Assembly (NCBI GenBank): GCA_028707125.1
Contig: JAQTUX010000001.1
Coordinates: 394,375 to 458,374, forward strand
From: Candidatus Omnitrophota bacterium
Lineage (GTDB): Bacteria; Omnitrophota; Gorgyraeia; Gygaellales; JAQTUX01
Length of the DNA stretch: 64,000 nucleotides
Reading direction: 5' to 3'
In this document: positions 1-64,000 of the stretch, piece by piece
Position numbering within the stretch: the stretch's first letter is position 1
Layout: each line of letters begins with the position of its first letter
Program-made: the position numbers and the translations under genes
Notes under the pieces: generated by a model
Database searches by the model: none
Told to the model about the DNA's origin: nothing
What the model saw: the letters and a program-made list of their open reading frames with translations, nothing else

Positions 1-826
1 CGATTCGATCGTTTTCGGCACGGGGTTGGAGTTTAAGGATACTATAACGCAGCAGCTTGAGGGCTTATTGAACAGAGGCCGGACTTCTCCTTACTGCGAA
101 GTGATAAACGGAGGCGTGGGGGACAGCAATCTGGAAGCCGAGTCGCTTCTGATCCAGGAGAAGATGGATATTCTGAAGCCGGATATTATTTTGCTGGGGG
201 TTTATTTAAACGATCTTTCTCCTCCCGCCGGTTATCTGAAGGGCATGGATATATACCGCAATCATCTGTTGTATAAGTGCCATCAGGTAAAATGGATCAG
301 AGAGAGCAATATCTGGAATTACGCGCTGAAGGGATTGGAGCGCAGGATAAACAGCGCCATGCTTTTTGCTTATATCTCCGGTAATATACGGCACCTTTGG
401 GTGATAGATTACAACGGGCGCGAATGGTTAGAAGACCCCGCGGAATTTAAGAATTTGGTATATAAGGCGCGCTATGATTGGGGCATGGCCTGGGACGAAG
501 GCCTGTGGGGCAGAGGGTTCGGCCTCATTAAGCAAATACAGGGCATCTGCAGCTCCAGGAACATCAAATTCGCGGTGGTCATACTGCCTGTTGAACCCCA
601 GGTATTATTTAAAGGCGATCTTCCCGTAATAAGGAAACCGCAGGATATGCTCGCTGCTTTTCTGGGGGATATGCGCATACCTTGTCTGGATATGTTGAGC
701 GTACTGCGCGTTCATAAAGACGAGCGTATCTTTTATGACCATTGCCATTTTACTCCGTTTGGCGCATCGTTGGTCGCCGGGGAGATCAGCGCTTTTCTTG
801 AAGGGATAGACGGATATGCCGGCTGA
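1..826 (+). CDS. SGNH/GDSL-family hydrolase (5' partial; reading frame continues upstream of window, block I 'DSIVFGTG' is encoded at nt 2-25)
   Basis: ORF track 26..826 uses TTG, but the same frame is open to nt 2 and encodes D-S-I-V-F-G (GDS block I); block III 'GVYLNDL'; block V 'YDHCHFTPFG' (DxxH). Stop overlaps next start (ATGCCGGCTGA). Confidence 0.55.
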   Translation, partial: DSIVFGTGLEFKDTITQQLEGLLNRGRTSPYCEVINGGVGDSNLEAESLLIQEKMDILKPDIILLGVYLNDLSPPAGYLKGMDIYRNHLLYKCHQVKWIRESNIWNYALKGLERRINSAMLFAYISGNIRHLWVIDYNGREWLEDPAEFKNLVYKARYDWGMAWDEGLWGRGFGLIKQIQGICSSRNIKFAVVILPVEPQVLFKGDLPVIRKPQDMLAAFLGDMRIPCLDMLSVLRVHKDERIFYDHCHFTPFGASLVAGEISAFLEGIDGYAG

Positions 827-1850
827 ATTAAGGAAAGGTATCCATAATTCCGTGCTCGCGGTATTTGTTTTATTGATTTCCGCGCTGATACTATACCTTG
901 GCCTGGAGGTATTCTTTACCCTGAAGGGTGAATACGGCCTCGAGCAATTTATTGTCGGCGACTCTCGCTGGAATGCCGATGTAAAGAACGGCGTGCATAT
1001 GGCCTTTTCGCTTTCCTCAAATCCCGGCCTGGGCTGGGAATTAAAGCCGGCGGAACTGATAAATAAATATGACAGGTTTGAGGAGAAGGCGAGGGAGAAG
1101 GCTCCGGGCGTGTTCAGGATAATCGCCATCGGAGATTCTATCGCGCAACAGGGGTATTTTGAGAGGTTCCTGGAGGACAGGTTAAATGAGGACGCGCTGG
1201 GCATGCGTTTTGAGGTCTGGAACTGCGGGGTATCCGGATACAATATAACCAATTATTATTACTATTTCAGGGACATAATACCTAGATTCAAACCGGATTT
1301 CATCATACTGGCTTTATGTCTGAATGATTTTAGCGGGATCAATTTAACCATCCATGATGGGAAGCGGTTCGTGGAGTTCTTCAACCCTTTTATTGCCCTA
1401 GATTTTCCTTTCAGCAGCCGTCTTTTCCTGCATTCCAGGGTCTACCGGTTTATCGTATTCGGCCTGGAGCGCTATATACTTGAAAGGGCGAGTATGGAAG
1501 AGATCCTTGTCGGGAAATTCGACAAGATGCTTCAACTGGCCAATGAGAGGAACCTGAAGATCGTGGCCCTGATCTGGCCGCATATGAAGAATCAATATGA
1601 CAGCGCACAGCAGGATGAACACATCCGGATCAGGCATATTCTGGAAAGCGGGGGCGTTCCCTACGCTGACATGCACAAAAGCTTTACAGACAGGGACGCC
1701 CCCGGCTTGAAAGAATACCCCGGGGATTATGTCCACCCTTCAGAAAAGGCATTTATGATGATGTCTGAAGATATATACGATTTCGTATCCGGCTATTTGG
1801 AAGATAATTTTAATTTTTCATTCCACCAGAAAGGAAGGCGTGCGTCATGA
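816..1850 (+). CDS. Membrane-anchored SGNH/GDSL hydrolase or acyltransferase
   Basis: N-terminal TM helix; block I 'FRIIAIGDSIAQQGY', block II 'WNCGVSGYN', block III 'LALCLNDFSG', block V 'GDYVHPSEKA'. Confidence 0.65.
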   Translation: MPAELRKGIHNSVLAVFVLLISALILYLGLEVFFTLKGEYGLEQFIVGDSRWNADVKNGVHMAFSLSSNPGLGWELKPAELINKYDRFEEKAREKAPGVFRIIAIGDSIAQQGYFERFLEDRLNEDALGMRFEVWNCGVSGYNITNYYYYFRDIIPRFKPDFIILALCLNDFSGINLTIHDGKRFVEFFNPFIALDFPFSSRLFLHSRVYRFIVFGLERYILERASMEEILVGKFDKMLQLANERNLKIVALIWPHMKNQYDSAQQDEHIRIRHILESGGVPYADMHKSFTDRDAPGLKEYPGDYVHPSEKAFMMMSEDIYDFVSGYLEDNFNFSFHQKGRRAS

Positions 1851-2437
1851 GCATACAGGAAAGGGTCAAGAAGATCGGCAGGAACCTTGTGAAATTAAAT
1901 CAGACGGGGCAGCCGCAGGTGCCCGCCGGCAGGGTATTGATCGTTGATAACGGCTATGCCTCATACAGGCATCTTGAGCTGGCGATAGAGCGCACATTGC
2001 AATACGCGGACAGAGGCAGCGTATCCATAATAACGTTTGAACACAGGAAGGGTTTTATATCCGGCAGGTTCGGCCAGATAGATATCATTACCCCTGCTGT
2101 GCCCAGTGCAGGGCGTTACGAGATAGCGTCTCTTATGCTGCGGTACAGGCGTATGGGTTTCAGGCAGATAATCATACTTTCGCTGGACGTAACGCCCATA
2201 CTCGCGTCTTTGCTGTTTACAAAAAGCAGCCTGTTCCTTTATAACCGCTGGGAGCAATGGTGGGAACTGAAGCGGCTGGGCGTAAATGACGGTATCGCGT
2301 TTATGGCGAGGTCGGTTATCAACCTGTTTATATTCGCGTATCTTATTCTAGTGTTCTTGCTCATCCGCGCGAAGATGGCATTTAATATAATACGTTTCAA
2401 AGGCAAGGGCGGGATAGATGACGGCGTATTCGCGTAA
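1847..2437 (+). CDS. Hypothetical protein, soluble N-terminal half plus C-terminal hydrophobic segments
   Basis: ATGA overlap with upstream stop; no recognisable motif; C-terminal 'INLFIFAYLILVFLLI' TM-like. Confidence 0.35.
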   Translation: MSIQERVKKIGRNLVKLNQTGQPQVPAGRVLIVDNGYASYRHLELAIERTLQYADRGSVSIITFEHRKGFISGRFGQIDIITPAVPSAGRYEIASLMLRYRRMGFRQIIILSLDVTPILASLLFTKSSLFLYNRWEQWWELKRLGVNDGIAFMARSVINLFIFAYLILVFLLIRAKMAFNIIRFKGKGGIDDGVFA

Positions 2438-3479
2438 TAACGAGATCAACCTGAAAGAAGAATTAAGGAAGGATATAGTCCTTGAGTCAATGCCGCGCAG
2501 GGTCCAGGTCATTCTGACGACAAAATGCAATTTAAGATGCATTATGTGCGGCAGGTTCAGCTGCGACCCTTCTTTGACCATGCCGCTTGATCGGGTTAAA
2601 AAGATCTACAGCTTGTTCCCTTATTTGCAGATAGTGGACTGGCAGGGCGGAGAGGTGTTTATCCTGGATTATTTCAAGGGGCTTTTTCTTGACGTGTCGG
2701 GGAATTTCCCGCATATTATGCATAATATAACCACCAACGCCCTGCTGATAGACAATGAGTGGGCGGATGTGCTGGCGGGGTCAAACGTGTGCCTGCAGTG
2801 TTCCATAGACTCCGTGACCGAGCCCGTTTATGAGTCTATAAGGGTGGGCGGAAGCTTCAAGGCGTTATCGCGCAATCTTGACCTTATAAATGAAGCGAAG
2901 GCGGCGCGTGCCGGCAACGTAAATCTTGACCTGGTGGCGATAGTAATGAAGCGCAACCTCAAGGAGATGGTGCTGTTCCCTGATTTTTGCAGAAAATATA
3001 ATTTCAGGAGTTTGAGGTTTAGCGCCCTGTGGCCGGATAAGGCGCCCGAAGAGGATATCTTAAGCAGGCCAGAAAGAGACACCTTTCAGTATTTAAACGA
3101 CGCGCTTGTTCAGATCAAGGATAAATGCCGGCAGTATAACATTAATTTTCACTGCACATTTGATTCATTGGTGAGGGCGCATCTGGAGGGCGGTGATAAG
3201 GGCGGCGGTCAGTGCGGCGTTCCTGCGGAAGAAGGCGCGAAGGTGAGGGTCATAGAGTGCCGTATGCCCTGGACCAATCTGTTTATAAACGCCAATGGCG
3301 ATGTCTATCCGGAGTGCAAGTGCCAGCGCCCCGCGGGGAACATAGAGAGGGATTCTCTGGAGGAGATATGGAACAACAGCACTATGCAGATCTACCGCAG
3401 TTTAATAAGATGGGGCGGTGCGGACAAGATCTGCTCTGAGCAATGTAAATTCCGCGGTTCTTTATATGAAAAGTTGTAA
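2418..3479 (+). CDS. Radical SAM enzyme with C-terminal SPASM/twitch auxiliary-cluster domain
   Basis: 'TTKCNLRCIMCGRF' (CX3CX2C), 'WQGGEVF' (GGE SAM motif), C-terminal Cys-rich 'QCG...ECRMPW...ANGDVYPECKC...CSEQCK'. Confidence 0.75.
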   Translation: MTAYSRNNEINLKEELRKDIVLESMPRRVQVILTTKCNLRCIMCGRFSCDPSLTMPLDRVKKIYSLFPYLQIVDWQGGEVFILDYFKGLFLDVSGNFPHIMHNITTNALLIDNEWADVLAGSNVCLQCSIDSVTEPVYESIRVGGSFKALSRNLDLINEAKAARAGNVNLDLVAIVMKRNLKEMVLFPDFCRKYNFRSLRFSALWPDKAPEEDILSRPERDTFQYLNDALVQIKDKCRQYNINFHCTFDSLVRAHLEGGDKGGGQCGVPAEEGAKVRVIECRMPWTNLFINANGDVYPECKCQRPAGNIERDSLEEIWNNSTMQIYRSLIRWGGADKICSEQCKFRGSLYEKL

Positions 3480-3502
3480 TAACGAGATATAATGATTTTG
3501 TT

Positions 3503-4891
3503 ATGAAAATATTGCAGATAGTACACAGCTTGCCTCCTTATAATTCCGGCGGTACGGAGGTCTACACTTCAGGCCTCTCGCGGGAGCTGTCCAGGCGCCA
3601 CGACGTCTTTATCGTCCATCGCGTAAACGATCCTTCCAGAGAGGAATATGACGTAAGGTTCCGGCGGCAGGGGAGGGTCAATATATTTGAGATTAACAAC
3701 ACGTTCAGGGAATGCGGTTCTTTCCGGATGCTGTATCAAAACTCTCATATACTGGAAAGGTTTTCCGGAATACTTAAAGATATAAGGCCGGATATCGCCC
3801 ACATTCAGCATCTTTTATTCCTTTCCACGGATATTATAAAGCACCTTAAGTCCGAAGGGGTGCCGGTTGTCTTCACCCTGCACGATTACTGGATGTTCTG
3901 CCAGCAGGGGCAGTTGTTTAACAGGCGTAACGAGGTGTGCCCCGGGCCGTCCGCTGAGCGCTGCTATGAGTGCCTGAAGTACCTGCTTGGCATAAGGGGA
4001 AATGTTATGAGATCATACATTTTCCTCAAGAAATACCTATCCGCTCATTTGCTGGGGTTATCAAAAGAACTGTATTTCGCCTTTGCCCGGGCCGGCTTCT
4101 TGAAAAAAGCAACCGCCATGGATTACATAGAGCGGCGCGCCGGACACATAAGAGAGATGCTGGATATGGCCGATGCCCTTATTTCGCCCTCGCATTTTTT
4201 AAGACAAAGATTTACGGAGTTTGGGGCCAGGCCGGAGAAGATACGGGTTTTGCCCTACGGTTTAGATTACAGCCGTTTTAATAATATAAGTAAAGAGCGG
4301 GGTGGCAGGACAACGAGCGTCGCTTTCATAGGCACATTGCTGCCTGCTAAAGGCGCGGATGTGCTGATCAAGGCCTTCAACAGGCTGGGGGAGGCTGATG
4401 TTGAGCTCAATATTTACGGCCGGCTTTATCCCTATAAGGGATACGAATATTATACCGGTCTGCTCCGGGGCCTGGCGAGGAATAAGAGAGTGAGATTTAT
4501 GGGCGAATTTCATAATGATGACATAGGAAGCATACTCGGCAGGGCGGATGTCCTGGTCGTTCCTTCGGTCTGGCCGGAGAATTCCCCGCTTGTTATACAA
4601 GAAGCGCAGCTGGCAGGGGTACCTGTAATAGCGTCCAGGACAGGAGGCATCCCGGAACTGATAACTCATGGAGAGAACGGGCTGTTGTTTGAGCCGGCAT
4701 GCGACCAGGATTTATACAGGCAGCTGAATTTGTTTATTCATGACCGGCCGCTGGCAAGGCGCCTTAGGGCTGGCGCGGTAATGCCTATGTCTATCGAAGA
4801 GAATGCCTGCAGGGTCTCTGATGTTTATTATGAAGCAGGGGCGGCATGCCAGCCGGCTCTATCGTTGGGGGCTTCGTACAGTGGAATATAA
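3503..4891 (+). CDS. GT4 (GT-B fold) glycosyltransferase
   Basis: 'VVPSVWPENSPLVIQEAQLAGVPVIASRTGGIPELI...GENGLLFEP' typical group-1 glycosyltransferase C-terminal motif. Confidence 0.75.
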   Translation: MKILQIVHSLPPYNSGGTEVYTSGLSRELSRRHDVFIVHRVNDPSREEYDVRFRRQGRVNIFEINNTFRECGSFRMLYQNSHILERFSGILKDIRPDIAHIQHLLFLSTDIIKHLKSEGVPVVFTLHDYWMFCQQGQLFNRRNEVCPGPSAERCYECLKYLLGIRGNVMRSYIFLKKYLSAHLLGLSKELYFAFARAGFLKKATAMDYIERRAGHIREMLDMADALISPSHFLRQRFTEFGARPEKIRVLPYGLDYSRFNNISKERGGRTTSVAFIGTLLPAKGADVLIKAFNRLGEADVELNIYGRLYPYKGYEYYTGLLRGLARNKRVRFMGEFHNDDIGSILGRADVLVVPSVWPENSPLVIQEAQLAGVPVIASRTGGIPELITHGENGLLFEPACDQDLYRQLNLFIHDRPLARRLRAGAVMPMSIEENACRVSDVYYEAGAACQPALSLGASYSGI

Positions 4892-5990
4892 GAGGGATTG
4901 CCGTTATTTCAGGGGCAGTGTCCCCTGCCTGTTCAAAAGATTGTGCAGGGGATGCAGGAAATATCAGAAAATAACCAAGAAGATACTCGTTATAAAGTTG
5001 GCTTCGGCAGGCGATGTATTAAGGACTACGCCGTTGTTACGTGCCTTAAAAAAGATACACCCCGGCGCCTACATGGTCTGGCTTACATCAAAAGAGGCCG
5101 CAGCCGTCCTTGAAGGCAATCCCTTCATTGATGAGGTGCTTTCTTCAGGTTTCGCTTCTTCAGCGAGGCTGATCATGGAGCGTTATGATTGGGTGATATC
5201 GCTGGATAAGGCGGCGGAGGCGGCGGCAATAGCGTCTATGGTCAAGGCGCAGAGGAGGTCGGGATATGGCTTGGGTCCTGACGGGAGGATTTTTCCTTTT
5301 GACAAGGATGCCGAATACGGGTTTATCCTCGGGCTTTCCGATGACCTTAAATTCAGGCGAAATAAGAAGTCATATCAGGAAATAGTATTTGAGACCTGCG
5401 GCCTGCATTTTAGAGGGGAAAAATATGTCCTGCCTTTCAGCGAGAAACAACGCGAGTTTAAACATAGGTTTATGAAGGCAAAGAGGCTGCATAATGATCG
5501 GTTAAAGATAGGGCTTAACACAGGATGCGGTCCGGTTTTTCCCTATAAAAGATGGACGGAGGATGGCTTTGCGGGGCTGGCAGAGCGGTTGATCAGGGCG
5601 GGGGACGCGAAAGTCCTGCTTCTGGGCGGAGCGGAAGAAGAAGAACGCAATAGCAGGATATCGCGAAGATTGGGCCGCGCCGTAATTGACTCCGGGTGCG
5701 GGAATTCGTTAGCGGAATTCGCGGCAATTATTGACTGTTGCGATGTGGTAGTTTCTTCAGATACCCTGGCTATGCATATCGCCATTGGCCTGGGGAAAAA
5801 GACCGTCTGCTTGTTCGGCCCTACCTGTCCCCAGGAAGTAGAATTGTATTCAAACGGTTTAAAGATATCATCATCTTTGGGCTGCGCTCCATGCTATAAG
5901 GATCATTGCGCTCAAGACGGCAAATGTATGAAGGGGATATCCGTGAGCCAGGTGTATTCGGCGGTAAGAAAAATGATGGCTGAAAAATAA
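4803..5990 (+). CDS. GT9 heptosyltransferase-family glycosyltransferase (RfaF/WaaC-like); true start uncertain (possibly TTG near 4938)
   Basis: 'KKILVIKLASAGDVLRTTPLLRAL', 'VVSSDTLAMHIAIGLGKKTVCLFGPT'; 89-nt overlap with upstream gene if ATG 4803 is used; Cys-rich N-terminal extension. Confidence 0.65.
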   Translation: MPAGSLMFIMKQGRHASRLYRWGLRTVEYKRDCRYFRGSVPCLFKRLCRGCRKYQKITKKILVIKLASAGDVLRTTPLLRALKKIHPGAYMVWLTSKEAAAVLEGNPFIDEVLSSGFASSARLIMERYDWVISLDKAAEAAAIASMVKAQRRSGYGLGPDGRIFPFDKDAEYGFILGLSDDLKFRRNKKSYQEIVFETCGLHFRGEKYVLPFSEKQREFKHRFMKAKRLHNDRLKIGLNTGCGPVFPYKRWTEDGFAGLAERLIRAGDAKVLLLGGAEEEERNSRISRRLGRAVIDSGCGNSLAEFAAIIDCCDVVVSSDTLAMHIAIGLGKKTVCLFGPTCPQEVELYSNGLKISSSLGCAPCYKDHCAQDGKCMKGISVSQVYSAVRKMMAEK

Positions 5991-6061
5991 TCCCCGATAT
6001 TTGTCAGCGGGGAAGAAATATAGACGTTAAAATGGGGGTTGATTTCCAAAGGAGGTGCGCA

Positions 6062-6670
6062 ATGAAGAGATTGTTGGCGGCTGTGTTGTTTCTTACCTTA
6101 TTCGTAATAGCGGCCGTATTTTTTAAGCCGGCGATGCTGGTGGACATGTTCAAGGGCGGTAAGCAAAAGCAGGCGCCGCAGCAGGCCAAGATGGTAGTTG
6201 CTGATGCGCCAAAACTGCCGGAGCAGATCAGCGCCTATTACCGTAAGGCAAACTGGGATGAAGCGATCAGGCTGGCAAAGATGCATCTGCAAGTCAGCCC
6301 CAACGACAGTACCATCCGCATTATCATGGCCGAGAGCTATATCAATAAACGCGATTATTCTTCGGCCGAGCGCGAGATCAAGGAAGTATTAGAGCGTGAG
6401 CCGAGCAATGTATGGGCATTGAGGGTGCTTGCCTGGGCCTATCTATCAGAAAAAAAGAACTCAGAGGCGCAAGACGTTATTGATAAGGCGCTGCTGGTCA
6501 ATCCCAAAGACGACGGGGTTAATTTTACCGCCGCGCAAGTTTATTCGGCATTAGGCAGGCTTCGCGAAGCATTGAAATACATAGAGAGCGCCCTGGTATC
6601 GCAGCCCGATAATAATCAGTTTGTTGCGGTAAAGAAAAGAATAGAAAAGAAGATCAGCCAGGCAAAATAG
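6062..6670 (+). CDS. TPR-repeat protein with N-terminal signal/anchor
   Basis: ATG 6062 preceded by 'aaaggagg'; 'MKRLLAAVLFLTLFVIAAVFF' then TPR-like repeats (ORF track start 6032 is inside the RBS). Confidence 0.6.
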   Translation: MKRLLAAVLFLTLFVIAAVFFKPAMLVDMFKGGKQKQAPQQAKMVVADAPKLPEQISAYYRKANWDEAIRLAKMHLQVSPNDSTIRIIMAESYINKRDYSSAEREIKEVLEREPSNVWALRVLAWAYLSEKKNSEAQDVIDKALLVNPKDDGVNFTAAQVYSALGRLREALKYIESALVSQPDNNQFVAVKKRIEKKISQAK

Positions 6671-6677
6671 ATACCCG

Positions 6678-7601
6678 GTGGATAATCCAGACATATCGGT
6701 AATAATACTTACTAAAGACGGCGGCGGCACACTGGACAGGTGCCTGAGCGCGCTGTTCAGCCAGGATATAGATATGCCCTTTGAGGTGATCTGTATTGAT
6801 TCCGGTTCCCGCGATGACACCCTTGACATATGCAGGTCACACAGGGTTAGATTGTTCCGTATTGAAGAGCGCGAGTTTAACCATGGGCTGACACGCAATC
6901 TTGCCGCAGGCAAGGCAAAGGGAGATTATATAATATTCTTAAGCCAGGACGCGGTTCCTGTCGGCAATGATTGGATGAGGCGCTTGATCGACAACTTGAT
7001 CAATGATGATGAAGCGGCAGCTGCCTACAGCAGGCAGCTGCCCCATCAGGACGCGGATCTATTGACGAAGATGGAGGTCCACGGGCAATCTGCGGCGGGA
7101 TGCGGCAGGCAGATACGGCAGATGAAAGACCGGGATGTGTTTGAAAATATGCCCCCCCTGGAGAAGCTGCGGTTCTGCAGTTTTGATAACGTGTCTTCCT
7201 GCATAAGAAAAAGCGTATGGCGTGAGATCCCGTTTTCCGAGACCGATTTCGCAGAGGACCTTGCCTGGGCCAGGCAGGTATTGGGCGCAGGCAAAAAGAT
7301 AGTGTTTGAACCGCTATCCGTTGTGGAACATTCGCACAAGAGGGGAGTATTTTACGAATTCCGCAGGGCCTATATCCATCATTTCAAAACCCGTGAATTG
7401 TTCGGTTATGTCCCGGTGCCCGGGCCCGTAGAGGCGCTTCTTTCTTCATTAGCGTTGTCTTTCAAGCAGATAAAGCGGCTTATCAGCGCGGGGTACCCTG
7501 TTTCCAGTACTTTTTATGCCGTTGCCAGGACGCCGCTTATTTGTTTTTCCCGCGCCCTGGGGCAATACAAGGGAGCGCGAGACGCGATAAATCACGCGTA
7601 G
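6678..7601 (+). CDS. GT2 glycosyltransferase
   Basis: 'ISVIILTKDGGGTLDRCLSALFSQ', 'YIIFLSQDAVP' GT-A fold motifs. Confidence 0.7.
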   Translation: MDNPDISVIILTKDGGGTLDRCLSALFSQDIDMPFEVICIDSGSRDDTLDICRSHRVRLFRIEEREFNHGLTRNLAAGKAKGDYIIFLSQDAVPVGNDWMRRLIDNLINDDEAAAAYSRQLPHQDADLLTKMEVHGQSAAGCGRQIRQMKDRDVFENMPPLEKLRFCSFDNVSSCIRKSVWREIPFSETDFAEDLAWARQVLGAGKKIVFEPLSVVEHSHKRGVFYEFRRAYIHHFKTRELFGYVPVPGPVEALLSSLALSFKQIKRLISAGYPVSSTFYAVARTPLICFSRALGQYKGARDAINHA

Positions 7602-7622
7602 TTTTCGCTGGATTACGGAGAC

Positions 7623-8993
7623 ATGCATAATAGATCTGCGCGATCAATTTCTTTAGTATTTCCTATGTACAATGAGAAGGACTACCTTCCTGTCGCCGTA
7701 GAGAAGGCCAGGAAGGTATTAGGCGAACTGACTGATAATTACGAGGTAATAATAGTAGATGACGCCTCAACGGACGGCTCCGGTGAAATGGCGCGGGAAC
7801 TGGCAAGGAATGATGAAAAGATAAGGGTATTAAGGCACAAAAAGAACAGCCGGCTGGGATGCGCGCTTAAGACCGGTTTTAATAACGCCAGGGGCGGCAT
7901 AGTGGTTTATTCCGATATGGATCTGCCGTTTGACCTGGAGAACATTAAGCGGTTCATCCCGCTTTTAGACGAGGCGGATATAGTCGTGGGCCGGCGGATC
8001 GGAAGCAGGGATTCCCTGTTAAGGTCGTTGTATTCTAAGGCGTATAACGGCCTGATAAGGGCGGTGTTCGGCATAAAGGTAAGCGATGTCAACTTCGCCA
8101 TGAAAATATTTAAAAGAGATATCCTGGACCTGTTAGAGTTAAAGTCCGACGGCTCATTTATAGATGCGGAGCTCCTGATCAGGGCCGTGCGTTTGGGCTA
8201 CATAGTGAAGGAAGTAGAGGTCGCCTATCGCGCCAGGCAATACGGCGTATCGCACCTGTGTTCCCTGCCGGTAATATTCAAGATCATCGCGGAAATGGTT
8301 AAATTGCTTCCTGAGTTAAAGGGATTATCAAGAGAGAGGATGCTGTATATCAAGGCGAAGCGCCTGTATAAAGGCCGCGGGTTTAAGGTCTTAATGCACA
8401 ATGCCGTCAGATATCATACCTGTCCTTTTGGCAGGATAATAAGATTGCTTCCCGAAGAGGGTAAATTCCTGGATCTGGGGTGCGGCAACGGATTCTTTAC
8501 AAACATTATCGCCATCGGAGGCAAAAGACGCAATGTGGCCGGCATTGACATTGATAAACGTAAGATAGATCTCGCCCTGGCTTTAAGAGGCAATAGCCGT
8601 AGCGCGGAGTTCCTGCGGGGGGATCTGGCCTCGCCGGATTTCATGCTGCCTGATGAGGCCTATGACTGCATTACATTGGTAGACGCGTTGTATTTATTGC
8701 CCTATCCTCAGCAGGAGGGCCTGCTCAGGGATTGTTTTGATAGCCTGTCTCCGGGAGGTATTCTAATAATAAAAGAGATGGCTAAGAGGCCGATGTTCAA
8801 GTTTTTATTTAATCTTATTCAGGAGACCATAAGCGTAAAGATAGTAAAGAGCACAATGGGCGGTAGATTCTATTTCAGGAAAGAACAATCTTATTTAGGC
8901 CTGCTTAAAGAGATAGGTTTTAATACGCAAAGTATTCATTCAGGCAGCGGATATCTTCATCCCCATCTTATATTCTTATCCAGGAAGCCGTGA
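7623..8993 (+). CDS. Bifunctional: polyprenyl-phosphate sugar synthase-like GT2 (DPM1/ArnC/GtrB-like) fused to class I SAM-dependent methyltransferase
   Basis: 'SLVFPMYNEKDYL...YEVIIVDDASTDGS...VVYSDMDLPFD' (DxD); C-terminal 'FLDLGCGNGFFT' SAM motif I. Confidence 0.7.
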   Translation: MHNRSARSISLVFPMYNEKDYLPVAVEKARKVLGELTDNYEVIIVDDASTDGSGEMARELARNDEKIRVLRHKKNSRLGCALKTGFNNARGGIVVYSDMDLPFDLENIKRFIPLLDEADIVVGRRIGSRDSLLRSLYSKAYNGLIRAVFGIKVSDVNFAMKIFKRDILDLLELKSDGSFIDAELLIRAVRLGYIVKEVEVAYRARQYGVSHLCSLPVIFKIIAEMVKLLPELKGLSRERMLYIKAKRLYKGRGFKVLMHNAVRYHTCPFGRIIRLLPEEGKFLDLGCGNGFFTNIIAIGGKRRNVAGIDIDKRKIDLALALRGNSRSAEFLRGDLASPDFMLPDEAYDCITLVDALYLLPYPQQEGLLRDCFDSLSPGGILIIKEMAKRPMFKFLFNLIQETISVKIVKSTMGGRFYFRKEQSYLGLLKEIGFNTQSIHSGSGYLHPHLIFLSRKP

Positions 8994-11212
8994 AGAAAAC
9001 AATAGTCCTTATTCATCCCCCCGTTGATTTGGGCCAGCGATATGGGTGGCTGGCATTTGCCGGAGGAATAGAGCCGCCGTTAGGGCTGTGTTTCCTGGCT
9101 GCCGCCTTGAGAGAAAGGGGGTTCAGGGCAGCGATCGTTGACGCGCAGTCGCTGGGATTGGATATAGAGGATACGTTGAATCTCGCCTCGCGATACGATC
9201 CGGATTACATCGGGATAACTTCGGTTACCTCCACGATCTCATCCGCTATGAAGCTGGCGGAGGGCGTTAAGAAGATGCTTCCGCGCGCAAAGGTCATATT
9301 GGGAGGATGCCATGTCAGCGCGCTTGCGGAGCAGGCCATGCGGCAATGCGCTTGTTTTGATATTGGGGTCCTGGGGGAGGGGGAGGCGACCTTGAGCGAA
9401 TTACTGGAGGCGTTGGAGGGCGGCAAAGAGTTGTTTTCAGTGGACGGCATCGTTTTCCGGCAAGGCGGTCAGTTGTTTAAAACCGCCCCGAGAAGGCGGA
9501 TCGATGATATAGATACGCTTCCCTTCCCGGCGTTTGACCTGCTTCCCGGGATAAACAGCCATTACCGTGTTCCGCTCCAAAGCAGGGCAGGCGGCCATTC
9601 CTTTTCACTTATAGCTTCGCGCGGCTGCAGGGGAAGATGCGTTTTTTGCGATAGAGGCGTTTTCGGCAATCATCTCCGGCTTAACAGCGCAGAGTATATA
9701 GTGGATATGGTAAGATACATATATAAAAGAGGCGTCCGTTGCCTTATTTTCGAAGACGATGATTTCCTGGTTTCCAGTAGCAGATTGGCAAGGTTCAGAG
9801 ACCTGATCAGAAGGGAGGGCATTGATATATCCTGGTCCTGTTGCACCCGCATGGATACGTTTGACAAAGACACCCTGCGGATCGCTAAAGACGCCGGGTG
9901 CTGGCAGATAATGGCAGGCATAGAAAGCGCGGAACAGGCCATCCTCGATTTCAGCAATAAAGAGTTGAACTCAGAGATCGTGAGGGGCAAAATAAATCTT
10001 GCGAAAGAATCCGGAATTCAGATAAAGGCCTTCTTGATGTTCGGCAACCCCGGAGAGACCGCAGAGAGCTTAGCGAAGACCACGGATTTCGTCCTCGGGC
10101 TGCCTTTAAGCGATATAAGCATTACATTTTTTACTCCGTTTCCCGGGGCCGATATCTGGAAAAACATCGGTGACTACGGCAGTATAATTCAAAGTTTTGA
10201 CCGGTTTAATTGTTTTGAGCCGGTGTTCCTGCCCAAAGGTATCAGTAAGGATGTTTTGATGAAGTATTATGCTTCAGCCCTGTGCAGATTTTATTTGCGC
10301 CCTCAGATCATAAGGAATTACCTGCGCAGGATAATGCCGTCCGGTACGGCAGCCAGGCCCGGCCATAAAGAAAAACGCCTTATTGTCAGCGCGCATGATT
10401 TTGGCCTGAGCAAGGGCGTAAACGACGGCATTATAGATTCGTTTAAAAAAGGCATAGTTACTAACGCGTCTGTTATTTCCTGCGGGAAATATTCCTCCGA
10501 AGCAATAAATTTCCTTAAAGCCAATCCTGATTTGAAGGCGGGAGTGCATTTATGTTTAACCGAGGAAAGGCCGATCCTGCCCGGCAGCGAAATACCCAGT
10601 CTTATTATGAATGACGGGAGGTTCAGGAGATCAAAGTGGCGGTTGCTTGCCGCCTGTATTTCAGGCAGGATCAAGGCCGGCGATATTGAAAGGGAATTTC
10701 AGGCGCAGATAGCCAGGGTTAAGAGGGAAGGGGTAGAGATCAGCTATCTGGACGGGCATTGTTATGCGCATATGTTACCCGGGATAACGGATATCGTAGC
10801 GCGCCTCGCGCAGAAATATAATATCTCCGGAATACGCCTGCCCCATCAGTCCTTTTGGCTTATTGTTAAAGAAGCCGAAAGCAATAATCTTTCCAGAGTC
10901 ATTTTCCAAATATTGTTGAATTTACGATGTATAATATTAAGGAAACGGTGGAGGCGGTTGGGTTTTTATGATACGGATGATTTTATGGGTTTTGTCAGCA
11001 GCGGTCATTTAACGGAGAATAGACTGTTGAAATTGTTGAGGTCGTTAAAAGGCGGGGTCACGGAGGTGATCTCGCACCCTGCGGACGCCGATGATGAGAT
11101 GCAGAAGGGATATCGGGGATGGAGATATGACTGGGAAGCGAACAAGCAGGCGCTGGTATCCAGCCGCGTAAAGGACGCGATCTCAAAAGGGGGGATAGGG
11201 CTTGGAGCTTGA
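8990..11212 (+). CDS. Trifunctional fusion: B12-binding domain + radical SAM domain + YdjC/ChbG-family carbohydrate deacetylase domain (HpnJ+HpnK-like)
   Basis: GTG start overlapping upstream TGA (GTGA); N-terminal B12-binding Rossmann-like region; 'IASRGCRGRCVFCDRG'; C-terminal 'LIVSAHDFGLSKGVNDGIIDSF...HLCLTEE' YdjC-like. Confidence 0.7.
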   Translation: MKKTIVLIHPPVDLGQRYGWLAFAGGIEPPLGLCFLAAALRERGFRAAIVDAQSLGLDIEDTLNLASRYDPDYIGITSVTSTISSAMKLAEGVKKMLPRAKVILGGCHVSALAEQAMRQCACFDIGVLGEGEATLSELLEALEGGKELFSVDGIVFRQGGQLFKTAPRRRIDDIDTLPFPAFDLLPGINSHYRVPLQSRAGGHSFSLIASRGCRGRCVFCDRGVFGNHLRLNSAEYIVDMVRYIYKRGVRCLIFEDDDFLVSSSRLARFRDLIRREGIDISWSCCTRMDTFDKDTLRIAKDAGCWQIMAGIESAEQAILDFSNKELNSEIVRGKINLAKESGIQIKAFLMFGNPGETAESLAKTTDFVLGLPLSDISITFFTPFPGADIWKNIGDYGSIIQSFDRFNCFEPVFLPKGISKDVLMKYYASALCRFYLRPQIIRNYLRRIMPSGTAARPGHKEKRLIVSAHDFGLSKGVNDGIIDSFKKGIVTNASVISCGKYSSEAINFLKANPDLKAGVHLCLTEERPILPGSEIPSLIMNDGRFRRSKWRLLAACISGRIKAGDIEREFQAQIARVKREGVEISYLDGHCYAHMLPGITDIVARLAQKYNISGIRLPHQSFWLIVKEAESNNLSRVIFQILLNLRCIILRKRWRRLGFYDTDDFMGFVSSGHLTENRLLKLLRSLKGGVTEVISHPADADDEMQKGYRGWRYDWEANKQALVSSRVKDAISKGGIGLGA

Positions 11213-12839
11213 TAGAAAAGATTATTTATCGCTGTCATTATTCCTTTGTGTCTTTTTTCTGCTTGAGGCGTATCAGATACATTTGCCGGGGCTATACGCG
11301 GATGAAGCGTTCCCTGCCACCGGCGCTGTTCAGGTGTTGAAACACGTCGGGCCTTTTCTGATCTCAAAAGAGTTGTTCGGCATGTCCTTGCCCATAGCGT
11401 TTGTCCCATATATGACCTGCCTGGAGAGCTATATACTTATGCCATTCTTCTATCTTTTTGGGATCAATGTCTTTGTCTTAAGGTCTGTCCCCATACTACT
11501 GGGAGGGCTCGTGCTTGTTTTTACTTATATATTTATCAGGCGGATTTTTAACAGGACGGCAGCCGTTATCGCTGTCTTGCTCCTGATGGTCAATCCGGAA
11601 TTCCTCATAGGCACTAAACTCGGTAATGACAGCGGCTCCATGCTGCAGTTTATGAATATGGCGGCCATCCTGTGTTTTTATAATTGGTACCGTTTGAAAA
11701 AAGACAGGCATTTTTTTGCCGCGGTGTTTTTCTGGGGGGCGGGTCTTAGCATAAGGCCATGGTTCTCCTGGCCTATAAACAGTATTATTATTATTTCAAT
11801 TGTGTTCTACAGGTATATAGGCAAGGCGGTAATCGCAAAACTCAGGAGCGCTAAATTTATCGCTGGATCATTATTCGGGTTTGCTTCCGGGGCATTTTTA
11901 ATGCTTTTTTATAATTTTTCTTCCGGTTTCCCCATTATCGGATACATGACTAAGTATATATATGCTACGCGCTGCGGGGTCAACAACCTCGCGTATCTGA
12001 ACAATCTTATGTCAAGGGTCGCCGTATTTAAGAATTATCTTCGCGGGACATTCTCACTGGGAAATATGGGCGGATGGAATCACAGGACGCCCGTTGAGCA
12101 TATATCGGCGGATAATTTATACCCCGCGCTTTTTCTTATATCCGCCGCCTGGCTGTTGTTGTCGTCAGCGGCAAATAAAGGACGCTTCAGCAGGAAGGGT
12201 AAGCTGTTTGTGCTGCTTTTCCCTTTATTTATCCTGCTTCAGAGCCCGTTTACCCTTTCCAGCCTGGGCGGGCCGCATCTTTTTATAATCTACCCTTTCA
12301 TACAGGTCATCATTGCCGTGGCGTTTATAGAGATGCTGCTGATAATGAAAAATAAGGTTAAAATAGCGGCGTGTTTCGCGGTTTGCGTTTTCCTGGTCCC
12401 GGTATTCTCAGAAATAAAGACCGCCTACAGGAACAATTACGCCTATATCGCCGGCACGGGCGGCACAGGAAATTATTCCGATGCCATTTACGATCTGAAC
12501 AGATGGCTGCTGGAAGAAGGCGCCTTAGATCCGGTAGTGCTTGATTGGGGTATTTATCACGATCTTATATTTCTTTCCGGCGGCAGGATCTCCCCGGTTA
12601 CCTTTAATTTTGTTGAGAGCGGCGACAGTAAGGATGTAATGATGGAGCGGCTAAGCAATATTATCGGCGGCAAACAGGATAAGGTATACATATTCCACAG
12701 CCCCAAGTTTACCAATAGATATGTTTATGATGATTTCAATGGTCTGGTAAGGCACAGGGGGAAGAGAGCGATAATGCTTAAAGAATTTTCTCAACGGGAC
12801 GGGGAGAAGGTATTCATAGTATATGCCGCCGGGCGTTAG
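11202..12839 (+). CDS. GT-C fold integral-membrane glycosyltransferase (ArnT/PMT-like)
   Basis: ~12 TM; first-loop 'LPGLYADEAFPATGA' DE motif; TTG start overlapping upstream gene. Confidence 0.6.
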   Translation: MELDRKDYLSLSLFLCVFFLLEAYQIHLPGLYADEAFPATGAVQVLKHVGPFLISKELFGMSLPIAFVPYMTCLESYILMPFFYLFGINVFVLRSVPILLGGLVLVFTYIFIRRIFNRTAAVIAVLLLMVNPEFLIGTKLGNDSGSMLQFMNMAAILCFYNWYRLKKDRHFFAAVFFWGAGLSIRPWFSWPINSIIIISIVFYRYIGKAVIAKLRSAKFIAGSLFGFASGAFLMLFYNFSSGFPIIGYMTKYIYATRCGVNNLAYLNNLMSRVAVFKNYLRGTFSLGNMGGWNHRTPVEHISADNLYPALFLISAAWLLLSSAANKGRFSRKGKLFVLLFPLFILLQSPFTLSSLGGPHLFIIYPFIQVIIAVAFIEMLLIMKNKVKIAACFAVCVFLVPVFSEIKTAYRNNYAYIAGTGGTGNYSDAIYDLNRWLLEEGALDPVVLDWGIYHDLIFLSGGRISPVTFNFVESGDSKDVMMERLSNIIGGKQDKVYIFHSPKFTNRYVYDDFNGLVRHRGKRAIMLKEFSQRDGEKVFIVYAAGR

Positions 12840-12868
12840 GTTGGCCTGCGCGGCCCATAATAGCTGTT

Positions 12869-13882
12869 ATGAAGAGACTGACGGTTAGGCTGGCGCTGGT
12901 CCTGTTCGGGATAGCAGCCGGCATATTTATCTGCGAGTCATTCCTGCGCGTCAATCCGGCATATAGATCCAAATATGGCCTGTTTAGTTTTAAGACCTCC
13001 GAGAAATTGTCGGATATATATAGAGACATAAAATACAGGCCTTCCCCAATATACGGCTATGAATTTATTCCCAACAGCGCTGTCAACGTCAACTCTTATG
13101 GATTATGCGGCCCCGAATATATCCTTAAAAAAGGCAGGGACGTATTCCGGATCCTGTTAATAGGCGATTCCATCGCGGCTCAAGACGGCACAGCCAGATT
13201 CTTGGAGAGCCGTCTTAACACACGGCCCATTCATCCCGGATATAAATATCAATTATGGAATACAGGAGTGCCTTCCTATGATCTGCGCAGGTACGCCCTC
13301 GTTTTGAAGCATAAGGGTTTGGCCTATAAGCCGGATATGGTAATGGTATTTTTCTGCTACGGAGACCTTGATATAGACAGTTCGTTTTACTGCAGGGGCA
13401 AAGAGGGCGCTGTGTATAGATACAATATCTCTCTGCCGGAGCTGACCAAGCAGCGCATACCGAATTATCTCTTATTGAAACATTCTTATCTCTATAGATT
13501 TCTAATTTTTCAGGCAGAGTCATATCTGTCCGGCAAGAAATCCTCCATCGGCAATTCCGGCAGAGAGGATGCAGCTCTGACATACCTGTCTGCCATAAAA
13601 GCCCTCTGCGTTAAGAACGACCTGTATTTATTGGGGGTGGTGTTCCCGTCTCTTAAGCCCGCGGCGGAATATTCGGCGTTAGAGAGGGAGCATTTTGTCA
13701 TCTTGCGCGACACAATGGATGTTCTGGGTATCGATTATATAGATTTATGCGGGCTTATACCCGAAGAAAAGAGGGCGGCGATCAGGGAGAGAAGGGATGA
13801 TGTCTTCCATCCCTCTTCCGAAGGGCAGGGCCTTATCGCCGATATTATCTATGAATATATCAAGGTCCATTTCAAAGGATAG
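12869..13882 (+). CDS. Membrane-anchored SGNH/GDSL hydrolase or acyltransferase
   Basis: 'FRILLIGDSIAAQDG', 'WNTGVPSYD', 'RRDDVFHPSSEGQG'. Confidence 0.6.
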   Translation: MKRLTVRLALVLFGIAAGIFICESFLRVNPAYRSKYGLFSFKTSEKLSDIYRDIKYRPSPIYGYEFIPNSAVNVNSYGLCGPEYILKKGRDVFRILLIGDSIAAQDGTARFLESRLNTRPIHPGYKYQLWNTGVPSYDLRRYALVLKHKGLAYKPDMVMVFFCYGDLDIDSSFYCRGKEGAVYRYNISLPELTKQRIPNYLLLKHSYLYRFLIFQAESYLSGKKSSIGNSGREDAALTYLSAIKALCVKNDLYLLGVVFPSLKPAAEYSALEREHFVILRDTMDVLGIDYIDLCGLIPEEKRAAIRERRDDVFHPSSEGQGLIADIIYEYIKVHFKG

Positions 13883-15491
13883 GGCGCGGGGTAATTTAAT
13901 AATCCCGATAGTATTAGTAATAGCGTACTTTTTACTGCAATTATCCCTGATCAGCCTGCCGGGGATCTTCTGCGATGAGGCCATAGACGCGAATCTGGCT
14001 ATCAGGACCATAAAGGGGCAGGGTACACCCCTCGGCATTGATCTTTTTGGCCGGCGCCTGCCTCTGATGATGAGCGATAACCACAGCGCCTTGACCGCCT
14101 ACCTCCTTATTCCTTTCCTGCAGGTTTTCGGCGCGCGCGCATATTCCCTAAGATTATTGACCATATTTGTTGGCTCATTGACATTGCTGGCCGTCTATTT
14201 ATTCACTAAGGAATTATTTGACCGCAAGTCCGCGATATTGTCCATGTTTCTATTGGTGATCAATTTTGCGTTTCTTGTTGATACGAAGATGGGGATAGTG
14301 CACGGTTCAATGATGCAGGCGGCAATGATGTTCGCCTTATTATGCCTGTTGAGATGGTACCGGTCGGGAAGGCTACCGTATTTTTTTACGGCGATGTTTT
14401 TATTGGGCATCGGCATCAGTATAAAGCTATGGTTCATCTGGTTCGTTCTTTCCCTGTTTATTTGCGCCCTGATCTTCAGGCATGCGCTGCTGGCCATGAT
14501 CGGGGGCGATAAAAGGCGTTATATCAGCATGTTGTTTGGGCCGTTATTCTTCGGCTGCGGAGCGCTCTTAATATTACTGTATAACATCGGCACCGGTTGC
14601 TCCACGTTAAGGTATATTTTCAATAACGCTCATTTCACCATAGATGGCGCAGATAATTTTGCCTATTTTGGCAATCTCGCCTTGCGATCCACGCATTTAC
14701 TTGATTACATAAAGGGGGTCACGCCATGGGGTTCTTCATACAGCGGTTATTCACCAATATTCTTCCTGTTGTCGGTCGCCTGGCTTCTGTATCTCCTGGC
14801 AGCCAGGAGATCCGGGCTCTTCCCCAAAAACAGGGTTTTATTCCTTCTTATTTTGACCTTATCTATTTTCTTACAGAGCCCTTTCACGATGACGACCTTG
14901 AAGGCCACGCATATATTTTTGCTGTTTCCTCTCCTGCAGATAATATCAGGCGTAGCGTTTATTGAAGCCGTCTTTTATTTTAGAAAAAACGCGAAGCTCG
15001 TTTTTATCTGCGTTATAATCTTATTTGTGTCCGTATTCGTTGAGGCAAAGAAAACAATTAACGGTTACCTCTATTTTCAACGGACAGGCGGAGAAGGGCT
15101 TTTATCCGATTCCATCAACAGCCTGTCAGGATGGCTTATGGAGAGGAAGGGGGGCAATATAATCATCCTGGACTGGGGGATCAGTGATAGCTTGTATTTT
15201 CTCACAAGGGGAGAGATGGAAAACAGGGTTTATGATCTCGCCGCCTATTGCAGCGGTATTCCAACGGACGCAGGCAATGGAAGGCAGGAGGAGTTTATGG
15301 GGATGCTTAGCAGCCGCCTTAGGGAGAGAGATAGCCTGTATGTGTGCTTTTACCCTAATTATGAACAGGGAAACCGCTGCTGGGATATTTTCAGACAGCT
15401 TATAAAGGAAAGTGATCTGTCGTTATCGGAAGAGAAGAGATTCTATCAGAGGGACGGCAGGGTTGCCTATGCCGTGTTTTCTCTGAAATAG
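13797..15491 (+). CDS. GT-C fold integral-membrane glycosyltransferase (paralog of 11202..12839); start may be ATG 13851
   Basis: 'LPGIFCDEAIDANLA' DE motif; 'WYRSGRLPYFFTAMFLLGIGISIKLWF' aligns with paralog 'WYRLKKDRHFFAAVFFWGAGLSIRPWF'. Confidence 0.6.
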   Translation: MMSSIPLPKGRALSPILSMNISRSISKDRARGNLIIPIVLVIAYFLLQLSLISLPGIFCDEAIDANLAIRTIKGQGTPLGIDLFGRRLPLMMSDNHSALTAYLLIPFLQVFGARAYSLRLLTIFVGSLTLLAVYLFTKELFDRKSAILSMFLLVINFAFLVDTKMGIVHGSMMQAAMMFALLCLLRWYRSGRLPYFFTAMFLLGIGISIKLWFIWFVLSLFICALIFRHALLAMIGGDKRRYISMLFGPLFFGCGALLILLYNIGTGCSTLRYIFNNAHFTIDGADNFAYFGNLALRSTHLLDYIKGVTPWGSSYSGYSPIFFLLSVAWLLYLLAARRSGLFPKNRVLFLLILTLSIFLQSPFTMTTLKATHIFLLFPLLQIISGVAFIEAVFYFRKNAKLVFICVIILFVSVFVEAKKTINGYLYFQRTGGEGLLSDSINSLSGWLMERKGGNIIILDWGISDSLYFLTRGEMENRVYDLAAYCSGIPTDAGNGRQEEFMGMLSSRLRERDSLYVCFYPNYEQGNRCWDIFRQLIKESDLSLSEEKRFYQRDGRVAYAVFSLK

Positions 15492-15498
15492 CCGTCTT

Positions 15499-16719
15499 AT
15501 GAGAGATATGCTGACAGGGTTTGCGAGAAATATCTTCATGGTATCCTGCGCCGTCGTCTTGTTTCTCGCGCGCTTAAAGGACTTATTGATAGGCAGCCAC
15601 TTTGATCTGAGCCCTGATTCTAAAAGCTACATAAGCGCCGCAGGCCATCTTTTGAGCGGAGAGGGATTTTATATAACAAGCTACTTCGGCCAGGAAGTGG
15701 CAAAGAGGGCCTATCTGGACTGGCCTCCATTATATCCTGTTTTGATCGCCGCATTGGGCCTTTTCGGGCTTGACCTCGTTGACGCGGCAAGGCTGATCAG
15801 CACGGCGTCTTTGGTAGCCATGATCGTTCCCCTTTATATGATCTTGAATAAGATAACAAAAAGCGCGGTTTTCTCAGCGATAGGCGGGATCCTTATAATG
15901 GTTTCCTGGCCATTTCTGGAGATCTCCCGGCACGCCTGGACAGAAACGCCTTTTATGTTCTTATCCTATGTGGCCCTGTTTTTTATGATGGATTTCAATA
16001 AGGAAGGCAAGCTATTAAACAGAGAATTTATACTGGGAACGCTTTTTGTCCTTTTGTCCTGCCTGATAAGATGGACGGGCCTGCTGCTGGTTTTTTATGG
16101 GGCCGCGCTTATTTTATTCCAGAGGGGAATTAAGCGGGATCATAAAACATATCGATTGCTCTTTTTCCTGTTCGTCACATGCCTGCCGCTTCTTTTATGG
16201 TGCTTCCGATCGGTGCATATCACGGGAGACCTGGGGTATATATTCGGAGACAAGGAATTTCATGCTTCTCAATATCGGCATTTTGTCAGGAATATATCCC
16301 TTACCTTACGCACTATTTATCTGGACCTGTTCAGGATAGATACGCCGTTTCTTGCTTATTGCGGGTTATTCCTGTCTTTATTTCTCTCTCTGAAAAATAA
16401 TTTTTTATACAGGTGCAAGGTGTTTATCGGGTATGTCATATTATATTTTATATTTATCAGCGGAATTGTCTCGTTAGTGGCCTTAGATGAGATGGGAACA
16501 AGATATACCGTGTCGATGTACCATTCCATAATGATCCTGATCTTTGTCATATTTTATGATAGCGTAAGAAGCTTCTTCGCGTCAAACTTAAGAATGAAAT
16601 CAGCGATATTTATCTTTTGGTTGTTTTTCGCGTGTTTAGTTTATGCTCAATCTCTGGAAATGTCGCGGTTGGTTGTTTCCCTGTTCTTTTCCCAAATGGC
16701 AATACATACAGGGCGCTGA
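15499..16719 (+). CDS. Polytopic membrane protein, possibly short GT-C/PMT_2-like transferase
   Basis: ~10 TM; 'LSPDSKSYISAAGHLLSGEGF' in first loop; no soluble domain. Confidence 0.4.
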   Translation: MRDMLTGFARNIFMVSCAVVLFLARLKDLLIGSHFDLSPDSKSYISAAGHLLSGEGFYITSYFGQEVAKRAYLDWPPLYPVLIAALGLFGLDLVDAARLISTASLVAMIVPLYMILNKITKSAVFSAIGGILIMVSWPFLEISRHAWTETPFMFLSYVALFFMMDFNKEGKLLNREFILGTLFVLLSCLIRWTGLLLVFYGAALILFQRGIKRDHKTYRLLFFLFVTCLPLLLWCFRSVHITGDLGYIFGDKEFHASQYRHFVRNISLTLRTIYLDLFRIDTPFLAYCGLFLSLFLSLKNNFLYRCKVFIGYVILYFIFISGIVSLVALDEMGTRYTVSMYHSIMILIFVIFYDSVRSFFASNLRMKSAIFIFWLFFACLVYAQSLEMSRLVVSLFFSQMAIHTGR

Positions 16720-16736
16720 TAACTAAGAGGTATATT

Positions 16737-18461
16737 TTGAGAGATGTCACCGGCGCGCTTAAGGGTGTTTTCAAGCCGGATTTATTGATAATTATCCTGA
16801 TCGCGCTCATATATTTATCCCTTTCATTGCCGGGATTGAATCTGATCGGATTTGTGGAAGATGAGGTTATACCCGGTATGTTCGGTGTCAACCTTCTTGA
16901 AGGCCGGCGCCTCTGGGACGGAAGCGATGTCGGCATTCGTCTCGGAGGGATGAGCCTGCCGGTTAATCTTATTACCCCGTATTATTTTGCTCTGTCTTCT
17001 TACCTGTTGATCCCTTTCTTTATTTTGTTTGGTATCAGCATATTTTCTTTAAGATTGCTGGGCGTTTCGCTGGCGCTGTTATCATTAACGTCGTTATACT
17101 ATATATGCCGAACGATATTCGGCAGAAAGATCGCCGTGCCGACTGTATTCTTGCTTGCCTGCAGTTCAGCATTTGTATGGTCTACCAAGGTTGAGCTCTC
17201 CATAACAGAGAATCTGTTGAATTTTTTCTTCTGGTCGGCCGTTGCGCTTTTTCTGCTGCGTTTCAGCGGTAAGAGAAGCATTGTTTATTTTTATCTGGGG
17301 TGTTTCTTATTAGGCGCGGGGTTAAGCGTTAAATTTTCTTTCCTGGCAAGAATATTTGGATTCGGCCTGGCATTTATCGTTGTTTTTTATGGTAAAATAG
17401 CTGATTTTATCAGGTCAAACTTGAAGATAAAGCAGGCGATAGTTTCCGCTGTTTGTTTCTGCGCGGGCGCATCCTTGTTTATTTATTACAATGTGGCCAC
17501 CAGCGGCTCTACTTTTAAGCTGGTGAAATATTTGTATACTTGCACTGATGGAGACAATATTAATAATCTGGATTTTAAGGCTAACCTGGAGAGGAGGATC
17601 GGCCAATTCAATACTATCATACAGGAGTATCCGATAGCTGAGCAGGATTGCCTGCCGGCAGATTCTATGGAAGGCCAGGCGGAGCCCTTTATATATAACG
17701 CAAGGAAAATGACGCTGGCGATATTCTGGCCGGCTTTCTTAGCCAATTGCCTGTTTTCTCTCATGCGGGGGAAGGCGGGGCAGAGGAAATACCTGCTTAT
17801 ATATACGGCTTACTTTGTTATATTCTTGACAACTTTGTTCACCCCAGCTTCTTCAAGGACGTTCCATATGTTCGCGCTTGAGCCGATCCCGGCGTTTACC
17901 GTGTCGCTTTTTTGCTGCAATATATGGGACGGTATCACAAAAAGATACGCGGCGGGCAGGCCGCTGCCTGCGCTAATCGCGCTTTCAGCAGTTATTTTAA
18001 TTGCCGGGCCCTTTTTAATGGTTGATTTCAGAAATCACGCCGCATACAACCTGTTATTGCGTAAGACAGGCGGGACATATTTAGGCGCCGTTAGATATGA
18101 AATTGTGGATTATATCCTTGAGAATGGTATTGCCGAGAACGCCTTATTTATTACCGTAGGCGGGAGAAACGGAAAAGAGCCCATGCTTTTCCTGGCTAAG
18201 GGTAAGATTGACTTTGACGATAAGATCAACGGCATGACGGTAGAGGGGCCTGACGAAATATGCGCAGCGGCAGCGGATACAATGTTGAAGACCGGTAAAA
18301 AATTGTTCTTTATTTTTACCGCCTTGCCGCAACGGATTTATTTAGAAAAATATAATATGCTCTATGGATGTTTGAATAAAGCCGGAAGCAGGATGTCTCT
18401 GCGGCGCGTATTCTACAACCGGCTTAATGAACCGCAGTATTACTTATATCAGGCGCGATGA
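16737..18461 (+). CDS. GT-C fold integral-membrane glycosyltransferase (third paralog); ORF track start 16617 overlaps upstream gene by 100 nt, TTG 16737 preceded by 'aagagg' is more likely
   Basis: 'LIGFVEDEVIPGMFG' DE motif; architecture parallel to 11202 and 13797 ORFs. Confidence 0.5.
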   Translation: MRDVTGALKGVFKPDLLIIILIALIYLSLSLPGLNLIGFVEDEVIPGMFGVNLLEGRRLWDGSDVGIRLGGMSLPVNLITPYYFALSSYLLIPFFILFGISIFSLRLLGVSLALLSLTSLYYICRTIFGRKIAVPTVFLLACSSAFVWSTKVELSITENLLNFFFWSAVALFLLRFSGKRSIVYFYLGCFLLGAGLSVKFSFLARIFGFGLAFIVVFYGKIADFIRSNLKIKQAIVSAVCFCAGASLFIYYNVATSGSTFKLVKYLYTCTDGDNINNLDFKANLERRIGQFNTIIQEYPIAEQDCLPADSMEGQAEPFIYNARKMTLAIFWPAFLANCLFSLMRGKAGQRKYLLIYTAYFVIFLTTLFTPASSRTFHMFALEPIPAFTVSLFCCNIWDGITKRYAAGRPLPALIALSAVILIAGPFLMVDFRNHAAYNLLLRKTGGTYLGAVRYEIVDYILENGIAENALFITVGGRNGKEPMLFLAKGKIDFDDKINGMTVEGPDEICAAAADTMLKTGKKLFFIFTALPQRIYLEKYNMLYGCLNKAGSRMSLRRVFYNRLNEPQYYLYQAR

Positions 18462-19420
18462 AAGAGACGGTATCCATAATTATAGTTAACCATAATAGAA
18501 AGGAGTATTTAAAAAGGTGCCTGGACTCCGCGCTCTGCCAGAGCTATCCGGATATTGAAGTGATAGCCGTGGATAACGCGTCCACAGATGGTTCGGTGGA
18601 ACTGTTAAAAAATATGTTCTCCTCCGTCACATTGATCCTCAATAAGGATAATGAGATGTACGCGCGGGCTCAGAACTCCGGCATATCTCAATCCAGAGGG
18701 CAATATGTATTATGTTTGAATAACGATGCCGTGCTGGATAATAATTATGTTGCCGAATGCGTAAAGATAATGTCGGAGAAGAAGGATGTCGGCATGGTTA
18801 CGGGCAAGGTCCTGCTTATGGACGGCAAGACCATAGATTCTACCGGGCAGTTCCTGTCAAGGTCAAGGAGGCCGTACGACAGAGGTTATCGCAAAAAAGA
18901 TAAGGGGCAGTATGCGACAGGGGGTTATGTTTTCGGCCCAGGCGGCGCGGCGCCTCTGTTCCGGCGGTCCATGTTGGAAGAATTAAGTCTACCCGCTGTT
19001 AACGGCGGCTATGCCTATTTTGATGAGGATTACGGGATGTTTTACGAGGATCTGGACCTGGCCTGGAGGGCGAACAGGCGCGGCTGGAGGGCTTATTATA
19101 ACCCAAAGGCAGCCGCTTATCATGTAAGGGGGGGCAGCTGTCAGGAGAAAAAAACCTTATTTTTGTTCAGACGCGATTTCGTTTGCCTACCGAGGCATCT
19201 TCAGTCGCGCCTTATAAAGAACAGGTACGCGACCATAATAAAAAACGAGTCCATAGCAGGGTTTCTTTCTAACGGTTTATTTATTCTGGGATATGATCTG
19301 AAATTATTTTTGTATATGTTCCTGCTGCGGCCGGCGTTGTTTATAGACCTGTTCAGGGATCCGGGATTCTTAAAATATGCCTGTCACAAAAGGAAGTATC
19401 TGGCGGACACGGCTGCATAG
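18458..19420 (+). CDS. GT2 glycosyltransferase
   Basis: 'VSIIIVNHNRKEYLKRCLDSALCQSYPDIEVIAVDNASTDGS', 'YVLCLNNDAVL'; ATGA overlap with upstream stop. Confidence 0.7.
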   Translation: MKETVSIIIVNHNRKEYLKRCLDSALCQSYPDIEVIAVDNASTDGSVELLKNMFSSVTLILNKDNEMYARAQNSGISQSRGQYVLCLNNDAVLDNNYVAECVKIMSEKKDVGMVTGKVLLMDGKTIDSTGQFLSRSRRPYDRGYRKKDKGQYATGGYVFGPGGAAPLFRRSMLEELSLPAVNGGYAYFDEDYGMFYEDLDLAWRANRRGWRAYYNPKAAAYHVRGGSCQEKKTLFLFRRDFVCLPRHLQSRLIKNRYATIIKNESIAGFLSNGLFILGYDLKLFLYMFLLRPALFIDLFRDPGFLKYACHKRKYLADTAA

Positions 19421-19423
19421 CTC

Positions 19424-20470
19424 ATGATTATAAGGATTAAAGAACTGCTTAAGAATATATCGCTGGCTGCCGCATCTTCTTTTATTGTTTTGTTTATAAT
19501 TAATTATTTTGTGGGTATATTCTTTGATAAAGAGATCTCCAGGGTGCAATGGGCGCAGGACCATACGGTAAGATTAAGGATGTCGGATAACCCCGAGATA
19601 ATGTTTGAGGCCACCCCTAATATAGGGGAGGCAAACAGCCAGGGGCTGAGGGATTTTGAGTATAGTTTTAAGAAGCCCAATGGCACACGCAGGATCGCGG
19701 TAATCGGTGATTCCATATCCTATGGTATAGGAGTTGAAGTAGAGGAGTCATGGCCTAAGCAGCTGGAAAAGAAATTGAATGAAGATAACGCCGGCGCCAG
19801 ATTTGAGGTCATAAATTTTTCCGTTCCCGCTTATTCAACCGTGCAGGAAGCGGAGGTCCTGAGGACCAAGGCGGTAAAATATGACCCGGACCTTGTCATC
19901 ATAGCGGCCTTTGAGAATGATAACGCCATTTACAGTTCGGAGATGAATAAAATATTTTCCAGTGAAGCGTCTCCGGATTATTTTGACAGCGTGCATGTTT
20001 TGTTCGACCCCGGGCTATCCGGCTTTCAAAGGTCTATCTACAGCAGCAGCCTCGGAAAGTTTATCAGGTACAGGCTTGCCCTGCTGAAGGATTCTGGTTT
20101 AAATAGATCAGGTATCCTGAGATATCCCAGCCCCGGCAGACATATAAGATATATCAGCGAATATTACAACGACGTTGATGTTATCGGTTCGGGCTTTAAG
20201 AAGATAAGTTCAGTACTCAGAAAGCACAGGCTGCCTTGCCTGGTAGTATTTTTCAGTCATACGGAAAACACGGTTGTCCGCGATAAGATCAGCGGGATAT
20301 GCCGGGAAAACAGCATCGCCTTTATGGATACAATGCACCTTTTTCCATACAAAGAAGAGGACATCAAGGGAAGTTATTATATAGATAACTGCCATCTGAC
20401 GCCGTATGCCCATGCGCTTTATGCCGATGAGGTTTATCTGAGATTGAGATCAATGGGGGTCGCGGGATAG
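19424..20470 (+). CDS. Membrane-anchored SGNH/GDSL hydrolase or acyltransferase
   Basis: 'RRIAVIGDSISYGIG', 'INFSVPAYST', 'IDNCHLTPYAHA'. Confidence 0.6.
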   Translation: MIIRIKELLKNISLAAASSFIVLFIINYFVGIFFDKEISRVQWAQDHTVRLRMSDNPEIMFEATPNIGEANSQGLRDFEYSFKKPNGTRRIAVIGDSISYGIGVEVEESWPKQLEKKLNEDNAGARFEVINFSVPAYSTVQEAEVLRTKAVKYDPDLVIIAAFENDNAIYSSEMNKIFSSEASPDYFDSVHVLFDPGLSGFQRSIYSSSLGKFIRYRLALLKDSGLNRSGILRYPSPGRHIRYISEYYNDVDVIGSGFKKISSVLRKHRLPCLVVFFSHTENTVVRDKISGICRENSIAFMDTMHLFPYKEEDIKGSYYIDNCHLTPYAHALYADEVYLRLRSMGVAG

Positions 20471-20485
20471 GGACTGACCGCTATT

Positions 20486-22048
20486 ATGGACCGGTTTGTA
20501 TTCAGACAGAAGATAGTGTATGTTTTAGCCGGCATAATGCTGGCCTTAGCCGCCCTTGAGCTGGGTATGCGCATAACAGGCAAGGTCCTAAGTTATAGAC
20601 AAAACAGGCGCAACACAATGGCATTACAGCGCAGTGGCGCATACCGCATTTTATGCCTGGGCGAGTCCACCACCGCGGGGCAGTGGCCGCTTTTCCTGGA
20701 AGAGATGCTTAATGAGAAGAAAACAGGGCTGAAATTTACGGTGATAGATAAGGGCGTCCCGGGGACCAACACCGGTTTCATAGTATCTATGCTGGAAGAG
20801 AATATTGACCGGTATAAACCCGATATGGTGATCACCATGATGGGGGCTAATGACGTTTGGACCAATATAGTATACAGGGGCACCCTGGCTGTGAGGACGG
20901 AGATATTTCTTAAAAATTTCAGGATATATAAGCTATTCAGAATATTAGCGGTGAATATTGCCGGGAAGATCCAGATAAGGCATGACGTAAAAGAGGCGGC
21001 CACTGCCCCGGTCCCCGAACATGATTACCTGAAATTGGCCGGTTCCTATGAGGCGCAAGGGCAATATGGCGAAGCGATCGCCATGTACCGCAAGGCCATC
21101 GAGGCCGATCCGGATAATAGCCGCATATATCAGACGTTAGGCATGCATTATCGTGAACAGGAAAAATACGAAGAGGCCGAACGCGTCCTGCAACGAGCCA
21201 TTGAAATCGACCCGCGTAATGATTATGCGTATGTAGAGCTGGGGCGTTGTTATCTGGAGAGAAAGATGTGGGATAAGGGGATACCGGTATTGGAAAAGGC
21301 CATAGATATTAATCCTCGTGAAACATACGCTTATTTATTCCTGGGCATGGCCCTTAATGAGCTGCAGCAATGCGATAAGGCGATAGGGATATTAAAAGGC
21401 GCGCTGAACAGCGATCCGGATAATGTGTTTGCGCTGGAGGCGCTTGCGATATGCTCTGAGGGCCCGGGGTTATTCAAGGAACGGGAATACGCGTTTAAGA
21501 GATTGATAGCCCGTAATCACAGGGCCGCCTGGGCTTATGTTGAGCTGGGGCGCAGTTATGGCAAGCAGGGCAGGTTTGCCGAAGAGAGGGCTTTATATGA
21601 GAGTGGTATCGAGTCGTATCAGCGAAAAGACTTCCTCTACCGCCTGATCGCGTTATCTTTTGAGAAGGAAGGAAGACATAATATGGCAAGAAGGTATTTT
21701 AATATGGCCGCGGAGATGTCGATGAAACAGTATGATCATATAATGGCGCAGAATTATCGGCTCCTGAAAGATATCGTTAAAAGCAGGGGATTGCAGCTGG
21801 TATGCGTGCAATATCCAATGCGCAGCGCAGAGCCGTTAAAGGCGATGTTTGAGGTTACCGAGGGGGTTATTTTCGCAGATAATGAGAAAATATTTAAAGA
21901 CGCTGTAGCGGCAGGCGGATATGGGGAATATTTTGTAGATAATTTCGGCGGCGACTTCGGCCATTGCACCGATAAAGGCAACCGCCTGTTAGCCGGGAAT
22001 ATAGCCGATACCATAGAAAGGGAATATTTCAGTGGAATGCCGCGATAG
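20486..22048 (+). CDS. SGNH-family enzyme with ~6 TPR repeats inserted between block III and block V
   Basis: TM helix; 'YRILCLGESTTAGQWP' (block I, GES), 'KGVPGTNTG' (II), 'MMGANDVW' (III), TPR-like repeats 'AIAMYRKAIEADPDN...', then 'GGDFGHCTDKGNRLLAGNIA' (block V DxxH). Confidence 0.6.
   Translation: MDRFVFRQKIVYVLAGIMLALAALELGMRITGKVLSYRQNRRNTMALQRSGAYRILCLGESTTAGQWPLFLEEMLNEKKTGLKFTVIDKGVPGTNTGFIVSMLEENIDRYKPDMVITMMGANDVWTNIVYRGTLAVRTEIFLKNFRIYKLFRILAVNIAGKIQIRHDVKEAATAPVPEHDYLKLAGSYEAQGQYGEAIAMYRKAIEADPDNSRIYQTLGMHYREQEKYEEAERVLQRAIEIDPRNDYAYVELGRCYLERKMWDKGIPVLEKAIDINPRETYAYLFLGMALNELQQCDKAIGILKGALNSDPDNVFALEALAICSEGPGLFKEREYAFKRLIARNHRAAWAYVELGRSYGKQGRFAEERALYESGIESYQRKDFLYRLIALSFEKEGRHNMARRYFNMAAEMSMKQYDHIMAQNYRLLKDIVKSRGLQLVCVQYPMRSAEPLKAMFEVTEGVIFADNEKIFKDAVAAGGYGEYFVDNFGGDFGHCTDKGNRLLAGNIADTIEREYFSGMPR
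21791..22020 (+). repeat. ~230-nt segment with high nucleotide identity to 30774..31003 (3' ends of the two SGNH-TPR paralogs)
   Basis: e.g. 'aagctggtatgcgtgcaatatccaatgcgcagc' vs 'aagctggtatgcgtgcagtatcctatgcgcagc'; '...ggcgacttcggccattgcacc...' vs '...ggtgacttcggccactgcacg...'. Confidence 0.6.
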
Positions 22049-23444
22049 GGCTGTTTATTTACCAGGGTTTTTTCATAAGCCGGAGAACATATTTGCTATT
22101 ATAGGGTTAATGTGGGGAATCCTGTTTGTATTTATAACCCCTCCTTTTCAGGCCCCTGATGAGGACCTTCATTTTTACCGCGCCTTTCATGTTTCCGAAG
22201 GCAATATAAAAGCTTCATTGCGCTCGGGCACGGCCGGGGGCCATCTGCCGCGCAGCCTCGAAGACACGGTCAAGGTCTTTTCCGGCGTGTCTTTTTTCCA
22301 TAAGCATAAACAGAAAATAGGGGATATTATTTCTGCTGCCGGCCGTCCGCTTGACAGTGAAGACAGGGTATTTATTAATTTAAGGGCTATGGCGCGGCTC
22401 TCCCCGGTTGCCTATATCCCGCAGGCCCTGGGCATTATGCTGGGCAGGCTATTCGATCTCCCCGTGTTAATACTGATGTATCTGGGCCGTATATTTAACC
22501 TGTTATTCTGGATATTGGTCATGCGCCGCGCCATCAAAAACATCCCGTTACTTAAATGGGGCGTTTTGCTGTTAGCCCTTATGCCCATGTCGTTGTTTCT
22601 GGCCTCTTCCCTGAGCGCTGACGCGATGACAAACGCCCTGTCATTTCTTTTGATCGCGGTATTCCTGCGATGCGCGTTTGATAAGGGCGTATCCGTTATA
22701 AGCAGGAGAGAATTGGCCGTATTATTTTTATACTCTGGCCTGGCCGCCCTAAGCAAGCCGTACCTGTTTCTTGCATTATTGTTTCTTTTGATCCCGCGGG
22801 AGAAGTTTTGTTGCCTGAGAAGTTACCTTAAGGTATTTTTCTCATTGTTGTTTACCGGCATAGTTGTTCAGGGCATATGGTGCTTTACGATCAGGGAGCT
22901 GTTTGTGAGTATCAGGGCGGGAGTGGAAGCGTTGCCGCACATTTCTCTCGTTGTATTCGACCCCCTTAAGTACCTCGCGGTTTTGATCGGGACGCTGTAT
23001 GCGAACGGGTTTTTTTACGCCGATTCGTTCATAGGCAGGCTTGGCTGGCTGGATACTCCCTTGCCGTTATTTCTGGTTATCTCGTATTACGCTGTCTTGA
23101 TCCTCGTCCCTGTTCTTGAGCGCCCCTCCGGGATAACGATCCATTACAGGCAGAGAGTTGTGGCGCTTATAACAGCATTGGCGGGGTTTATTTTCGTGTT
23201 TACATCTCAGTATCTGTCTTATACGCCTTTATGGGGCGATATTATTGAAGGGGTGCAGGGCAGGTATTTCATTCCTTTCGCGCCGGTGTTATTCTTGATC
23301 CTCTATAACGGTAATATGCCGTTTAATATCAGGCGCTACGCTGCCATAGTAACAGGTTATGCCGTATTCGCGTTAAGTTACACATTGGTAGTTCTGGCGT
23401 GCCGGTATTATCTCCCGGTTGAATTTTATAACGCCCTCAGGTAA
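22032..23444 (+). CDS. DUF2142-like GT-C membrane protein (putative polyprenyl-P-sugar-dependent transferase)
   Basis: 'FITPPFQAPDEDLHFYRAFHV' PDE motif typical of DUF2142; ~10 TM. Confidence 0.55.
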   Translation: MECRDRAVYLPGFFHKPENIFAIIGLMWGILFVFITPPFQAPDEDLHFYRAFHVSEGNIKASLRSGTAGGHLPRSLEDTVKVFSGVSFFHKHKQKIGDIISAAGRPLDSEDRVFINLRAMARLSPVAYIPQALGIMLGRLFDLPVLILMYLGRIFNLLFWILVMRRAIKNIPLLKWGVLLLALMPMSLFLASSLSADAMTNALSFLLIAVFLRCAFDKGVSVISRRELAVLFLYSGLAALSKPYLFLALLFLLIPREKFCCLRSYLKVFFSLLFTGIVVQGIWCFTIRELFVSIRAGVEALPHISLVVFDPLKYLAVLIGTLYANGFFYADSFIGRLGWLDTPLPLFLVISYYAVLILVPVLERPSGITIHYRQRVVALITALAGFIFVFTSQYLSYTPLWGDIIEGVQGRYFIPFAPVLFLILYNGNMPFNIRRYAAIVTGYAVFALSYTLVVLACRYYLPVEFYNALR

Positions 23445-23477
23445 ATGACGGCGTTTTAAAATGACGGCTAATATACC

Positions 23478-25541
23478 ATGATCGTCATGAAACCGATATT
23501 GTATTATATCGACCCGGGTTCGGGGCTGCCTTTCTCGGGCTCGGGCCCGTTAATATCGGGCTTGCTGGCCGGGGTCATCGGATTTCTTTTGTTCGGCCTT
23601 AAGTGTCTTTTCAGGTTATTCAGAAGGCGCATTCCGCAGTTAATCTTAGTTGTTATCATAGCATTGATCATAATGATTGTGAGGTCAGATATGTTTAAAG
23701 GGCTATTTATGCAGGATTCAAAGAAAGTAATCATTTTAGGAATGGATGGTCTGGAGCCGGGTATCGTAGAGAAATTGATGAGGGAGGGGAGATTGCCGAA
23801 TTTTTCCCGCCTGAAAGATATAGGCGCTTATAGCAAGCTGCATACATCTATTCCCTCTGAATCAGCGGTCGCCTGGACCAGCTTTTATACGGGGACAAAT
23901 CCCGGCAAACACGGAATATACGATTTTATCATGCCGCGGTTTGAGAATTATCTGCCATATTTGAGCCTGACCAATACGCGCGCGGGAAGAGGCATCGCCA
24001 GGTACCAGCAGGGCGATGCGTTCTGGGATATTGCCTCAAGACATAGAATACCCAGCACTATATTATTCTGCCCTAATACCTTTCCGCCGGATAAGATCTA
24101 CGGAAAGATGCTTTCCGGAATGGGGGTTACGGATTTGCGGGGGACGATGGGCACCTTTTCCTTTTATACAACCGCGCAGCCCTCCGGTAAAAAGGATACC
24201 GGCGGCCAGGTTTATTATGTAAAGGCCGAAGGCAACAGGATAAATACTTCTTTATTGGGGCCCAGGGATTCCTCGGGAAGCAAAAAGAAGGATTTCGCTA
24301 TTCCTATGAAGATCGTTTTGCATCCCGAAAAGGGGATGGCCTCTATTGAGTTGGATAATAAGAGATTTGAATTGCGTGAATCCGAATGGTCCGCGTGGAC
24401 AAGGATCAGGTTTAAGATCGGCGCGATAAAAAAAGTAAGCGGTACATGCAAATTTTACCTGAAGCGGATAGGCCCTGTTTTTGAACTTTATGTAAGCGCG
24501 ATAAATATCGACCCCAGGCATCCGGCTTTTGCCGTCTCCTATCCTGAGGATTACGCGGCCAAGATCGCCGAAGAGACAGGGATGTATTCTACCTTAGGCA
24601 TGCCTCATGATACCTGGGCGTTGAATGAAAACAGGATCGCCTACGGGACATATCTTCAGCAGTCAGACAGTATCTTTTCTGAAAGAGAGGCGATATTTAG
24701 AAATGAGTTGAAGAAATTCAGCAGGGGCATATTTTTCTTTTATTTCGGCACGTCCGATTCCCTTCAGCATATGTTCTGGCGTTTCAGCGGCCCCGGACAC
24801 CCTGATTCCGGCAGAGGCCTGCCCGGACCTTACGGCGATGTGATCGAGACGCATTACCAGCGCCTGGACGGGATCCTGGGAGAGGTGTTGGATGGCTGCG
24901 TGGATAACAATACGTTGGTGATTGTGCTTTCTGACCATGGGTTCACGGCTTTCCGCAGGGCAGTGCATATAAACAGGTGGTTGATAGAAAATGGCTTTAT
25001 GCGTCTTAAAGGCGGCGAAAAGGCAGGCGAGGAGTTTTTTGCTAATGTGGACTGGGCAAGGACCCGGGCCTATAGCCTGGGATTTGGCGGCATTTACATA
25101 AACCGGATCAATCGCGAGAGGGAGGGCATTGTATATCCGGGTAATGATAGCGAGGATGTAAAAGGCGCCATAAAGAAGAAACTGCTTGGTTTAAAAGACC
25201 CCAGGACGGGCCAGAAGGTGGTTAATAATGTCTATATCGGGAAAGAAATATTCCAGGGTCCCAATACAGATAAGGCGCCGGACCTATTTATAGGATTTGA
25301 TCACGGATTCAGGGCGTCATGGCAGACAGCCCTGGGCGCCGCGCCCGAGGCGCTTATTGAAGACAATATGAAAAACTGGGGAGGAGACCACCTGGTTGAT
25401 CCCGCTCTGGTGCCGGGCATATTATTGGTCAACAGGAAAATAGAGCGTAATGATCCCAACATAGTTGATATAGTCCCTACGATTCTAAGATTTTATGGCA
25501 TTGAACCCCCGGATGATCTTGACGGCCGGCCCTTATTTTAG
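23478..25541 (+). CDS. Membrane-anchored alkaline-phosphatase-superfamily enzyme of the NPP/type I phosphodiesterase family
   Basis: Two N-terminal TM; 'VIILGMDGLEPG', 'SIPSESAVAWTSFYTGTNPGKHGIYDF' (NPP-like nucleophile region), C-terminal 'NWGGDHLVDPA'. Confidence 0.6.
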   Translation: MIVMKPILYYIDPGSGLPFSGSGPLISGLLAGVIGFLLFGLKCLFRLFRRRIPQLILVVIIALIIMIVRSDMFKGLFMQDSKKVIILGMDGLEPGIVEKLMREGRLPNFSRLKDIGAYSKLHTSIPSESAVAWTSFYTGTNPGKHGIYDFIMPRFENYLPYLSLTNTRAGRGIARYQQGDAFWDIASRHRIPSTILFCPNTFPPDKIYGKMLSGMGVTDLRGTMGTFSFYTTAQPSGKKDTGGQVYYVKAEGNRINTSLLGPRDSSGSKKKDFAIPMKIVLHPEKGMASIELDNKRFELRESEWSAWTRIRFKIGAIKKVSGTCKFYLKRIGPVFELYVSAINIDPRHPAFAVSYPEDYAAKIAEETGMYSTLGMPHDTWALNENRIAYGTYLQQSDSIFSEREAIFRNELKKFSRGIFFFYFGTSDSLQHMFWRFSGPGHPDSGRGLPGPYGDVIETHYQRLDGILGEVLDGCVDNNTLVIVLSDHGFTAFRRAVHINRWLIENGFMRLKGGEKAGEEFFANVDWARTRAYSLGFGGIYINRINREREGIVYPGNDSEDVKGAIKKKLLGLKDPRTGQKVVNNVYIGKEIFQGPNTDKAPDLFIGFDHGFRASWQTALGAAPEALIEDNMKNWGGDHLVDPALVPGILLVNRKIERNDPNIVDIVPTILRFYGIEPPDDLDGRPLF

Positions 25542-25546
25542 AGACC

Positions 25547-26347
25547 ATGCATTATCTTGATGAGTTAGAAAATACAAGTATTTTTATAATCCGGGAAGCC
25601 CATTACAAATTTGCAAATATCGCCGCCCTGTGGTCTATAGGCAAGGATTCCACTACGCTTCTATGGCTTTGCCGCAAGGCGTTTTTCGGTAAGATCCCTT
25701 TTCCCATAATCCACATAGATACCGGATACAAGTTCCCCCAGATGTATAAATTCAGGGATATTTATGCTGAGAAATGGGGATTGGACCTTATTGTCGGCAG
25801 GAATGAAAAGGCCATAGAAAAGGGTTCTTCGCCCGAGAAAGGCAGGTTAGAGTGCTGTGATCTGCTTAAAACCGAGGCCTTAAAACAGACAATAGCCGGG
25901 CATGATCTCAAGGCCCTGCTCTTAGGCATAAGACGGGATGAGCACGGCATCAGGGCCAAAGAGCGGTATTTTTCTCCGCGCGACGACAAATTCCGATGGG
26001 ATTATCAAAACCAGCCTGCTGAGCTCTGGGAGCATTATAAATCCAGCTTAGAAAAAGAAGGACATTTCAGGGTCCACCCGTTGCTCCATTGGACAGAACT
26101 GAATATCTGGCAATATATAAAGAGAGAAAAGATCCCTGTAACAGGGCTCTATTTTGCCAGGGGCGGCAAGCGTTATCGCAGCATCGGCTGCGTTCCTTGC
26201 TGCCGGCCCGTTGATTCAAAAGCAGATACCATAGATAAGATCATAGATGAACTTAAGACGACCCGGATCGCCGAACGCTCAGGAAGGGCGCAGGATAAAG
26301 AGAATGCCTATGCGATGCAGAAGTTAAGGTCGTTAGGGTATATGTAG
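25547..26347 (+). CDS. cysD: Sulfate adenylyltransferase subunit 2
   Basis: PP-loop 'LWSIGKDSTTLLWL', 'LHWTELNIWQYI', C-terminal 'RYRSIGCVPCC...MQKLRSLGYM'. Confidence 0.8.
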   Translation: MHYLDELENTSIFIIREAHYKFANIAALWSIGKDSTTLLWLCRKAFFGKIPFPIIHIDTGYKFPQMYKFRDIYAEKWGLDLIVGRNEKAIEKGSSPEKGRLECCDLLKTEALKQTIAGHDLKALLLGIRRDEHGIRAKERYFSPRDDKFRWDYQNQPAELWEHYKSSLEKEGHFRVHPLLHWTELNIWQYIKREKIPVTGLYFARGGKRYRSIGCVPCCRPVDSKADTIDKIIDELKTTRIAERSGRAQDKENAYAMQKLRSLGYM

Positions 26348-26354
26348 AAAGCCG

Positions 26355-27194
26355 ATGGAATTGACATTAATCTTTATTGTAATAATGATTATGACCGCAT
26401 TTATATGTGAGTATGTGGATTCAACATTGGGCATGGGATACGGTACGGCGCTTACCCCCATCCTTTTACTCTTGGGGTTCAGCCCTTTACAGATCGTGCC
26501 TACGATATTGTTATCCGAATTGATCACCGGAATATCGGCGGGGCTCCTGCATCATAAGCAGGGCAATGTAGAATTCAAATTAAAGACGAATAATCTTGCT
26601 TTGATCTTTCGGAAAGTAAGTTCCCTGGGGTTTAGAGAAAGTTTCATAAGGGGTGTTTCCAAACATCTGAAGATCGGTCTGTTGCTGGCCGTCTGCAGCG
26701 TAATAGGGACTGTTGCCGCGGTCTTTGTCGCGGTTAACATTCCTAAATTCTGGCTTAACCTCTATATCGGATGTCTGGTGTTTTCAATGGGGATAATTAT
26801 CATTGTCTGCTTTAATAGAAGTTTCCCCTTTTCCTGGAGAAAGATTACCTTTTTGGGCATAATTGCTTCTTTTAATAAAGGGATGAGCGGAGGCGGATAT
26901 GGGCCGTTGGTAACCAGCGGCCAGATTTTATCCGGGGTTGATGGTAAGAGCGCCGTAGGCATTACCTCTTTGGCCGAAGGTTTGACCTGTGCGGTGGGGG
27001 TAATCACCTATCTATTCGTTGCCAAAAATCCCATTGATTGGAAATTGGCCCCCTATATTATTACCGGCGCTGTGTTGTCCGTGCCTTTTTCAGTAATAAG
27101 CGTAAAAAAGATAACAGGGGAGAGATTAAAAATAGCCATCGCCTTGTTTACCATAATACTTGGCGCGGCGACTATTGTACGAACCTTACGTTGA
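26355..27194 (+). CDS. TSUP (TauE/SafE) family anion permease, putative sulfate/sulfite transporter
   Basis: ~8 TM, duplicated 4-TM halves, 'GMSGGGYGPLVTSGQIL'. Confidence 0.65.
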   Translation: MELTLIFIVIMIMTAFICEYVDSTLGMGYGTALTPILLLLGFSPLQIVPTILLSELITGISAGLLHHKQGNVEFKLKTNNLALIFRKVSSLGFRESFIRGVSKHLKIGLLLAVCSVIGTVAAVFVAVNIPKFWLNLYIGCLVFSMGIIIIVCFNRSFPFSWRKITFLGIIASFNKGMSGGGYGPLVTSGQILSGVDGKSAVGITSLAEGLTCAVGVITYLFVAKNPIDWKLAPYIITGAVLSVPFSVISVKKITGERLKIAIALFTIILGAATIVRTLR

Positions 27195-27195
27195 G

Positions 27196-28425
27196 ATGAA
27201 TGATGACACGCTTAAATTAGTTATAGTCGGCCATGTGGACCACGGCAAATCTACGTTAATAGGCAGGCTGCTGTTTGATACCGGCTCGTTGTCTAAAGAT
27301 AGGATCGAGGAAATAGAAAAGACCTCAAAGGAATTAGGCAAAGAGTTTGAACTCGCCTTCCTGACGGATCATCTTAGGGAAGAAAGGGAAGGGGCCAGGA
27401 CTATAGATACTACACAGGTTTTCTTTTCCGCCGGCAAGAGGCATTACGCCATAATTGACGCGCCCGGGCACGTTGAGTTTATAAAAAATATGATCACAGG
27501 CACAACGCATGCGGACGTCGCGATCTTAGTGGTGAGCGTAAAGGAAGGGGTAGAAGAGCAAACCAGGAGGCATGCCTATTTACTGAAAATGTTAGGCATA
27601 AGGAATCTGATCGTTGCCGTGAACAAAATGGATATGGTTGATTATAGCCGGTCCGAGTTTCTGGCGGTTAAGAGGAAGACGGAGGAATTACTGTCCTTGA
27701 TCGGTATTGCTGCCCTGGATATCATCCCCATATCTGCCAGGGAAGGAGATAATATTATCAGTGATTCAAGGCGAATGCTTTGGCACAGAGGCCGTTCTTT
27801 GCTGGAGGTGTTAGATGGGGCAGGTTTAGACGCGTTTACCGGCAGCGGGATCCTACGCCTTCCGGTACAGGATATGTATAGCATGGGAGATAAAAAGCTC
27901 TATGTCGGCAGGGTGGAATCCGGAGAACTCAATGAGAAGCAATCGGTATTGGTTCTTCCTTGCAATAAGATGGTAACTGTGGAATCAATTCATAAATTTA
28001 AGAAGAGAATACGCAGGGCGGGCATAGGCGAATGCGTTGGTTTTATTCTTAAAGAACCGGTAATTATCAGCCGCGGCGAGGTTATTTGCGGGGAAAAAGA
28101 TGCCCCCGCGATTACCCGGCGTTTTAAGGCTGTCATATTTTGTATGTCCAACGGGCCTCTTAAAGTTGATGAAGAACTGGTCTTTAAGTGCGTTACTCAG
28201 GAGGTTTTATGCCGGGTTGAAAAGATAGAAAGAAGGATTGATCCCTCTTCGTTGAGGTCATCAGGAAATGACGCGAAGTGCCTGGAATACGCATTGGCGG
28301 GAGAGGTCAGCATAAAGACAGAGCAGCCCGTAGTTATTGATGATTTTCGCAGAGTCAGCCGATTAGGAAGATTCATCTTGGAAAAAGAACACGATGTAGT
28401 GGCCGGAGGAATAGTAACTTATTGA
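27196..28425 (+). CDS. cysN: Sulfate adenylyltransferase subunit 1 (GTPase), no APS-kinase domain
   Basis: 'LKLVIVGHVDHGKSTLIGRLL', 'DAPGHVEF', 'NKMD'; ATG 27196 lies 1 nt after TSUP stop (ORF track 27160 overlaps). Confidence 0.8.
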   Translation: MNDDTLKLVIVGHVDHGKSTLIGRLLFDTGSLSKDRIEEIEKTSKELGKEFELAFLTDHLREEREGARTIDTTQVFFSAGKRHYAIIDAPGHVEFIKNMITGTTHADVAILVVSVKEGVEEQTRRHAYLLKMLGIRNLIVAVNKMDMVDYSRSEFLAVKRKTEELLSLIGIAALDIIPISAREGDNIISDSRRMLWHRGRSLLEVLDGAGLDAFTGSGILRLPVQDMYSMGDKKLYVGRVESGELNEKQSVLVLPCNKMVTVESIHKFKKRIRRAGIGECVGFILKEPVIISRGEVICGEKDAPAITRRFKAVIFCMSNGPLKVDEELVFKCVTQEVLCRVEKIERRIDPSSLRSSGNDAKCLEYALAGEVSIKTEQPVVIDDFRRVSRLGRFILEKEHDVVAGGIVTY

Positions 28426-28458
28426 CTTAGGGTATTTCTCTGTGTTATTATAAATCCG

Positions 28459-29487
28459 ATGTCTAAACTGATCATCAGTTTTACCCGCCAGTTATCCACC
28501 CTTGTCAAGGCAGGCATTCCGCTCCTGCGCGCCCTGCAGATAATCGCCCCCCAGGTCCAGGACAGGCGCTTCAGGAATGCGGTTGAGCAGGTCCTTATTG
28601 ACGTGGAAGAGGGCAAAAGCCTGTCAGAGGCGCTGTCGCTGCACCGCAGGTATTTCTCTAATTTCTACATAAATATGATAAAGGCCGCGGAGGTCAGCGG
28701 CAACTTGGCCGCGGTATTGAAAGAACTCTCCGATTATCTCGTGCAGAACAGGAAACTTTTAAACAGCGTGCGTTCCGCGATGATGTACCCGATCTTCGTT
28801 TTGTTTATGTCCGTAAGCATCCTGGCGATCATAATGGTTTTCGTCATACCTACCTTGACAAAGATCTTCGCGGATCTGGGCGGAGACCTGCCTCCGGCAA
28901 CCAAGCTTCTTATAGGGATGAGTAATTTTATTGTTGAATGGGGATACTTATTCCTTCTGGGGCTTGTTCTTTTCGGCTTTTTTATTTTCTTTATGTCCAG
29001 AAAACCCGCCCTAAGCAGGATTCTAAATGCCTGGAAGTGGAAATTCCCTGTATTAGGCGATATATTGAAGATGGTCACCATCGGAAGATTTTGCCGCACC
29101 CTCGGCACCCTGCTTTCATCAGGAGTAACTATTTTAAAGGGGCTGGAGGTGTTGAGGGAAACCACTATATCTCCTTTGGTGGAAGATGCCCTGGCTTATA
29201 TTTATGAAAAGGTGGAAGGGGGCACTAATCTTTCCGATGCCATGGAAGAAACGGGGGTTTTTCCCCTTACCGTAGTAAAGATGGTGGGTATCGGAGAGGA
29301 GAGCGGCAAGGTTTCCGGCTTGCTTCTGGAAATAGCCGAGGACTATGAAGACGAGGTCTCTACAGCGTTGACCGGTTTTATATCGCTTCTTGAACCTCTC
29401 TTGATAGTGGTGATGGGCGTGATCATCGGATTTATCGTGATATCTTTATTCTTCCCCATATTTACCATGGGAGAGCTGGTAAAATAG
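28459..29487 (+). CDS. gspF: Type II secretion / type IV pilus platform protein GspF/PilC family (short form, 342 aa)
   Basis: Two T2SSF repeats: 'FTRQLSTLVKAGIPLLRALQII' and 'FCRTLGTLLSSGVTILKGLEVL'; 3 TM. Confidence 0.65.
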   Translation: MSKLIISFTRQLSTLVKAGIPLLRALQIIAPQVQDRRFRNAVEQVLIDVEEGKSLSEALSLHRRYFSNFYINMIKAAEVSGNLAAVLKELSDYLVQNRKLLNSVRSAMMYPIFVLFMSVSILAIIMVFVIPTLTKIFADLGGDLPPATKLLIGMSNFIVEWGYLFLLGLVLFGFFIFFMSRKPALSRILNAWKWKFPVLGDILKMVTIGRFCRTLGTLLSSGVTILKGLEVLRETTISPLVEDALAYIYEKVEGGTNLSDAMEETGVFPLTVVKMVGIGEESGKVSGLLLEIAEDYEDEVSTALTGFISLLEPLLIVVMGVIIGFIVISLFFPIFTMGELVK

Positions 29488-29515
29488 CGCGCTCCCTCCT
29501 TCATAAGCACGGTTC

Positions 29516-31021
29516 TTGTCAGAGGATATGCAGAGAACTCCCCCCTCAAAGATAACGCTTCGGCAGAAAATAATGTTGGTGATGTTTGGGCTTGCTCTTT
29601 TTATTCTATTGCTTGAACTGAGCTTACGGCTTGGCAGTTGTATTTTGTCATCTTTTCAGGAATACAGAAACAGGGTTACTTTGAGGCAAAAAGGCGCATA
29701 CCGTATCATGTGTTTAGGAGAGTCAACCACTGTGTTGGGAGGCAGCAACGCCTATCCCTATCAACTCGAGAGAATATTGAACCGGCAGGCAACAGGCATA
29801 AGGTTCAGCGTGGTAAATAAGGGATTGGGAGGGGACAATACCGCGGATATACTAAGCGATCTGGAGGAAAAACTTGACAGATACAAGCCGGATATGATCA
29901 TCGCGATGATGGGCATAAACGATGGCGGGCAGCATATGCGCTATAAAGAAACGCCTGGATCAGGGAGATTATTCTTGAGGTATTTCAGGACGTATAAATT
30001 AGCCAGGATCGCCTGGATGCATATCATGGCCATGGTGAAGGGCGCGGCCGGGCCCAGGGCGTTTCTCAGCCCGAAAGAGTGTTATGCCGAAAGCCCCGGC
30101 TCTATGTCCGATTATAATAGATATGTGGAGGCGGGAAGATTATATATAAAAAAGGACGATTATGCCGGGGCGGAAGACATGTTTGAGAAGGCGCTTGAAC
30201 TGGATCCCGCGGATCCGGGTTTATATATGGAATTAGAGATATGTTATAATAAACAGGGCAAGTTTTCCGACGCGGAGAGGATGTTCACAAAGGCAATAGA
30301 AATCGACCCCGGAAATTACTCCATATATATAGGATTAGGCGTATTTTACAGGGATCAAGGTAATCTTGAAGAGGCCAAGAATATATTGAACAGGGCGATT
30401 GGATTAGAACCGGATTGCCCGGATGCTTATATTGAACTGGCCTGGTGCTATAAGGATAACACGGCGGATGAGCTGCTAAAGAAGGCAATCGAATTGGATA
30501 CCCTGAATTATGATACCTATATAAGTTCCGGTATGCTGTATAAGTACCATAATAACTATATCAAGGCCGAAAGCATGTTTAAGAAGGCGGTCGCGCTGGA
30601 CCCGGATAATGAACAGGGGCATATCTGGCTGGCTGTCTTATACAGCCAGACGGGGAAAGATGATCTGGCGGCAAGATATTACAAGGCAGCGCATCAATTG
30701 AGGGATGAGTATTATAATTCTATGACTTACCGCAATTACCAGGAGCTTAAGAGCATTGTAGACAGAAGGGGCATTAAGCTGGTATGCGTGCAGTATCCTA
30801 TGCGCAGCATAGAGCCGCTGAAAAGAATATTTGAATATCAGGACGGCATTATATTTGTAGACAATGAGAAGATATTTAAGGACGCGGTAGGCAGGGACGG
30901 CTATGGCGTTTATTTTGGGGATAGTTTTGCCGGTGACTTCGGCCACTGCACGCCCGAAGGCAACAGGCTTCTGGCCGAAAATATAGCATTCGTGCTGTTA
31001 AAAGAGTATTTTAATAAGTAA
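29516..31021 (+). CDS. SGNH-family enzyme with inserted TPR array (paralog of 20486..22048)
   Basis: 'YRIMCLGESTTVLGG', 'KGLGGDNTA', 'MMGINDGG', TPR repeats, 'AGDFGHCTPEGNRLLAENIA'. Confidence 0.6.
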   Translation: MSEDMQRTPPSKITLRQKIMLVMFGLALFILLLELSLRLGSCILSSFQEYRNRVTLRQKGAYRIMCLGESTTVLGGSNAYPYQLERILNRQATGIRFSVVNKGLGGDNTADILSDLEEKLDRYKPDMIIAMMGINDGGQHMRYKETPGSGRLFLRYFRTYKLARIAWMHIMAMVKGAAGPRAFLSPKECYAESPGSMSDYNRYVEAGRLYIKKDDYAGAEDMFEKALELDPADPGLYMELEICYNKQGKFSDAERMFTKAIEIDPGNYSIYIGLGVFYRDQGNLEEAKNILNRAIGLEPDCPDAYIELAWCYKDNTADELLKKAIELDTLNYDTYISSGMLYKYHNNYIKAESMFKKAVALDPDNEQGHIWLAVLYSQTGKDDLAARYYKAAHQLRDEYYNSMTYRNYQELKSIVDRRGIKLVCVQYPMRSIEPLKRIFEYQDGIIFVDNEKIFKDAVGRDGYGVYFGDSFAGDFGHCTPEGNRLLAENIAFVLLKEYFNK

Positions 31022-31067
31022 ATATTTTATTGTATACTTATTCAACGCGCCATTTCTATTATAAGGT

Positions 31068-31442
31068 TTGTTTATGATAAGCAGGCATAAGGCTATTTTC
31101 GGGTTTACCTTAATAGAGATAATAATCTCCCTGAGCATCCTTGCCCTGGGGCTTGTGTCTCTGTTTAATTTTTTCCCCGTAGGTTTAACCGCGTTAAGGT
31201 ACGCGCGTAGAGTTAACGATATCGCCCTGTTCGCGCAGAAGCAGCTTGAGCATATCAAGACATTCCCGGATACGACTGAATTATCGGGGGAGGCGGAGAA
31301 CTTTACCTGGCAGATGGCCAGGGCGCCGTTGGACCTGGAGGAGGGCATAAAGGTTACCGTCGTAGAGTTAAAGATAGATTATGAATTCGGAGGGAGCGCC
31401 CTTGAAGAAAGATTTGTCACTTATCTGGACGCGCAGGAATAA
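31068..31442 (+). CDS. Minor pseudopilin (GspI-like) with prepilin cleavage/methylation motif
   Basis: 'HKAIFG|FTLIEIIISLSILALG' (G/F cleavage site, E at +5), 124 aa. Confidence 0.65.
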   Translation: MFMISRHKAIFGFTLIEIIISLSILALGLVSLFNFFPVGLTALRYARRVNDIALFAQKQLEHIKTFPDTTELSGEAENFTWQMARAPLDLEEGIKVTVVELKIDYEFGGSALEERFVTYLDAQE

Positions 31443-31446
31443 GGGA

Positions 31447-34400
31447 ATGAATAACAAAGGGCAGGCGATATTTCTGGTGCTGGGCATACTGACTATCTTA
31501 TTTATAGTGGGCGTGACAATGTTTTATTTTACGCAGAGAGAGCGCGCCGCGGCAGTAAGGTTTGTTGAGAGCGTGCGTTCTCAATACGCGGCAGAGGCGG
31601 GGGTTGTGTATGCCAGGAATATCCTCAGGCAGGATAAGAAGCAGAACGCCGTTGACGGGTTCAACGATAAGCAGTTCACCTTTTTTAAGGGTGAGGATCA
31701 TGATGTAGATAAGGACGGGATAAACGAAAGCCGCTGGCTTACCTTGCGGGACGCGAATAACGGCGAATTCGCGAGGGTCGCCGTGTTGGTTTCCGACGAG
31801 GCGGGCAAGGTCAATATAAATACCGCGGGTACCGGGGTCGCGGCCGGAAACGGGGTCAATCTGTATGAGGTCAACCTGAGCGGTTTACTTTCGGCTATAG
31901 GGCTGCCCGCGCAGCTGGCGGGGGAGATAATCTCCTACCGGCTGGGCCCAAACGGCCTTCCCGGAGACGCGGGCGTAGATGACAATGGCAATAATTATCT
32001 GTTTGAAAATAACGGCTGGGACGACGACAGCGACGGGGTTGTTGATGAAAAAGGCGAAGGCGTGGATGAAATGCAGGAGTGCGATCCCTTTTACGTATAT
32101 GGGGACGACAGGGTCTGGGGCATACCTGAGGGGGTTTCCCGCATCGAGCTCGATCCTTTGGCATTGGATTTAGATAAGGCATTGCGCTACGTCACATCTT
32201 ACTCCAGGGATTATGAGGTCGGCTTGAACGGTTCGCGCCGCCTTTCCTTAAGAGGCGCGAGGGCGCAGGATGTGCTTGAGGCGTTCTTAAGCGCGGGGGT
32301 CACTAATGCCTATAAAAGCGCGGCCGATTTTGTGGACGCGTTCGATCCCGACCTTTCCCAGGCCTATATTGATAAATATTATTTTAAGATACAGCCTTCG
32401 GGCCTGGTCAATCCGGGCGGATGGGTAAGCGCGGGGGGTTCTTACATGGCCCAGGCCGGTTCGGCGGAAGGGGTGTTCCGCTGGCAGAACCTGCCTTTGG
32501 CAGACGGTGAATATTACTGCTCTTTGTACGGCAACCCCTCCTCTGTGTATATCGGCGATGTGGTTTATCCCGACGGTAAGGTTGACGCTGACCTGCGCCA
32601 TATGGCGGTATTGATAAAGAAGGTAACGGTATCCGGAGGCTCTTTTGAGTTAACAATAAGGCCCCATAAGGAAAAGATCTCTTATCTTTCCACCGCTGAG
32701 CTTTCTCTCACGCAGTCAAAACAGGGGCTCAGCCGCGCCAAGATCGCTGGCCGCGAGGCGATAGTCATTAATGAGATCATGCCCAATCTTTCCGTTGAGG
32801 CGTCTGTTTCCGCGAATGACGCTCCGGGAGGCGATTGGATATTTGAGGGAGATTATTTCAAGAATGCCGTACACGAGGGCGGCAAAGCAGGGGAAGGCAA
32901 ATGGGTATTTGAAGAGATAAGGCAGGGTTATTATTATCTGCGGCTTTTGGGCCTGGCGAGTTCGCTTGTGGGAGACGTTTCTTGCGGCGGGGAAAATGCC
33001 TCCGGCGTTATTTCCGGCGACTATCTTCCTGAGCCCGTCTATGTGGGAGGAGACGGAGAATTAAACGTATATATACAGAATAATTCTACGAATCAGACCG
33101 CCTATTTCAAGGGCATCATGCTTACTCAACAGCCGGACGCCGAATACATAGAGCTGCTTAATCTATCCGGCAAGGAGATCGATCTGAGTAATTTTGTGGT
33201 CGAGGTGTATGATAACAAGGGGCAGCTTGCCGTGGGGTATCCCGCGGAGATACCTTCTAATACCGCCATCGGCTCTTACGAATATCTGGTCCTGGCTGTT
33301 GACGCCAAAGATACAAGCCCGGAAGGCCTGAAGAATAACGGCCTGAGCTTTAAGTCCGTCTGGGGCTCCGAGGCGGCAGGCCTTGAGTTTGATAAGACGG
33401 TCAATGCCGGCTACGACCTTATTCCCGACGGGGGCGGCAGCATAATGCTTAAGACGCCGGAGGGATCGGCGGTTGATTCGGTTGAATATGTTTCCGCGGG
33501 CAACTTTGTAGCCCTTGAGCGTTCAGACCCTACCGCCGACTACGACAGCGACGCGGACGGAAAATTTGACGGCTGGTTTAACTGCCTGGATAAAAAAGGC
33601 GGCACACCGGGCGCGGAGAACGACAACAGCGATATGTATGATACCGACCCGTCTACGGGAAAGCCGTACAAACACAGCATAGACGAAGTGGGCGTATTCA
33701 ATCGTTACATCTATAATATAGCCGATTTTGTTAATCTGTCTTCCGGCTCCAGATGGCAGAAAAGGGCGGTTTATGATCTGGCAAAAATAGCGGATAAGTT
33801 TTCCGTGAATTCTTTGGATCTGGCGCTTGCGGGCAATTTTGTTGAAGGCGATTGGCGGCTTAAGTCGGGTATGTTTATTCCCAATCAAACAGGTTCAAGA
33901 GGGCTCTGGCGATGGGATAAGGTCCCCGCGGGGACATTTGATCTGAGGGTGATGGGCGAAGAACAGGGCCACCCTAATTTTATAAAGGTGGGCATCAAGA
34001 TCGGCGAGGAAGGCGAATTCATATCTTCCTCTTCGTTATTGATAGAGAACGGCCAGGCATATTACGGCAAGATCGCGGTGCCCGCGGCTACTTCTCTGGA
34101 GATGGAGATAACGGACAACTCATCGGAGTTGATAGGGTTTAATTACCTTATTATCGAGCCCCTGTATGAGGTCGGCGGCAGGATAAATATAAATACAGCG
34201 CCGGTTGAGGTCCTGGGGGCGCTGTCCCTGTCTTCTTCAGCGATAGACAATATTTTGATCAACAGGCCGTTCGGGGAAGAAGACGCGAGGAAATTAGGTA
34301 CGGGCGAATTGCTTATATCCGATACTTTAGGTGTAAGCGATGAAGAAAAATTAGAGAGTTTTAGACTGATAAGTAATTTGATAACCGTAAAATCGGATAT

Positions 34401-34491
34401 GTATAAGATAGTAAGCGCGGGTGAGGGCATTAAGGAAGGTAAGGCAAGCGGCATAAGCCAGGTAGTAACCGCGGTGGTGCAGAGGCAGTAA
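31447..34491 (+). CDS. Giant GspK-like pseudopilin-associated protein (~1014 aa) with lamin-tail-like domain and acidic Asp-rich repeats
   Basis: N-terminal TM 'NNKGQAIFLVLGILTILFIV'; GspK signature 'VSDEAGKVNINTA' and C-terminal 'GGRININTAPVEVLGAL'; LTD-like 'AEYIELLNLSGKEIDLSNFVV'; 'DDNGNNYLFENNGWDDDSDGVVDEKGEGVDE'. ORF track start 31381 overlaps upstream gene. Confidence 0.5.
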   Translation: MNNKGQAIFLVLGILTILFIVGVTMFYFTQRERAAAVRFVESVRSQYAAEAGVVYARNILRQDKKQNAVDGFNDKQFTFFKGEDHDVDKDGINESRWLTLRDANNGEFARVAVLVSDEAGKVNINTAGTGVAAGNGVNLYEVNLSGLLSAIGLPAQLAGEIISYRLGPNGLPGDAGVDDNGNNYLFENNGWDDDSDGVVDEKGEGVDEMQECDPFYVYGDDRVWGIPEGVSRIELDPLALDLDKALRYVTSYSRDYEVGLNGSRRLSLRGARAQDVLEAFLSAGVTNAYKSAADFVDAFDPDLSQAYIDKYYFKIQPSGLVNPGGWVSAGGSYMAQAGSAEGVFRWQNLPLADGEYYCSLYGNPSSVYIGDVVYPDGKVDADLRHMAVLIKKVTVSGGSFELTIRPHKEKISYLSTAELSLTQSKQGLSRAKIAGREAIVINEIMPNLSVEASVSANDAPGGDWIFEGDYFKNAVHEGGKAGEGKWVFEEIRQGYYYLRLLGLASSLVGDVSCGGENASGVISGDYLPEPVYVGGDGELNVYIQNNSTNQTAYFKGIMLTQQPDAEYIELLNLSGKEIDLSNFVVEVYDNKGQLAVGYPAEIPSNTAIGSYEYLVLAVDAKDTSPEGLKNNGLSFKSVWGSEAAGLEFDKTVNAGYDLIPDGGGSIMLKTPEGSAVDSVEYVSAGNFVALERSDPTADYDSDADGKFDGWFNCLDKKGGTPGAENDNSDMYDTDPSTGKPYKHSIDEVGVFNRYIYNIADFVNLSSGSRWQKRAVYDLAKIADKFSVNSLDLALAGNFVEGDWRLKSGMFIPNQTGSRGLWRWDKVPAGTFDLRVMGEEQGHPNFIKVGIKIGEEGEFISSSSLLIENGQAYYGKIAVPAATSLEMEITDNSSELIGFNYLIIEPLYEVGGRININTAPVEVLGALSLSSSAIDNILINRPFGEEDARKLGTGELLISDTLGVSDEEKLESFRLISNLITVKSDMYKIVSAGEGIKEGKASGISQVVTAVVQRQ

Positions 34492-34509
34492 CATAAGACA
34501 ACAAAAAAC

Positions 34510-34538
34510 TTGACAGATACATATTAACAGGGTATACT
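34510..34538 (+). promoter_or_regulatory. Sigma70-like promoter (TTGACA-17-TATACT)
   Basis: TTGACA 34510-34515, 17-nt spacer, TATACT 34533-34538. Confidence 0.4.
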
Positions 34539-34570
34539 TTATTAGACAGAGCAGTTAAACAGGCAAAGAA

Positions 34571-34599
34571 GCCCCAAAGCGATTTGGGGTTTTTTGTTT
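34571..34599 (+). terminator. Rho-independent terminator-like hairpin (CCCCAAA-gcgat-TTTGGGG + T-run)
   Basis: 7-bp perfect stem 34572-34578/34583-34589 followed by TTTTTTGTTT. Confidence 0.5.
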
Positions 34600-34658
34600 A
34601 TTGAGGCGAGGGCGCCCTTTTTAAGCGATGTTACGCTTAGAAAGGGTGTTTTATTTTT

Positions 34659-35171
34659 ATGAACTTCAAGGAACTATACGAAAGAATATCGCCTAAGCTA
34701 AGGCGGCTGGCAAGGGCTCGCAGCGCGCACCGCGCGTTGTTGGGAGAGGATGACCTTTATCAGGAGGCCTGCCTTCATCTCTGGAATAATTTCAGGGAAG
34801 GCATGCCCGAAGGCGTAAACGAGTCCTATATAGTTAAAAGCTGTGAATTCCATATCCTGAACTATCTTAGGAAGAAGAGGGGGCGTTTTAAGGTCCTGAA
34901 TCTGGATGAGCCGATCAACGAAGGAGGCGACACATTAGGCGATTTGCTTCCCGACAATAAGGCGCGGGGCGAAGAGCACATAGACAGGGCTATAACTATT
35001 GACGACATAAGGAACAACGGCTTTAGCGACAGGGAAAAACAGGTCTTCTCGCTTTTGATCAAGGGCTGCACAGTCAGGGAGGCAGGCAGGGCGCTGGGCA
35101 TATCGCACGTGATGGTGGTAAGGGCCAGGAAGAGCATAATAAGCAAATGGCGGAGAGAAGAAAATAAATGA
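34659..35171 (+). CDS. Small sigma-70 family (ECF-like) RNA polymerase sigma factor
   Basis: Region 2-like 'DDLYQEACLHLWNNF'; region 4 HTH 'REKQVFSLLIKGCTVREAGRALGISHVMVVRARKSII'. Confidence 0.6.
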   Translation: MNFKELYERISPKLRRLARARSAHRALLGEDDLYQEACLHLWNNFREGMPEGVNESYIVKSCEFHILNYLRKKRGRFKVLNLDEPINEGGDTLGDLLPDNKARGEEHIDRAITIDDIRNNGFSDREKQVFSLLIKGCTVREAGRALGISHVMVVRARKSIISKWRREENK

Positions 35172-35312
35172 GTTACCAGGCAGCCCGGTTCCTTACTTAT
35201 ACAGATAGAAGCAGGCAATAGATTATCAAGGTAGATACGTTTTTGGGCAGTGACGTCCAGTTTGATGCTGAGTAAGGCATAAGAGCTGGGCGTTTTTGTT
35301 TAAGGAGGGAAT

Positions 35313-36104
35313 ATGGGAAGAATGACTGTGGTGTTGCTGGTAGTTTTTACCGCCGCGCTTGCCTGGTTCTCGTCGGCTTCATTCGCGTTCAACGCGGGAA
35401 GCCAGGAGGTGGCGGTTACGCTTTCGGAGAGCTACGTGTCCAGCTATATCTGGCGGGGCCAGGATCTTTACGCCGACAACGACGCGGCGCATCAGCCGAG
35501 CATTGATATCGCCCTTCCAGGCCTTTTCCACGGCACGGATGTCTCCGTTAATATCTGGGGCTCTTTTCCTTTGAGCGGGGGCCATGAGGACGCGGAAGAG
35601 ATGGACTATACCATAACCTTTTCAAGGGATATCGGAAAATTGCTTAATCTATCTTCAGGGTATACATATTTCGATTACCCGAATACCGCTAAGACCGCCG
35701 ATGTGCAGGAGCCATGGCTGTCCGCGACGCTGAATAAGCTGCCGTTACTTCCGCTTGATGTCTGGCTGTCAGTATTTGCCGGTTATGATTTTCAGGTTGC
35801 CTCAGGCGGGCCGGATGAGGGATGGTATTATTCCTGGGGTTTTGGCACGGCCCTTCCGCTGCCGCGGTTATCCTTCTTCCAGGAAGAGCAGACGCTGGAG
35901 CTGGGGCTGGTTAATTGGGGCAATGACGGCGTGGCGGATTTAAAGTCGGATTCACTTTACGCGACGGAGTTATCGGCGGCAACTTCCTATGCTTTCAAGG
36001 GGTTCAGCGTGACCCCCAACGTTCATTACACATTGAGCCATGAGGACAGCATCAACAGGGATGACGAGCTCTGGGGCGGCGTTCAGATTAGTTATGCGTT
36101 TTAG
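35313..36104 (+). CDS. Predicted outer-membrane beta-barrel (porin-like) protein
   Basis: Signal peptide 'MGRMTVVLLVVFTAALAWFSSASFA', alternating amphipathic strands, C-terminal 'QISYAF'. Confidence 0.4.
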   Translation: MGRMTVVLLVVFTAALAWFSSASFAFNAGSQEVAVTLSESYVSSYIWRGQDLYADNDAAHQPSIDIALPGLFHGTDVSVNIWGSFPLSGGHEDAEEMDYTITFSRDIGKLLNLSSGYTYFDYPNTAKTADVQEPWLSATLNKLPLLPLDVWLSVFAGYDFQVASGGPDEGWYYSWGFGTALPLPRLSFFQEEQTLELGLVNWGNDGVADLKSDSLYATELSAATSYAFKGFSVTPNVHYTLSHEDSINRDDELWGGVQISYAF

Positions 36105-36124
36105 CCAATAAAAGGGAGGTAGGT

Positions 36125-37366
36125 ATGTCTGCCGTAGGTCTTGATACGCTGTGGGTTTTAATTACCGCGTTCCTCGTGTTCTTTATGCAGGCGGGATTCG
36201 GCATGGTTGAGGCGGGGTTTATCCGAGCCAAGAACACCTGTAATATCCTCACCAAGAATTTCCTGGATTTCTGTATGGCATCGCTGGGCTTCTTTATTTT
36301 CGGGTACGCGATCATGTTCGGCGCCGGAAACGGCTTTATGGGTTTAAGCGGCTGGTTTCTTTCCGGAGCGCAGTCGGGCGCCCCCATACCTCTTTACGCG
36401 TTCTGGCTGTTTCAGGCCGCGTTCTGCGGGGCGGCGGCAACCATAGTCGCCGGAGGCATGGCGGAGAGGATGAAGTTTCCCGCCTATCTCATATACTCCT
36501 TTCTTATCTCCGCGTTTATTTATCCCATAGTCGGCCATTGGATCTGGGGAGGCGGCTGGCTTTCAAAATTAGGTTTCAGCGATTTCGCCGGCTCAACCGT
36601 AGTGCACGCGGTAGGCGGGTTTGCCGCGCTCATAGGAACGCTTATGCTGGGCCCGAGAATAGGAAAATATAACCCGGACGGCACGGCAAACGCGATTGCC
36701 GGCCATTCCATACCGCTTGCGTCGCTGGGCGTTTTTATCCTCTGGTTTGGCTGGTTCGGATTTAATCCCGGCTCAACCTTAAGCGTGGGGGACGGCAGCC
36801 TGATAGCCAGAGTGGCGATTAATACTAATTTAGCCGCTGCGACAGGAGGCATCTGCGCTATGTTCACGGTCTGGCGGATGTTCGGGAAGCCCGACCTTTC
36901 CATGGCCATGAACGGAGCCCTGGCAGGCCTTGTGGCCATCACCGCGCCTTGCGCGTTCGTTGAGCCCTGGGCCGCCATCGCGATAGGGGCTGTGGCGGGA
37001 GTTATTGTAGTTCTGGGTGTAGTGCTGCTGGATAAGGCCAGGATAGACGACCCTGTAGGCGCGGTCCCGGTCCATGCCCTTAACGGCATCTGGGGAACGT
37101 TGTCCATCGGCATCTTCGGACAGAAGGCGCTGGGCCTTGCCAACAACGGCCTGCTTTACGGCGGCGGCTTGAGGCAGTTAGGTATTCAGGCCTTAGGCGC
37201 GGCTTCAGCCGTTGCGTTTGTGCTTTTGACCATGGGGTGCGTATTTAAACTTATAGATATGTTTGTGGGCCTGCGGGTTACACGCGAAGAGGAACTGAAG
37301 GGGCTGGACATAGGAGAGCACGGTATGGAGTCATATTCCGGATTCCAGATATTTACCACGCAATAA
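36125..37366 (+). CDS. amtB: Ammonium transporter
   Basis: 'FLVFFMQAGFGMVEAGFIRAKN', 11 TM, Amt family signature regions. Confidence 0.85.
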   Translation: MSAVGLDTLWVLITAFLVFFMQAGFGMVEAGFIRAKNTCNILTKNFLDFCMASLGFFIFGYAIMFGAGNGFMGLSGWFLSGAQSGAPIPLYAFWLFQAAFCGAAATIVAGGMAERMKFPAYLIYSFLISAFIYPIVGHWIWGGGWLSKLGFSDFAGSTVVHAVGGFAALIGTLMLGPRIGKYNPDGTANAIAGHSIPLASLGVFILWFGWFGFNPGSTLSVGDGSLIARVAINTNLAAATGGICAMFTVWRMFGKPDLSMAMNGALAGLVAITAPCAFVEPWAAIAIGAVAGVIVVLGVVLLDKARIDDPVGAVPVHALNGIWGTLSIGIFGQKALGLANNGLLYGGGLRQLGIQALGAASAVAFVLLTMGCVFKLIDMFVGLRVTREEELKGLDIGEHGMESYSGFQIFTTQ

Positions 37367-37380
37367 TGGGGAGGTAAAAG

Positions 37381-37722
37381 ATGAAACTTGTGATCGCGAT
37401 GATACAGCCGCATAAATTACCCGACGTAAAGAAGGCCTTATTTGATGCCGATGTCCATAAGATGACCGTTACCAACGCCCTGGGCTGCGGCCAGCAGAAG
37501 GGCTATACCGAGACATACAGAGGCGTTATACACGAGGTAAACCTGCTTAAGAAGGTGCGGCTTGAGATAGCCGTAAATGAAGATTTTGTTGAGCCGACCG
37601 TTGACGCTATTATTAAAGGCGCGAGAAACGGCAAGATCGGCGATGGAAAGATATTTATACTGGACCTGCGGGAGTGCGTAAGGATAAGGACCGGGGAGCG
37701 CGGCCCAAAGGCCGTAGGTTAA
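37381..37722 (+). CDS. glnK: Nitrogen regulatory protein P-II
   Basis: '[20 protein letters not shown]...GYTETYRG...[10 protein letters not shown]'; directly downstream of amtB. Confidence 0.85.
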
Positions 37723-37825
37723 TTTATCTGAAAATATGGTTACCAAAACATAAGCATTCTTACTTATATATATGAAGGCTAAAATTTAGGCACATTGTAG
37801 TGTAGAATTAAGCAGTATAGCGGTA

Positions 37826-37884
37826 ATGAACATAGGCGTTCATAGCCGGCTGGACACAGCCGGGGATGAACGCTTTTTTGTTTG
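37826..37884 (+). terminator. Compound intrinsic terminator with an upstream alternative-pairing element
   Basis: ATGAAC(37826-31)-N6-GTTCAT(37838-43) perfect inverted repeat; GCGTTCAT(37836-43) also pairs with ATGAACGC(37866-73) enclosing GCCGGCTG/CAGCCGG inner stem, followed by TTTTTTGTTTG. Confidence 0.5.
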
Positions 37885-37900
37885 AGAAAGGAGAAATAAA

Positions 37901-39412
37901 ATGCCCAAGAAGAAGAATATCAGGGAAGTAGCTGAAGTGAAGACGCGCAACCCGCTTGTCAACGGCTCTTTTGATGAGAAGGCGGCCAGAGAGGTGTTGA
38001 AGCTGGTAAAGGACAAAAACATTCAGATAATTGACCTTAAGTTTAACGACCTGCCGGGCTTATGGCAGCATTTTTCCATACCTGCTTCAGAATTATTGGA
38101 AATGAGCGATATTACCCGTTCGATCTGGGTGGACGGGATAGGTTTTGACGGTTCTTCCATCCGCGGCTTCCAGAAGATCCAGGAGTCGGATATGATACTT
38201 ATACCTGACCCGGCTACGGCTATAGTGGACCCGGTTTGCGAAGTGCCGACCTTAAGCGTCATCTGCGATATCTATGACCCTTTGACCCGCAAGCCATATA
38301 CGCGCGACCCGCGCTATATAGCCAAAAAGGCCGAGAAGTATATAAGGGATACGGGGATCGCCGACGCGGTTTATTTCGGCCCCGAAGCGGAGTTTTTTAT
38401 CTTTAACGATGTGCGTTTTGACCAGACAGAGAATTCGGGGTATTATTTTATCGATTCCAACGAAGGCGACTGGAATACCGGAAGGGCGGAGAACCCGAAC
38501 CTGGGCTATAAGATACGCTTTAAAGAGGGCTATTTCCCTGTCCCGCCGCATGATTCCCTGCAGGACCTGAGAAGCAGGATCATCTTGAAGATGAAGGAGG
38601 CCGGGATCAACGCGGAGGTGCACCACCACGAGGTCGCGACCGCCGGCCAGTGCGAGATAGACATGAAGTTTGACAAGCTCACCAAGATGGGCGACAGCCT
38701 CCTGCTTTACAAATACATCATCAAAAACATGGTCAAAAAAGAGGGCATGGTGGCGACCTTTATGCCCAAGCCGTTATTCGCGGATAACGGTTCAGGCATG
38801 CACTGCCATCAGAGTTTATGGAAGAACGGCGTTAACCTTTTTTATGACAAAAATGGTTACGCGCTTTTGTCCCAGACGGCCAAATATTACATCGGCGGAC
38901 TGTTAAAGCACGCCAACAGTTTAATGGCCTTCTGCGCGCCCACGACAAATTCCTATAAACGGCTTGTCCCCGGATATGAGGCGCCGGTGAACCTGGTTTA
39001 TTCGGCGCGCAACCGCTCGGCCGCGGTGAGGATACCGATGTATTCAGACAACCCCAGGTCCAAGAGGATAGAGTTCCGGCCGCCCGACCCCTCCTGCAAC
39101 GGCTACCTCGCGTTTTCAGCGATGCTCATGGCCGGCCTGGACGGCATACAGCATAAGATAGACCCGGGCCAGCCGATGGATGTTGACCTTTTTGAATTAG
39201 GCGAAGAAGAGATGAGCAGGATCGCCACAGTCCCTTCATCGCTTCGCCGCGCGATAGATGCCCTGGAGGCGGACCACGAATATCTCTTAAAAGGCGGGGT
39301 CTTCACCAAAGACGTAATCGATGTCTGGCTTGAATTCAAGCGCAAAAGAGAGATAGACCCGGTAAGGATGCGGCCGCATCCGTATGAGTTTTATCTGTAC
39401 TTTGATATTTAA
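37901..39412 (+). CDS. glnA: Glutamine synthetase type I
   Basis: 'GIGFDGSSIRGF', 'NGSGMHCHQSLW', 'RIEFRPPDPSCNGYLAFSAMLMAGLDGI'. Confidence 0.9.
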   Translation: MPKKKNIREVAEVKTRNPLVNGSFDEKAAREVLKLVKDKNIQIIDLKFNDLPGLWQHFSIPASELLEMSDITRSIWVDGIGFDGSSIRGFQKIQESDMILIPDPATAIVDPVCEVPTLSVICDIYDPLTRKPYTRDPRYIAKKAEKYIRDTGIADAVYFGPEAEFFIFNDVRFDQTENSGYYFIDSNEGDWNTGRAENPNLGYKIRFKEGYFPVPPHDSLQDLRSRIILKMKEAGINAEVHHHEVATAGQCEIDMKFDKLTKMGDSLLLYKYIIKNMVKKEGMVATFMPKPLFADNGSGMHCHQSLWKNGVNLFYDKNGYALLSQTAKYYIGGLLKHANSLMAFCAPTTNSYKRLVPGYEAPVNLVYSARNRSAAVRIPMYSDNPRSKRIEFRPPDPSCNGYLAFSAMLMAGLDGIQHKIDPGQPMDVDLFELGEEEMSRIATVPSSLRRAIDALEADHEYLLKGGVFTKDVIDVWLEFKRKREIDPVRMRPHPYEFYLYFDI

Positions 39413-39414
39413 GT

Positions 39415-39451
39415 AAACAGCGGGTAGAGAGCGCCTGCCCGCTGTTTTTTA
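39415..39451 (+). terminator. Rho-independent terminator after glnA
   Basis: AAACAGCGGG ...loop... CCCGCTGTTT followed by TTTTTT. Confidence 0.6.
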
Positions 39452-39481
39452 AGCCGGGCGTGATTAAATTTTAGGCAGAAT

Positions 39482-39715
39482 ATGGATGGTTTAGACAAGA
39501 AGATCATTGAACTGGACGGCTCTCTCTATAAAGAGAAACAAGGCATTGTATACAAATATGTTCTAGAGGCGATTGAGAAGCCGTTGATCGAACACGCTCT
39601 GGAACGCACGTATGGCAATCAGCTAAAGGCAGCCAAGATCCTGGGGATCAATCGTAATACTATGCGTACCAAGATCAGGAAATTAGGGATCGACCCGAAT
39701 AAATGGAAGATATAG
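39482..39715 (+). CDS. Standalone Fis-type helix-turn-helix DNA-binding protein (NtrC C-terminal-domain-like, 77 aa)
   Basis: 'NQLKAAKILGINRNTMRTKIRKLGI' matches Fis/NtrC-type HTH; no AAA+ domain upstream. Confidence 0.5.
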   Translation: MDGLDKKIIELDGSLYKEKQGIVYKYVLEAIEKPLIEHALERTYGNQLKAAKILGINRNTMRTKIRKLGIDPNKWKI

Positions 39716-39717
39716 CC

Positions 39718-42700
39718 ATGAGATATGATTATTTGCCTCAAAAACAAGGCCTTTATGACCCGGCCTTTGAGCATGATTCCTGCGGGGTGGGCTTTGTCTG
39801 CGATGTCAAAGGCAGGCGCTCCAGGGCCATTGTTAAGCAGGCGCTTGAGGTGCTCAGGCGCCTGTCCCACAGAGGGGCGGTTGGCTCAGACCCTAAAACC
39901 GGGGACGGCGCGGGCATACTTATTCAGACACCCCATGAATTTCTTAAGAAGGCCTGTGATAACGCCGGGATCGATCTTCCCCGATACGGAGATTACGCGG
40001 CGGGCCTGGTATTTTTACCTGCCGACAGTAAAGAGAGGGATCTCTGCAAGGATACATTTTCAAAGATCGCCGGGGAAGAGGGGCAGTCTATTTTGGGCTG
40101 GCGCGGGGTTCCGGTTGACGATTCCGATATAGGCAAAGGCGCGCGGCAGGCCCAGCCGATAATTGAACAGGTTTTTATAGAGAGAAATAAAAACATAAAA
40201 GAGCAGTTGGCTTTCGAAAGGAACCTCTATGTTATAAGAAAAAGAATAGAGAATGCCGTGAGAGGATCAGGTCTGAAGCAGAAAAGCTTCTTCTATGTTA
40301 CCAATCTCTCCAGCAGGACCCTGTCTTATAAAGGGCTCCTTATGCCCCAGCAGCTGGACAGTTTTTTCCCCGACTTAAAGGATGATTCTTTAAGCAGCGG
40401 TATTGCCGTGGTCCATTCCCGTTACAGCACGAATACATTCCCTACCTGGGACCTGGCGCAGCCGTTCCGTTTCCTGGCGCACAACGGAGAGATAAACACC
40501 TTAAGGGGTAATTTCAATTGGATGAAGGCGCGGGAAGGCCTGCTTAAAAGCGGTTTATTCGGCAAGGATATAGAGAAAATCAAGCCCGTCCTTATTTCTG
40601 GACAGAGCGATTCCGCCACTATTGACAATGCCTTTGAATTGCTTGTGCTGGCAGGCAGGCCCCTCGCGCAGGCGATGATGATGCTCATACCGGCTGCCTG
40701 GGAGAACAACCCTTTGCTTGATGATAAACTAAAGGACTTTTATAAGTATCACGCCTGTATTATGGAGCCCTGGGACGGCCCCGCGGCGATCGCCTTTAGC
40801 GACGGGTTAAGGGTGGGCGCGGTGCTGGACAGGAACGGACTCAGGCCTGCCAGATACATCATCACCAGGCATGACAGCGTAGTGATGGCATCAGAGGCAG
40901 GGGTCCTGGATATCAAGCCGCAAGACATCCTGGTTTCAGGGCGGCTGGAGCCGGGCAAGATGTTATACATAGATACCCTGGAGGGCCGCATAGTCAGTGA
41001 CGATGAGCTGAAACGATCCATCGCCGTAAAAAGGCCTTTTGGCGCGTGGCTTAAAGATAACATAGTTGAGCTCAGGCAGGAGCCGCGAGCGAAGCGGGAT
41101 AAGCGGGAAAAAGAAGGCACGCTTACCTTGATGAAGGCATTCGCGTATACCCGGGAAGACCTGAAGGTTATTATCAAGCCAATGGCGGAAAAGGGGGATG
41201 AGCCGACCGGCTCCATGGGTAACGACACGCCTTTGGCAGTGTTGTCAAAAAGGCCGCAGCCGCTTTACAACTATTTCAAGCAGCTTTTCGCGCAGGTCAC
41301 TAATCCGGCGATAGACCCTATACGGGAGAAATGCGTAATGAGTTTAGAGGGCCTTATCGGGCCTCAGGGGAATCTATTGGATGAGACGCCCGCGCATTGC
41401 CGTAAGCTCAAAGTAGATGAACCGATACTGACCAACGAGGAACTGGAAAAGATAAGGCATATAAAAAATAACGGCTTTAAGACAAAGACAATATCGCTGC
41501 TATTTAAGACGGATAAGAAGGGGGATTTCTTGAAGACGCTGGACAGGGTCTGTAAGGACGCCTCCTCCGCCATAAAGGAAGGATATTCGTTTATTATCTT
41601 AAGCGACAGGGGGGTAAGTAAAGACAGGGCCGCCCTGCCCGCCTTACTGGCTATGGGGGCGGTGCATCATTATCTGGTGCGCGAAGAGATGCGCGCGCAG
41701 ATAGGCATTATCGTGGAGAGCGGTTCTGCCAGGGAGGTGCATCATTTTGCCCTGCTGTTCGGCTACGGAGCCGACTGCGTTAATCCCTATCTTGCCTACG
41801 ATGCCGTTAAATATATTATAGCGGAAGGCGAATTGGATTCAGATCATGTATCAGCCATAGGTAATTACAGAAAGGCGGCGCATAAGGGGATACTTAAGAT
41901 CCTTTCCAAAATGGGCATATCCACTTTGCAGAGTTACAGGGGCGCCCAGATATTTGAGGTCCTCGGGTTGAACGACGAGGTAGTGGACAGGTGTTTTTGC
42001 GGCACCGCCTCCCGTATCGGCGGCGCGGGTTTTGACGTTATCGAGAAAGAGGCCCTGATGGCGCATGAGGACGCCTTTTCAAATAAGCCCATAGAGGCGC
42101 CTTTTTTGTCCAGCGGAGGGCTCTACCAATGGAAGAGAGACGGGGAGTTTCACCTCTGGAATCCCGACAGCATCGCCGCCTTACAGGACGCGTCCCGCAA
42201 AGGCGACTACGGTAAATACAAGGAATTCGCGCGGCTTATTAATGACCAGTCCGCTGATCCCGCTACTCTGAGAGGCCTGCTCAAATTCAAGAAGCAGAAG
42301 CCCGTTCCTGTTGATGAGGTTGAGCCGCTTGAGTCAATAGTCAAACGCTTTGCTACCGGCGCCATGAGCTTTGGCTCTATATCAAGGGCCGCCCACGAGA
42401 CGCTGGCAATAGCGATGAACGGGCTGGGCGCTAAATCAAATACCGGCGAAGGCGGGGAAGACCCCGCCAGATTCTTGCCGCTGCCAAACGGCGGCTCCAG
42501 AAGGAGCGCGATAAAACAGGTCGCCTCAGGCCGCTTCGGCGTCACTACGAATTACCTTGTAAACGCGGATGAGCTTCAGATAAAGATAGCGCAGGGGGCA
42601 AAACCCGGAGAAGGAGGGCAGCTGCCCGGGCATAAGGTCAGCGTGTCCATCGCGAAGACAAGATACACCACTCCGGGAGTGACATTGATCTCGCCGCCGC

Positions 42701-44247
42701 CGCACCACGATATCTATTCTATTGAAGACCTGGCGCAGTTGATATTTGATCTGAAAAACGCGAATCCCCGGGCCAGGATAAGCGTCAAACTTGTGTCCGA
42801 GGCGGGGGTGGGCACTGTTGCCGCGGGCGTTGCCAAGGGCCATGCCGATATGATCTTGATCTCAGGCGGCGACGGAGGCACGGGGGCCTCCCCCATAAGT
42901 TCCATCAGGCACGCGGGCCTTCCCTGGGAGCTGGGATTGTCGGAGGCGCATCAGACCCTCATTTTGAACGGCCTGCGCTCAAGGGTGCGGCTTCAGGCCG
43001 ACGGCCAGATGCGCACGGGAAAGGACGCGGCAGTCGCGGCATTATTAGGAGCGGAGGAATTCGGATTCTGCACTTCGGCATTGATCGTGCTGGGCTGCGT
43101 AATGCTGCGGCATTGCCACCTTAACAATTGTTCGGTGGGGGTGGCTACCCAGGATGAGGTGTTGGAGAAAAGATTCAGCGGCAGGCCGGAATATATAGTC
43201 AACTACTTCCGTTTTGTCGCGCAGGAATTAAGAGAGATCATGGCGCAGTTGGGGCTCAGGCGCGTCGACGATATGATAGGCAGGAGCGATCTATTGCAGG
43301 TGGACGCGGGCATTATCCCCTGGAAGGCAAAGCAGATAGATTACGCGAAAATTCTTTACAGGCCGAATGTCTCTGAAAGCGCAGGCATGTATTGCGAGGT
43401 TAAGCAAGACCATAAAATAGATAAGGTGTTAGACAGGGAGTTGATCAAGCTGGCAGGGCCCGCGTTAGAGCATCGCCAGCCGGTTAAGCAAGAGCTGGCG
43501 ATCAGCAATGTCAACCGCGCGACAGGGGCTATGCTGAGCGGAGAGGTCTGCAGGGCCTTCGGAGAACAAGGCCTGCCCGGGGATACCATCCATTTTAAAT
43601 TCAGAGGGGTCGCCGGCCAGAGCTTCGGCGCCTGGCTCGCGGAGGGCCTGACCTTTGAGCTGGAAGGCATGGCCAACGATTATGTGGGGAAGGGTATATC
43701 CGGAGGCAGGATAATCATTTATCCTGATAGAAACAGCAATTACGATCCGCGCGATAGTATCGTTATGGGCAATACGACCTTCTATGGAGCGATAAAAGGC
43801 GAGGCGTATATCAAAGGGGCCGCGGGCGAAAGGTTTTGCATAAGAAACTCCGGCCTTTACGCCGTGGTTGAAGGAGTGGGCGACCATGGCTGCGAATATA
43901 TGACAGGGGGCAGGGTTGTGATCTTAGGCGGGACAGGCAGGAACTTTGCCGCGGGAATGAGCGGCGGCATCGCCTACGTCTATGACGAAGAGGGCGCGTT
44001 CAGAAACAAGTGCAATATGAATATGGTAGAATTGGAAAGGACAGGCGATGGGGATAAGGAAACGCTCTACAACCTGATCCACAATCATTACAAATATACG
44101 CAGAGCAGGGCCGCCAGGGCGATACTTGATGATTTTGAGGCAAGCTTAGGCAGGTTCGTTAAAGTCATGCCTATTGAGTACAAGCGGATATTGGAAGGCG
44201 CGAAGGTCGAAGAGAAGCTGGGCTTAGCGGAGGCATCGGATGGGTGA
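39718..44247 (+). CDS. gltB: Glutamate synthase large subunit
   Basis: 'EHDSCGVGFVCDVKG' N-terminal amidotransferase Cys; FMN/Fe-S central domain 'GGTGASP'; GXGXG C-terminal domain. ORF track start 39703 overlaps upstream gene; ATG 39718 is more likely. Confidence 0.9.
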   Translation: MRYDYLPQKQGLYDPAFEHDSCGVGFVCDVKGRRSRAIVKQALEVLRRLSHRGAVGSDPKTGDGAGILIQTPHEFLKKACDNAGIDLPRYGDYAAGLVFLPADSKERDLCKDTFSKIAGEEGQSILGWRGVPVDDSDIGKGARQAQPIIEQVFIERNKNIKEQLAFERNLYVIRKRIENAVRGSGLKQKSFFYVTNLSSRTLSYKGLLMPQQLDSFFPDLKDDSLSSGIAVVHSRYSTNTFPTWDLAQPFRFLAHNGEINTLRGNFNWMKAREGLLKSGLFGKDIEKIKPVLISGQSDSATIDNAFELLVLAGRPLAQAMMMLIPAAWENNPLLDDKLKDFYKYHACIMEPWDGPAAIAFSDGLRVGAVLDRNGLRPARYIITRHDSVVMASEAGVLDIKPQDILVSGRLEPGKMLYIDTLEGRIVSDDELKRSIAVKRPFGAWLKDNIVELRQEPRAKRDKREKEGTLTLMKAFAYTREDLKVIIKPMAEKGDEPTGSMGNDTPLAVLSKRPQPLYNYFKQLFAQVTNPAIDPIREKCVMSLEGLIGPQGNLLDETPAHCRKLKVDEPILTNEELEKIRHIKNNGFKTKTISLLFKTDKKGDFLKTLDRVCKDASSAIKEGYSFIILSDRGVSKDRAALPALLAMGAVHHYLVREEMRAQIGIIVESGSAREVHHFALLFGYGADCVNPYLAYDAVKYIIAEGELDSDHVSAIGNYRKAAHKGILKILSKMGISTLQSYRGAQIFEVLGLNDEVVDRCFCGTASRIGGAGFDVIEKEALMAHEDAFSNKPIEAPFLSSGGLYQWKRDGEFHLWNPDSIAALQDASRKGDYGKYKEFARLINDQSADPATLRGLLKFKKQKPVPVDEVEPLESIVKRFATGAMSFGSISRAAHETLAIAMNGLGAKSNTGEGGEDPARFLPLPNGGSRRSAIKQVASGRFGVTTNYLVNADELQIKIAQGAKPGEGGQLPGHKVSVSIAKTRYTTPGVTLISPPPHHDIYSIEDLAQLIFDLKNANPRARISVKLVSEAGVGTVAAGVAKGHADMILISGGDGGTGASPISSIRHAGLPWELGLSEAHQTLILNGLRSRVRLQADGQMRTGKDAAVAALLGAEEFGFCTSALIVLGCVMLRHCHLNNCSVGVATQDEVLEKRFSGRPEYIVNYFRFVAQELREIMAQLGLRRVDDMIGRSDLLQVDAGIIPWKAKQIDYAKILYRPNVSESAGMYCEVKQDHKIDKVLDRELIKLAGPALEHRQPVKQELAISNVNRATGAMLSGEVCRAFGEQGLPGDTIHFKFRGVAGQSFGAWLAEGLTFELEGMANDYVGKGISGGRIIIYPDRNSNYDPRDSIVMGNTTFYGAIKGEAYIKGAAGERFCIRNSGLYAVVEGVGDHGCEYMTGGRVVILGGTGRNFAAGMSGGIAYVYDEEGAFRNKCNMNMVELERTGDGDKETLYNLIHNHYKYTQSRAARAILDDFEASLGRFVKVMPIEYKRILEGAKVEEKLGLAEASDG

Positions 44248-45667
44248 TCCCAAAGGTTTTCTGAAATTAAAGCGGGAGGCAGGGCAATACAGGCCGGTCT
44301 GTGAGCGCGCGGCTGATTTTAAAGACGTCACCCTGCTTCGTCCCGACGACAGATCGCAGCAGCAGGCCTCGCGCTGTATGGACTGCGGCACGCCTTTCTG
44401 CCACTGGGGCTGCCCCGTAGGCAACTACATCCCGGAATGGAACGACCACATGTTCCACGGCCGCTGGGATAAGGCGTTTCAACTCCTTGACGCGACAAAC
44501 GGCCTTCCCGAGATCACCGGACGGCTCTGCCCTGCCCCATGCGAGTATGCCTGTGTCTTAGGCATTAACGACGAGGCCGTGACCATAAGGGAGAATGAGC
44601 TGGCGATCATTGAATACGCCTTTAATAACGGTTTGATCAAGCCCAGGCCGCCGAAAAAACGCAGCGGCAGCGTGGCTGCCGTAGTCGGCTCAGGCCCTGC
44701 CGGCTTAAGCTGCGCCGCAGAACTTAACAGACGCGGGCATAAGGTGACGGTATTTGAGAAGGACGATAAGATCGGCGGCATTATGCGCTACGGCATCCCC
44801 GACTTCAAGCTGGAAAAGTGGGTGCTTGACCGCCGCGTCGCTTTATTAAAAAGAGAAGGCATAGAATTTGTAACCGGCGTGGATGTCGGCGTGGATTATC
44901 CCGTAAAGAAATTAAGACAGGGCTTTGACGCGGTCTGCCTCTGCGGCGGCTCACGCGTCCCGCGCGATCTGAAGATAGAAGGCAGGGCCCTGAAAGGCAT
45001 TCATTTTGCCATGGATTACCTTATCCAGTCAAACAGGCGTAATGCCGGGGAAATTATCAGTAAAGAATTGCTTATAGACGCCAGGGATAAAAAGGTCGTG
45101 ATCATCGGCGGCGGCGATACCGGCAGCGACTGCGTAGGCACCGCCCACAGGCAGGGGGCGAAATGCGTTGTCCAGATAGAGCTTTTGTCTCAGCCGCCCG
45201 AATGCAGGGGCGCTGACTTCCCCTGGCCGCGCTATCCGATGATCCTCAAGACATCCTCCAGCCATGAAGAAGGCGGAGAGCGCCGGTGGTCCGTATTGAC
45301 GAAAAGATTCATCGGAGAACAGGGCAGGGTTAAAAAGATACAGTGCCTGCGCGTTGAATTCGCGAAGGGCCCTGAAGCGGCCTGTCCTGTTATGAAGGAG
45401 GTCCCAGGTTCAGAGTTTGAGATAGAAGCAGACCTTGTGATGCTTGCCGTCGGCTTTGCGCATCCTCAACACGCGGGATTGCTCGCGGATCTAAAGATAG
45501 ATGCCGATCCCAGAGGCAACGTTAAGGCAGGCGGAGATTTCATGACCAATATAAATGGCGTCTTTACTGCCGGCGATATGCGCAGGGGCCAGTCCCTTAT
45601 CGTCTGGGCGATCGCCGAAGGCAGGGCCTGCGCTTATAGCATTGATAGATTCTTGCGTAACGTGTAA
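44240..45667 (+). CDS. gltD: Glutamate synthase small (NADPH) subunit
   Basis: Cys clusters '[17 protein letters not shown]'; FAD/NAD Rossmann '[15 protein letters not shown]', '[12 protein letters not shown]'. Overlaps gltB stop. Confidence 0.85.
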
Positions 45668-45685
45668 TGTGGATCCATATTATTC

Positions 45686-45714
45686 TTGACTGTTCGGCAA
45701 AAATATCGGATAAT
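45686..45714 (+). promoter_or_regulatory. Sigma70-like promoter for pyrG (TTGACT-17-GATAAT)
   Basis: TTGACT 45686-45691, 17-nt spacer, GATAAT 45709-45714. Confidence 0.45.
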
Positions 45715-45732
45715 AATACCCGTAAGGACAAA

Positions 45733-45771
45733 GGCGTCTTTCTATAAAAGGAAAGGCGCCATTTTCATTTT
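45733..45771 (+). promoter_or_regulatory. pyrG leader hairpin with U-rich tail (terminator/attenuator-like)
   Basis: GGCGUCUUUC (45733-42) / GAAAGGCGCC (45751-60), 10-bp stem with one G-U pair, 8-nt loop, followed by AUUUUCAUUUU, ending 5 nt before ATG 45777. Confidence 0.4.
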
Positions 45772-45776
45772 AGAAT

Positions 45777-47378
45777 ATGCCTAAATATATATTCATTACC
45801 GGAGGGGTGGTCTCAAGCCTGGGCAAGGGTATTGCCTCCGCCTCAATAGGCAAACTCCTTGAGTCGCGCGGCTTAAAGGTCACCCTGATCAAATGCGACC
45901 CCTATATCAACGTTGACCCGGGGACGATGAACCCCTATCAGCACGGAGAGGTATATGTCACCGCTGACGGGGCAGAGACCGACCTTGACCTGGGCCACTA
46001 CGAAAGATTTACCAACGCGGCCCTGGGCAAAGATAACAATATAACTACGGGCAAGATCTATTACTCCGTTATATCCAGGGAACGCAGGGGCGATTACCTG
46101 GGCAAGACCGTGCAGATAATCCCCCATATTACCGACGAGATAAAGAACAGCATCAAGAAGGTCGCCGTAGAACAGCGGGTTGACGCCGTTATAGTGGAGA
46201 TAGGCGGCACGGTCGGCGATATAGAAGGCCTGCCGTTCCTGGAGGCGATAAGGCAGATGAGGCTTGAGACGGGCAGCGGCTACGCGATCAATGTCCATGT
46301 CACGCTGGTGCCGTTCATAAAGTCCGCCGGAGAGATCAAGACCAAGCCCACGCAGCACAGCGTCCAGACATTAAGGGAGATAGGCATCATACCCGACATA
46401 ATGCTATGCAGGACAGAGAGGCAGCTTAGCAAAGAGACCAGGGAAAAGATAGCCCTGTTCTGCAGCGTGGATAAGGAAGCGGTCATTTCCGCCATAGACG
46501 CCAAAAGCATATACGAGGTCCCTGTTTTGCTGCAAAGGGAAGGGTTGGACGCGCTGATCGTCCGGCTGCTTAATTTAAAATGCCAGGACGGGGACTTGAG
46601 CGATTGGGAAAACAATGTCCTGAAAAAAATAAAATGCCCCGCGAAGGAAGTAGAAATAGCGGTGGTAGGCAAATATATAACCCTGCAGGACGCCTATAAG
46701 TCCATATATGAATCGTTGACCCACGGCGGCATAGCCAACGCGGCCAAGCTGGCCATAAGAAGGGTTGATTCGGAAGACATAGAAAAAGACGGGCCTGCCA
46801 GATACCTTGACGGCGTCAGGGGCATCCTTGTGCCGGGAGGGTTTGGCTTCCGCGGGATAGAGGGAAAAATAAGGGCGGCTCAATTCGCCAGAGAAAATCA
46901 GATACCGTTCTTCGGCATATGTTTAGGCATGCAGACGGCGGTAATAGAATTTGCCAGGAATGTATGCGGGTTAAAGAACGCGAATTCCACGGAATTCAAC
47001 CCCAATACAAAATATCCTGTTATAGGCCTGATGGAAGGGCAGAAGAAAATAGACGCCAAGGGCGCTACCATGCGCCTTGGTTCATACGAGTGCGCTTTGG
47101 CAAAGGGCGGGCTCAGCCGTTCTGCTTACGGTAAAGACCTCGTCTCTGAAAGGCACAGGCACCGCTACGAGTTTAACAACGATTACCGAGGGATACTTGA
47201 GAAGAAGGGGATGTTTTTTTCCGGGATCTACCGAAAGGGGAACCTGGTCGAGATAATTGAGCTTAAAGGCCACCCCTGGTTTGTCGCCTGCCAGTTCCAC
47301 CCCGAGTTCAGGTCAAAGCCCGATAAATGCCATCCGCTATTCAGGGAGTTTATCAGAGCAGCGATAAGTACCTCTTGA
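45777..47378 (+). CDS. pyrG: CTP synthase
   Basis: '[26 protein letters not shown]', GATase 'GICLGMQ', 'HRHRYEFNN'. Confidence 0.9.
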
Positions 47379-48885
47379 TCTCATGCTGCGTTATCTGGAT
47401 ACGGTATTCTTCCCATTCTTTTCTTTTGTTGTAAAGGAACCTGCTGAAGATGTGCTCTCCCAGCGCCTCTTTCACAAAGGCGCTTTTTTCCGTTTCCAGT
47501 ATCGCCTCGAATAGATTGCCTGGTAAAGATGTAAGCCCCCGCCTCTGCCTTTCCTCCATCGCCATATGGTAGATATTGGGCTCAACCGGAGCGCCGACTT
47601 CATACTTTTTTTCAATGCCTTCCAGGCCCGCGGCCAGCATTACCGCGAACGCGAGGTACGGGTTGCAGGCGGGATCAGGGCAGCGCAATTCCGCCCGCGT
47701 TGCCTTTTCGTTTCCCGGCCGGTACACAGGCACCCTGATCAGGGCGGTGCGGTTTTTCTGCGCCCAGGAAGCGTAAACCGGCGCTTCATAACCGGCAACC
47801 AGCCTTTTGTATGAATTGACCCACTGCGCGGTCAAGGAGCAGATCTCTCTGGCGTGTTTTAGTTCTCCGGCAATGAACTGCCTGGCAATATCAGAGAGGT
47901 GATGTTTGTCTTTTTTATCAAAGAACGCGTTCTTTTTGCCCGTGAACAGCGACTGGTGCACGTGCATGCCCGAGCCGTTTACGCCGAACAGGGGCTTGGG
48001 CATGAACGTGGCATACACGCCGTTTTGCTGGGCGATCTCTTTGATCACGTATTTAGAGGTAATCACGTTGTCCGCCGCCGTAAGCGCGTCGGTATATTGA
48101 GGATCGATTTCGTGCTGGCTGGGAGCGACCTCATGGTGAGACGCCTCCATGGTTATGCCCATTTCTTCAAGCATCCTGACGGTCTTGTTCCTCATGGTAT
48201 TGGCCAGGTCATTGGGTATTAATTCAAAATACGACCCTTCATCTATGATCTCCGGCTTCTTATCGGATTTAAAATAGAAATATTCTATTTCCGGCCCCAC
48301 GAAGAAGGTGAAACCCAGTTTTTCAGCCCTTGCCAGCACTCTCTTCAGGGCATACCTTGTGTCTCCGGGGTAGGGGGTATGGTCGGGGTTCAATATGTCG
48401 CAGAACATCCGCGCGATCACGCCGTTTTCGCTTGTCCAGGGCAGTATCTTAAAGGTGGCCGGGTCCGGCTGCGCGATTATGTCGCTTTCTTCGGCTTCGG
48501 CGAAGCCGGTTACGGAAGAGCCGTCAAAGCCCTTGCCGTGCTCAAGCGCGCCCCTGAGTTCCCCTTCGGTGATCGAAACGCATTTTAAGATGCCGAGTAT
48601 ATCCGTAAACCACAGCTGTATGGTTTTTATATCATTTTCTTCCACCCTGTCCAGGATCTTCTCTATCGCCTGTTTTTTGTTGCTTATGACCGGCGCCCGC
48701 TCCCGTTTTTGCCTCGCGGCAGATCCGCCCGCGGACTTCGGCCCTATCTCACCTTTTGGTATGATGTACTGCCTGCCCGCTTTCTCCGCGGAGATCGCGC
48801 CGTGTTTTATGCGCTCGATCACTGCCTGGCGCGATATGCCTAACAGCTTTGCCGCCTCAGTAGGGCTTAAGTATTCTTTCTTCAT
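47353..48885 (-). CDS. Glutamine synthetase-family protein with N-terminal excisionase/MerR-type HTH extension
   Basis: N-terminal '[24 protein letters not shown]'; then GS beta-grasp 'FDGSSVTGF', catalytic '[12 protein letters not shown]', '[28 protein letters not shown]'. SD CCTCC (rc) 5 nt upstream; convergent with pyrG (26-nt overlap). Confidence 0.7.
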
Positions 48886-48924
48886 TTTGGCCTCCGTTTT
48901 ATGGTTATCTCCTTGTCAAATGTA

Positions 48925-48952
48925 AATATACCATATACTTTACGTTTGTCAA
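48925..48952 (-). promoter_or_regulatory. Sigma70-like promoter for the HTH-GS gene (TTGACA-16-TATATT on minus strand), with a second TTGACAA heptamer at +1
   Basis: rc of 48947-48952 = TTGACA; rc of 48925-48930 = TATATT; TTGTCAA repeated at 48913-19 and 48946-52. Confidence 0.45.
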
Positions 48953-48986
48953 GAAGATTTTGCGGGACTTTTTATCAAATTATTTC

Positions 48987-49014
48987 TTGCAATTCGCGCT
49001 ATCCGCCTTATAAT
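48987..49014 (+). promoter_or_regulatory. Sigma70-like promoter (TTGCAA-16-TATAAT) for 49037 ORF
   Basis: TTGCAA 48987-92, TATAAT 49009-14; RBS 'acggagg' before ATG 49043/49037. Confidence 0.4.
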
Positions 49015-49036
49015 AACATAGAGTAATTAAACGGAG

Positions 49037-49399
49037 GTGAAGATGATCGAAGAAATCAAGCAGGAAAAGGCCGCGGCCAAGCCGGCAGCGGCAAAAAAGA
49101 AGATTAGTTTCAGCCCGGTCTTTCTGCTGGCATTGCTCCTCTTGGCGGCGGCGGTGGTATTGGGCCTGGCGCTGAATCAGGAGAAGGTAAACACGCAGGC
49201 GCTGCAGGAGCGGCTCAATGCCGCTATTTCTGCCAGGACAAAGGCCGAGCAGGAACTGAAGGGGCTGCGCGACGAGAACGCGCTGATCAAACAGGAATTG
49301 GAAGAGACGCAGGTCAAGGTTGACGAATTAGCCAGGCAGCTTACGTCGCTGCAGATCACCCGGCCGCCTGAGCCGGAGACGCAGGCCATACAGAACTAA
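49037..49399 (+). CDS. Small membrane-anchored coiled-coil protein
   Basis: Lys/Ala-rich N-terminus, TM 'FSPVFLLALLLLAAAVVLGLAL', then heptad-like coiled coil. Confidence 0.4.
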   Translation: MKMIEEIKQEKAAAKPAAAKKKISFSPVFLLALLLLAAAVVLGLALNQEKVNTQALQERLNAAISARTKAEQELKGLRDENALIKQELEETQVKVDELARQLTSLQITRPPEPETQAIQN

Positions 49400-49414
49400 A
49401 GGCGTATTTTTTTT

Positions 49415-49443
49415 CTTGCGAGATACATCTTCATAGGGTATAA
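49415..49443 (+). promoter_or_regulatory. Sigma70-like promoter (TTGCGA-17-TATAAT) for the large coiled-coil gene
   Basis: TTGCGA 49415-20, TATAAT 49438-43; followed by leader with A7G8 tract and two hairpins (49487-49502, 49515-49530). Confidence 0.4.
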
Positions 49444-49548
49444 TTTCAGCAGTTTATAATAAGATACGGAGGATAAAAAAAGGGGGGGGACCAGAGGGTC
49501 CCTCTTTCTGTTCGGGGCGCCTTCAGGCGCCTGAATAATAATGGAAAA

Positions 49549-52347
49549 ATGATTAAAAGGATATTATTTATATTATTGGCCGGCGCGCCGCTGTTTTACG
49601 CCTGTGTGTATTCTCAGCCATACGATAATGCGTTAGAGTTTCTTAACAGTTACGCTATCAAGCTGTACAATAAAGGAGACATGCCTTCAGCAAGGCATGA
49701 GTTCCAAAAGGTCCTTCTGGTCGATCCGCAAAACCAGCTCGCCAGATATTATCTCTCAATAATCATCCAGAAATACGCTCCGAAACCCGCCCCGGCAAAG
49801 CCGGCAGTAAAGCCGGCAGTAAAAGTAAAGAAGGTCGATCTCGGTGCGATTGATTTAAAGCTCGCGGAATCCCGGCAGCGCATAGCCCGGCTGGAACAGG
49901 GTTTGTTAAAGAGCGCTATGGAGAATGCCCTGCTTAAGGCGCGGCTTAATGCCGCTCAACAACACAGGGAAGATACAGAGGCCTCTTATATGAACAAGCT
50001 GGTTGATAACTTAAGGAGGCAGATAGGCGAGGCAGGCAGCAGGATAAGAAAGCTTAAGGATAAACTGGCGCAGAAGCAGATAGAGGGCGGGCAGTATGCC
50101 GGATTAGAAAAGAGGGCCGCGGAGATCGAGGCATTGCTTGAAGCCAGGCAGCGGGAGCTTGAGGGCACGCGTAAGGAGCTGCGGGAAGGCCGTATGTCCG
50201 CCGCTTTCGACGCCTCCAGGATCGCTTCTCTTGAGGAGGGCCTCAGCCGTAAGGATGAGATCATAGGGAAACTGGAGAAGGATAGAACGGCGTTGCGGGA
50301 AGAGATTATAAGTATCAGACAGGAAAACCTTAAACTGTTGGAGGGCCTGAGGAGCAATAACGAAGATACGCTGAAACACCTTGAGGAATTTGAATCCATG
50401 ATAGCGCTTAAAGAAGGCGAGATGGCAGCGTTGAGGGATGACCTGCAGAAACGGCTGGCTGAGAAGGAATCCAGGATCAGGGAACTGGCCGAGGCAGCCG
50501 GCGCGGCTGATTCGGATATGGAGGCGTTTAAGGAAGAATTGCGGAGCCGGGAAAGCAGGATAGACGCCTTGACGCGGGAGTTAGATGAGAAGGACGGACT
50601 GATCAGCGACCTGGAAGATGGGCTTAAGGCGCGGCAGGATGAGATCGCCGCGATAAAGAAAGAACTGCGGGAGCGGCTGCTTCAGAAAGAACGCGATGTC
50701 GAGGGCCTGGAAAAGGCGCTTGAGGAAGGCCGGCTCAGAACGGATAGATTTAAGGAGGAAACAGAAGGCCAAAAGCAGAGGATATCCGCGCTGCTTGAAG
50801 AAATAGGGCGGAAGGATAATTTGCTGGATAGCGCGGAAGAGGCGTCGCGGTCGCGGCAGGAGGAGATCTCGGATATGCGCGCGGAGTTGGAAGCCGCGCT
50901 TGCCGGACAGGACATTCAGAGCCAGGAGTTAAGGGGCGGATATGAAGAGCAGATAAGCCGGCTGCTGGGCGCCCTTGAATTAAAAGACAGCGAGATAGAA
51001 GACAGAGATTCCTTAATAGAGGGGCTGCGGGCGGATATCAATGCTAAAGAAGAGGAAGCCTCCGTTCTCAGGGAAGAGCTTGCCCAGGCGTCTTACGCAA
51101 AGGATAAAGATATTGAATCGGTGATCAAGGACTACGAAGGCCGGATAGAGATGCTTCTGCGCAACATTGACGGCAAGGCGGAGGAGATCGGCGGCCTGAA
51201 AAAGTTGAACGAAGACCTGTCCAGCCGCTTAAACAGGCAGCCGGGAGAGGACCTGGTTTCCCTGACAGAGGCCTTAAGATCGGAGGTATCGGAGAAAGAA
51301 GGGATAATCGCCGCCTTGAGTGATGACCTGGAAGAGCAGAGCCGTAAAGTGAGCTCTCTGGAAAAAGAGAAAATAGAGCTTCTCGGTAATCTTAACCGGA
51401 ATAACGAAGAGGCCTTGAAGCGCGTTGAGGCATTTGAAGGCGCGGTTGACAACAGGCAGAAGGAGCTGTTAAGCAGCATTGAGGAAAAAGACAGCCAGAT
51501 AGCCGCCCTTAAGGAAGAAATGGATTTGAAAGAGACGCAGATAAAGAGTATCCAGGATTCCAATGCCAAGCTTGTTGAAGAATTCAACAGGGAGTCCGAC
51601 GGCTACAGAGAACAGATAGAGGGCCTGCAGGATGCCCTGGCTGCCGCCAGAAAGGGCAGGTTGTCCGGGGGAGAATATAAAGAGCGGGTATCCGACAGCC
51701 TTCGCCTTGAGAACGACGTCCTGAAAGGAAAATTAGACCAGGGCAAGCTGGAGCTCCTGAAGAGGGACAGGGCTTTGCTTGAGAAGGATGACGGCCTTTT
51801 TAAGCTGAAGCAGCGCTACGAGAGCCTGGCCGCGCAGAAACAGGAGCAGGAAGACATCGCGCGCGCGAAAGAAGAAGAGAAAAAACGCCTCCAGGAACAG
51901 CTTGAGGATTTAAGAGACAAGGTGTCTTTCTATAAGGGTAAAGAGGTCGAGGGTATAGAAGTATACCTGCGTGATAACCAGTTGATCGTCTATCTGCAGG
52001 AGGTCCTTCTATTTGAGCCGGGCGAGGCGGAGATCAAGGAAGGGGGGTCCTCCGCGCTGGGAAGGATAGCGATGGTGTTGAACGAAGATTTCCCCGAAGC
52101 CAGGATAATTATCATGGGGCATACTGATGACCAGCCGATAAACGTATCGGGTTGGCAGTCCAACTGGGAACTTTCTTCGGCAAGGGCAGTTTCGGTATTA
52201 CACTATTTTTCCGCCAACTTCGGCGTGGATGAGAGGCGCCTGTCGGCAGCCGGTTTCGGAGAGTTTAACCCTGTGGCGTCAAATGATACCCCTGAAGGAA
52301 GGCAGAGGAACAGGAGGGTGGAGATCGCCATAGCGCCGCAGAAATGA
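49549..52347 (+). CDS. 932-aa coiled-coil lipoprotein with C-terminal OmpA/MotB-like peptidoglycan-binding domain
   Basis: Signal + lipobox-like 'LLAGAPLFYAC'; low-complexity 'PKPAPAKPAVKPAVKVKK'; ~700 aa Glu/Lys/Leu-rich coiled coil; C-terminal 'GHTDDQPINVSGWQSNWELSSARAVSVLHYF...NRRVEIAI'. Confidence 0.6.
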   Translation: MIKRILFILLAGAPLFYACVYSQPYDNALEFLNSYAIKLYNKGDMPSARHEFQKVLLVDPQNQLARYYLSIIIQKYAPKPAPAKPAVKPAVKVKKVDLGAIDLKLAESRQRIARLEQGLLKSAMENALLKARLNAAQQHREDTEASYMNKLVDNLRRQIGEAGSRIRKLKDKLAQKQIEGGQYAGLEKRAAEIEALLEARQRELEGTRKELREGRMSAAFDASRIASLEEGLSRKDEIIGKLEKDRTALREEIISIRQENLKLLEGLRSNNEDTLKHLEEFESMIALKEGEMAALRDDLQKRLAEKESRIRELAEAAGAADSDMEAFKEELRSRESRIDALTRELDEKDGLISDLEDGLKARQDEIAAIKKELRERLLQKERDVEGLEKALEEGRLRTDRFKEETEGQKQRISALLEEIGRKDNLLDSAEEASRSRQEEISDMRAELEAALAGQDIQSQELRGGYEEQISRLLGALELKDSEIEDRDSLIEGLRADINAKEEEASVLREELAQASYAKDKDIESVIKDYEGRIEMLLRNIDGKAEEIGGLKKLNEDLSSRLNRQPGEDLVSLTEALRSEVSEKEGIIAALSDDLEEQSRKVSSLEKEKIELLGNLNRNNEEALKRVEAFEGAVDNRQKELLSSIEEKDSQIAALKEEMDLKETQIKSIQDSNAKLVEEFNRESDGYREQIEGLQDALAAARKGRLSGGEYKERVSDSLRLENDVLKGKLDQGKLELLKRDRALLEKDDGLFKLKQRYESLAAQKQEQEDIARAKEEEKKRLQEQLEDLRDKVSFYKGKEVEGIEVYLRDNQLIVYLQEVLLFEPGEAEIKEGGSSALGRIAMVLNEDFPEARIIIMGHTDDQPINVSGWQSNWELSSARAVSVLHYFSANFGVDERRLSAAGFGEFNPVASNDTPEGRQRNRRVEIAIAPQK
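49795..49835 (+). repeat. Short tandem repeat (GCCGGCAGTAAA x2) encoding PAVK-PAVK
   Basis: 'aaagccggcagtaaagccggcagtaaaag' read directly. Confidence 0.5.
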
Positions 52348-52355
52348 CTGGATCG

Positions 52356-54281
52356 CTATTCCAAGTTATTTAATTCTCTTTTTGCCGCGGTTGAATCAGG
52401 CTTCAGTCCAACGACGTTGCGCAGGAGCCGTTTTGCCTCCGCGGTTTTTTTCTGCGCCTTATAGGCAAGGGCGAGGTTGTACATCGCGTCGGCGTAATCG
52501 GGTTTGAGCTCGATCGCCTTTTTATATTCTTCAATGGCCCTGTAATAATCGCCCTTATTCCAGAGGGCGTAACCTAAATTATTCCTGATCTCCGCGAAGT
52601 CGGGTGCGTATTTTTTGCCTTCTTCCAAAAACTCTATCGCCTTGTCATAATCTTCCAGAAGGTTATAATCCACCCCTATGTTATAACAGACATGAGGGTA
52701 ATTCGGCGTGTACTGCAGCGATTCTTTGTAGTATTCTATCGCCCTTGAGAGTTCCCCTCTTTGTTCGTATATTCTTGCCGTAATGGCATAAGGGTATTCG
52801 TCTCCGGGGTCCGCCTCAATGCCTTTTTTGGACCAGTCCAGCGCGGTGTCAAATTTACGATCCATAGCGTAGGCGCGCGCCATTTCTCCGTAGGCCTTGG
52901 CATCCTTCGGGTTGACGGATATGGCCTTTTTGAACTGGGCGCGGGCGCCTTCCGTGTCTTCCTTAAGGAGCAGATTAAACCCTTCCAGCCGGTATTTTCT
53001 TCCCAGGTCCGTCTTGGCGGTGGTCAATCTTTCCCCCAGAGTGGTCCGCGAGAATTCCTTGCCTGTTTCTTCAAGGGCCTTTATGGCCGGGCCCACCTCG
53101 CCGGTCTGATAATACTGGATATATCCGGTCTGGAATTTTGAGAGATTTTTCAGATCGGGGTCGGAGGAGGTCCTGGATAATTCTTCAAGTATTTCCAGCG
53201 CCTCTTTGAATTTGCCCTGCTGCTTCAGGTTGTCGGCGACCTGGAATTTGCTGTCGTCAACGAATTCGGACGCGGGATGTTCTTCTAAGAGTTGCCTGAA
53301 CACCCTGGAACTTTCTTCGTGCTGCGCGTTCAGTTTATACGCCCACCCCAGGTTAAATGCCGCCCTTTGGGCTATCAATGATCCGGGGTCTATATCTATC
53401 GCCTTCTTAAAGGCATCCTGCGATAACTGGAAGTTCATTGTCTTCTGGCTGAGCGTTCCGATCTTGAAATAAAGCATTTGTTGTTCTTTTGGCGCGCTTA
53501 CGGCCGCGGCCTTATCTTGAAGCGACCTTATCTTTTTCTGTATCCCGGTTATCTCATTGATCTTGGCGAGCAAACTTGCGGCTATGTCGATCTCATTGTT
53601 ATCGGTAGAGCGGCCAAGCACTTTAACGCAGGCGCTTTTTGCCCCCGCGTACTGGCCGGATTTAAGCATGCCCTGCGCCATTTTAAGCCGTATATAGTTT
53701 ATGTCGGCCGCGTTAGGGTTTGTCTCTATGAATTCCTTATACAAGACCACGGCTTCCAGGAATTTTCCCTGGGATTCAAACTGGGCTGCCGAATCAAGCA
53801 ACGGAGCCTTTGTTACGGCTTCGGCCGGAGCCCGCGGCAGTAAGAGGCGGTTGAGAAAGGCCCTTATGCCGCGCTTTACTTTGCCGGCGTTTGTAACGAC
53901 GCCGTCTATAAGCCAGGCAAGCGTATTGCGTTTTGCCTCTTTACCCGTGATCATTTCTTTCAGAAAGAACCTCAGGTCCTCCATCTGCACGGGCCTTGCC
54001 TTCTCGCCGGCGATGCCCTTTGAAAGCGTCAGGTAGGCGACGTTACGGGAGGATATCTCTTCTTTTGAGACCTCGTCGATGATGGTAAAATCCAGCAGGC
54101 CCGAGATCTTATCCGCCTCTTTTGCCTCTTTGGCTTCCTTGACCTGAGACAGCGACAGTTGCATGTCCTGCAGGGAGCGGTCTATAAGGTATTTATTATA
54201 TACGGAGAAAAATACGGCGATGGCTGCCAAAGCAGCGAGCGGTTTATAATATTTTTGAAGCGGGATCGCTATGCCTTCCAT
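52356..54281 (-). CDS. Membrane-anchored TPR-repeat protein (~14 TPR)
   Basis: N-terminal TM 'LAALAAIAVFFSVY'; many 'A..Y..A..Y......AI..Y..AL..DP' TPR units; convergent with upstream gene with only 8-bp gap. Confidence 0.6.
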   Translation of the reverse strand: MEGIAIPLQKYYKPLAALAAIAVFFSVYNKYLIDRSLQDMQLSLSQVKEAKEAKEADKISGLLDFTIIDEVSKEEISSRNVAYLTLSKGIAGEKARPVQMEDLRFFLKEMITGKEAKRNTLAWLIDGVVTNAGKVKRGIRAFLNRLLLPRAPAEAVTKAPLLDSAAQFESQGKFLEAVVLYKEFIETNPNAADINYIRLKMAQGMLKSGQYAGAKSACVKVLGRSTDNNEIDIAASLLAKINEITGIQKKIRSLQDKAAAVSAPKEQQMLYFKIGTLSQKTMNFQLSQDAFKKAIDIDPGSLIAQRAAFNLGWAYKLNAQHEESSRVFRQLLEEHPASEFVDDSKFQVADNLKQQGKFKEALEILEELSRTSSDPDLKNLSKFQTGYIQYYQTGEVGPAIKALEETGKEFSRTTLGERLTTAKTDLGRKYRLEGFNLLLKEDTEGARAQFKKAISVNPKDAKAYGEMARAYAMDRKFDTALDWSKKGIEADPGDEYPYAITARIYEQRGELSRAIEYYKESLQYTPNYPHVCYNIGVDYNLLEDYDKAIEFLEEGKKYAPDFAEIRNNLGYALWNKGDYYRAIEEYKKAIELKPDYADAMYNLALAYKAQKKTAEAKRLLRNVVGLKPDSTAAKRELNNLE

Positions 54282-54295
54282 TTTTCACGTCCTTT

Positions 54296-55618
54296 TTAGG
54301 TTTTTTCGTCTTTTCTCTGGTCCAGCACAAATACGCTTTTTTCCTGCGCCTTTGCCTTTTTCTTTACTTCCGCGGTTATGTTGGTCACCTCTACATAGGA
54401 AGAGATCGCCCGATGCGCGTTGGTTGCCCCGGCCATAGATATGCACATCAGAGGGAATTTCTTAACTTCTCCTTCCCTTGATTTTGAGATGATGAACCCT
54501 TGAGCCAGGTCCTCGGTAGAATAGAGTTTTCTTACGCGCTTATCAAACTCCTGGGCCACATAGCCGGTTATCGCCGCGGCCTTCTCGGGAGTGGTTATCA
54601 GCACGAAGTCATCCCCGCCTTCATGCCCCAGAAGGTCGTCTTTGTTGCCGTTTTTCTCTACCGCCTCTTTCAGCACGTCGGCGTTTATCTTTATCGCCTC
54701 ATCGCCTTTAGCAAGGCCGTATTTGTCGTTGAACGCCTTGAAGTTATTAAGGTCGGTATGTATGACTACGAATTTTTTGTTTTCTCTGAGCCGCTGCTCC
54801 ACCCCTTCTCTTATGACTATATTGCCGGGCAGCTTTGTCAGGGGGTTGGCGTTTTCCGCGCGCTCTTTCATCCTTATGAGCGCGACGGTCATTTCGTTGA
54901 AGGTCTCCGCCAGTTCCTGCAGTTCGTCATCGGTATCTATGTAGATGCGTCTTTCCAGGTTGCCCTGCGCCACTACCTTTGTGCCTTCGTTTAATATCCT
55001 TATCGGGCCGATGATGCCTTTTGACATAAGCAGGCCGACGATCATTGTGGCGATGATCACCAGTATAATGCTGAGCATGGCCGGCTTATACACGTCGATC
55101 AGCGCCTCCTGTATATCGCCCAGATAAAATGACAGTTTTGCCAGAAATACCGGCTGCCCCTCCGCGCCGCCCTTTAACGGCAGGTACACATAGAGCATCC
55201 TGCCGGCTTGATCCAGACGGGACTCAAACGGCTTGTCATCGCTTTCGTTTAACAGCCTGTACTTGAGCGCCGCCTCCTTCGTGTTTATTATTTCACCGGT
55301 CTCCTCCGGGCTGGTAGAGGCGATTATCGTGTCGTTATCGTCTATGACCGAGAGGCCTTCTATTACCTGCATACTTTTCAGGTATTCTATTGTGCGGCTT
55401 AGCTCAACGGCCGTCTCATCCGGGCTCGCCCGCAGCGCCGGCTTGAGGTTTTCCCGCACCACTATGGCGCTCATCCGCGCCTTGAGCGTGTTAAGGCGCT
55501 TGAGGTTGTCTACCTGATTGTTGAGCTGGATGGCTACGAAGATACTTATGAGCAGGAGCGCGGAGAAGATCATCAGGGTGGTTATTCTGTTTTGAAGGGT
55601 AAGCCGTATTTTCGCCAT
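54296..55618 (-). CDS. Sensor diguanylate-cyclase-family protein (2 TM, periplasmic domain, HAMP, GGDEF domain with GGDDF variant)
   Basis: 'NPLTKLPGN', 'VVIHTDLNNFKAFNDKYGLAKGDEAI', 'LLGHEGGDDFVLI'. Confidence 0.65.
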   Translation of the reverse strand: MAKIRLTLQNRITTLMIFSALLLISIFVAIQLNNQVDNLKRLNTLKARMSAIVVRENLKPALRASPDETAVELSRTIEYLKSMQVIEGLSVIDDNDTIIASTSPEETGEIINTKEAALKYRLLNESDDKPFESRLDQAGRMLYVYLPLKGGAEGQPVFLAKLSFYLGDIQEALIDVYKPAMLSIILVIIATMIVGLLMSKGIIGPIRILNEGTKVVAQGNLERRIYIDTDDELQELAETFNEMTVALIRMKERAENANPLTKLPGNIVIREGVEQRLRENKKFVVIHTDLNNFKAFNDKYGLAKGDEAIKINADVLKEAVEKNGNKDDLLGHEGGDDFVLITTPEKAAAITGYVAQEFDKRVRKLYSTEDLAQGFIISKSREGEVKKFPLMCISMAGATNAHRAISSYVEVTNITAEVKKKAKAQEKSVFVLDQRKDEKT

Positions 55619-55772
55619 ATCTATTCAAGTCTACTTGAAATGTTGGAATGTGTCAATATTAATGTGTTCCCGGCCCGTACCTGATACTGCTTGACATTGT
55701 TTTATTTTGTAATATACTGAAAAACAGTTATAAATAAGCGGGATTGACCCTTTTGAAAGGAGGCGGTATTAG

Positions 55773-56255
55773 ATGAATAAGCGTCTAGCAGCAGCAACAG
55801 CGGTAGCAGTGGCAGCGGTTTTTTCGTTATATCTTGTGCCTTCTGTATGTTTAGCCCAGGAGGATACCGGAAAGGAATATGCCTACGGCATAGTAAGCAG
55901 CGTCTCTTCAACAGAGCTCATAGTCAAGGACTACGATTATGATAAGGATGAAGAGATGGAGGTAGTTTACGCCCTGGATCCAGGCGTAGAGGTTAAGAAC
56001 GCGGCCTCGTTGCAAGATATCTCCGCGGGCGATGGCGTAGAAATTGACTACGTAGTCACCAACGGCAAAAGGACGGCCAAGGTCATAACTGTTGAGAAGG
56101 CCTCTGATATATATGAAGAGCAGCCGGAGGCAATGGGCGTTGAGCCGGAAGAAGCAACAGCAGCCGCGCCGGTAGAAAAAACGCCTGAGATGGCGCCGGC
56201 AGCAATGGAACCAGCGCCGGAAGAGGCAGAGACAGCAGTAAAAACCGGGTATTAG
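55773..56255 (+). CDS. Small secreted acidic protein
   Basis: Signal peptide 'MNKRLAAATAVAVAAVFSLYLVPSVCLAQE'; Pro/Glu/Ala-rich C-terminus; promoter-like TTGACA-16-TATACT upstream; RBS 'aaaggagg'. Confidence 0.4.
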   Translation: MNKRLAAATAVAVAAVFSLYLVPSVCLAQEDTGKEYAYGIVSSVSSTELIVKDYDYDKDEEMEVVYALDPGVEVKNAASLQDISAGDGVEIDYVVTNGKRTAKVITVEKASDIYEEQPEAMGVEPEEATAAAPVEKTPEMAPAAMEPAPEEAETAVKTGY

Positions 56256-56278
56256 GCATAAATAGTATCTCTTACAAT

Positions 56279-56319
56279 AACCCGCTGCAACATATTTAGT
56301 TGCAGCGGGTTATTTTATT
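56279..56319 (+). terminator. Rho-independent terminator
   Basis: AACCCGCTGCAAC-atatttag-TTGCAGCGGGTT then ATTTTATT. Confidence 0.6.
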
Positions 56320-56342
56320 CTATAGTTTTTGATGCGAAGGTA

Positions 56343-56371
56343 TTGACATAGATTTATTTATACTATATAAT
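56343..56371 (+). promoter_or_regulatory. Sigma70-like promoter for lysS operon (TTGACA-17-TATAAT)
   Basis: TTGACA 56343-48, TATAAT 56366-71. Confidence 0.5.
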
Positions 56372-56380
56372 TACCCTGCT

Positions 56381-57823
56381 ATGGTCGAGAATGAACTTAT
56401 AACGCAGAGGAAAGACAAGTTAAAGGCCTTAAAGGATAAGGGGCTGGATCCTTATCTGAACAACAGTTTTTCCCGGGATGAGATCGGCATCTGCCTCTCG
56501 CGGTTTGAGGAAGGCAGGAAGGCCGCGGTAGCGGGCAGGCTTATGCAGAAACGCCTGCACGGAAAAGCCGCGTTTGCCGACCTCAGAGATTCAACCGGCA
56601 CGCTCCAGCTCTATTTTGCCAAGGACGCGCTGGGGGATGAGAAATTTGAAGATTTCAAATGTATTGATATCGCCGATATCCTGGGCGTTAAGGGCGAAAT
56701 GTTCAAGACGCGCACGGGGCAGGTCACGCTTAAGGTCTTCGATTTCACGCTCTTGTCAAAGGCGGTAAGGCCCCTGCCTGAGAAGTGGCACGGCTTAAAA
56801 GACGTTGAAACCAGGTACAGGCAGAGATACCTTGATATCATTGCCAATAGCGAAGCCGGCAGCGTATTCATATTAAGAAGCGGGATAATATCCTGCTTGA
56901 GAGAATTTTTAGACGAGAGAGGGTATCTTGAGGTTGAAACGCCCATGATGCACCCCATACCCGGAGGCGCCGCGGGCAGGCCGTTTCAGACCCACCACAA
57001 CGAATACGACATAGACCTTTACCTGCGCATAGCTCCGGAGCTTTATCTGAAAAAACTGCTCGTGGCAGGGTTTGACAAGGTCTACGAGATAAACCGAAGC
57101 TTCAGGAACGAGGGCGTCTCTACCATGCATAATCCCGAATTCACCATGCTTGAGGTCTATGAAGCGTTTACCGATTATCAGGGGATGATGGAATTATGCG
57201 AGGAGATGATAGTATACGTCATAAATAAGGTTGCCGGCGGCACAAAAATAGAATACCAGGGCAGGGAGCTGGATTTCCAGAGGCCGTGGAAGAGGGTTTC
57301 CTTCGCCGGGCTGGTAAAGGAAAAATTCGGCATCTCGCCGTCTGATCCTCTTGAGGATATGGTGGAAAAACTGCGTAAGAAGGGGAAGATCGAGGCGCGG
57401 GCAGTTCTTACGCGCACTCAGGTGACGAAGATCATTGAGGATCTGCTTGAGGAAGATATGCCGGGATACCCCGTAATGGTCACCGACTATTTTACCTCAA
57501 TGAGCCCGCTGGCAAAGGCCAGGAAGGACGACCCCCTGGTCTGCGAGCGCTTTGAGCTGTTTATCTCCGGCATTGAGGTGGGCAACGCCTATTCGGAGTT
57601 GAACGACCCGTTTGAACAGAGGAAGCGTTTTATAGAGGAAATAGAGGCGCTGCCGGGAGAGGAAAAGAAGAACGTTGACGAGGACTTCCTGCTGGCGCTT
57701 GAGCAGGGCATGCCTCCGGCGGGCGGGTTGGGCATAGGCATTGACCGGCTGGTCATGCTTTTATCCAACCAGCCGTCCATAAGGGACGTGATATTGTTTC
57801 CTTTGCTGAGGCCCGGACAATAA
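56381..57823 (+). CDS. lysS: Lysine--tRNA ligase, class II
   Basis: N-terminal OB-fold region; class II motifs 'FRNEGVSTMHNPEFTMLEVY', 'GGLGIGIDRLVMLL'. Confidence 0.9.
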   Translation: MVENELITQRKDKLKALKDKGLDPYLNNSFSRDEIGICLSRFEEGRKAAVAGRLMQKRLHGKAAFADLRDSTGTLQLYFAKDALGDEKFEDFKCIDIADILGVKGEMFKTRTGQVTLKVFDFTLLSKAVRPLPEKWHGLKDVETRYRQRYLDIIANSEAGSVFILRSGIISCLREFLDERGYLEVETPMMHPIPGGAAGRPFQTHHNEYDIDLYLRIAPELYLKKLLVAGFDKVYEINRSFRNEGVSTMHNPEFTMLEVYEAFTDYQGMMELCEEMIVYVINKVAGGTKIEYQGRELDFQRPWKRVSFAGLVKEKFGISPSDPLEDMVEKLRKKGKIEARAVLTRTQVTKIIEDLLEEDMPGYPVMVTDYFTSMSPLAKARKDDPLVCERFELFISGIEVGNAYSELNDPFEQRKRFIEEIEALPGEEKKNVDEDFLLALEQGMPPAGGLGIGIDRLVMLLSNQPSIRDVILFPLLRPGQ

Positions 57824-59013
57824 TGCGTTTTGAATTTAAGCTCGCGTTTCGCTATTTGACAACCGGAAGAAAAGAGCGGTTTATCTCGCTCATCGGCCTG
57901 ATATCCATACTGGGCGTGGCAATAGGGGTTATGGCGCTTATAGTGGTGCTGGCGGTGATGAGCGGCTTTGACCGCGAGCTCAAGGACAAGATAGTAGGCA
58001 GTTTCGCGCATATCACCGTTGAATCGGAAGCCGGCATAGCCGACTACGGCGCTTTGGCTGAAACGATAAAGAGCGTCCCTATGGTTGAAGCGGTCAGCCC
58101 TTACATCCAGGGACAGGTGTTGATCTCCGCCTACGATAAGCTTTTCCCCGTGGCAGTGCGCGGCATAGAGCCGGATACAGAGAAAAATATTTCCAAGCTC
58201 CGGGAATATATAACAAAAGGTGATTTTGACGGGCTCAAAGATGATGCCTGCGTTATCGGCAGCGAGCTGGCTTATTCTTTCGGGCTGGGCATAGGCGATA
58301 CCTTGTCGGTGTATTCACCCCTGTTTTCCAAAGATAAGGCGCATCTGGCCGTGGCCGCCGTCTTTAACTCAGGGATGTATGATTACGACTCAGGCCTGAT
58401 CTTTGTAAATATAGGCACTGCCCAGCGGCTCTTCGGTATGGGGGGCGCGATCGCCGGAGCCGCCGTGAAGCTGAGCGATCTGGACGCCGCGGACAGCGTC
58501 AAGCTGAACATACACAGAAAGCTCGGCTTCAATTATAAGGTGATGTCCTGGATGGACAGGAACAGGAACTTTTTTGCCGCGCTCCAACTTGAAAAGGTGA
58601 CCATGTTCATCATACTCGCGCTTATTGTCCTGGTCGCCTGTTTTAACATAATCAGCACGCTGATAGTAATGGTCGTGCAGAAGACAAGGGATATAGGCAT
58701 ACTGCGCACCATAGGCGCCACGAGGAAGAGCGTGAGGCGCGCGTTCATGCTGGTGGGTTTGCTTATCGGCGGCTCCGGCATATTGGCCGGCACAGGCCTG
58801 GGTGTGCTGCTGTGTTTGCTGCTTAAAAAATACCAGTTCGTGAAGCTTCCGGCGGACATATATTATATCCAAACCCTGCCCGTGTACCTGAAGTTATGGC
58901 CGGATATAATCTGTATCGTATCGTCGGCGTTATTGATAATATTCCTTTCTACCATTTACCCGGCAGCCAGGGCAGCCAGGGTCGTGCCTGCCGAGGCATT
59001 GAGGTATGAGTAA
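57823..59013 (+). CDS. Lipoprotein-releasing system permease (LolC/LolE family, FtsX-like)
   Basis: 'MRFEFKLAFRYLTTGRKERFISLIGLISILGVAIGVMALIVVLAVMSGF'; 4 TM with large periplasmic loop; TAATG overlap with lysS. Confidence 0.8.
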   Translation: MRFEFKLAFRYLTTGRKERFISLIGLISILGVAIGVMALIVVLAVMSGFDRELKDKIVGSFAHITVESEAGIADYGALAETIKSVPMVEAVSPYIQGQVLISAYDKLFPVAVRGIEPDTEKNISKLREYITKGDFDGLKDDACVIGSELAYSFGLGIGDTLSVYSPLFSKDKAHLAVAAVFNSGMYDYDSGLIFVNIGTAQRLFGMGGAIAGAAVKLSDLDAADSVKLNIHRKLGFNYKVMSWMDRNRNFFAALQLEKVTMFIILALIVLVACFNIISTLIVMVVQKTRDIGILRTIGATRKSVRRAFMLVGLLIGGSGILAGTGLGVLLCLLLKKYQFVKLPADIYYIQTLPVYLKLWPDIICIVSSALLIIFLSTIYPAARAARVVPAEALRYE

Positions 59014-59672
59014 TGATAGAGGCGCGCAAATTAAATAAGGTATACGGCACGGGCAGCCGCTCGCTTCATGTGCTCAAGGACATAGATATCAGGATCCGCA
59101 AGGGGGAGTTTGTTTCCATAGCCGGGCCGTCGGGCGCGGGCAAGTCCACGCTGCTGCATCTTCTCGGCGGCATAGACCTTCCCACAAGCGGAGAGGTATT
59201 TTTTAACAGCGTTGACCTGTACAGCCGGCCCGAGGAAGAGGCCTCGCGCATCCTCAATAAAAGCGTCGGCTTCGTGTTCCAATTCTATTACCTGCTGCCT
59301 GACTTTAACGCGCTGGAGAACGTTTCCTTTCCGGCGCTTATTGCCGGGGCCGCGGACGCCGGGAGCAGGGCAGAGCGGTTGATCGACAGGTTCGGTTTGA
59401 GGGAGAGGATGAATAATTTTCCCGCCCAACTTTCAGGCGGGGAACAACAGCGGCTGGCTATAGCCAGGGCGCTGATAAACGGCCCCGAGGTCCTGCTTTG
59501 CGATGAGCCCACGGGCAACCTTGATTCCGAGAACGGGGAACGCGTCCTTTCCATCCTGAGCGAGTTAAACAGCGATAACGCGACCACCGTTGTGGTGGTG
59601 ACCCATGACGAAGCGGTCGCGGCGCGGGCGGACAGAGTGATCCATTTGAAAGATGGAGTTGTGTTGAATTAG
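59013..59672 (+). CDS. lolD: Lipoprotein-releasing system ATP-binding protein
   Basis: Walker A 'GPSGAGKST', signature 'LSGGEQQRLAIARAL', Walker B 'LLCDEPTGNLD'. Confidence 0.85.
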   Translation: MIEARKLNKVYGTGSRSLHVLKDIDIRIRKGEFVSIAGPSGAGKSTLLHLLGGIDLPTSGEVFFNSVDLYSRPEEEASRILNKSVGFVFQFYYLLPDFNALENVSFPALIAGAADAGSRAERLIDRFGLRERMNNFPAQLSGGEQQRLAIARALINGPEVLLCDEPTGNLDSENGERVLSILSELNSDNATTVVVVTHDEAVAARADRVIHLKDGVVLN

Positions 59673-59681
59673 GAGGTATCT

Positions 59682-60551
59682 ATGAAGATATGGCTTAATG
59701 GTAAATTAGTGGCGAAAGACGAGGCGCGCGTGTCGGTGTTTGACCACGGCCTGCTTTACGGCGACGGCGTGTTTGAAGGCATAAGAAGCTACGGCCGCCG
59801 CGTGTTCAAGTTAAGGGAACACGTTGACCGGCTGTATGAGTCCGCCCACTCAATAATGCTTAAGGTCCCTTTAAGCAAGGAGCAGATGATAAGGGCGGTC
59901 ATCGCCACATTAAAGGCGAATAATCTAAAAGATGCCTACATCCGGCTTGTGGTTACCCGCGGAGAGGGGGACCTCGGGCTTGACCCCAGGAAATGCGCGG
60001 GCAGGCCGACGATATTTATCATCGCGGATAAGATCGCGCTCTATCCCGAGCGCCTGTACAGGGACGGCCTGGAGATCATTACCGTTCCGACGATGCGAAA
60101 CCTGCCTGAGGCGCTTAATCCTCAGATCAAGTCGCTGAATTACCTTAATAATATACTGGCCAAGATCGAGGCGGCCAATTCAGGCTATGACGAGGCGATC
60201 ATGATGGACCATCTGGGTTATGTCGCCGAATGCACGGGGGACAATATATTCTGCGTGAAGCGCAGCCACCTCTATACCCCGCCTCAGTGTATGGGGACAT
60301 TGCGCGGCATCACGCGCGATACGGTGCTGGAACTGGCCAGAAAGGAAAGGATCCCCACGCACGAGCACGTATTGACCAGGCATGAGCTGTTTATCTGCGA
60401 TGAGGTGTTCCTCACCGGCACCGCCGCCGAGATAATCCCCGTGGTAAAGGTGGACGGCAGGCAGATAGGCGACGGAAAGCCCGGCAGGATCACCAACAGG
60501 CTTATCAGGGAATTCAGAAAAGCGACCAGGACCGGCGGAGTGAAGTACTAA
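59682..60551 (+). CDS. Class IV (fold type IV) aminotransferase, branched-chain amino acid aminotransferase-like
   Basis: 'VSVFDHGLLYGDGVFEGIRSY', 'ECTGDNIFCVK', 289 aa. Confidence 0.6.
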   Translation: MKIWLNGKLVAKDEARVSVFDHGLLYGDGVFEGIRSYGRRVFKLREHVDRLYESAHSIMLKVPLSKEQMIRAVIATLKANNLKDAYIRLVVTRGEGDLGLDPRKCAGRPTIFIIADKIALYPERLYRDGLEIITVPTMRNLPEALNPQIKSLNYLNNILAKIEAANSGYDEAIMMDHLGYVAECTGDNIFCVKRSHLYTPPQCMGTLRGITRDTVLELARKERIPTHEHVLTRHELFICDEVFLTGTAAEIIPVVKVDGRQIGDGKPGRITNRLIREFRKATRTGGVKY

Positions 60552-60562
60552 AGGGAGGGTTT

Positions 60563-61120
60563 ATGCTTTGCGATGTCTGCGGCAAGAATGAAGCGAGTAT
60601 GCATCTTACCGAGATAGTCAACGGTGAAATGGCGGAGCTGCATCTTTGCGAGAAGTGCGCGGCGGAAAAGAGCATGGAGGTCCAGCAGCAGTTCGGATTG
60701 GCGGACCTGCTTGCCGGGCTCTCGCATCTTGGGGAAAAGGCGGCGATAGAAAGGGACGCTTTGGGATTGAAGTGCCCCAACTGCCGCATAACTTATGAGG
60801 ATTTCAGGAAGGCGGGCCGGCTGGGCTGCAGCGAATGCTACAACGCCTTCAGAAAATACCTGGCGCCTCTTTTAAGGAAGATACACGGCTCAACCAGCCA
60901 TACGGGAAAGTCACCGCGGTTTAAGGCAAAGGCGGCAGCGGCTTCCCGGGCGCCGAAACTCAAGAAGGCCGATGAGGCCCTTGCCGGGCCACGGGCCAAG
61001 CCGGGCGACGACGTCGCTGAGCTGAGGGCAAGGCTGCAGAAGGCGATAGCTTCGGAGGAGTATGAAGAGGCGGCGCGGCTGCGCGATAAGATACGGGAAT
61101 TGGAAAAAAGGAGCAAATAA
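60563..61120 (+). CDS. mcsA: McsA-like protein (zinc-finger plus UVR domain; arginine kinase activator)
   Basis: Four CxxC pairs 'CDVCGK','CEKCAAE','CPNCRI','CSECYN'; C-terminal UVR 'EEYEEAARLRDKIRELE'. Confidence 0.7.
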   Translation: MLCDVCGKNEASMHLTEIVNGEMAELHLCEKCAAEKSMEVQQQFGLADLLAGLSHLGEKAAIERDALGLKCPNCRITYEDFRKAGRLGCSECYNAFRKYLAPLLRKIHGSTSHTGKSPRFKAKAAAASRAPKLKKADEALAGPRAKPGDDVAELRARLQKAIASEEYEEAARLRDKIRELEKRSK

Positions 61121-62172
61121 TGCGGCTGGATGACCTGTTGAATCAGACGAGCGAGTGGCTCAAAGGCACGGGGGCCAATTCCGACATAGTGATATCTTCG
61201 CGCGTGCGGCTGGCAAGGAACCTGGAAAAGTACCTGTTTTCCAACTGGGCGGATAAGGCCGGCAGCGAAGAGGTGCTTAAGAAGGTGGAGGCGGCCGTCA
61301 AGCAGAGCAACCTGCTTAAGACGATGATGATCATACGCCTGGCAGACCTGGACGTCCTGGATAAGCAGTTCCTCATCGAGCGGCATCTTATGAGCCATGA
61401 GCACGTCCAGAAGCCAGACGGCAAGGCGCTGATCGTGGACGACCAGGAGATCGTGGCGATAATGGTCAACGAAGAAGACCACCTTCGCATGCAGGTAATG
61501 CAGTCGGGGTTTGATCTGATAGAGGCATGGAATATAATGAGCAAGATAGACGATGAGTTGTCCGCCCGGCTTAATTTCGCCTTTTCCGAAGAGTGGGGGT
61601 ATTTGACCGCCTGCCCCACTAACACGGGCACGGGCTTAAGGGGCAGCGTAATGCTTCATCTGCCCGCGTTGGTGATCACACGCCAGATAAATAAGGTATT
61701 GGCGGCGGTGGGCAAGCTGGGCTTTAATACGAGGGGTTTTTACGGAGAGGGCACGCAGGCGACAGGCAATTTCTTCCAGATCTCCAACCTTGTTTCATTG
61801 GGGCACATGGAAGATGAGATCATAGAAAATATGAACGGGCTCGTGCGCCAGATAATCGATCAGGAAAGGCAGGCAAGGAACGTCCTGATAGGCCAGCACA
61901 AGGCGATGCTGGAAGACAAGATCGCGCGCTCGCTGGGCGTATTGATGAGCGCGCATATCATATCCAGCCAGGAGACCACCGACCTGCTTTCCATGGTGCG
62001 GCTGGGCGTTGATATGGGGCTGATAAAGGATATTGACAGGCGCACGGTGAACGAGCTTTTTATCATCACGCAGCCGGCGCACCTTCAGAAATTTGAAGGC
62101 AAGAAACTGAGCGCGCAGGAGCGTGACGAGAAAAGAGCCGAGATCATCAGGGAAAAATTAAAACAGAAATAA
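61120..62172 (+). CDS. mcsB: Protein arginine kinase (ATP:guanido phosphotransferase)
   Basis: Phosphagen-kinase signature 'CPTNTGTGLRGS'; TAATG overlap with mcsA. Confidence 0.85.
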   Translation: MRLDDLLNQTSEWLKGTGANSDIVISSRVRLARNLEKYLFSNWADKAGSEEVLKKVEAAVKQSNLLKTMMIIRLADLDVLDKQFLIERHLMSHEHVQKPDGKALIVDDQEIVAIMVNEEDHLRMQVMQSGFDLIEAWNIMSKIDDELSARLNFAFSEEWGYLTACPTNTGTGLRGSVMLHLPALVITRQINKVLAAVGKLGFNTRGFYGEGTQATGNFFQISNLVSLGHMEDEIIENMNGLVRQIIDQERQARNVLIGQHKAMLEDKIARSLGVLMSAHIISSQETTDLLSMVRLGVDMGLIKDIDRRTVNELFIITQPAHLQKFEGKKLSAQERDEKRAEIIREKLKQK

Positions 62173-62190
62173 ATATTAAGGAGGATAGCG

Positions 62191-64000
62191 ATGTTCAACA
62201 GATTCACCGAAAGGGCGAGGAAGGTAATAATACTGGCAAAGGAGGAGGCCAGGAGGTTTAACCACGATTACATCGGCACAGAGCACATACTGCTGGGGCT
62301 CATACGCGAGGGCGAAGGCGTCGCCGCCGCCGTATTGCAGAAATTGGGCCTGAGCCTTGAGACGATCCGGCTTGAGGTGGAGAAACTGGTCCAGCCCGGG
62401 CCGTCGACCCAGATACTGGGCGACATACCGTTTACCCCGCGCGCCAAAAAGGTGCTGGAGCTGGCAGCGGAAGAGGCGCGCTCAATGGGCCATAACTACA
62501 TCGGCACAGAGCACATACTGCTGGGGCTCATACGCGAGGGCGAAGGCGTTGCCTCGCAGGTCCTGATGAACCTCGGGCTTGATTTTGACCGCGTGCGCAA
62601 TGAAGTTATATCTCTGCTTGGTTCCGCTATCCCCGGTTTCAGCGGACAGCAGCAGCAGGCAAAGACCAAGACCCCGGCGCTGGATGCCTTTGGCCGCGAC
62701 CTGACCCAGCTGGCCAAAGACAACAAGCTTGACCCCGTCATAGACAGGACCAGCGAGATAGAGAGGGTCATACAGATATTAAGCCGCCGCACAAAAAATA
62801 ACCCCGTGCTTTTAGGCGAGGCAGGCGTGGGCAAGACCGCCATAGTTGAAGGCCTGGCGCAGTCCATCATCGCCGGCAACGTGCCTGAGGTATTAAGGGG
62901 CAAGCGCATCGTGGTGCTTGACCTGGCGCTTATGGTCGCCGGCACAAAATACCGCGGCCAGTTTGAAGAGAGGATCAAGGCGGTCATGGAAGAGATCAAG
63001 CGCTCCAAAGACGTCGTGGTGTTCATTGACGAGCTTCATACGCTTGTGGGCGCGGGGGCGGCAGAGGGGGCGATCGACGCCTCCAATATACTAAAGCCGG
63101 CGCTTTCCCGCGGCGAGATACAGTGCATAGGCGCCACCACCCTTGATGAATACAGAAAGTACATTGAGAAGGACGCCGCCCTTGAGAGAAGGTTCCAGAC
63201 GATCATGGTGGACCCGCCGACGGTTGACCAGACCATCGCTATCTTAAAGGGCCTGAGGGACAGGTATGAGGCGCACCACCGCGTCAAGTTCACGGACGAG
63301 GCGCTGGAGGCGGCGGCAAAATTATCCGACAGGTATATCTCGGGCAGGTTCCTGCCGGATAAGGCGATCGACCTGATCGACGAGACCGGCTCGCGCGCGC
63401 GGCTCAACGTCCTGGTCGTTCCGTCGGAGATAAAGGAATTAGAGCGTAAGGTGGAGGAGCTGAGGAAGGAAAAGGAAGAGCTGATAAAGAGCCAGAACTT
63501 TGAAAAGGCGGCCGGCTTAAGGGACCAGGAAAGGCAGGTAAGGACCGAACTTGACAAGGCGAACAAGGAGTGGAATGCCGCCAAGGATAAGACGATGCCT
63601 GAGATCAGCGCCGAAGATATCGCCAAGATCGTGGCGCAGTGGACGGGCATACCCATTTTCCGCCTGGAAGAGAAGGAAAGCGAGAAACTGCTTAAGATAG
63701 AAGAAGAACTGCATAAAAGCGTTATAGGGCAGGAGGAGGCGATAAAGACCATCGCCCGCGCGGTCAGGCGTTCGCGCGCCGGTATCAAAGACCCGCGCCG
63801 GCCCATCGGCTCATTTATATTCCTGGGGCCGACAGGCGTAGGCAAGACCCTGCTCGCCAGGGCCCTGGCCGACTTTATGTTCGGCGACCAGGACGCCCTT
63901 GTCCAGCTGGATATGTCGGAGTATATGGAAAAGTTTAACGTCTCGCGCCTGGTGGGCGCGCCTCCCGGATACGTGGGATACGAAGAGGGCGGGCAGCTGA
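62191..64000 (+). CDS. clpC: ATP-dependent Clp protease ATP-binding subunit ClpC (3' partial, runs off window); absent from supplied ORF track
   Basis: ATG 62191 after 'aaggagga'; two Clp_N repeats '[18 protein letters not shown]'; Walker A '[16 protein letters not shown]'; UVR-like linker; second AAA '[15 protein letters not shown]'. Confidence 0.9.
62269..62549 (+). repeat. Perfect 53-bp direct repeat (62269-62321 and 62497-62549) inside clpC, 228 bp apart
   Basis: 'tacatcggcacagagcacatactgctggggctcatacgcgagggcgaaggcgt' occurs twice verbatim. Confidence 0.8.

Follow-up and report, generated by a model that had tools for sequence, protein, structure and literature searches.

A candidate envelope-glycan island of an Omnitrophota bacterium with a predicted module for tailoring lipid-linked sugar donors

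A single-strand gene island of at least 40 kb in an uncultured, anaerobic Omnitrophota bacterium probably serves the assembly and decoration, outside the cytoplasm, of an envelope glycan, as an expanded form of the "three-component" periplasmic glycosylation systems. Its core module encodes, in order, a GT2-methyltransferase fusion (g09), a B12 radical SAM-YdjC fusion (g10) and a PMT_2 GT-C transferase (g11). The component enzyme families are known and their density is unusual; radical-SAM tailoring of a lipid-linked sugar donor, as proposed here, is without earlier description.

The genes listed below lie in the window, that is, the whole stretch of 64,000 nucleotides that was analyzed, with families assigned from Pfam and NCBIfam HMMs, motifs and two structure models.

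g01, 1..826, +: membrane-anchored SGNH-like protein, truncated where the window begins; Pfam match below threshold, window SGNH HMM 222 bits
g02, 816..1850, +: membrane-anchored SGNH hydrolase-fold protein
g03, 1847..2437, +: 196 aa, two C-terminal TM helices
g04, 2418..3479, +: radical SAM enzyme with SPASM/twitch domain (Radical_SAM and SPASM); best NCBIfam match a twitch-domain radical SAM family, 74 bits
g05, 3503..4891, +: cytoplasmic GT4 (GT-B fold); Glycos_transf_1 103 bits, Glyco_transf_4 74 bits
g06, 4881..5990, +: GT9, heptosyltransferase family; Glyco_transf_9 91 bits; LPS heptosyltransferase II 91 bits and I 88 bits in NCBIfam, both below cut-off
g07, 6062..6670, +: small TPR protein with N-terminal anchor; TPR_19 and related TPR families
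g08, 6678..7601, +: GT2; Glycos_transf_2 73.6 bits
g09, 7623..8993, +: fusion of polyprenyl-phosphate-type GT2 (1-~245) and class I SAM methyltransferase (~270-456); Glycos_transf_2 99 bits, Methyltransf_25/11 51/49 bits
g10, 8990..11212, +: fusion of B12-binding radical SAM (1-~455) and YdjC-family deacetylase (~460-740); B12-binding 85.6, Radical_SAM 75.8, YdjC 199 bits
g11, 11202..12839, +: GT-C; PMT_2 35.0 bits against a cut-off of 26.1; 9 predicted TM helices
g12, 12869..13882, +: membrane-anchored SGNH-like protein; Pfam match below threshold
g13, 13851..15491, +: GT-C; PMT_2 46.8 bits, PMT 34.8 bits; start ambiguous (13797 or 13851)
g14, 15499..16719, +: short GT-C-fold transferase without a large soluble domain
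g15, 16737..18461, +: GT-C; PMT_2 40.1 bits; start ambiguous (16617 or 16737)
g16, 18458..19420, +: GT2 with C-terminal TM helix; Glycos_transf_2 97 bits
g17, 19424..20470, +: membrane-anchored SGNH protein; Lipase_GDSL_2 39.8 bits
g18, 20486..22048, +: anchored SGNH protein; Lipase_GDSL_2 34.4 bits, strong TPR matches
g19, 22032..23444, +: DUF2142 polytopic protein (WpsI/WpsJ-type family); 250 bits, full profile; 10 TM helices
g20, 23478..25541, +: alkaline-phosphatase-superfamily enzyme, two N-terminal TM helices; Phosphodiest 118.5 bits; weak PDB matches to ENPP1 and PhnA
g21, 25547..26347, +: sulfate adenylyltransferase subunit CysD; PRK05253 348 bits against a cut-off of 195
g22, 26355..27194, +: TauE/SafE-family anion permease; TauE 101.9 bits; 7 TM helices
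g23, 27196..28425, +: CysN-like GTPase subunit without APS kinase domain; NCBIfam CysN 322 bits against a cut-off of 336, GTP_EFTU 165 bits
g24, 28459..29487, +: GspF/PilC-type platform protein within the train; T2SSF 205 bits; GspF 324 bits, profile positions 66-401 of 401
g25, 29528..31021, +: second anchored SGNH protein with TPR insertion; Lipase_GDSL_2 38.1 bits and TPR; window SGNH HMM 240 bits
g26, 31447..34491, +: 1014 aa, pseudopilin-like N-terminus and lamin-tail domain; LTD 34.2 bits; weak GspK N-terminal match, 40 bits

From the ORF listing and an analysis of the junctions, g01-g25 form an unbroken + strand train over window bases 1-31021, in which 8-11 junctions overlap and all gaps are 71 nt or less. 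Neighbors overlap by 4 nt at 1847 (ATGA), 8990 (GTGA, the g09/g10 junction) and 18458 (ATGA), by 11 nt at 816 and at 11202 (TTG start, the g10/g11 junction), by 20 nt at 2418 and by 17 nt at 22032 (GTG start). The GTG start of g06 at 4881 agrees with the gene call on L001, and the ATG of g07 at 6062 is preceded by the Shine-Dalgarno-like AAAGGAGG. The earlier note had described about 22 coupled plus-strand genes between 1 and 25541; the feature is real, as are its single strand and its overlapping or near-abutting genes, but that range holds 20 genes, and both of its ends are artificial. Locus L001, identical to the window across 11850 nt, carries the train 9.2 kb further upstream, where this part (at least 9.2 kb) adds two PMT_2 genes, three or four radical SAM genes and one degenerate SGNH-like gene. 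Downstream, the island runs on to 31-34.5 kb; the strongest terminator-like hairpins in 20-38 kb (34566-34595 and 34609-34652) lie directly 3' of g26, with which the transcription unit may close.

In NCBIfam, the GT2 domain of g09 comes closest to ArnC, Dol-P-hexose transferase, PgfS, AglJ and PpgS, with ArnC at 89 bits against an equivalog cut-off of 529, and g10 to HpnK (180 bits, cut-off 233) and HpnJ (168 bits, cut-off 578). Because these scores fall far below the ArnC, HpnJ and HpnK cut-offs, the substrates named here for g09 and g10 are tentative. HpnJ leads BchE (160 bits) by very little as a match to the radical SAM domain, and the type of reaction assigned to that domain is therefore a guess. 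Its CxxxCxxC motif is invariant, the Asp/His/His positions of the YdjC domain align with those of ChbG, and the nearest solved structures of g10 are AprD4 (6fd2, E 1e-21) and YdjC proteins. The nearest characterized relatives of the radical SAM domain, the AprD4 family diol-dehydratase and HpnJ, have as substrates glucosamine rings bearing a free amine, HpnJ coming after the deacetylase HpnK (PMC13459092); NaxD is a YdjC enzyme whose substrate is undecaprenyl-phosphate-GalNAc (PMC11279074), and in pentofuranose systems lipid-linked donors are tailored prior to GT-C transfer (PMC11127046). Both this donor-tailoring module and the alkaline-phosphatase-superfamily identity of g20 are absent from the earlier note.

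Drawing on family membership and gene order for every step, we propose that at the cytoplasmic face the GT2 domain of g09 would place N-acetylhexosamine on polyprenyl phosphate and the YdjC domain of g10 would remove the N-acetyl group in the manner of NaxD, while C-methylation, deoxygenation or ring contraction of the lipid-linked amino sugar may fall to the B12-type radical SAM domain, and its N- or O-methylation to the methyltransferase domain of g09. The enzyme g04, the three or four upstream radical SAM proteins and the soluble GT4, GT9 and GT2 enzymes would serve the synthesis or tailoring of other donors or of the acceptor core. After flipping to the periplasmic face, g11, g13, g14, g15, g19 and the two upstream PMT_2 proteins would decorate different sites of an envelope acceptor with these sugars, the anchored SGNH enzymes would remove or transfer ester-linked groups of the glycan, and g20 would add or remove a phospho-substituent. 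The GT9 and GT4 genes lie side by side, which favors LPS core-lipid A as the putative acceptor; its pathway is invisible here because the 43 kb seen holds no initiating phosphoglycosyltransferase, Wzx, Wzy, WaaL or ABC exporter.

The five polytopic proteins g11, g13, g14, g15 and g19, previously read as GT-C enzymes, are indeed GT-C at the family level and not transporters, as judged from HMMs, motifs and two structure models, and g19 is the DUF2142-like member that had been singled out. For g11, g13 and g15, the PMT_2 match exceeds the Pfam gathering score. All five have an acidic first-loop residue, with the DE motif that had been claimed for them in g11, g13, g15 and g19 and DS in g14; the Asp is invariant in g11, and in g19 a PDED motif follows TM1. 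The paralogues, numbering 7-9 with the upstream part, are 23-35% identical among themselves (g13 and g11 34%, g15 25-27% to both), and a paralogue profile (g11) matches AglB (3waj, E 2e-6). In Lactococcus, the DUF2142 family has been assigned an extracytoplasmic polymerase or transferase role (PMC12599335). The suggested use of polyprenyl-phosphate sugars is supported at the family level, and the GT2 domain of g09 could make the lipid-linked donor. Pfam likewise bears out three GT2 (g08, g09, g16), one GT4 (g05) and one GT9 (g06) enzyme, as well as two radical SAM enzymes (g04, g10) and a TPR protein (g07), with the amendment that g09 and g10 are two-domain fusions.

Six SGNH proteins occur in the window, as had been counted, five of them inside 1-25541 and the sixth, g25, beyond it; the whole locus has 7-8 paralogues. 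Their catalytic residues are retained, save that the block III Asn of g12 is Gly: g01 (375 aa at full length, L001 8884-10011) keeps GDSIVFG, NGGVG, LND and DHCH, g12 keeps GDS, NTG and DVFH, and g17 has GDSISYG, END and DNCH. Paralogy links g01 to g17 (E 9e-17) and g12 to g02 (E 2e-24), and in g18, which is 36% identical to g25, alignment places the TPR array between block III and block V. Each window SGNH protein has one N-terminal anchor with a positive-inside bias, and a natural fusion of a radical SAM domain, one TM helix and an SGNH/TPR domain (P0051) argues that the SGNH domain lies outside the cytoplasm; a periplasmic orientation is thus supported. The O-acyl tailoring proposed for these proteins, on the fold alone, is unproven, because no MBOAT or AT3 acyl-translocase partner was found in the ~43 kb examined for partner and acceptor genes.

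Our survey covered 80 genome loci that encode a relative of the g10 radical SAM; they come from many phyla of bacteria, from CPR and from archaea. Of these loci, 38 carry a g09-like GT2 (31 of them within 3 kb), 24 carry g16-like GT2 genes and 23 a GT-C-like ORF. The module order is seen again in other organisms, including other phyla: L088 has [GT2-MTase][B12 rSAM][YdjC][PMT_2], the first of these being a fusion of the g09 type, L002-L004 show GT2, rSAM-YdjC, MTase and a pair of PMT_2 genes, and in L008 (Desulfobacteria) and L010 (Omnitrophota) the set is MTase, GT2, rSAM and YdjC, preceded immediately upstream in both loci by a polytopic gene of the YfhO or GT87 family; in P0005, MTase, rSAM and YdjC form a single protein. 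Just 1 of the 80 loci has SGNH, which accompanies the other genes only in close relatives of this island; the GT-C/SGNH pairing stressed earlier is not general.

Several known systems share parts of this arrangement. In ArnC/ArnD/ArnT (L-Ara4N) and Francisella FlmF2/NaxD/FlmK (GalN), as proposed for the three adjacent island genes, an ArnC-like GT2 charges polyprenyl phosphate with a sugar, an N-deacylase processes that sugar on its lipid carrier (NaxD is of the YdjC family, like the C-terminal domain of g10) and a PMT_2/ArnT-type GT-C hands on the amino sugar in the periplasm. The island differs in two fusions, of its deacetylase with a B12-type radical SAM domain and of its GT2 with a methyltransferase, in having 7-9 GT-C paralogues rather than one, and in that lipid A is only a putative acceptor. 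Three-component systems (GtrA/GtrB/GtrC; pentofuranose systems with GT136) likewise pair a polyprenyl-phosphate sugar synthase with a GT-C acting after export, but the island has no recognizable GtrA, SMR or MATE flippase, carries radical SAM, YdjC and methyltransferase tailoring enzymes where the pentofuranose systems have epimerases, and has a multiplied GT-C set with SGNH proteins alongside. In the hopanoid pathway, HpnI (GT2), HpnK (YdjC deacetylase) and HpnJ (B12-type radical SAM) act sequentially on lipid-linked N-acetylglucosamine, the radical SAM step following deacetylation, on free glucosamine (PMC13459092). The island module has these enzyme types, with both g10 domains scoring below cut-offs, but is coupled to GT-C, of which that pathway has none (PMC13459092). 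Neither a squalene-hopene cyclase nor any other hpn gene lies nearby in the island.

Rhizobium RgtA-D with RgtE and the mycobacterial Emb/Aft enzymes are sets of multiple GT-C paralogues that use one or a few polyprenyl-phosphate donors at different positions of one glycoconjugate. To our knowledge, they are without radical SAM tailoring and SGNH partners, and the island GT-C proteins have negligible sequence identity to them, the relation being at the level of the fold only. PatB, the OatA C-domain, Ape1 and the OafB SGNH domain are extracytoplasmic SGNH O-acetyl transferases or esterases, of which the transferases depend on a membrane partner of the MBOAT or AT3 type; unlike these, two of the six window SGNH proteins carry a TPR array inside the SGNH fold, and 7-8 paralogues share this one locus.

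The GT-C set might instead polymerize a separate polysaccharide or lipoglycan in the periplasm, adding one sugar at a time from polyprenyl-phosphate donors in the way that mycobacterial arabinan is made by Emb/Aft enzymes, with the DUF2142 protein as polymerase or attachment enzyme. We consider this rather unlikely, as genes for primer synthesis and export are absent from the part seen and the 23-35% identity among the paralogues suits different acceptor positions equally; this reading overlaps with the decoration of an envelope glycan, the acceptor being the sole difference. Modeled on PMT, which O-mannosylates proteins, the PMT_2/PMT-like GT-C enzymes could also glycosylate proteins that are secreted or lie on the surface, type IV filament subunits for example, a reading that we regard as decidedly unlikely: neither a pilin gene nor another Ser/Thr-rich acceptor was identified, g26 (S 8.1%, T 3.3%) is not Ser/Thr-rich, ArnT, AglB and Alg enzymes match g14 as well as PMTs do, and the GT9 and GT4 pair together with the alkaline-phosphatase-family enzyme suits lipid-glycan decoration better.

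A biosynthetic cluster for a soluble, glycosylated natural product, whether a RiPP or an aminoglycoside-like compound, would account for the aminoglycoside-like cytoplasmic toolkit (AprD4-like and twitch/SPASM radical SAM enzymes, sugar N-deacetylase, GT4, methyltransferases) and for the upstream gene u3, whose best match is a RiPP C-methyltransferase family (146 bits, below cut-off). It would give no role to 7-9 polytopic GT-C or 7-8 anchored SGNH proteins, the cluster is without cyclitol synthase, aminotransferase, precursor peptide, exporter or resistance gene, and across phyla the module accompanies polyprenyl-phosphate GT2 and GT-C genes, making such a product very improbable.

These anaerobes are rich in B12 radical SAM paralogues, and some of the co-location of such genes with glycan genes could be incidental. 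Syntenic relatives of the island occur in L092, L090/L094, L099 and L123/L151. The protein g03, which has no match in Pfam or NCBIfam, has a counterpart of its size at the equivalent position in L092 and a homologue in L099, and orthologues of g04 adjoin g02-type SGNH genes in L090 and L091.

The genes from the window start to position 31021 (g01–g25, numbered in order among the plus-strand genes of the window) form a single packed train, with all 25 on the plus strand in the ORF listing and every junction being either an overlap of 4, 11, 17, or 20 nt or a gap of no more than 71 nt, just as the tightly coupled arrangement described in the earlier note would have it. That note had, however, limited the island to 1–25541, and both of these ends are artificial. 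A Logan contig (L001), which shows identity to the window across 11850 nt, adds 9185 nt upstream and contains the missing 5′ part of g01 as well as seven further plus-strand genes, one of which is cut by the end of the contig:

Upstream of the window on L001, plus strand: partial B12 radical SAM
Upstream of the window on L001, plus strand: 199-aa SPASM-like protein
Upstream of the window on L001, plus strand: degenerate 571-aa SGNH-like protein (u2)
Upstream of the window on L001, plus strand: B12 radical SAM
Upstream of the window on L001, plus strand: 290-aa radical SAM
Upstream of the window on L001, plus strand: two PMT_2 proteins

At the other end, the strongest terminator-like hairpins within 20–38 kb lie at 34566–34652, directly 3′ of g26. 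Given these upstream genes and hairpins, the island spans at least 40 kb, with nine GT-C, seven or eight SGNH, and five or six radical SAM proteins in one train. Its G+C content (0.43–0.50 over 1–32000) is lower than that at 32–64 kb (0.49–0.57, mostly >0.50), where the genes are those of nitrogen metabolism and housekeeping. Lower G+C is common in surface-glycan loci, and the value found here would fit horizontal acquisition. Scanning the window for Rfam families and tRNAs gave no matches.

The GT4 (g05), GT9 (g06), TPR (g07), and GT2 (g08, g09, and g16) proteins first read from the sequence are borne out by Pfam and NCBIfam, as are the two radical SAM enzymes, of which g04 is of the SPASM/twitch type and g10 of the B12-binding type. 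The five proposed GT-C proteins (g11, g13, g14, g15, and g19) hold up equally well: each has 8–10 transmembrane (TM) helices in a hydropathy scan (about 8–13 being expected for GT-C), an acidic residue in the first loop, and a sequence or fold match to an established GT-C family, and none is transporter-like. PMT_2 exceeds its Pfam gathering score in g11, g13, and g15, DUF2142 is found in g19 at 250 bits, and g14 is placed as a GT-C by homologue search and structure. The first-loop acidic residue corresponds to D34, invariant across the PMT_2 paralogue alignment, to D40, invariant in the g14 family, and in g19 to a PDED motif after TM1. The PMT_2 paralogue profile also matches the archaeal oligosaccharyltransferase AglB (E 2e-6), while neither g14 nor g19 gave anything significant in profile–profile comparison with that alignment (probability <1%), and PDB sequence searches with g13, g19, and the g14 family profile returned nothing useful. 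Pairwise identities of 23–35% among the PMT_2 paralogues and 25–36% among the SGNH proteins indicate that both sets of paralogues are old. The donor for the GT-C proteins is predicted to be lipid-linked (polyprenyl phosphate or diphosphate). We note that the lactococcal DUF2142 proteins WpsI and WpsJ have been assigned to extracytoplasmic polymerization or transfer of cell-wall polysaccharide (PMC12599335).

What had been missed is that three consecutive genes form a putative donor-tailoring module:

7623–8993, plus strand: g09, GT2–methyltransferase
8990–11212, plus strand: g10, B12 radical SAM–YdjC
11202–12839, plus strand: g11, PMT_2 GT-C

The three overlap by 4 nt (g09/g10) and 11 nt (g10/g11), and g11 directly follows g09–g10. 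The best NCBIfam matches of the N-terminal GT2 domain of g09 are ArnC (89 bits), Dol-P-hexose transferase (61.5 bits), PgfS, AglJ, and the polyprenyl-P-GalNAc synthase PpgS (41.8 bits), with the scores falling below the equivalog cut-offs; a class I SAM methyltransferase makes up the C-terminal domain. In g10, a B12-binding radical SAM domain with its CxxxCxxC motif is fused to a YdjC deacetylase (Pfam, 199 bits), and the top NCBIfam matches, HpnK (180.3 bits; cut-off 232.6) and HpnJ (167.9 bits; cut-off 577.6), both fall short. With these scores below cut-off and no hpn context (neither squalene–hopene cyclase nor hpn genes were found in the 64-kb window and 9.2 kb upstream), the hopanoid HpnI/HpnJ/HpnK pathway is rejected. 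The same set of domains recurs elsewhere in matching order, in one case within a single protein:

L088: GT2–methyltransferase, radical SAM, YdjC, and PMT_2, in the domain order of g09–g11
L002–L004: GT2, radical SAM–YdjC, methyltransferase, and two PMT_2 genes
L008 (Desulfobacteria) and L010 (another Omnitrophota): methyltransferase, GT2, radical SAM, and YdjC
P0005 (a related protein): methyltransferase–radical SAM–YdjC

In both L008 and L010, a polytopic YfhO- or GT87-family gene lies just upstream of the module. Beside the conserved module of L088, very large proteins (660–980 aa) are encoded at 3953–6886 and 13938–20639, three of them with radical SAM/SPASM domains and one with Methyltransf_24 and weak radical SAM/SPASM matches; these may perform further radical tailoring steps in relatives.

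The best-supported reading of the island, judged from sequence, is that it would encode an expanded three-component, ArnT/NaxD-type system. On family membership and gene order, which underlie every step, the GT2 domain of g09 would load a HexNAc onto polyprenyl phosphate, the YdjC domain of g10 would free the amine, the fused radical SAM domain and the methyltransferase would tailor the resulting amino sugar, a flippase would export the donor, and g11 and the other GT-C paralogues would transfer it to different acceptor positions. There is precedent for enzymatic remodelling of lipid-linked donors ahead of GT-C transfer (PMC11127046), and the YdjC enzyme NaxD deacetylates undecaprenyl-phosphate-GalNAc, allowing the addition of galactosamine to lipid A (PMC11279074). 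As in NaxD/ArnT-type modification, where the YdjC deacetylase carries metal-binding and catalytic residues, g10 keeps the Asp/His/His set, its (H)DFG Asp and two His lining up with their counterparts in ChbG and further YdjC structures. Also as in three-component systems, where the GT-C is encoded with the synthase, g11 follows g09–g10, and the same holds in L088 and L002. Three-component systems have a dedicated flippase, however, and none was recognized here, with no GtrA, SMR, or MATE family matched by Pfam in the island within the window and 9.2 kb upstream. The nearest solved structure to the radical SAM domain of g10 is that of the AprD4 family diol-dehydratase (E 1e-21), and the characterized relatives of this domain, AprD4 and HpnJ, work on glucosamine rings whose amine is free. 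HpnJ acts after the deacetylase HpnK, and the step proposed for it is a ring contraction that gives a cyclitol (PMC13459092); by analogy, the fusion of YdjC to the radical SAM domain would fit such a deacetylate-then-radical order. Because BchE scores nearly as high as HpnJ against this domain (NCBIfam), more than one reaction type is plausible for g10.

A g10-family profile scan with one genome per species gave at least 490 confirmed loci, in Desulfobacterota, Nitrospirota, Omnitrophota, Elusimicrobiota, Planctomycetota, Verrucomicrobiota, CPR groups, and several archaea. Among the best 80 of these, a g09-like GT2 flanks 38 (within 3 kb in 31), compared with only 9 of 80 loci picked for an SGNH relative, and a GT-C-like ORF is present in at least 23, a lower bound set by a narrow HMM. 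Methyltransferase, YdjC, and SGNH genes are far rarer in the same best 80 (5, 3, and 1 loci, respectively). These co-occurrence counts point to a polyprenyl-phosphate GT2, a B12 radical SAM enzyme, and a GT-C as the stable core, with YdjC and methyltransferase forming a sub-variant and SGNH a lineage-restricted addition. SGNH as a general partner of the module was rejected, as the apparent "SGNH/TPR" neighbors in Geobacter, Pelobacteraceae, and Planctomycetota are TPR-only or Wzy_C plus TPR proteins by Pfam. It is conceivable, if rather doubtful, that this core, here with YdjC and methyltransferase added, defines a class of periplasmic glycosylation that has yet to be described, one with a wide spread among anaerobic bacteria, CPR, and archaea, in which radical SAM chemistry rebuilds the lipid-linked sugar donor before a GT-C transfers it. 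The sugar might be C-methylated or deoxygenated, or its ring contracted to a carbocyclic cyclitol of the kind proposed for HpnJ; the Omnitrophota island, with its nine GT-C and five or six radical SAM proteins, would be a scaled-up form, in which periplasmic SGNH partners would be coupled physically to the radical SAM step, the arrangement of a radical SAM–TM–SGNH/TPR fusion.

With an HMM built from the SGNH paralogues, the window yields six SGNH ORFs and no more, the number originally given, but only g01, g02, g12, g17, and g18 fall within 1–25541, the sixth being g25 (29528–31021, plus strand). The family blocks I (GDS), II (G), III (GxND), and V (DxxH), with a Ser–Asp–His triad, are in place overall: none of the six has lost the Ser of block I or the DxxH of block V. 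Block I reads GES rather than GDS in g18 and g25, g17 has Ser for the block II Gly, and g12 is missing the Asn of block III (upstream, the degenerate u2 lacks the block V Asp). The SGNH/GDSL family test recovers the α/β/α fold, and each of the six has one N-terminal hydrophobic segment, whose N-terminal flank is more positive than the C-terminal one in five and equally so in g18. In g18 (20486–22048, plus strand) and g25, a TPR array of ~250–300 residues is set inside the SGNH fold, between blocks III and V, rather than appended to it. An Elusimicrobia protein (P0051; L006, 10001–13099) joins a B12 radical SAM domain, through a single TM segment (~483–506), to an SGNH/TPR unit of the g18/g25 type. 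Since its radical SAM domain must be cytoplasmic, the SGNH domain must lie outside the membrane, and the fusion implies that the two activities are functionally linked. We note that the iterated SGNH HMM was filtered against radical SAM proteins, which this fusion otherwise pulls in.

Fold, residues, and topology support the SGNH proteins as periplasmic esterases or acyltransferases acting on the glycan. O-Acetyltransferase systems resembling them require an MBOAT or AT3 partner, as in PatA/PatB and OafB, whereas the island has no Pfam match to MBOAT or Acyl_transf_3; g14, the only candidate by size and TM count, was considered as an AT3-type translocase for the SGNH proteins and rejected, its fold being that of a GT-C. 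For these reasons O-acylation is no more likely than hydrolysis (de-O-acylation, for example), and the "O-acyl tailoring" suggested at first is plausible but unproven. Close relatives of g02 are rare (11 matches in a 5.8-billion-protein index), and they sit in the following contexts:

L090/L094: Wzy_C, GT2, three PMT_2, GT2, carbamoyltransferase, radical SAM–SPASM, SGNH, methyltransferase, GT2, and B12 radical SAM
L091: GT4, WecA-like, two SGNH, radical SAM–SPASM, and B12 radical SAM
L092: SGNH, SGNH, GT2, g03-like, GT4, GT9, and radical SAM–YdjC

Island-like contexts of g02 relatives are found in L099 and L123/L151 as well.

As acceptor, we favor a putative LPS core–lipid A, because of the adjacent GT9 and GT4 genes, the anchored alkaline-phosphatase-superfamily protein g20, and the Wzy_C/O-antigen-ligase-family genes in related loci; the GT9 and GT4 pair is the only, and an indirect, pointer to a lipid A phosphate. 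Protein glycosylation and the synthesis of a periplasmic polymer are both live alternatives to this reading, since the train includes a GspF/PilC gene and is followed by a gene for a giant GspK-like protein, and the structural neighbors of g14 include PMTs, all of which bring other acceptors into play. The ~43 kb examined show no initiating transferase, exporter, ligase, flippase, or acyl-translocase. A natural-product gene cluster is rejected on the dominance of membrane enzymes in the locus.

All the island proteins fall into known superfamilies, and the logic of a lipid-linked donor and periplasmic GT-C is established. What appears undescribed in the literature searched is the conserved coupling of a B12 radical SAM enzyme (here YdjC-fused) and a methyltransferase to a donor synthase and GT-C, the gathering of so many GT-C, SGNH, and radical SAM proteins (nine, seven or eight, and five or six) in one transcription-coupled train, and SGNH proteins with an internal TPR array; the search found no paper joining radical SAM enzymes to GT-C or polyprenyl-phosphate systems. 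If the reading is correct, anaerobes diversify the lipid-linked sugars of their envelope by oxygen-independent radical chemistry, an extra enzymatic layer on the three-component and ArnT-type paradigm. Given its presence in Omnitrophota, Elusimicrobiota, Desulfobacterota, Nitrospirota, Planctomycetota, CPR, and DPANN or other archaea, the module could explain unusual surface-glycan sugars, accounting for methylated, deoxy, or carbocyclic ones in uncultured lineages. Members of Omnitrophota are believed to rely on touching other cells, and recognition of a host or partner could plausibly be governed by their surface-glycan island, at least 40 kb in length. The finding, inferred for an uncultured organism, would be of interest to bacterial glycobiologists, and g09–g11 offers a compact three-gene unit that is directly testable.

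Several other features of the window deserve mention. Directly after g20, the packed train carries g21–g23 (25547–28425, plus strand), encoding CysD, a TauE/SafE-family permease, and CysN, and in a Geobacteraceae locus (L028) CysD and CysN adjoin radical SAM and GT2 genes; no APS kinase domain, sulfotransferase, or APS/PAPS reductase was seen in the window. The CysD/CysN genes may serve glycan sulfation. Between cysN and the SGNH–TPR gene lies g24 (28459–29487, plus strand), a lone GspF/PilC-type platform protein that aligns to positions 66–401 of the 401-position GspF profile, the first ~65 residues being absent. The last gene before the two strong terminator-like hairpins, g26 (31447–34491, plus strand), encodes 1014 aa whose hydrophobic N-terminus resembles that of a pseudopilin (weak GspK, 40 bits); the protein also has a lamin-tail domain and the C-terminal motif RININTAPVEVLGAL. 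The 196-aa product of g03 (1847–2437, plus strand) has no family match, with a soluble N-terminal half and two C-terminal TM segments; a protein of equal size occupies the equal position in L092 (5353–5940), and a homologue is present in L099. Finally, there are two glutamine synthetase genes, at 37901–39412 (plus strand) and 47353–48885 (minus strand), the GlnA domains of the latter being preceded by a fused HTH_17 DNA-binding domain at the N-terminus, and a 932-aa protein at 49549–52347 combines a weak Pfam CAST/RIM-binding match (residues 108–546) with a C-terminal OmpA peptidoglycan-binding domain.

Follow-up and report, generated by a model that had tools for sequence, protein, structure and literature searches.

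Genes at the locus

The cassette described here lies on the forward strand of a 64-kb stretch of DNA (the window) from an uncultivated Omnitrophota bacterium. Its first gene (7623..8993, +) encodes a GT2-methyltransferase fusion protein of 456 aa without a transmembrane hairpin. The GT2 half (Pfam Glycos_transf_2 E=3.5e-28, aa 10-168) contains a polyprenyl-phosphate glycosyltransferase catalytic domain of the ArnC/DPMS/GtrB type (7638..8306, aa 6-228), with VDDAS at 45-49 and DMDLP at 98-102 (DxD at aa 98-100). Sequence matches in the PDB were ArnC (E=1.8e-19), DPMS (2.3e-13) and GtrB (1.6e-9), and the top 16 Foldseek hits were all polyisoprenyl-phosphate glycosyltransferases (ArnC, DPMS or GtrB). 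The domain covers positions 5-222 of 316 in the NCBIfam ArnC model and misses its equivalog cutoff (89 vs 529 bits). Solved ArnC structures (322-327 aa) match the protein over aa 6-215 only, so that the methyltransferase occupies the place of the ArnC C-terminal membrane region, as had been predicted for the usual C-terminal transmembrane helices. Hydropathy revealed a single marginal segment, an amphipathic/hydrophobic helix at aa 212-230 (8256..8312, +; KD19 maximum 1.62, hydrophobic moment up to 1.65), which AlphaFold2 modeled as a helix over aa 215-233 and which is likely a membrane-interface helix. The class I SAM-dependent methyltransferase domain (8442..8927, +; aa 274-435) carries its GxGxG motif as LDLGCGNG at 283-290 and matches class I methyltransferase Pfam models (Methyltransf_25/11/31/23) at E=2e-13. 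Phosphoethanolamine N-methyltransferases are its nearest solved sequences (E=7.6e-10), and its fold neighbours are a mixture of N-, O- and C-methyltransferases, which fits more than one specificity. The whole protein was modeled as a confident two-module fold (mean pLDDT 88.7), and the identical architecture was found in 22 clusters at 43-49% identity.

The stop of this gene overlaps the start of the next by the predicted GTGA, at 8990-8993. The second gene (8990..11212, +), with a GTG start, encodes a soluble B12-radical-SAM-YdjC fusion protein of 740 aa, in which Pfam detects B12-binding (E=2.9e-24, aa 24-138), Radical_SAM (E=5.9e-21, aa 208-368) and YdjC (E=1.3e-58, aa 463-732). The cobalamin-binding domain (9059..9403, +) carries G75, G105-G106-x-H108 and G129-E130-G131-E132. 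In A1, no variation occurs at G75, G105, G106, H108, E130 or E132 and almost none at G129; in A3, G131 is nearly invariant. The profile of the domain aligns with true cobalamin domains. The radical SAM core (9611..10093, +) holds a CX3CX2C motif (C213/C217/C220, nt 9626-9649; CRGRCVFC at 213-220) whose three cysteines are invariant. The YdjC-family deacetylase domain (10376..11185, +) contains SAHDFG at 467-472 and the catalytic and metal set D470, H520, H590 and H696, invariant in 21 aligned cassette and HpnK sequences (20 where the truncated L020 ends). The AlphaFold2 model (mean pLDDT 91.3) consists of two confident modules joined by a flexible, disordered linker (10337..10366, +; aa 450-459, pLDDT about 40), which matches the gene boundary of the unfused versions (L007, L104 and L154). 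Proteins spanning both the radical SAM and YdjC domains number only about 5 representatives among 1.84 billion representative proteins.

The stop of the second gene is overlapped by 11 nt by the start of a GT-C family membrane glycosyltransferase gene (11202..12839, +; 545 aa, about 11 TM segments; Pfam PMT_2 E=2.1e-8, 35.0 bits vs cutoff 26.1). Hydropathy marks both fusion proteins as soluble or peripheral and the GT-C as a polytopic membrane protein. All domains, motifs and coordinates that the original prediction had assigned to these genes, including the GT-C directly after the second fusion, were recovered by Pfam, motif and AlphaFold2 evidence. The same operon continues on the same strand with two further GT-C genes (13797-15491 and 16617-18461; PMT_2 E-values 5e-12 and 5.5e-10) and a gene for an LA_3751/3752-like polytopic protein between them (15499-16719; NCBIfam NF047440 E=2.7e-9); all three are assigned to periplasmic-face glycosylation, and their proteins have 11-12 hydrophobic segments each. 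Upstream lies a GT9 (heptosyltransferase-family) gene (4803..5990, +; Pfam Glyco_transf_9 E=8.6e-26). The window, L098 and L099 each have a GT9 gene beside the cassette, and the L098 enzyme is 63% identical to that of the window; this context points to LPS core. In several genomes the cassette is found among GT9, GT4, GT2 and GT-C envelope-glycan genes.

Conservation of the cassette

The GT2, methyltransferase, radical SAM and YdjC modules were found together in about 19 independent loci, assigned, where a taxon label was given, to Omnitrophota, Elusimicrobiota or Desulfobacteria. In L104 none of them is fused, and other loci show four types of fusion: GT2-MT, rSAM-YdjC, rSAM-YdjC-MT and YdjC-GT2. 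Based on this co-occurrence, whether unfused or in four fusions, the modules very likely act on one shared substrate. The window reads as one long cluster of co-directional genes, rich in glycosyltransferases, SGNH hydrolases and further radical SAM enzymes. It could be argued from this that the four enzymes simply share a large glycan cluster and have no common substrate, but such a reading is hard to sustain and has a very slight chance of being right in view of the pairwise and triple fusions and an adjacency conserved across several phyla. The predicted tailoring unit for a lipid-linked sugar that feeds the GT-C agrees with this synteny.

All radical SAM proteins at least 43% identical to that of the window have YdjC nearby wherever flanking sequence exists. 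Where 1.5 kb or more of flanking sequence was present, loci positive for YdjC contain the methyltransferase in 12/12, GT2 in 11/12 and GT-C in 7/12 cases, while those negative for YdjC contain them in 11/86, 53/86 and 9/86, a correlation between methyltransferase and YdjC that comes from phylogenetically non-independent loci and a narrow methyltransferase HMM. A GT-C adjoins the cassette in 12 of the about 19 loci, and some have none in their visible flanks. The cassette-adjacent GT-Cs share only 15-39% identity among themselves, and no sequence likeness to ArnT or to any solved GT-C was found. Neither a reductase nor an aminotransferase is conserved in the YdjC-type cassettes. The cassette appears to be without published description, in line with the candidate for an undescribed pathway that had been put forward.

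Relatives of the deacetylase and radical SAM modules

Among NCBIfam models, the YdjC domain scored highest with HpnK (180.3 bits, below the cutoff of 232.6), ahead of ChbG (129.5); the alignment extends over 94-99% of HpnK length but about 54% of ChbG. It also matches YdjC/ChbG in the PDB. The radical SAM module gave 167.9 bits with the HpnJ model TIGR03471, against a cutoff of 577.6, and the BchE model was barely lower at 159.6. BLASTP gave 117-126 bits with HpnJ and 151-164 with BchE, and an unnamed Azoarcus enzyme reached 213; identity with HpnJ is 24-26%. A sister grouping with HpnJ had no support in a bootstrapped tree, and the GGxH and GEGE cobalamin motifs kept in the cassette family are absent from HpnJ.

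A pair of a YdjC enzyme and a B12-type radical SAM enzyme, with HpnK and HpnJ as the best curated-model matches, recalls the hpnK and hpnJ pair. Together with a squalene-hopene cyclase encoded in some Omnitrophota genomes (PMC12324291), this could indicate a genuine hopanoid side-chain pathway, in which a divergent hpnIJK would act on bacteriohopanetetrol in a hopanoid producer of this phylum. That is highly improbable: the 64-kb window lacks shc, hpnH, hpnG and any further hopanoid gene, an HpnI-like glycosyltransferase is absent, neither half of the fusion reaches its TIGRFAM cutoff, and the neighbours are envelope-glycan genes. The possibility of a true hpnIJK cluster, which the original prediction had itself raised, therefore did not apply.

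The same pair could instead perform an HpnK/HpnJ-like route, in which the deacetylated lipid-linked glucosamine would be ring-contracted to an aminocyclitol; the resulting acid-stable cyclitol lipid, likened to the bacteriohopanetetrol cyclitol ether or calditol, would not be used by the GT-C. The better coverage of the YdjC domain by HpnK than by ChbG, and the cassettes with no visible GT-C, fit this route. Against it, the radical SAM module lies far below the HpnJ cutoff, outside an HpnJ sister position and with different cobalamin motifs, BchE scores higher, and the GT2 is ArnC/DPMS-like without similarity to HpnI. In the HpnJ-type mechanism as summarised in PMC13459092, the anomeric carbon would become a ring carbon of the carbocycle, so that the glycosyl donor is lost; a polyprenyl-phospho-carbocycle without an anomeric centre would leave no donor for the GT-C, whose gene overlaps that of the fusion in most cassettes. 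HpnJ-type ring contraction thus seems disfavoured, and the route as a whole improbable. The domain calls and the tailoring unit of the original prediction were supported, while its HpnJ-like radical SAM activity, its parallel between the GT2 and HpnI and its HpnJ-sense rearrangement before GT-C transfer, which is chemically awkward, were not.

Among solved structures, AprD4 comes nearest to the radical SAM module by sequence (E=2.7e-22), profile (2.4e-36) and Foldseek (TM 0.76). Close relatives are fused to a methyltransferase (5 of 10 examined), GT2, GT4 or a DegT sugar aminotransferase, and a related GT2 is found within 4 kb in 62% of the YdjC-negative radical SAM loci; these partners suggest that the module belongs to a sugar-directed clade.

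Proposed pathway

A model is proposed, somewhat favoured over its alternatives taken together, that the cassette assembles a polyprenyl-phosphate-linked amino sugar step by step on the cytoplasmic face, ending in periplasmic transfer. The domain identities, the preserved active-site motifs and the conserved joint occurrence and fusion of the modules are observed, and from them the model infers the substrates, step order and product. By homology, the GT2 domain, without transmembrane segments, would move a HexNAc, in the simplest case GlcNAc from UDP-GlcNAc, to undecaprenyl phosphate. The YdjC domain, with its intact catalytic set and the precedent of NaxD, LgmC and HpnK, would then strip the N-acetyl group to give Und-P-HexN. 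The cobalamin radical SAM module, tethered to the deacetylase, may next functionalise an unactivated ring carbon with the anomeric phosphate kept, and the class I methyltransferase would add a second methyl, plausibly at the amine freed by deacetylation. After flipping, for which no flippase was identified, the adjoining GT-C would hand the tailored sugar to an envelope glycoconjugate, most likely LPS core or lipid A.

For the radical SAM step, C-methylation is the leading guess; second comes a dehydration or oxidation in the manner of AprD4, which would yield a keto or deoxy sugar. Methylases and non-methylases are not yet separable by sequence among such enzymes (PMC9204698), and the guess is weakened since the nearest characterised families, HpnJ and BchE in NCBIfam (PMC9204698) and AprD4 in the PDB, are all non-methylases. 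The pathway could run with a non-methylase that, as AprD4 or BtrN, dehydrates or oxidises the lipid-linked glucosamine ring, the product then being acted on by the class I methyltransferase or by a reductase or aminotransferase encoded elsewhere. In favour of this version, the closest solved relative, AprD4, carries out a dehydration on the glucosamine ring of paromamine; so does the close clade member P0279 speak for it, fused to a DegT/DnrJ/EryC1 aminotransferase of a class acting on keto-sugars. It is nevertheless considered unlikely: the YdjC-type cassettes keep no reductase or aminotransferase, and the canonical cobalamin motifs retained in the family, unlike AprD4, whose N-terminal domain fails to align, suggest a cobalamin-requiring reaction.

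Comparison with known systems

The cassette shares with HpnI-HpnK-HpnJ the combination of a YdjC deacetylase and a B12-domain radical SAM enzyme, which in the hopanoid route both act on a lipid-linked GlcNAc-derived sugar; in Mycetohabitans, hpnK and hpnJ lie side by side and overlap. HpnK and HpnJ are the best curated matches of the two halves, and the HpnK alignment spans the whole YdjC domain, but the GT2 does not resemble HpnI, a GT-C lies downstream, and the radical SAM module falls outside the HpnJ clade, below the cutoff and with different cobalamin motifs. No solved structure is closer to the radical SAM core and C-terminal region than AprD4, whose substrate is a glucosamine ring; however, identity is 22%, its N-terminal domain does not align with the cassette family, and no AprD3-like reductase partner is conserved in the cassettes.

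Gentamicin GenN, a class I N-methyltransferase, and GenD1 and GenK, cobalamin radical SAM C-methyltransferases, act on amino sugars, and in Nod factor synthesis the GT2 NodC and the deacetylase NodB are followed by NodS, which N-methylates the freed amine. The gentamicin enzymes offer a precedent for a class I N-methyltransferase and a class B radical SAM C-methylase sharing one amino sugar, and the Nod enzymes one for the series of GT2, deacetylase and N-methylation. Their substrates are soluble, either pseudo-oligosaccharides or chitooligosaccharides, unlike the polyprenyl-phosphate sugars proposed here. No specific sequence relationship was found, and NodS is absent from the Pfam matches.

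Among solved proteins, the GT2 domain is most closely related to ArnC of the ArnC-ArnD-ArnT pathway; in the cassette protein a methyltransferase stands in place of the ArnC C-terminal membrane region. The step order is shared, from a lipid-linked N-acyl sugar through deacylation to GT-C transfer. ArnD is not a YdjC enzyme. The parallel with Arn that had been drawn held for the step order and gave way for ArnD as the deacetylase precedent, since the YdjC-family enzymes NaxD and LgmC, which the original prediction had passed over, are much closer (PMC11279074, PMC4993483).

The closest known system is FlmF2-NaxD-FlmK of Francisella/Acinetobacter and LgmA-LgmC-LgmB of Bordetella, a likeness to NaxD/LgmC drawn from published descriptions. 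NaxD, a YdjC-superfamily enzyme, deacetylates undecaprenyl-P-GalNAc ahead of transfer to lipid A (PMC11279074), and GlcN modification of Bordetella lipid A needs lgmA, lgmB and lgmC (PMC4993483). In these systems an ArnC-like GT2 forms undecaprenyl-P-HexNAc, a YdjC-superfamily deacetylase exposes its amine while it is still carrier-bound, and an ArnT-like GT-C transfers the amino sugar to lipid A (PMC11279074, PMC4993483). The same three families are present in the window, where their genes are adjacent and overlapping, but the cassette GT2 has no TM helices and the GT-C no detectable similarity to ArnT. In conclusion, the cassette probably encodes a lipid-linked amino-sugar pathway of a known kind, set apart by two apparently undescribed components: a cobalamin radical SAM enzyme and a class I methyltransferase, each joined to a core enzyme in a fusion protein.

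Gene organization of the envelope-glycan cluster

The first 22 kb of the window form a single co-directional envelope-glycan cluster, containing SGNH/GDSL hydrolases, a radical SAM/SPASM protein, GT4, GT9 (heptosyltransferase family), a TPR protein and GT2s, together with the cassette described here, three GT-C proteins and an LA_3751/3752-like membrane protein. The original prediction had described a lipid-linked sugar tailoring unit at 7623-11212, and Pfam and ORF translation confirmed this sequence-level observation, with the domains and motifs found where it had placed them. The upstream gene (7623-8993) encodes a 456-aa protein with a GT2 catalytic domain at aa 10-168 (Pfam E=3.5e-28) and a class I methyltransferase (MT) at aa 274-435 (E=2e-13), and carries VDDAS at aa 45-49, DMDLP at aa 98-102 and LDLGCGNG at aa 283-290. 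Its TGA is overlapped (GTGA) by the GTG start of the second gene (8990-11212), which encodes a 740-aa protein in which B12-binding (E=2.9e-24), radical SAM core (E=5.9e-21) and YdjC (E=1.3e-58) domains are fused, with CRGRCVFC at aa 213-220 and SAHDFG at aa 467-472. The GT-C ORF (11202-12839) overlaps the stop of the fusion by 11 nt. AlphaFold2 models were confident for both fusions: the B12-radical SAM (rSAM)-YdjC protein (mean pLDDT 91.3) was modeled as two modules with a disordered linker at residues 450-459, and the GT2-MT protein reached a mean pLDDT of 88.7.

Five SGNH/GDSL-hydrolase paralogs of the cluster (window 816-1850, 12869-13882, 19424-20470, 20486-22048 and 29516-31021), two of them with long TPR arrays and the one checked (12869) with an N-terminal hydrophobic segment, suggest that this same glycan undergoes O-acyl editing in the periplasm. 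A 196-aa protein without a Pfam hit (1847-2437), bearing two or three C-terminal hydrophobic segments, has a counterpart of 52% identity at the same position of a syntenic locus on another contig (L098, 5353-5940) and is a candidate small membrane partner or flippase. It is followed by a radical SAM/SPASM (twitch-type) protein at 2418-3479. An LA_3751/3752-like putative glycosyltransferase (15499-16719) and a DUF2142 protein (22032-23444), each with about 12 hydrophobic segments, bring the candidate lipid-carrier-dependent transferases within 12 kb to five, the other three being PMT_2 proteins. Directly 3' of the glycan genes, 23478-28425 encodes an alkaline-phosphatase-superfamily phosphodiesterase, CysD, a TauE/SafE exporter and CysN, so that the envelope glycan could be sulfated. 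Nitrogen-metabolism and housekeeping genes occupy the window further downstream, including two glutamine synthetase genes, at 37901-39412 (+) and 47353-48885 (-), the second with an N-terminal HTH_17 DNA-binding domain; glutamate synthase and CTP synthase genes lie between them.

A conserved cassette in variable fusions

Homologous loci were gathered from the contigs of homologs and from metagenome and species-representative genome collections scanned with an alignment of the rSAM module. A single-protein query of the genome collection gave no matches, whereas the alignment-based query recovered loci. In about 19 independent loci, a close rSAM (at least 43% identity) was found together with YdjC, MT and GT2 modules, and in 12 of these GT-C directly adjoins the cassette. 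Where taxon labels are given, they are Omnitrophota, Elusimicrobiota and Desulfobacteria, all from MAGs.

The modules are joined differently from locus to locus. In the fully unfused L104, GT2, MT, rSAM, YdjC and GT-C are all separate genes in that order. L007 and L154 encode GT2-MT, rSAM, YdjC and GT-C; the window, L102 and L103 encode GT2-MT, rSAM-YdjC and GT-C; L004 and L018 encode GT2, rSAM-YdjC, MT and GT-C; and L001 encodes GT2, rSAM-YdjC-MT and GT-C. The order is GT-C, rSAM, GT2-MT and YdjC in L021 and L105, and rSAM, YdjC-GT2 and MT in L061. A relative protein, P0005, carries its MT module at the C-terminus. Since the four soluble modules occur in four different fusion types, this Rosetta-stone evidence argues that they act together, and a reading of the genes as unrelated neighbours was rejected. 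The rSAM-YdjC fusion is rare, with about five representatives spanning both domains among 1.84 billion representative proteins; for GT2-MT fusions, 22 clusters were counted. Three loci (the window, L098 and L099) have a GT9 gene beside the cassette, and L098 is syntenic with the window, its SGNH, 196-aa, GT4, GT9, fusion and GT-C proteins being 51-63% identical.

L061, the one cassette with a YdjC-GT2 fusion, has no GT-C in view. An ABC-2 (Wzm/Wzt-like) transporter pair and a carbamoyltransferase lie 3' of it (11765-15245), which suggests that export or decoration follows a different route there. The cassettes of L007, L061, L099, L103 and L106 have several additional radical SAM genes around them, and those near L007 include giant radical SAM/SPASM proteins of 657-977 aa.

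A census of the wider rSAM clade took in 98 loci flanked on each side by 1.5 kb or more, 12 with and 86 without YdjC. The YdjC-positive loci had GT2 in 11/12, MT in 12/12 and GT-C in 7/12; among the YdjC-negative loci, a related GT2 lay within 4 kb in 53/86, MT in 11/86 and GT-C in 9/86, the MT and GT-C counts being lower bounds because the small GT-C HMM missed an upstream PMT_2 gene of L021 that was found by Pfam. Co-occurrence with YdjC was significant by Fisher's exact test for MT (p=1.7e-9) and GT-C (p=4e-4), for loci that share ancestry and HMMs for MT and GT-C that are narrow. Related GT2 and B12-rSAM gene pairs occur in about 60% of some 100 loci, in which more than 10 labelled phyla are represented. 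Fusion partners of close rSAM relatives comprise class I MT (5 of 10 long proteins examined), GT2, GT4, a DegT/DnrJ/EryC1 sugar aminotransferase and an HD domain, which links the entire clade to sugar and glycan metabolism. Relatives of window 8990-10336 with such further sugar-tailoring architectures are P0279 (DegT/DnrJ/EryC1 aminotransferase), P0240 (GT4), P0283 (GT2) and P0316 (HD domain). A further rSAM relative, P0031 (622 aa), carries a fused PF03706 (lysylphosphatidylglycerol-synthase) domain, and a PF03706 membrane protein adjoins hpnK/hpnI in two Burkholderiaceae (L009, 8129-9190; L014, 6551-7564).

Glycosyltransferase and methyltransferase modules

The GT2 module is a GT-A domain with DxD, closest to the polyisoprenyl-phosphate glycosyltransferase type (ArnC/DPMS/GtrB/PpgS). 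Its top NCBIfam matches were ArnC, a haloarchaeal Dol-P hexose transferase and PgfS; AglJ and PpgS were further matches, and every one fell far below its equivalog cutoff. The closest solved sequences in the PDB were ArnC (E=1.8e-19) and DPMS (2.3e-13), followed by GtrB, and each of the top 16 structural neighbours of the model was ArnC, DPMS or GtrB. D98 and D100 of the DxD are invariant. ArnC aligns to aa 6-215 only, the MT domain coming after in place of the TM helices; the stretch that joins the two consists of an amphipathic helix (212-230) and three further helices. Assignment as an ArnC equivalog (PRK10714) was rejected at 89.1 bits against a cutoff of 529, with model positions 5-222 of 316 covered and no TM hairpin. 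Short (~250-270 aa) TM-less GT2s make up a large family that includes the GT2 half. The likeness to the hopanoid glycosyltransferase HpnI drawn in the original prediction did not hold: BLASTP gave no match at E<10 to two authentic HpnI, and no HpnI model was among the NCBIfam hits.

The MT module has a generic class I fold. Its best solved sequence matches, phosphoethanolamine N-methyltransferases, are a weak lead, and the specificity cannot be read from the fold because its neighbours are a mixture of N-, O- and C-methyltransferases. The GT-C protein is polytopic, with about 11 hydrophobic segments, and scores 35.0 bits against the PMT_2 (PF13231) gathering score of 26.1. No close solved relative was found in single-sequence or family-profile searches of the PDB. 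A designation as ArnT-like was rejected, with no PDB sequence hit and, from the family profile, a marginal archaeal AglB hit alone (E=0.028).

YdjC and radical SAM modules

The YdjC module belongs to the YdjC/ChbG/HpnK/NaxD superfamily (PF04794, 199.4 bits against a gathering score of 29.7), and its fold and alignment match solved YdjC/ChbG deacetylases. D470, H520, H590 and H696 are invariant in the aligned cassette and HpnK sequences (n=21, or 20 where the truncated L020 ends). The best curated model was HpnK (TIGR03473) at 180.3 bits, under its 232.6 cutoff, so that HpnK equivalog status was rejected; ChbG scored 129.5 bits. Alignments to HpnK proteins take in 94-99% of the domain, those to ChbG the N-terminal half only. 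Two records with full-length YdjC matches were rejected as Lgm-type comparators, since an HMM scan identified the Proteus record as a ChbG-type gene and the Methylobacterium record as an hpnJ/hpnK pair.

The rSAM module scores above cutoff for both B12-binding (85.6 bits) and Radical_SAM (75.8 bits) in Pfam and has a canonical CX3CX2C core. In two alignments of the family, A1 and A3, C213/C217/C220, G105, G106 and E130 are invariant, as is E132 in A1, and the cobalamin motifs GG(x)H and GEGE vary little or not at all. By domains and motifs the module is a class B (cobalamin-dependent) radical SAM enzyme with predicted cobalamin binding. It lacks the TokK-type Trp that follows the Cys loop.

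The interpretation in the original prediction is partly supported: its domain calls and the idea of one lipid-linked sugar tailoring unit ahead of a GT-C stand, but the rSAM module of the fusion, taken there as HpnJ-like, is not specifically so. NCBIfam gave HpnJ (TIGR03471) 167.9 bits against a cutoff of 577.6, nearly equal to BchE (159.6). Against reference sequences from annotated plasmids, consisting of hpnI-hpnJ-hpnK operons (Mycetohabitans, Burkholderia) and bchE (Skermanella, Thiodictyon), BLASTP scored HpnJ at 117-126 bits, below BchE (151-164) and unnamed enzymes (186-213). A neighbor-joining tree (numpy implementation, 87 sequences, 200 bootstraps) placed the window rSAM in its own clade, separate from HpnJ, which grouped at 100% with a Lawsonia glycan-cluster enzyme; with its unresolved backbone, the tree rules out a supported HpnJ sister relationship only and leaves the clade unplaced. 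Authentic HpnJ carries VGAKV and REEFD where the window's family and BchE carry GGxH and GEGE, as in the hpnJ genes of L009 (5857-7278) and L014 (3857-5278), and this motif divergence raises the question whether HpnJ binds cobalamin canonically.

A hopanoid-cluster reading was rejected accordingly on HpnJ, HpnK and HpnI membership. In the 64-kb window, a YdjC partner is present, and neither an HpnI-like GT nor squalene-hopene cyclase (shc), hpnH or other hopanoid genes were found. As some Omnitrophota encode SHC (PMC12324291) and the gene search covered the window, a hopanoid link of the cassette is judged improbable.

Two plasmid relatives lie in other surroundings. The Lawsonia intracellularis radical SAM (L011, 6837-8300), the closest relative of authentic HpnJ in the set (265-273 bits, 100% bootstrap), is encoded in a glycan cluster among GT2s, GalE, a SIS protein, two DUF2304 proteins and six class I methyltransferases. 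As no hopanoid genes are close by, hopanoid synthesis may not be the only role of HpnJ-like enzymes. Among rSAM relatives from cultured organisms, the highest score (213 bits) belongs to one on an Azoarcus sp. KH32C plasmid (L010, 7917-12402), beside an isoprenylcysteine-carboxyl-methyltransferase-family protein, a ketoacyl-ACP synthase, an ACP and a PAP2 phosphatase, in what looks like a lipid-modification context.

Proposed pathway and the radical step

The most economical reading of the cassette, and one that we somewhat favour, is an extension of the known carrier-lipid amino-sugar route (NaxD/Lgm), with steps drawn from homology, topology and gene association. GT2 would form Und-P-HexNAc, with UDP-GlcNAc as the simplest donor; no nucleotide-sugar genes lie within the cassette. 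YdjC would free the amine, the tethered cobalamin rSAM would functionalise a ring carbon, and the class I MT would add a methyl, possibly by N-methylation of the freed amine, which the tight MT-YdjC co-occurrence fits. After flipping, GT-C would move the sugar onto an acceptor, for which the repeated presence of GT9 next to the cassette suggests LPS core or lipid A.

For the radical step, C-methylation is the leading guess, because class B enzymes perform this chemistry most often, and because it requires no further partner and leaves the donor intact. The gentamicin GenN/GenD1 pair is a precedent for combined N- and C-methylation. As exact chemistry, this C-/N-methylation scheme is doubtful and rather unlikely to be right in full. 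Ranked second is a dehydration or oxidation like that of AprD4, a radical SAM diol dehydratase whose substrate is paromamine, at its glucosamine ring. By sequence, profile and fold, no solved structure is closer to the rSAM than AprD4, and one rSAM relative is fused to DegT; however, the cassette has no conserved reductase, the window's family retains its cobalamin motifs, and the N-terminal domain of AprD4 does not align to it. Least likely is an HpnJ/Cds-type ring contraction, for which C1-C5 coupling has been proposed (PMC13459092). There the anomeric carbon becomes part of the carbocycle, so a polyprenyl-phospho-cyclitol could not serve as a glycosyl donor, and the GT-C gene overlapping the fusion would be left without one. 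The ranking, with C-methylation first, is soft because methylases and non-methylases of class B are not yet separable by sequence (review PMC9204698).

Significance and comparison with known systems

In full-text literature searches, neither a radical SAM-YdjC fusion nor this cassette turned up as described, and there was no report of a cobalamin radical SAM acting on undecaprenyl-phosphate sugars or of a radical SAM enzyme at the lipid-carrier stage of envelope amino-sugar pathways. Tentatively, and with less confidence than in the pathway itself, the module may be the first cobalamin-dependent radical SAM enzyme to edit a polyprenyl-phosphate-bound sugar, giving a C-modified, N-methylated amino sugar on Omnitrophota and Elusimicrobiota LPS, while the related GT2 and B12-rSAM pairs may form a widespread, unrecognised layer of "carrier-level radical tailoring" in bacterial envelope glycan synthesis. 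If true, class B radical SAM enzymes would gain a new substrate class, a novel modified amino sugar would be predicted on the surface of both phyla, and the many environmental B12-radical-SAM genes beside short TM-less GT2 genes would gain a functional handle. Fused and compact as they are, the genes lend themselves to heterologous expression, which makes the pathway testable.

Known envelope amino-sugar modifications (Ara4N, GlcN and GalN on lipid A) alter surface charge, antimicrobial-peptide resistance and innate immune recognition. To our knowledge, deacylation is the sole change made to the sugar on the carrier in these pathways; the cassette suggests that in some uncultivated phyla radical cobalamin-dependent chemistry and methylation take place at the lipid-carrier stage too. 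In the Lgm system, LgmA is ArnC-like, LgmB ArnT-like and LgmC NaxD-like. NaxD of Francisella and Acinetobacter, a YdjC-superfamily enzyme, deacetylates undecaprenyl-P-GalNAc so that GalN can join lipid A (PMC11279074). The window has the GT2, YdjC and GT-C gene context in common with NaxD/LgmC, a likeness that lies in gene context only. With hpnK/hpnJ it shares the pairing of YdjC with a B12-type rSAM, although it failed the tests of hopanoid-cluster membership. In conclusion, the cassette belongs to none of the curated equivalogs ArnC, HpnJ, HpnK and HpnI, and would work in a manner like that of the Lgm/Flm-NaxD and Arn pathways.

Follow-up and report, generated by a model that had tools for sequence, protein, structure and literature searches.

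The window analysed here, 64,000 nucleotides of a contig from a Candidatus Omnitrophota bacterium, holds a gene whose product carries SGNH motifs at both ends and an array of tetratricopeptide repeats (TPRs) between them. Do the two ends form a single catalytic domain out of which the repeats emerge, and on what might such an enzyme act? SGNH enzymes are the main adders and removers of O-acyl groups on carbohydrates, and their recognition of polymers is only partly understood. The features of the gene and of its surroundings are collected in Table 1; a protein identical to the gene product is on record (P0001, Logan assembly of SRR22315506).

Table 1. Coordinates in the window of the SGNH-TPR gene, its parts and its neighbours (aa, residues of the 520-aa product).
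Feature	Coordinates	Strand	Basis or remark
Upstream SGNH paralog, TM-anchored and TPR-less, ~100-aa insertion at the corresponding site; 16 bp from the target	19424..20470	+	Pfam, hhalign
Complete gene, SGNH protein with nested TPR array (target)	20486..22048	+	ORF list; ATG start; 520 aa
N-terminal membrane helix and conserved juxtamembrane helix, aa 4-47	20495..20626	+	AF2, single helix over aa 4-47
SGNH N-terminal half, aa 48-125; strands β1, β2, β3 with blocks I, II, III	20627..20860	+	Pfam, AF2
Block I, C57-L-G-E-S61-T-T	20654..20674	+	Predicted nucleophile Ser61
Block II, K89-G90-V-P-G93-T-N	20750..20770	+	Oxyanion glycine region
Block III, M118-M-G120-A-N122-D123-V	20837..20857	+	Alignment conservation
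Linker, aa 126-177, with conserved helix F-R-I-Y148-K-L-F-R-I-L	20861..21016	+	AF2, alignment
TPR array, aa 178-415; 14 helices, ~7 TPR-like hairpins	21017..21730	+	Pfam, AF2, Foldseek
SGNH C-terminal half, aa 416-520; helix, β4 (LVCVQYP), β5 (IFAD), block V loop, C-terminal helix	21731..22045	+	AF2, joined-halves profile
Block V region, D485-N-F-G-G-D490-F-G-H493-C494-T	21938..21970	+	Alignment conservation
Downstream DUF2142 membrane protein; 17-bp overlap of its start with the 3' end of the target gene	22032..23444	+	PF09913, E 5e-74
Second paralog, 501 aa, same nested architecture	29516..31021	+	tblastn, 36% identity over full length; Pfam; AF2

The protein carries the sequence signatures of the SGNH superfamily: G-x-S-x-(S/T) in block I, the Gly of block II, G-x-N-D in block III and D-x-x-H in block V. 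The first-pass annotation had placed blocks I-III at the N-terminus and block V at the C-terminus, and we identify the corresponding residues as S61, G90/G93, G120/N122 and D490-x-x-H493; blocks II and III in full read K89-G90-V-P-G93-T-N-T and M118-M-G120-A-N122-D123-V-W. In a 44-sequence family alignment (A1), C57, G59, E60, S61 and T63 are invariant, and S61 is at least 90% conserved in a second alignment of 92 sequences. Across these two alignments G120 is invariant and G90 either invariant or at least 90% conserved; N122 and D123 also reach at least 90%, and position 93 is variable with Gly in the majority. Block V (G-G-D490-F-G-H493-C-T) lies 27 residues before the C-terminus; D485, G492 and H493 are invariant in the 92 sequences, and D490, the Asp of the DxxH motif, varies between D, E and N among family members, D485 being the invariant acidic residue instead. 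Pfam recognises the first half only: Lipase_GDSL_2 (PF13472) matches residues 57-134 with 34.4 bits against a cut-off of 32.9, covering profile positions 1-85 of 178, and the C-terminal 121 aa alone have no Pfam match. NCBIfam gave sub-threshold matches to TPR families only and holds no model for the nested architecture. Promoter and terminator scans were uninformative.

We then fused residues 45-130 to residues 414-520 in a joined-halves family profile. The construct lengthens the Lipase_GDSL_2 match to profile positions 1-123 and aligns through the junction with solved SGNH esterases (E from 8e-7 to 3e-5). Its best sequence matches are 7DDY, Axe2 (3W7V), 4IYJ/9HI6, 7C23 and 1YZF (E from 8e-7 to 7.5e-4), and with these structures it is colinear through β2, block III, the next helix, β4 and β5. 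Inside the window, hhalign aligns the profile with a normal-length SGNH paralog, ORF 816..1850, at a probability of 97% over 173 columns including blocks I, III and V, and pairs GDFGHCT of the target with GDYVHPS of this complete SGNH protein. At the level of sequence the halves are homologous to and colinear with a single SGNH domain, with the catalytic Ser, Gly, Asn and His kept.

Structure prediction and coevolution concur. The AlphaFold2 (AF2) models of both TPR-bearing paralogs in the window have five strands at pLDDT >90, three before and two after the TPRs; in the target these span residues 53-59, 84-88 and 114-118 in the N-terminal half and 437-441 and 461-464 in the C-terminal half. 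Whole-model scores are pLDDT 85.5 and pTM 0.69 for the target, and pLDDT 86.5 and pTM 0.75 for the second paralog, in whose model a short β-bridge pairs the start and the end of the insertion. Direct-coupling analysis (DCA) couples I116-V441 and M119-L427 above 12 of 12 shuffled controls, places M114-V439 in the same parallel register as I116-V441 (β3 to β4) and yields the pairs Y53-M114 (β1-β3) and R54-T85 (β1-β2), compatible with the strand order β2-β1-β3-β4. Strands and couplings are consistent with the α/β/α fold of the superfamily, in which a parallel five-stranded sheet (order 2-1-3-4-5) would bring Ser and His together. Conservation is 0.74 in each SGNH half versus 0.56 in the TPRs. Searches with the whole protein were dominated by the repeats: the top 50 Foldseek matches listed for the full model against the PDB were all TPR proteins, uninformative for the SGNH part, and the PDB sequence search returned TPR matches only. 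Taken together, the joined-halves profile, the three-plus-two strands, the β3-β4 coevolution, the equal conservation of the halves and the existence of a relative without TPRs (P0159, see below) support the view that both segments are one SGNH domain and the TPR array an excursion from it, that is, that the repeats are inserted rather than appended, as had been proposed. The packing of the halves is predicted from secondary structure, confidence values and coevolution, and by these measures we obtained no model in which the DxxH segment lies unpacked from the N-terminal blocks.

The insertion opens with a linker of ~50 aa that is poorly modelled (pLDDT <50 at residues 126-144 and 160-173), in which Y148 and H157 are nearly invariant (A1). 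It is common to the non-TPR SGNH paralogs, and hhalign finds a like helix at the same site in ORF 816..1850. We considered residues 146-163 as an amphipathic in-plane membrane helix and rejected this, the hydrophobic moment being 0.25-0.43 versus a protein-wide 95th percentile of 0.46. The array that follows has the hallmarks of a TPR solenoid, in which helix-turn-helix units of 34 residues and a common consensus recur in tandem. Pfam TPR families match residues ~181-395 (best E ~1e-23; more than 10 families at E from 1e-13 to 7e-24), the top Foldseek matches (E 1e-11) are consensus-TPR and OGT TPR structures, and in the PDB sequence search, too, designed consensus TPR proteins rank first. An early count of ~6 TPRs in ~250 aa was accurate when set against the AF2 helices. 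Conservation within the array is essentially that of the structural TPR consensus, with no ligand-specific signature evident. Since DNA tandem repeats were not found in the TPR region, we reject a recent duplication of repeats at the DNA level.

How widespread is this layout? Hundreds of homologues share it at 35-42% identity across 98-99% of the length, a recurrence that puts the nested arrangement far beyond chance. Using the C-terminal half as query, we retrieved 1,773 protein clusters (E <= 1e-10), always with the segment at the C-terminus. The clusters come mainly from Omnitrophota and Elusimicrobiota, with an expansion in Omnitrophota; members are annotated as "TPR protein" only, and family copies often stand in tandem with differing repeat numbers. 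Both halves are present in 115 ORFs from 77 homologous loci. In literature searches we came across no account of TPRs nested within an SGNH domain, and a 2022 review of SGNH enzymes makes no mention of TPRs. The architecture had been called unusual, which holds for the literature we found, but with ~1,800 clusters it is not rare in nature. The insert varies from 164 to 563 aa across the family, and P0159, a natural 323-aa relative seen in two independent samples, joins the halves via a 45-aa linker without any TPRs. The TPRs form a cassette of variable length, ~4-15 repeats, that the fold can do without.

What might the protein do? We consider it probable that it is a membrane-anchored SGNH (GDSL_2-type) serine esterase or acyltransferase with nested TPRs that acts on O-acyl groups of an envelope glycan, the TPRs serving in docking. 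A single-pass anchor would tether the SGNH domain, whose loop after block III (β3) appears expanded into ~7 TPRs; past these the chain would re-enter the domain, with a helix, β4, β5 and the block V histidine completing it. The enzyme would take off or transfer an O-acyl group, probably acetyl, on the envelope glycan or on a lipid-linked glycan intermediate of the surrounding operon, and the TPR solenoid, emerging at the rim of the active site, may dock the polymeric substrate or a partner enzyme. The predicted role of the TPRs as a docking platform is plausible; the array could be a one-chain counterpart of the appended TPRs of TviD, which bind TviE, and of AlgK, which serves the SGNH-like AlgX.

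The genomic setting is glycan-related. The gene lies in a co-directional, tightly packed operon with three PMT_2-type GT-C enzymes, GT2, GT4, GT9, DUF2142, YdjC, a methyltransferase and an alkaline-phosphatase-like protein. Its immediate upstream neighbour, the TPR-less paralog, matches Lipase_GDSL_2 in its N-terminal half only (Pfam), has a DNCH motif near the C-terminus and aligns with A3 over blocks I-III (hhalign probability 97%). Beside the homologues in the 77 loci, blastp shows that the PMT_2, DUF2142 and alkaline-phosphatase-like neighbours are not conserved, and the glycan link is therefore a loose association. In other genomes only loose themes of glycan modification recur: the repeated neighbours include a B12-radical-SAM enzyme and a carbamoyltransferase, GT9 and GT4, a Wzt-like ABC ATPase and additional paralogs of the family. 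A viaB-type organisation (tviB/C/E, vexA-E) is not recognisable at the locus.

The orientation of the anchor bears on where such an enzyme would work. The helix has a 19-aa hydrophobic core (family mean Kyte-Doolittle hydropathy of 2.4) and carries a family motif, L-E25-x-G-L-R29 ... Q39-E40-x-R-N43, in which E25, R29 and N43 are invariant in A1. By the positive-inside rule the family has 3.4 K/R in the N-terminal flank versus 2.1 in the 15 residues past the core, as for an N-in signal anchor. In the target the balance is reversed, with 3 K/R in the N-terminal flank versus 5 past the core, where the 15 residues include no acidic one, and the stretch that follows is very basic; the orientation predicted in this way is ambiguous. 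The basic residues of the target, together with the strongly basic family motif Q-E-x-R-N-R-x-x-x-K-Q-K-G-x-Y-R, would suit a protein inserted N-out/C-in: a TviD-like, acyl-CoA-dependent O-acyltransferase at the cytoplasmic face, its TPRs recruiting GT2, GT4 and GT9 into a membrane-associated assembly complex. We regard this alternative as unlikely. It is opposed by the more basic N-terminal flank of the family and by the acidic or neutral post-TM flanks that we read in the sequences of the non-TPR paralogs of the window, although C57, C440 and C494 are invariant and apparently unpaired, which is more typical of cytoplasmic proteins. The neighbouring GT-C enzymes, too, work at the outer face of the membrane, where the PMT and ArnT families of GT-C are active. 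The search for an acyl-donor partner points the other way: no MBOAT or AT3 protein was found among the scanned ORFs of the window or the seven annotated recurrent neighbour clusters, which weakens a role as a periplasmic acyltransferase. The cytoplasmic alternative also has a precedent in TviD, whose SGNH domain and polymerase-binding TPRs lie on the cytoplasmic side (PMC8760489), but the nucleophile motif of the target is the canonical G-x-S, unlike the G-S-C of TviD.

A second alternative concerns the substrate. Omnitrophota are suspected episymbionts or predators, and the protein might be a lipase, phospholipase or lysophospholipase that acts on the cell's own, host or prey membrane lipids, with the TPRs used for protein targeting. 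The expansion of the family in Omnitrophota would fit such a role, as would a catalytic domain that begins within ~5 residues of the membrane helix (AF2). Lipolytic enzymes and lysophospholipase L1-like esterases figure among the Pfam names and nearest solved relatives, but acetyl-xylan esterases are also among the closest solved sequence relatives, the neighbourhoods are glycan-biosynthetic rather than lipid-metabolic, and permanent membrane anchoring is not what one would expect of a secreted effector. We therefore hold activity on lipids to be very unlikely. Finally, that the C-terminal segment is a separate module or a fusion or frameshift remnant, and the N-terminal half an inactive pseudo-enzyme on a TPR scaffold, might be argued from the one-sided Pfam match, from database entries such as P0123 with TPRs and the C-terminal half only and from one frameshifted copy (in L074), yet it is largely refuted and highly improbable in view of the profile, AF2, DCA and conservation evidence for a nested fold, of a layout kept throughout the clusters with the C-terminal half always last, of the direct joining of the halves in P0159 and of the fact that every only-C ORF in the fetched loci other than the one in L074 touches a contig end.

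A TPR solenoid in a loop predicted to lie beside the active site is a natural enzyme-plus-scaffold design of variable length, found in thousands of proteins that so far bear only the label "tetratricopeptide repeat protein". Awareness of the split SGNH domain would put right how a large family is annotated in Omnitrophota, Elusimicrobiota and allied uncultured lineages, and would point to extensive tailoring of surface glycans there. The tandem paralogs with unequal repeat numbers suggest diversification to different substrates or partners, and the TPR-bearing members together with the TPR-less P0159 would offer a tractable system for how nested repeats tune specificity. A much broader conjecture, which we rate as quite improbable, is that the loop following block III has served in evolution as a docking port, at which variable solenoid cassettes are gained and sometimes lost (P0159), retargeting one scaffold. 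The tandem sets of Omnitrophota and Elusimicrobiota would then amount to an unrecognised system that edits O-acyl groups on the cell surface combinatorially, in which the groove of the TPRs reads the glycan or partner and repeat number sets specificity or reach.

Among known systems the closest characterised precedent is TviD, the Vi-antigen O-acetyltransferase of Salmonella Typhi, whose TPRs bind the polymerase TviE and are not needed for catalysis (PMC8760489). Like the target, TviD unites an SGNH-type domain and TPRs in one chain, and it is a membrane-associated protein from a surface-polysaccharide locus (PMC8760489). Compared by their described features, the two differ in layout: in TviD a complete SGNH domain (aa 1-322) comes first and nine appended TPRs follow it, whereas in the target the TPRs lie between block III and β4, with block V after them, and TviD lacks the N-terminal TM helix. 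[quoted passage not shown] Generic Lipase_GDSL_2 esterases are single-domain proteins of ~200 aa without an anchor or an insertion after block III, and their similarity to the target is too low for a substrate to be transferred.

A functional analogy only is offered by AlgK-AlgX (PMC9734138), in which, as in the target, a TPR solenoid is coupled to a polysaccharide-modifying enzyme, here the SGNH-like AlgX; TPR protein and enzyme are separate, and the TPR protein is tied to an outer-membrane porin. A synthase or porin of the AlgK-AlgX type is absent from the target locus. PelB-PelA and PgaA-PgaB are further pairs of TPR scaffold and modifying enzyme in exopolysaccharide secretion. Nesting itself is known from Ape1, the peptidoglycan O-acetylesterase of Neisseria and Campylobacter, which is likewise an envelope-glycan enzyme with an accessory binding domain inside its SGNH domain. 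The insert of Ape1 is a CBM35 β-sandwich carbohydrate-binding module located between blocks I and II, in contrast to the all-helical TPR solenoid after block III of the target, and Ape1 is a soluble periplasmic protein whereas the target is membrane-anchored. The nesting that the two share is a design principle and does not argue for homology. The target introduces no new catalytic principle: the pairing of SGNH and TPRs has its precedent in TviD, and the nested accessory domain in Ape1.

The target ORF opens with an ATG and encodes 520 amino acids. The first-pass annotation had placed SGNH blocks I-III at the N-terminus, block V at the C-terminus and the TPRs between them; this description is accurate, since the translated motifs and the Pfam matches fit it. 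Lipase_GDSL_2 matches only aa 57-134 (profile positions 1-85 of 178; 34.4 bits, gathering score 32.9) and numerous TPR families match aa ~181-395 (E about 1e-23), while the last ~120 residues match no Pfam family. No repeats remain at the DNA level in the TPR region.

Features of the target (aa numbering) and of the window (nucleotide positions)
Feature	Position	Remarks
Target (SGNH-TPR)	20486..22048 (+)	520 aa
Long single helix	aa 4-47	hydrophobic membrane segment and conserved juxtamembrane stretch; E25, R29, N43 invariant
SGNH N-terminal half	aa 48-125	β1-β3 with blocks I-III
Block I		C57-L-G-E-S61-T-T
Block II		K-G90-V-P-G93-T-N-T
Block III		M-M-G120-A-N122-D123-V-W
Linker	aa 126-177	poorly modelled; conserved helix F-R-x-Y148-K-L-x-R-L-L
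TPR array	aa 178-415	about 7 hairpins
SGNH C-terminal half	aa 416-520	helix, β4, β5, block V loop, C-terminal helix
Block V		G-G-D490-F-G-H493-C-T, 27 residues from C-terminus
C57; C440; C494	20654-20656; 21803-21805; 21965-21967	conserved cysteines
aa 485-495	21938..21970	D485 and D490
Second paralog (SGNH-TPR)	29516..31021 (+)	501 aa
Plain SGNH paralogs, complete	816..1850; 12869..13882; 19424..20470	no TPRs; same glycan locus; N-terminal TM helix in each
Fourth non-TPR SGNH ORF	26..826	N-terminus missing at window edge, probably truncated there
Stand-alone TPR proteins	6032..6670; 52356..54281 (-)	
Radical-SAM-YdjC fusion	8990..11212	740 aa
CysD-like, CysN-like, TauE/SafE	25547..28425	between the two SGNH-TPR paralogs
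T2SS-F (GspF/PilC-type)	28459..29487	directly upstream of second paralog
Lamin-tail-domain protein	31381..34491	1,036 aa; downstream of second paralog
Second glutamine synthetase copy	47353..48885 (-)	N-terminal HTH_17 DNA-binding domain; opposite canonical amt-glnA-gltBD-pyrG block

Six lines of evidence (conservation, colinear profiles, predicted strands, residue couplings, a TPR-less relative and family size) agree in supporting the earlier proposal that the N- and C-terminal halves would form one SGNH domain with the TPR array inserted within it. The target has 1,170 protein matches at E <= 1e-5, many of them 35-42% identical across 98-99% of its length. Alignments of 44 members and of 92 show S61, G90, G120, N122, D123 and H493 as either invariant or conserved in at least 90% of sequences, and TPR number varies through insertions and deletions of whole repeats; the majority-residue fraction is 0.74 in each catalytic half versus 0.56 in the TPRs and 0.48 in the linker. 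We joined the two halves without the TPRs (aa 45-130 fused to aa 414-520, 25 members) into a profile, A3, whose alignments with solved SGNH esterases cross the junction, running through β2, block III, the next helix, β4 and β5 (E = 7.6e-7 for 9HI6/4IYJ, 1.6e-6 for 7DDY and about 3e-5 for Axe2). Against the normal-length SGNH paralog 816..1850, hhalign gave 97% probability (E 3e-11, 173 columns) and paired GESTT with GDSIA, MMGxND with ALCLND and GDFGHCT with GDYVHPS.

Structure prediction, which the first-pass annotation had proposed as a check, places three strands before the TPRs and two after them in both SGNH-TPR paralogs. In the AF2 model of the target (mean pLDDT 85.5, pTM 0.69) these are 53-59, 84-88 and 114-118, followed beyond the 14 TPR helices by 437-441 and 461-464; pLDDT exceeds 90 in every one of the five. 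In the second paralog (pLDDT 86.5, pTM 0.75) residues 140-142 and 399-401 form a short β-bridge, so that the chain's entry into the insertion is paired with its exit. From the secondary structure, the confidence values and the residue couplings we infer that the Ser-His pair would pack together in the folded protein. The top 50 Foldseek matches to the target model are all TPR proteins. Mean-field DCA on 216 unique joined-half sequences (Meff 174) scored I116-V441 (β3-β4) and M119-L427 above the top N-to-C value in 12 of 12 shuffled controls; M114-V439 has the same parallel register as I116-V441, and Y53-M114 and R54-T85 agree with the canonical sheet order β2-β1-β3-β4. A non-nested architecture is thus less likely.

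The family member P0159 (323 aa) is a natural TPR-less control supporting the nested-domain reading: it is 39% identical to target aa 2-167 and 63% identical to aa 421-516, with ~45 low-complexity linker residues in place of the TPR array. Two independent samples contain it, with two TPR-bearing paralogs immediately downstream; its gene (L080:1379-2350) also has a carbamoyltransferase nearby. Its block III reads G-I-G-D, the oxyanion Asn therefore being lost, and because of this loss P0159 may be a decaying copy, not the ancestral form. The cluster representative P0123 (325 aa) keeps a TM helix, TPRs and the C-terminal SGNH half but lacks blocks I-III; a wrongly assigned start, gene decay or a split enzyme could explain this. 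The remaining ORFs with only the C-terminal half in the fetched loci all reach contig ends, save a frameshifted pair (L074:1718-3198).

The insertion site is the loop after block III, because the plain paralogs carry a similar linker helix there: the three complete ones have 60-100 extra residues in this loop, including a helix resembling F-R-x-Y-K-L-x-R-L-L of the target. In two of them (816..1850 and 12869..13882) the TM helix ends in a motif resembling E-x-x-(L/F)-R. The plain paralogs look like the parent subfamily that gave rise to the TPR-bearing form, and the TPR family, with inserts of 164-563 aa, looks like a further expansion of an already permissive site.

The TPR-bearing family has three cysteines with 98-100% conservation that are missing from the non-TPR paralogs: C57 precedes Ser61 by four residues, C440 is on β4 and C494 immediately follows His493. 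They may serve in a disulfide, in metal binding or in catalysis. D490 of the DxxH motif may be D, E or N, and D485 is invariant. MAFFT places D485 opposite the Asp of DxxH in the non-TPR paralogs, which suggests that a 5-residue loop insertion (F-G-G-D-F) separates the ancestral Asp from His in the TPR-bearing family; either Asp may complete the triad. In the AF2 model, residues 483 and 494 each form a single-residue β-bridge.

Used by itself as a query, the C-terminal half (aa 415-520) retrieved 2,342 cluster representatives at E <= 1e-3, of which 1,773 reach E <= 1e-10, and lies at the extreme C-terminus in 150/150 matches listed. A scan of species-representative genomes gave at least 550 loci. 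The best 77 of these (one assembly may contribute several contigs) are mostly from Omnitrophota, with others from Elusimicrobiota, Margulisiibacteriota, Firestonebacteria and MAGs labelled Planctomycetales/Planctomycetia and Patescibacteria; the top identity to the target among them is 40%. They hold 115 ORFs with both halves (single-linkage clustering gave 186, inflated by stand-alone TPR proteins), and 23 carry two to six copies, usually close together on the same strand. Stand-alone TPR proteins are common, both in the window and as 51 ORFs beside family genes in loci L002-L078. The only public name is "tetratricopeptide repeat protein", except for one JGI label combining PilF with lysophospholipase L1-like esterase.

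The target lies in a tightly packed co-directional run (successive genes overlap by up to 17 bp or lie up to 33 bp apart): PMT_2 (GT-C), GT2, SGNH, the target, DUF2142, an alkaline-phosphatase-like protein, CysD, TauE, CysN, T2SS-F and the second SGNH-TPR paralog. Upstream are GT4, GT9, further GT2 and PMT_2 genes, a TPR protein and two radical-SAM enzymes, one of which (B12-binding) is fused to a YdjC-like, carbohydrate deacetylase-type domain; the remainder of the window is nitrogen-assimilation housekeeping. The target's particular neighbours are not conserved beside its homologues, where B12-radical-SAM enzymes (14 of the 77 loci, the most frequent), an unassigned 335-aa protein (13) and carbamoyltransferases (10) recur, along with GT9, GT4, an AMP-ligase and a Wzt-like ABC ATPase. 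The common theme is the assembly and decoration of surface glycans, without a fixed partner. The PAPS_reduct (CysD-like) and CysN-like GTPase genes for sulfate activation, embedded in the glycan operon, hint that the surface glycan is sulfated. The T2SS-F gene is a lone one, and no other secretion-system genes lie near it or near the lamin-tail gene.

The target is tethered to the membrane, and its dispensable, length-variable TPR solenoid emerges beside block III. The four SGNH signature residues are all conserved and the domain appears catalytically competent; a pseudo-enzyme is less likely. We consider it reasonably probable that the target would act as an O-acyl esterase or transferase on an envelope glycan or a lipid-linked precursor, its TPRs docking the polymer or a partner enzyme. 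Among the ORFs scanned in the window and the seven recurrent neighbour clusters annotated, no MBOAT or AT3 donor partner turned up, which disfavours a periplasmic acyltransferase; a periplasmic esterase and a cytoplasmic acyl-CoA transferase are the main options. A lipase role is less likely.

In the literature searched, we found no account of TPRs nested within an SGNH domain. TviD, an SGNH-type O-acetyltransferase and the precedent for the proposed role, also combines the two, but its TPRs, which bind the polymerase TviE and are unnecessary for catalysis (PMC8760489), are appended, whereas those of the target are nested. Ape1, like the target, has an accessory domain nested in the SGNH fold, in its case a CBM35 (reviewed in PMC9487903), and TPR scaffolds recur as partners of modifying enzymes, as in AlgK-AlgX (PMC9734138). 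Since each of these elements is already known, the nested SGNH-TPR architecture, while real, widespread and mis-annotated, is not a new principle.
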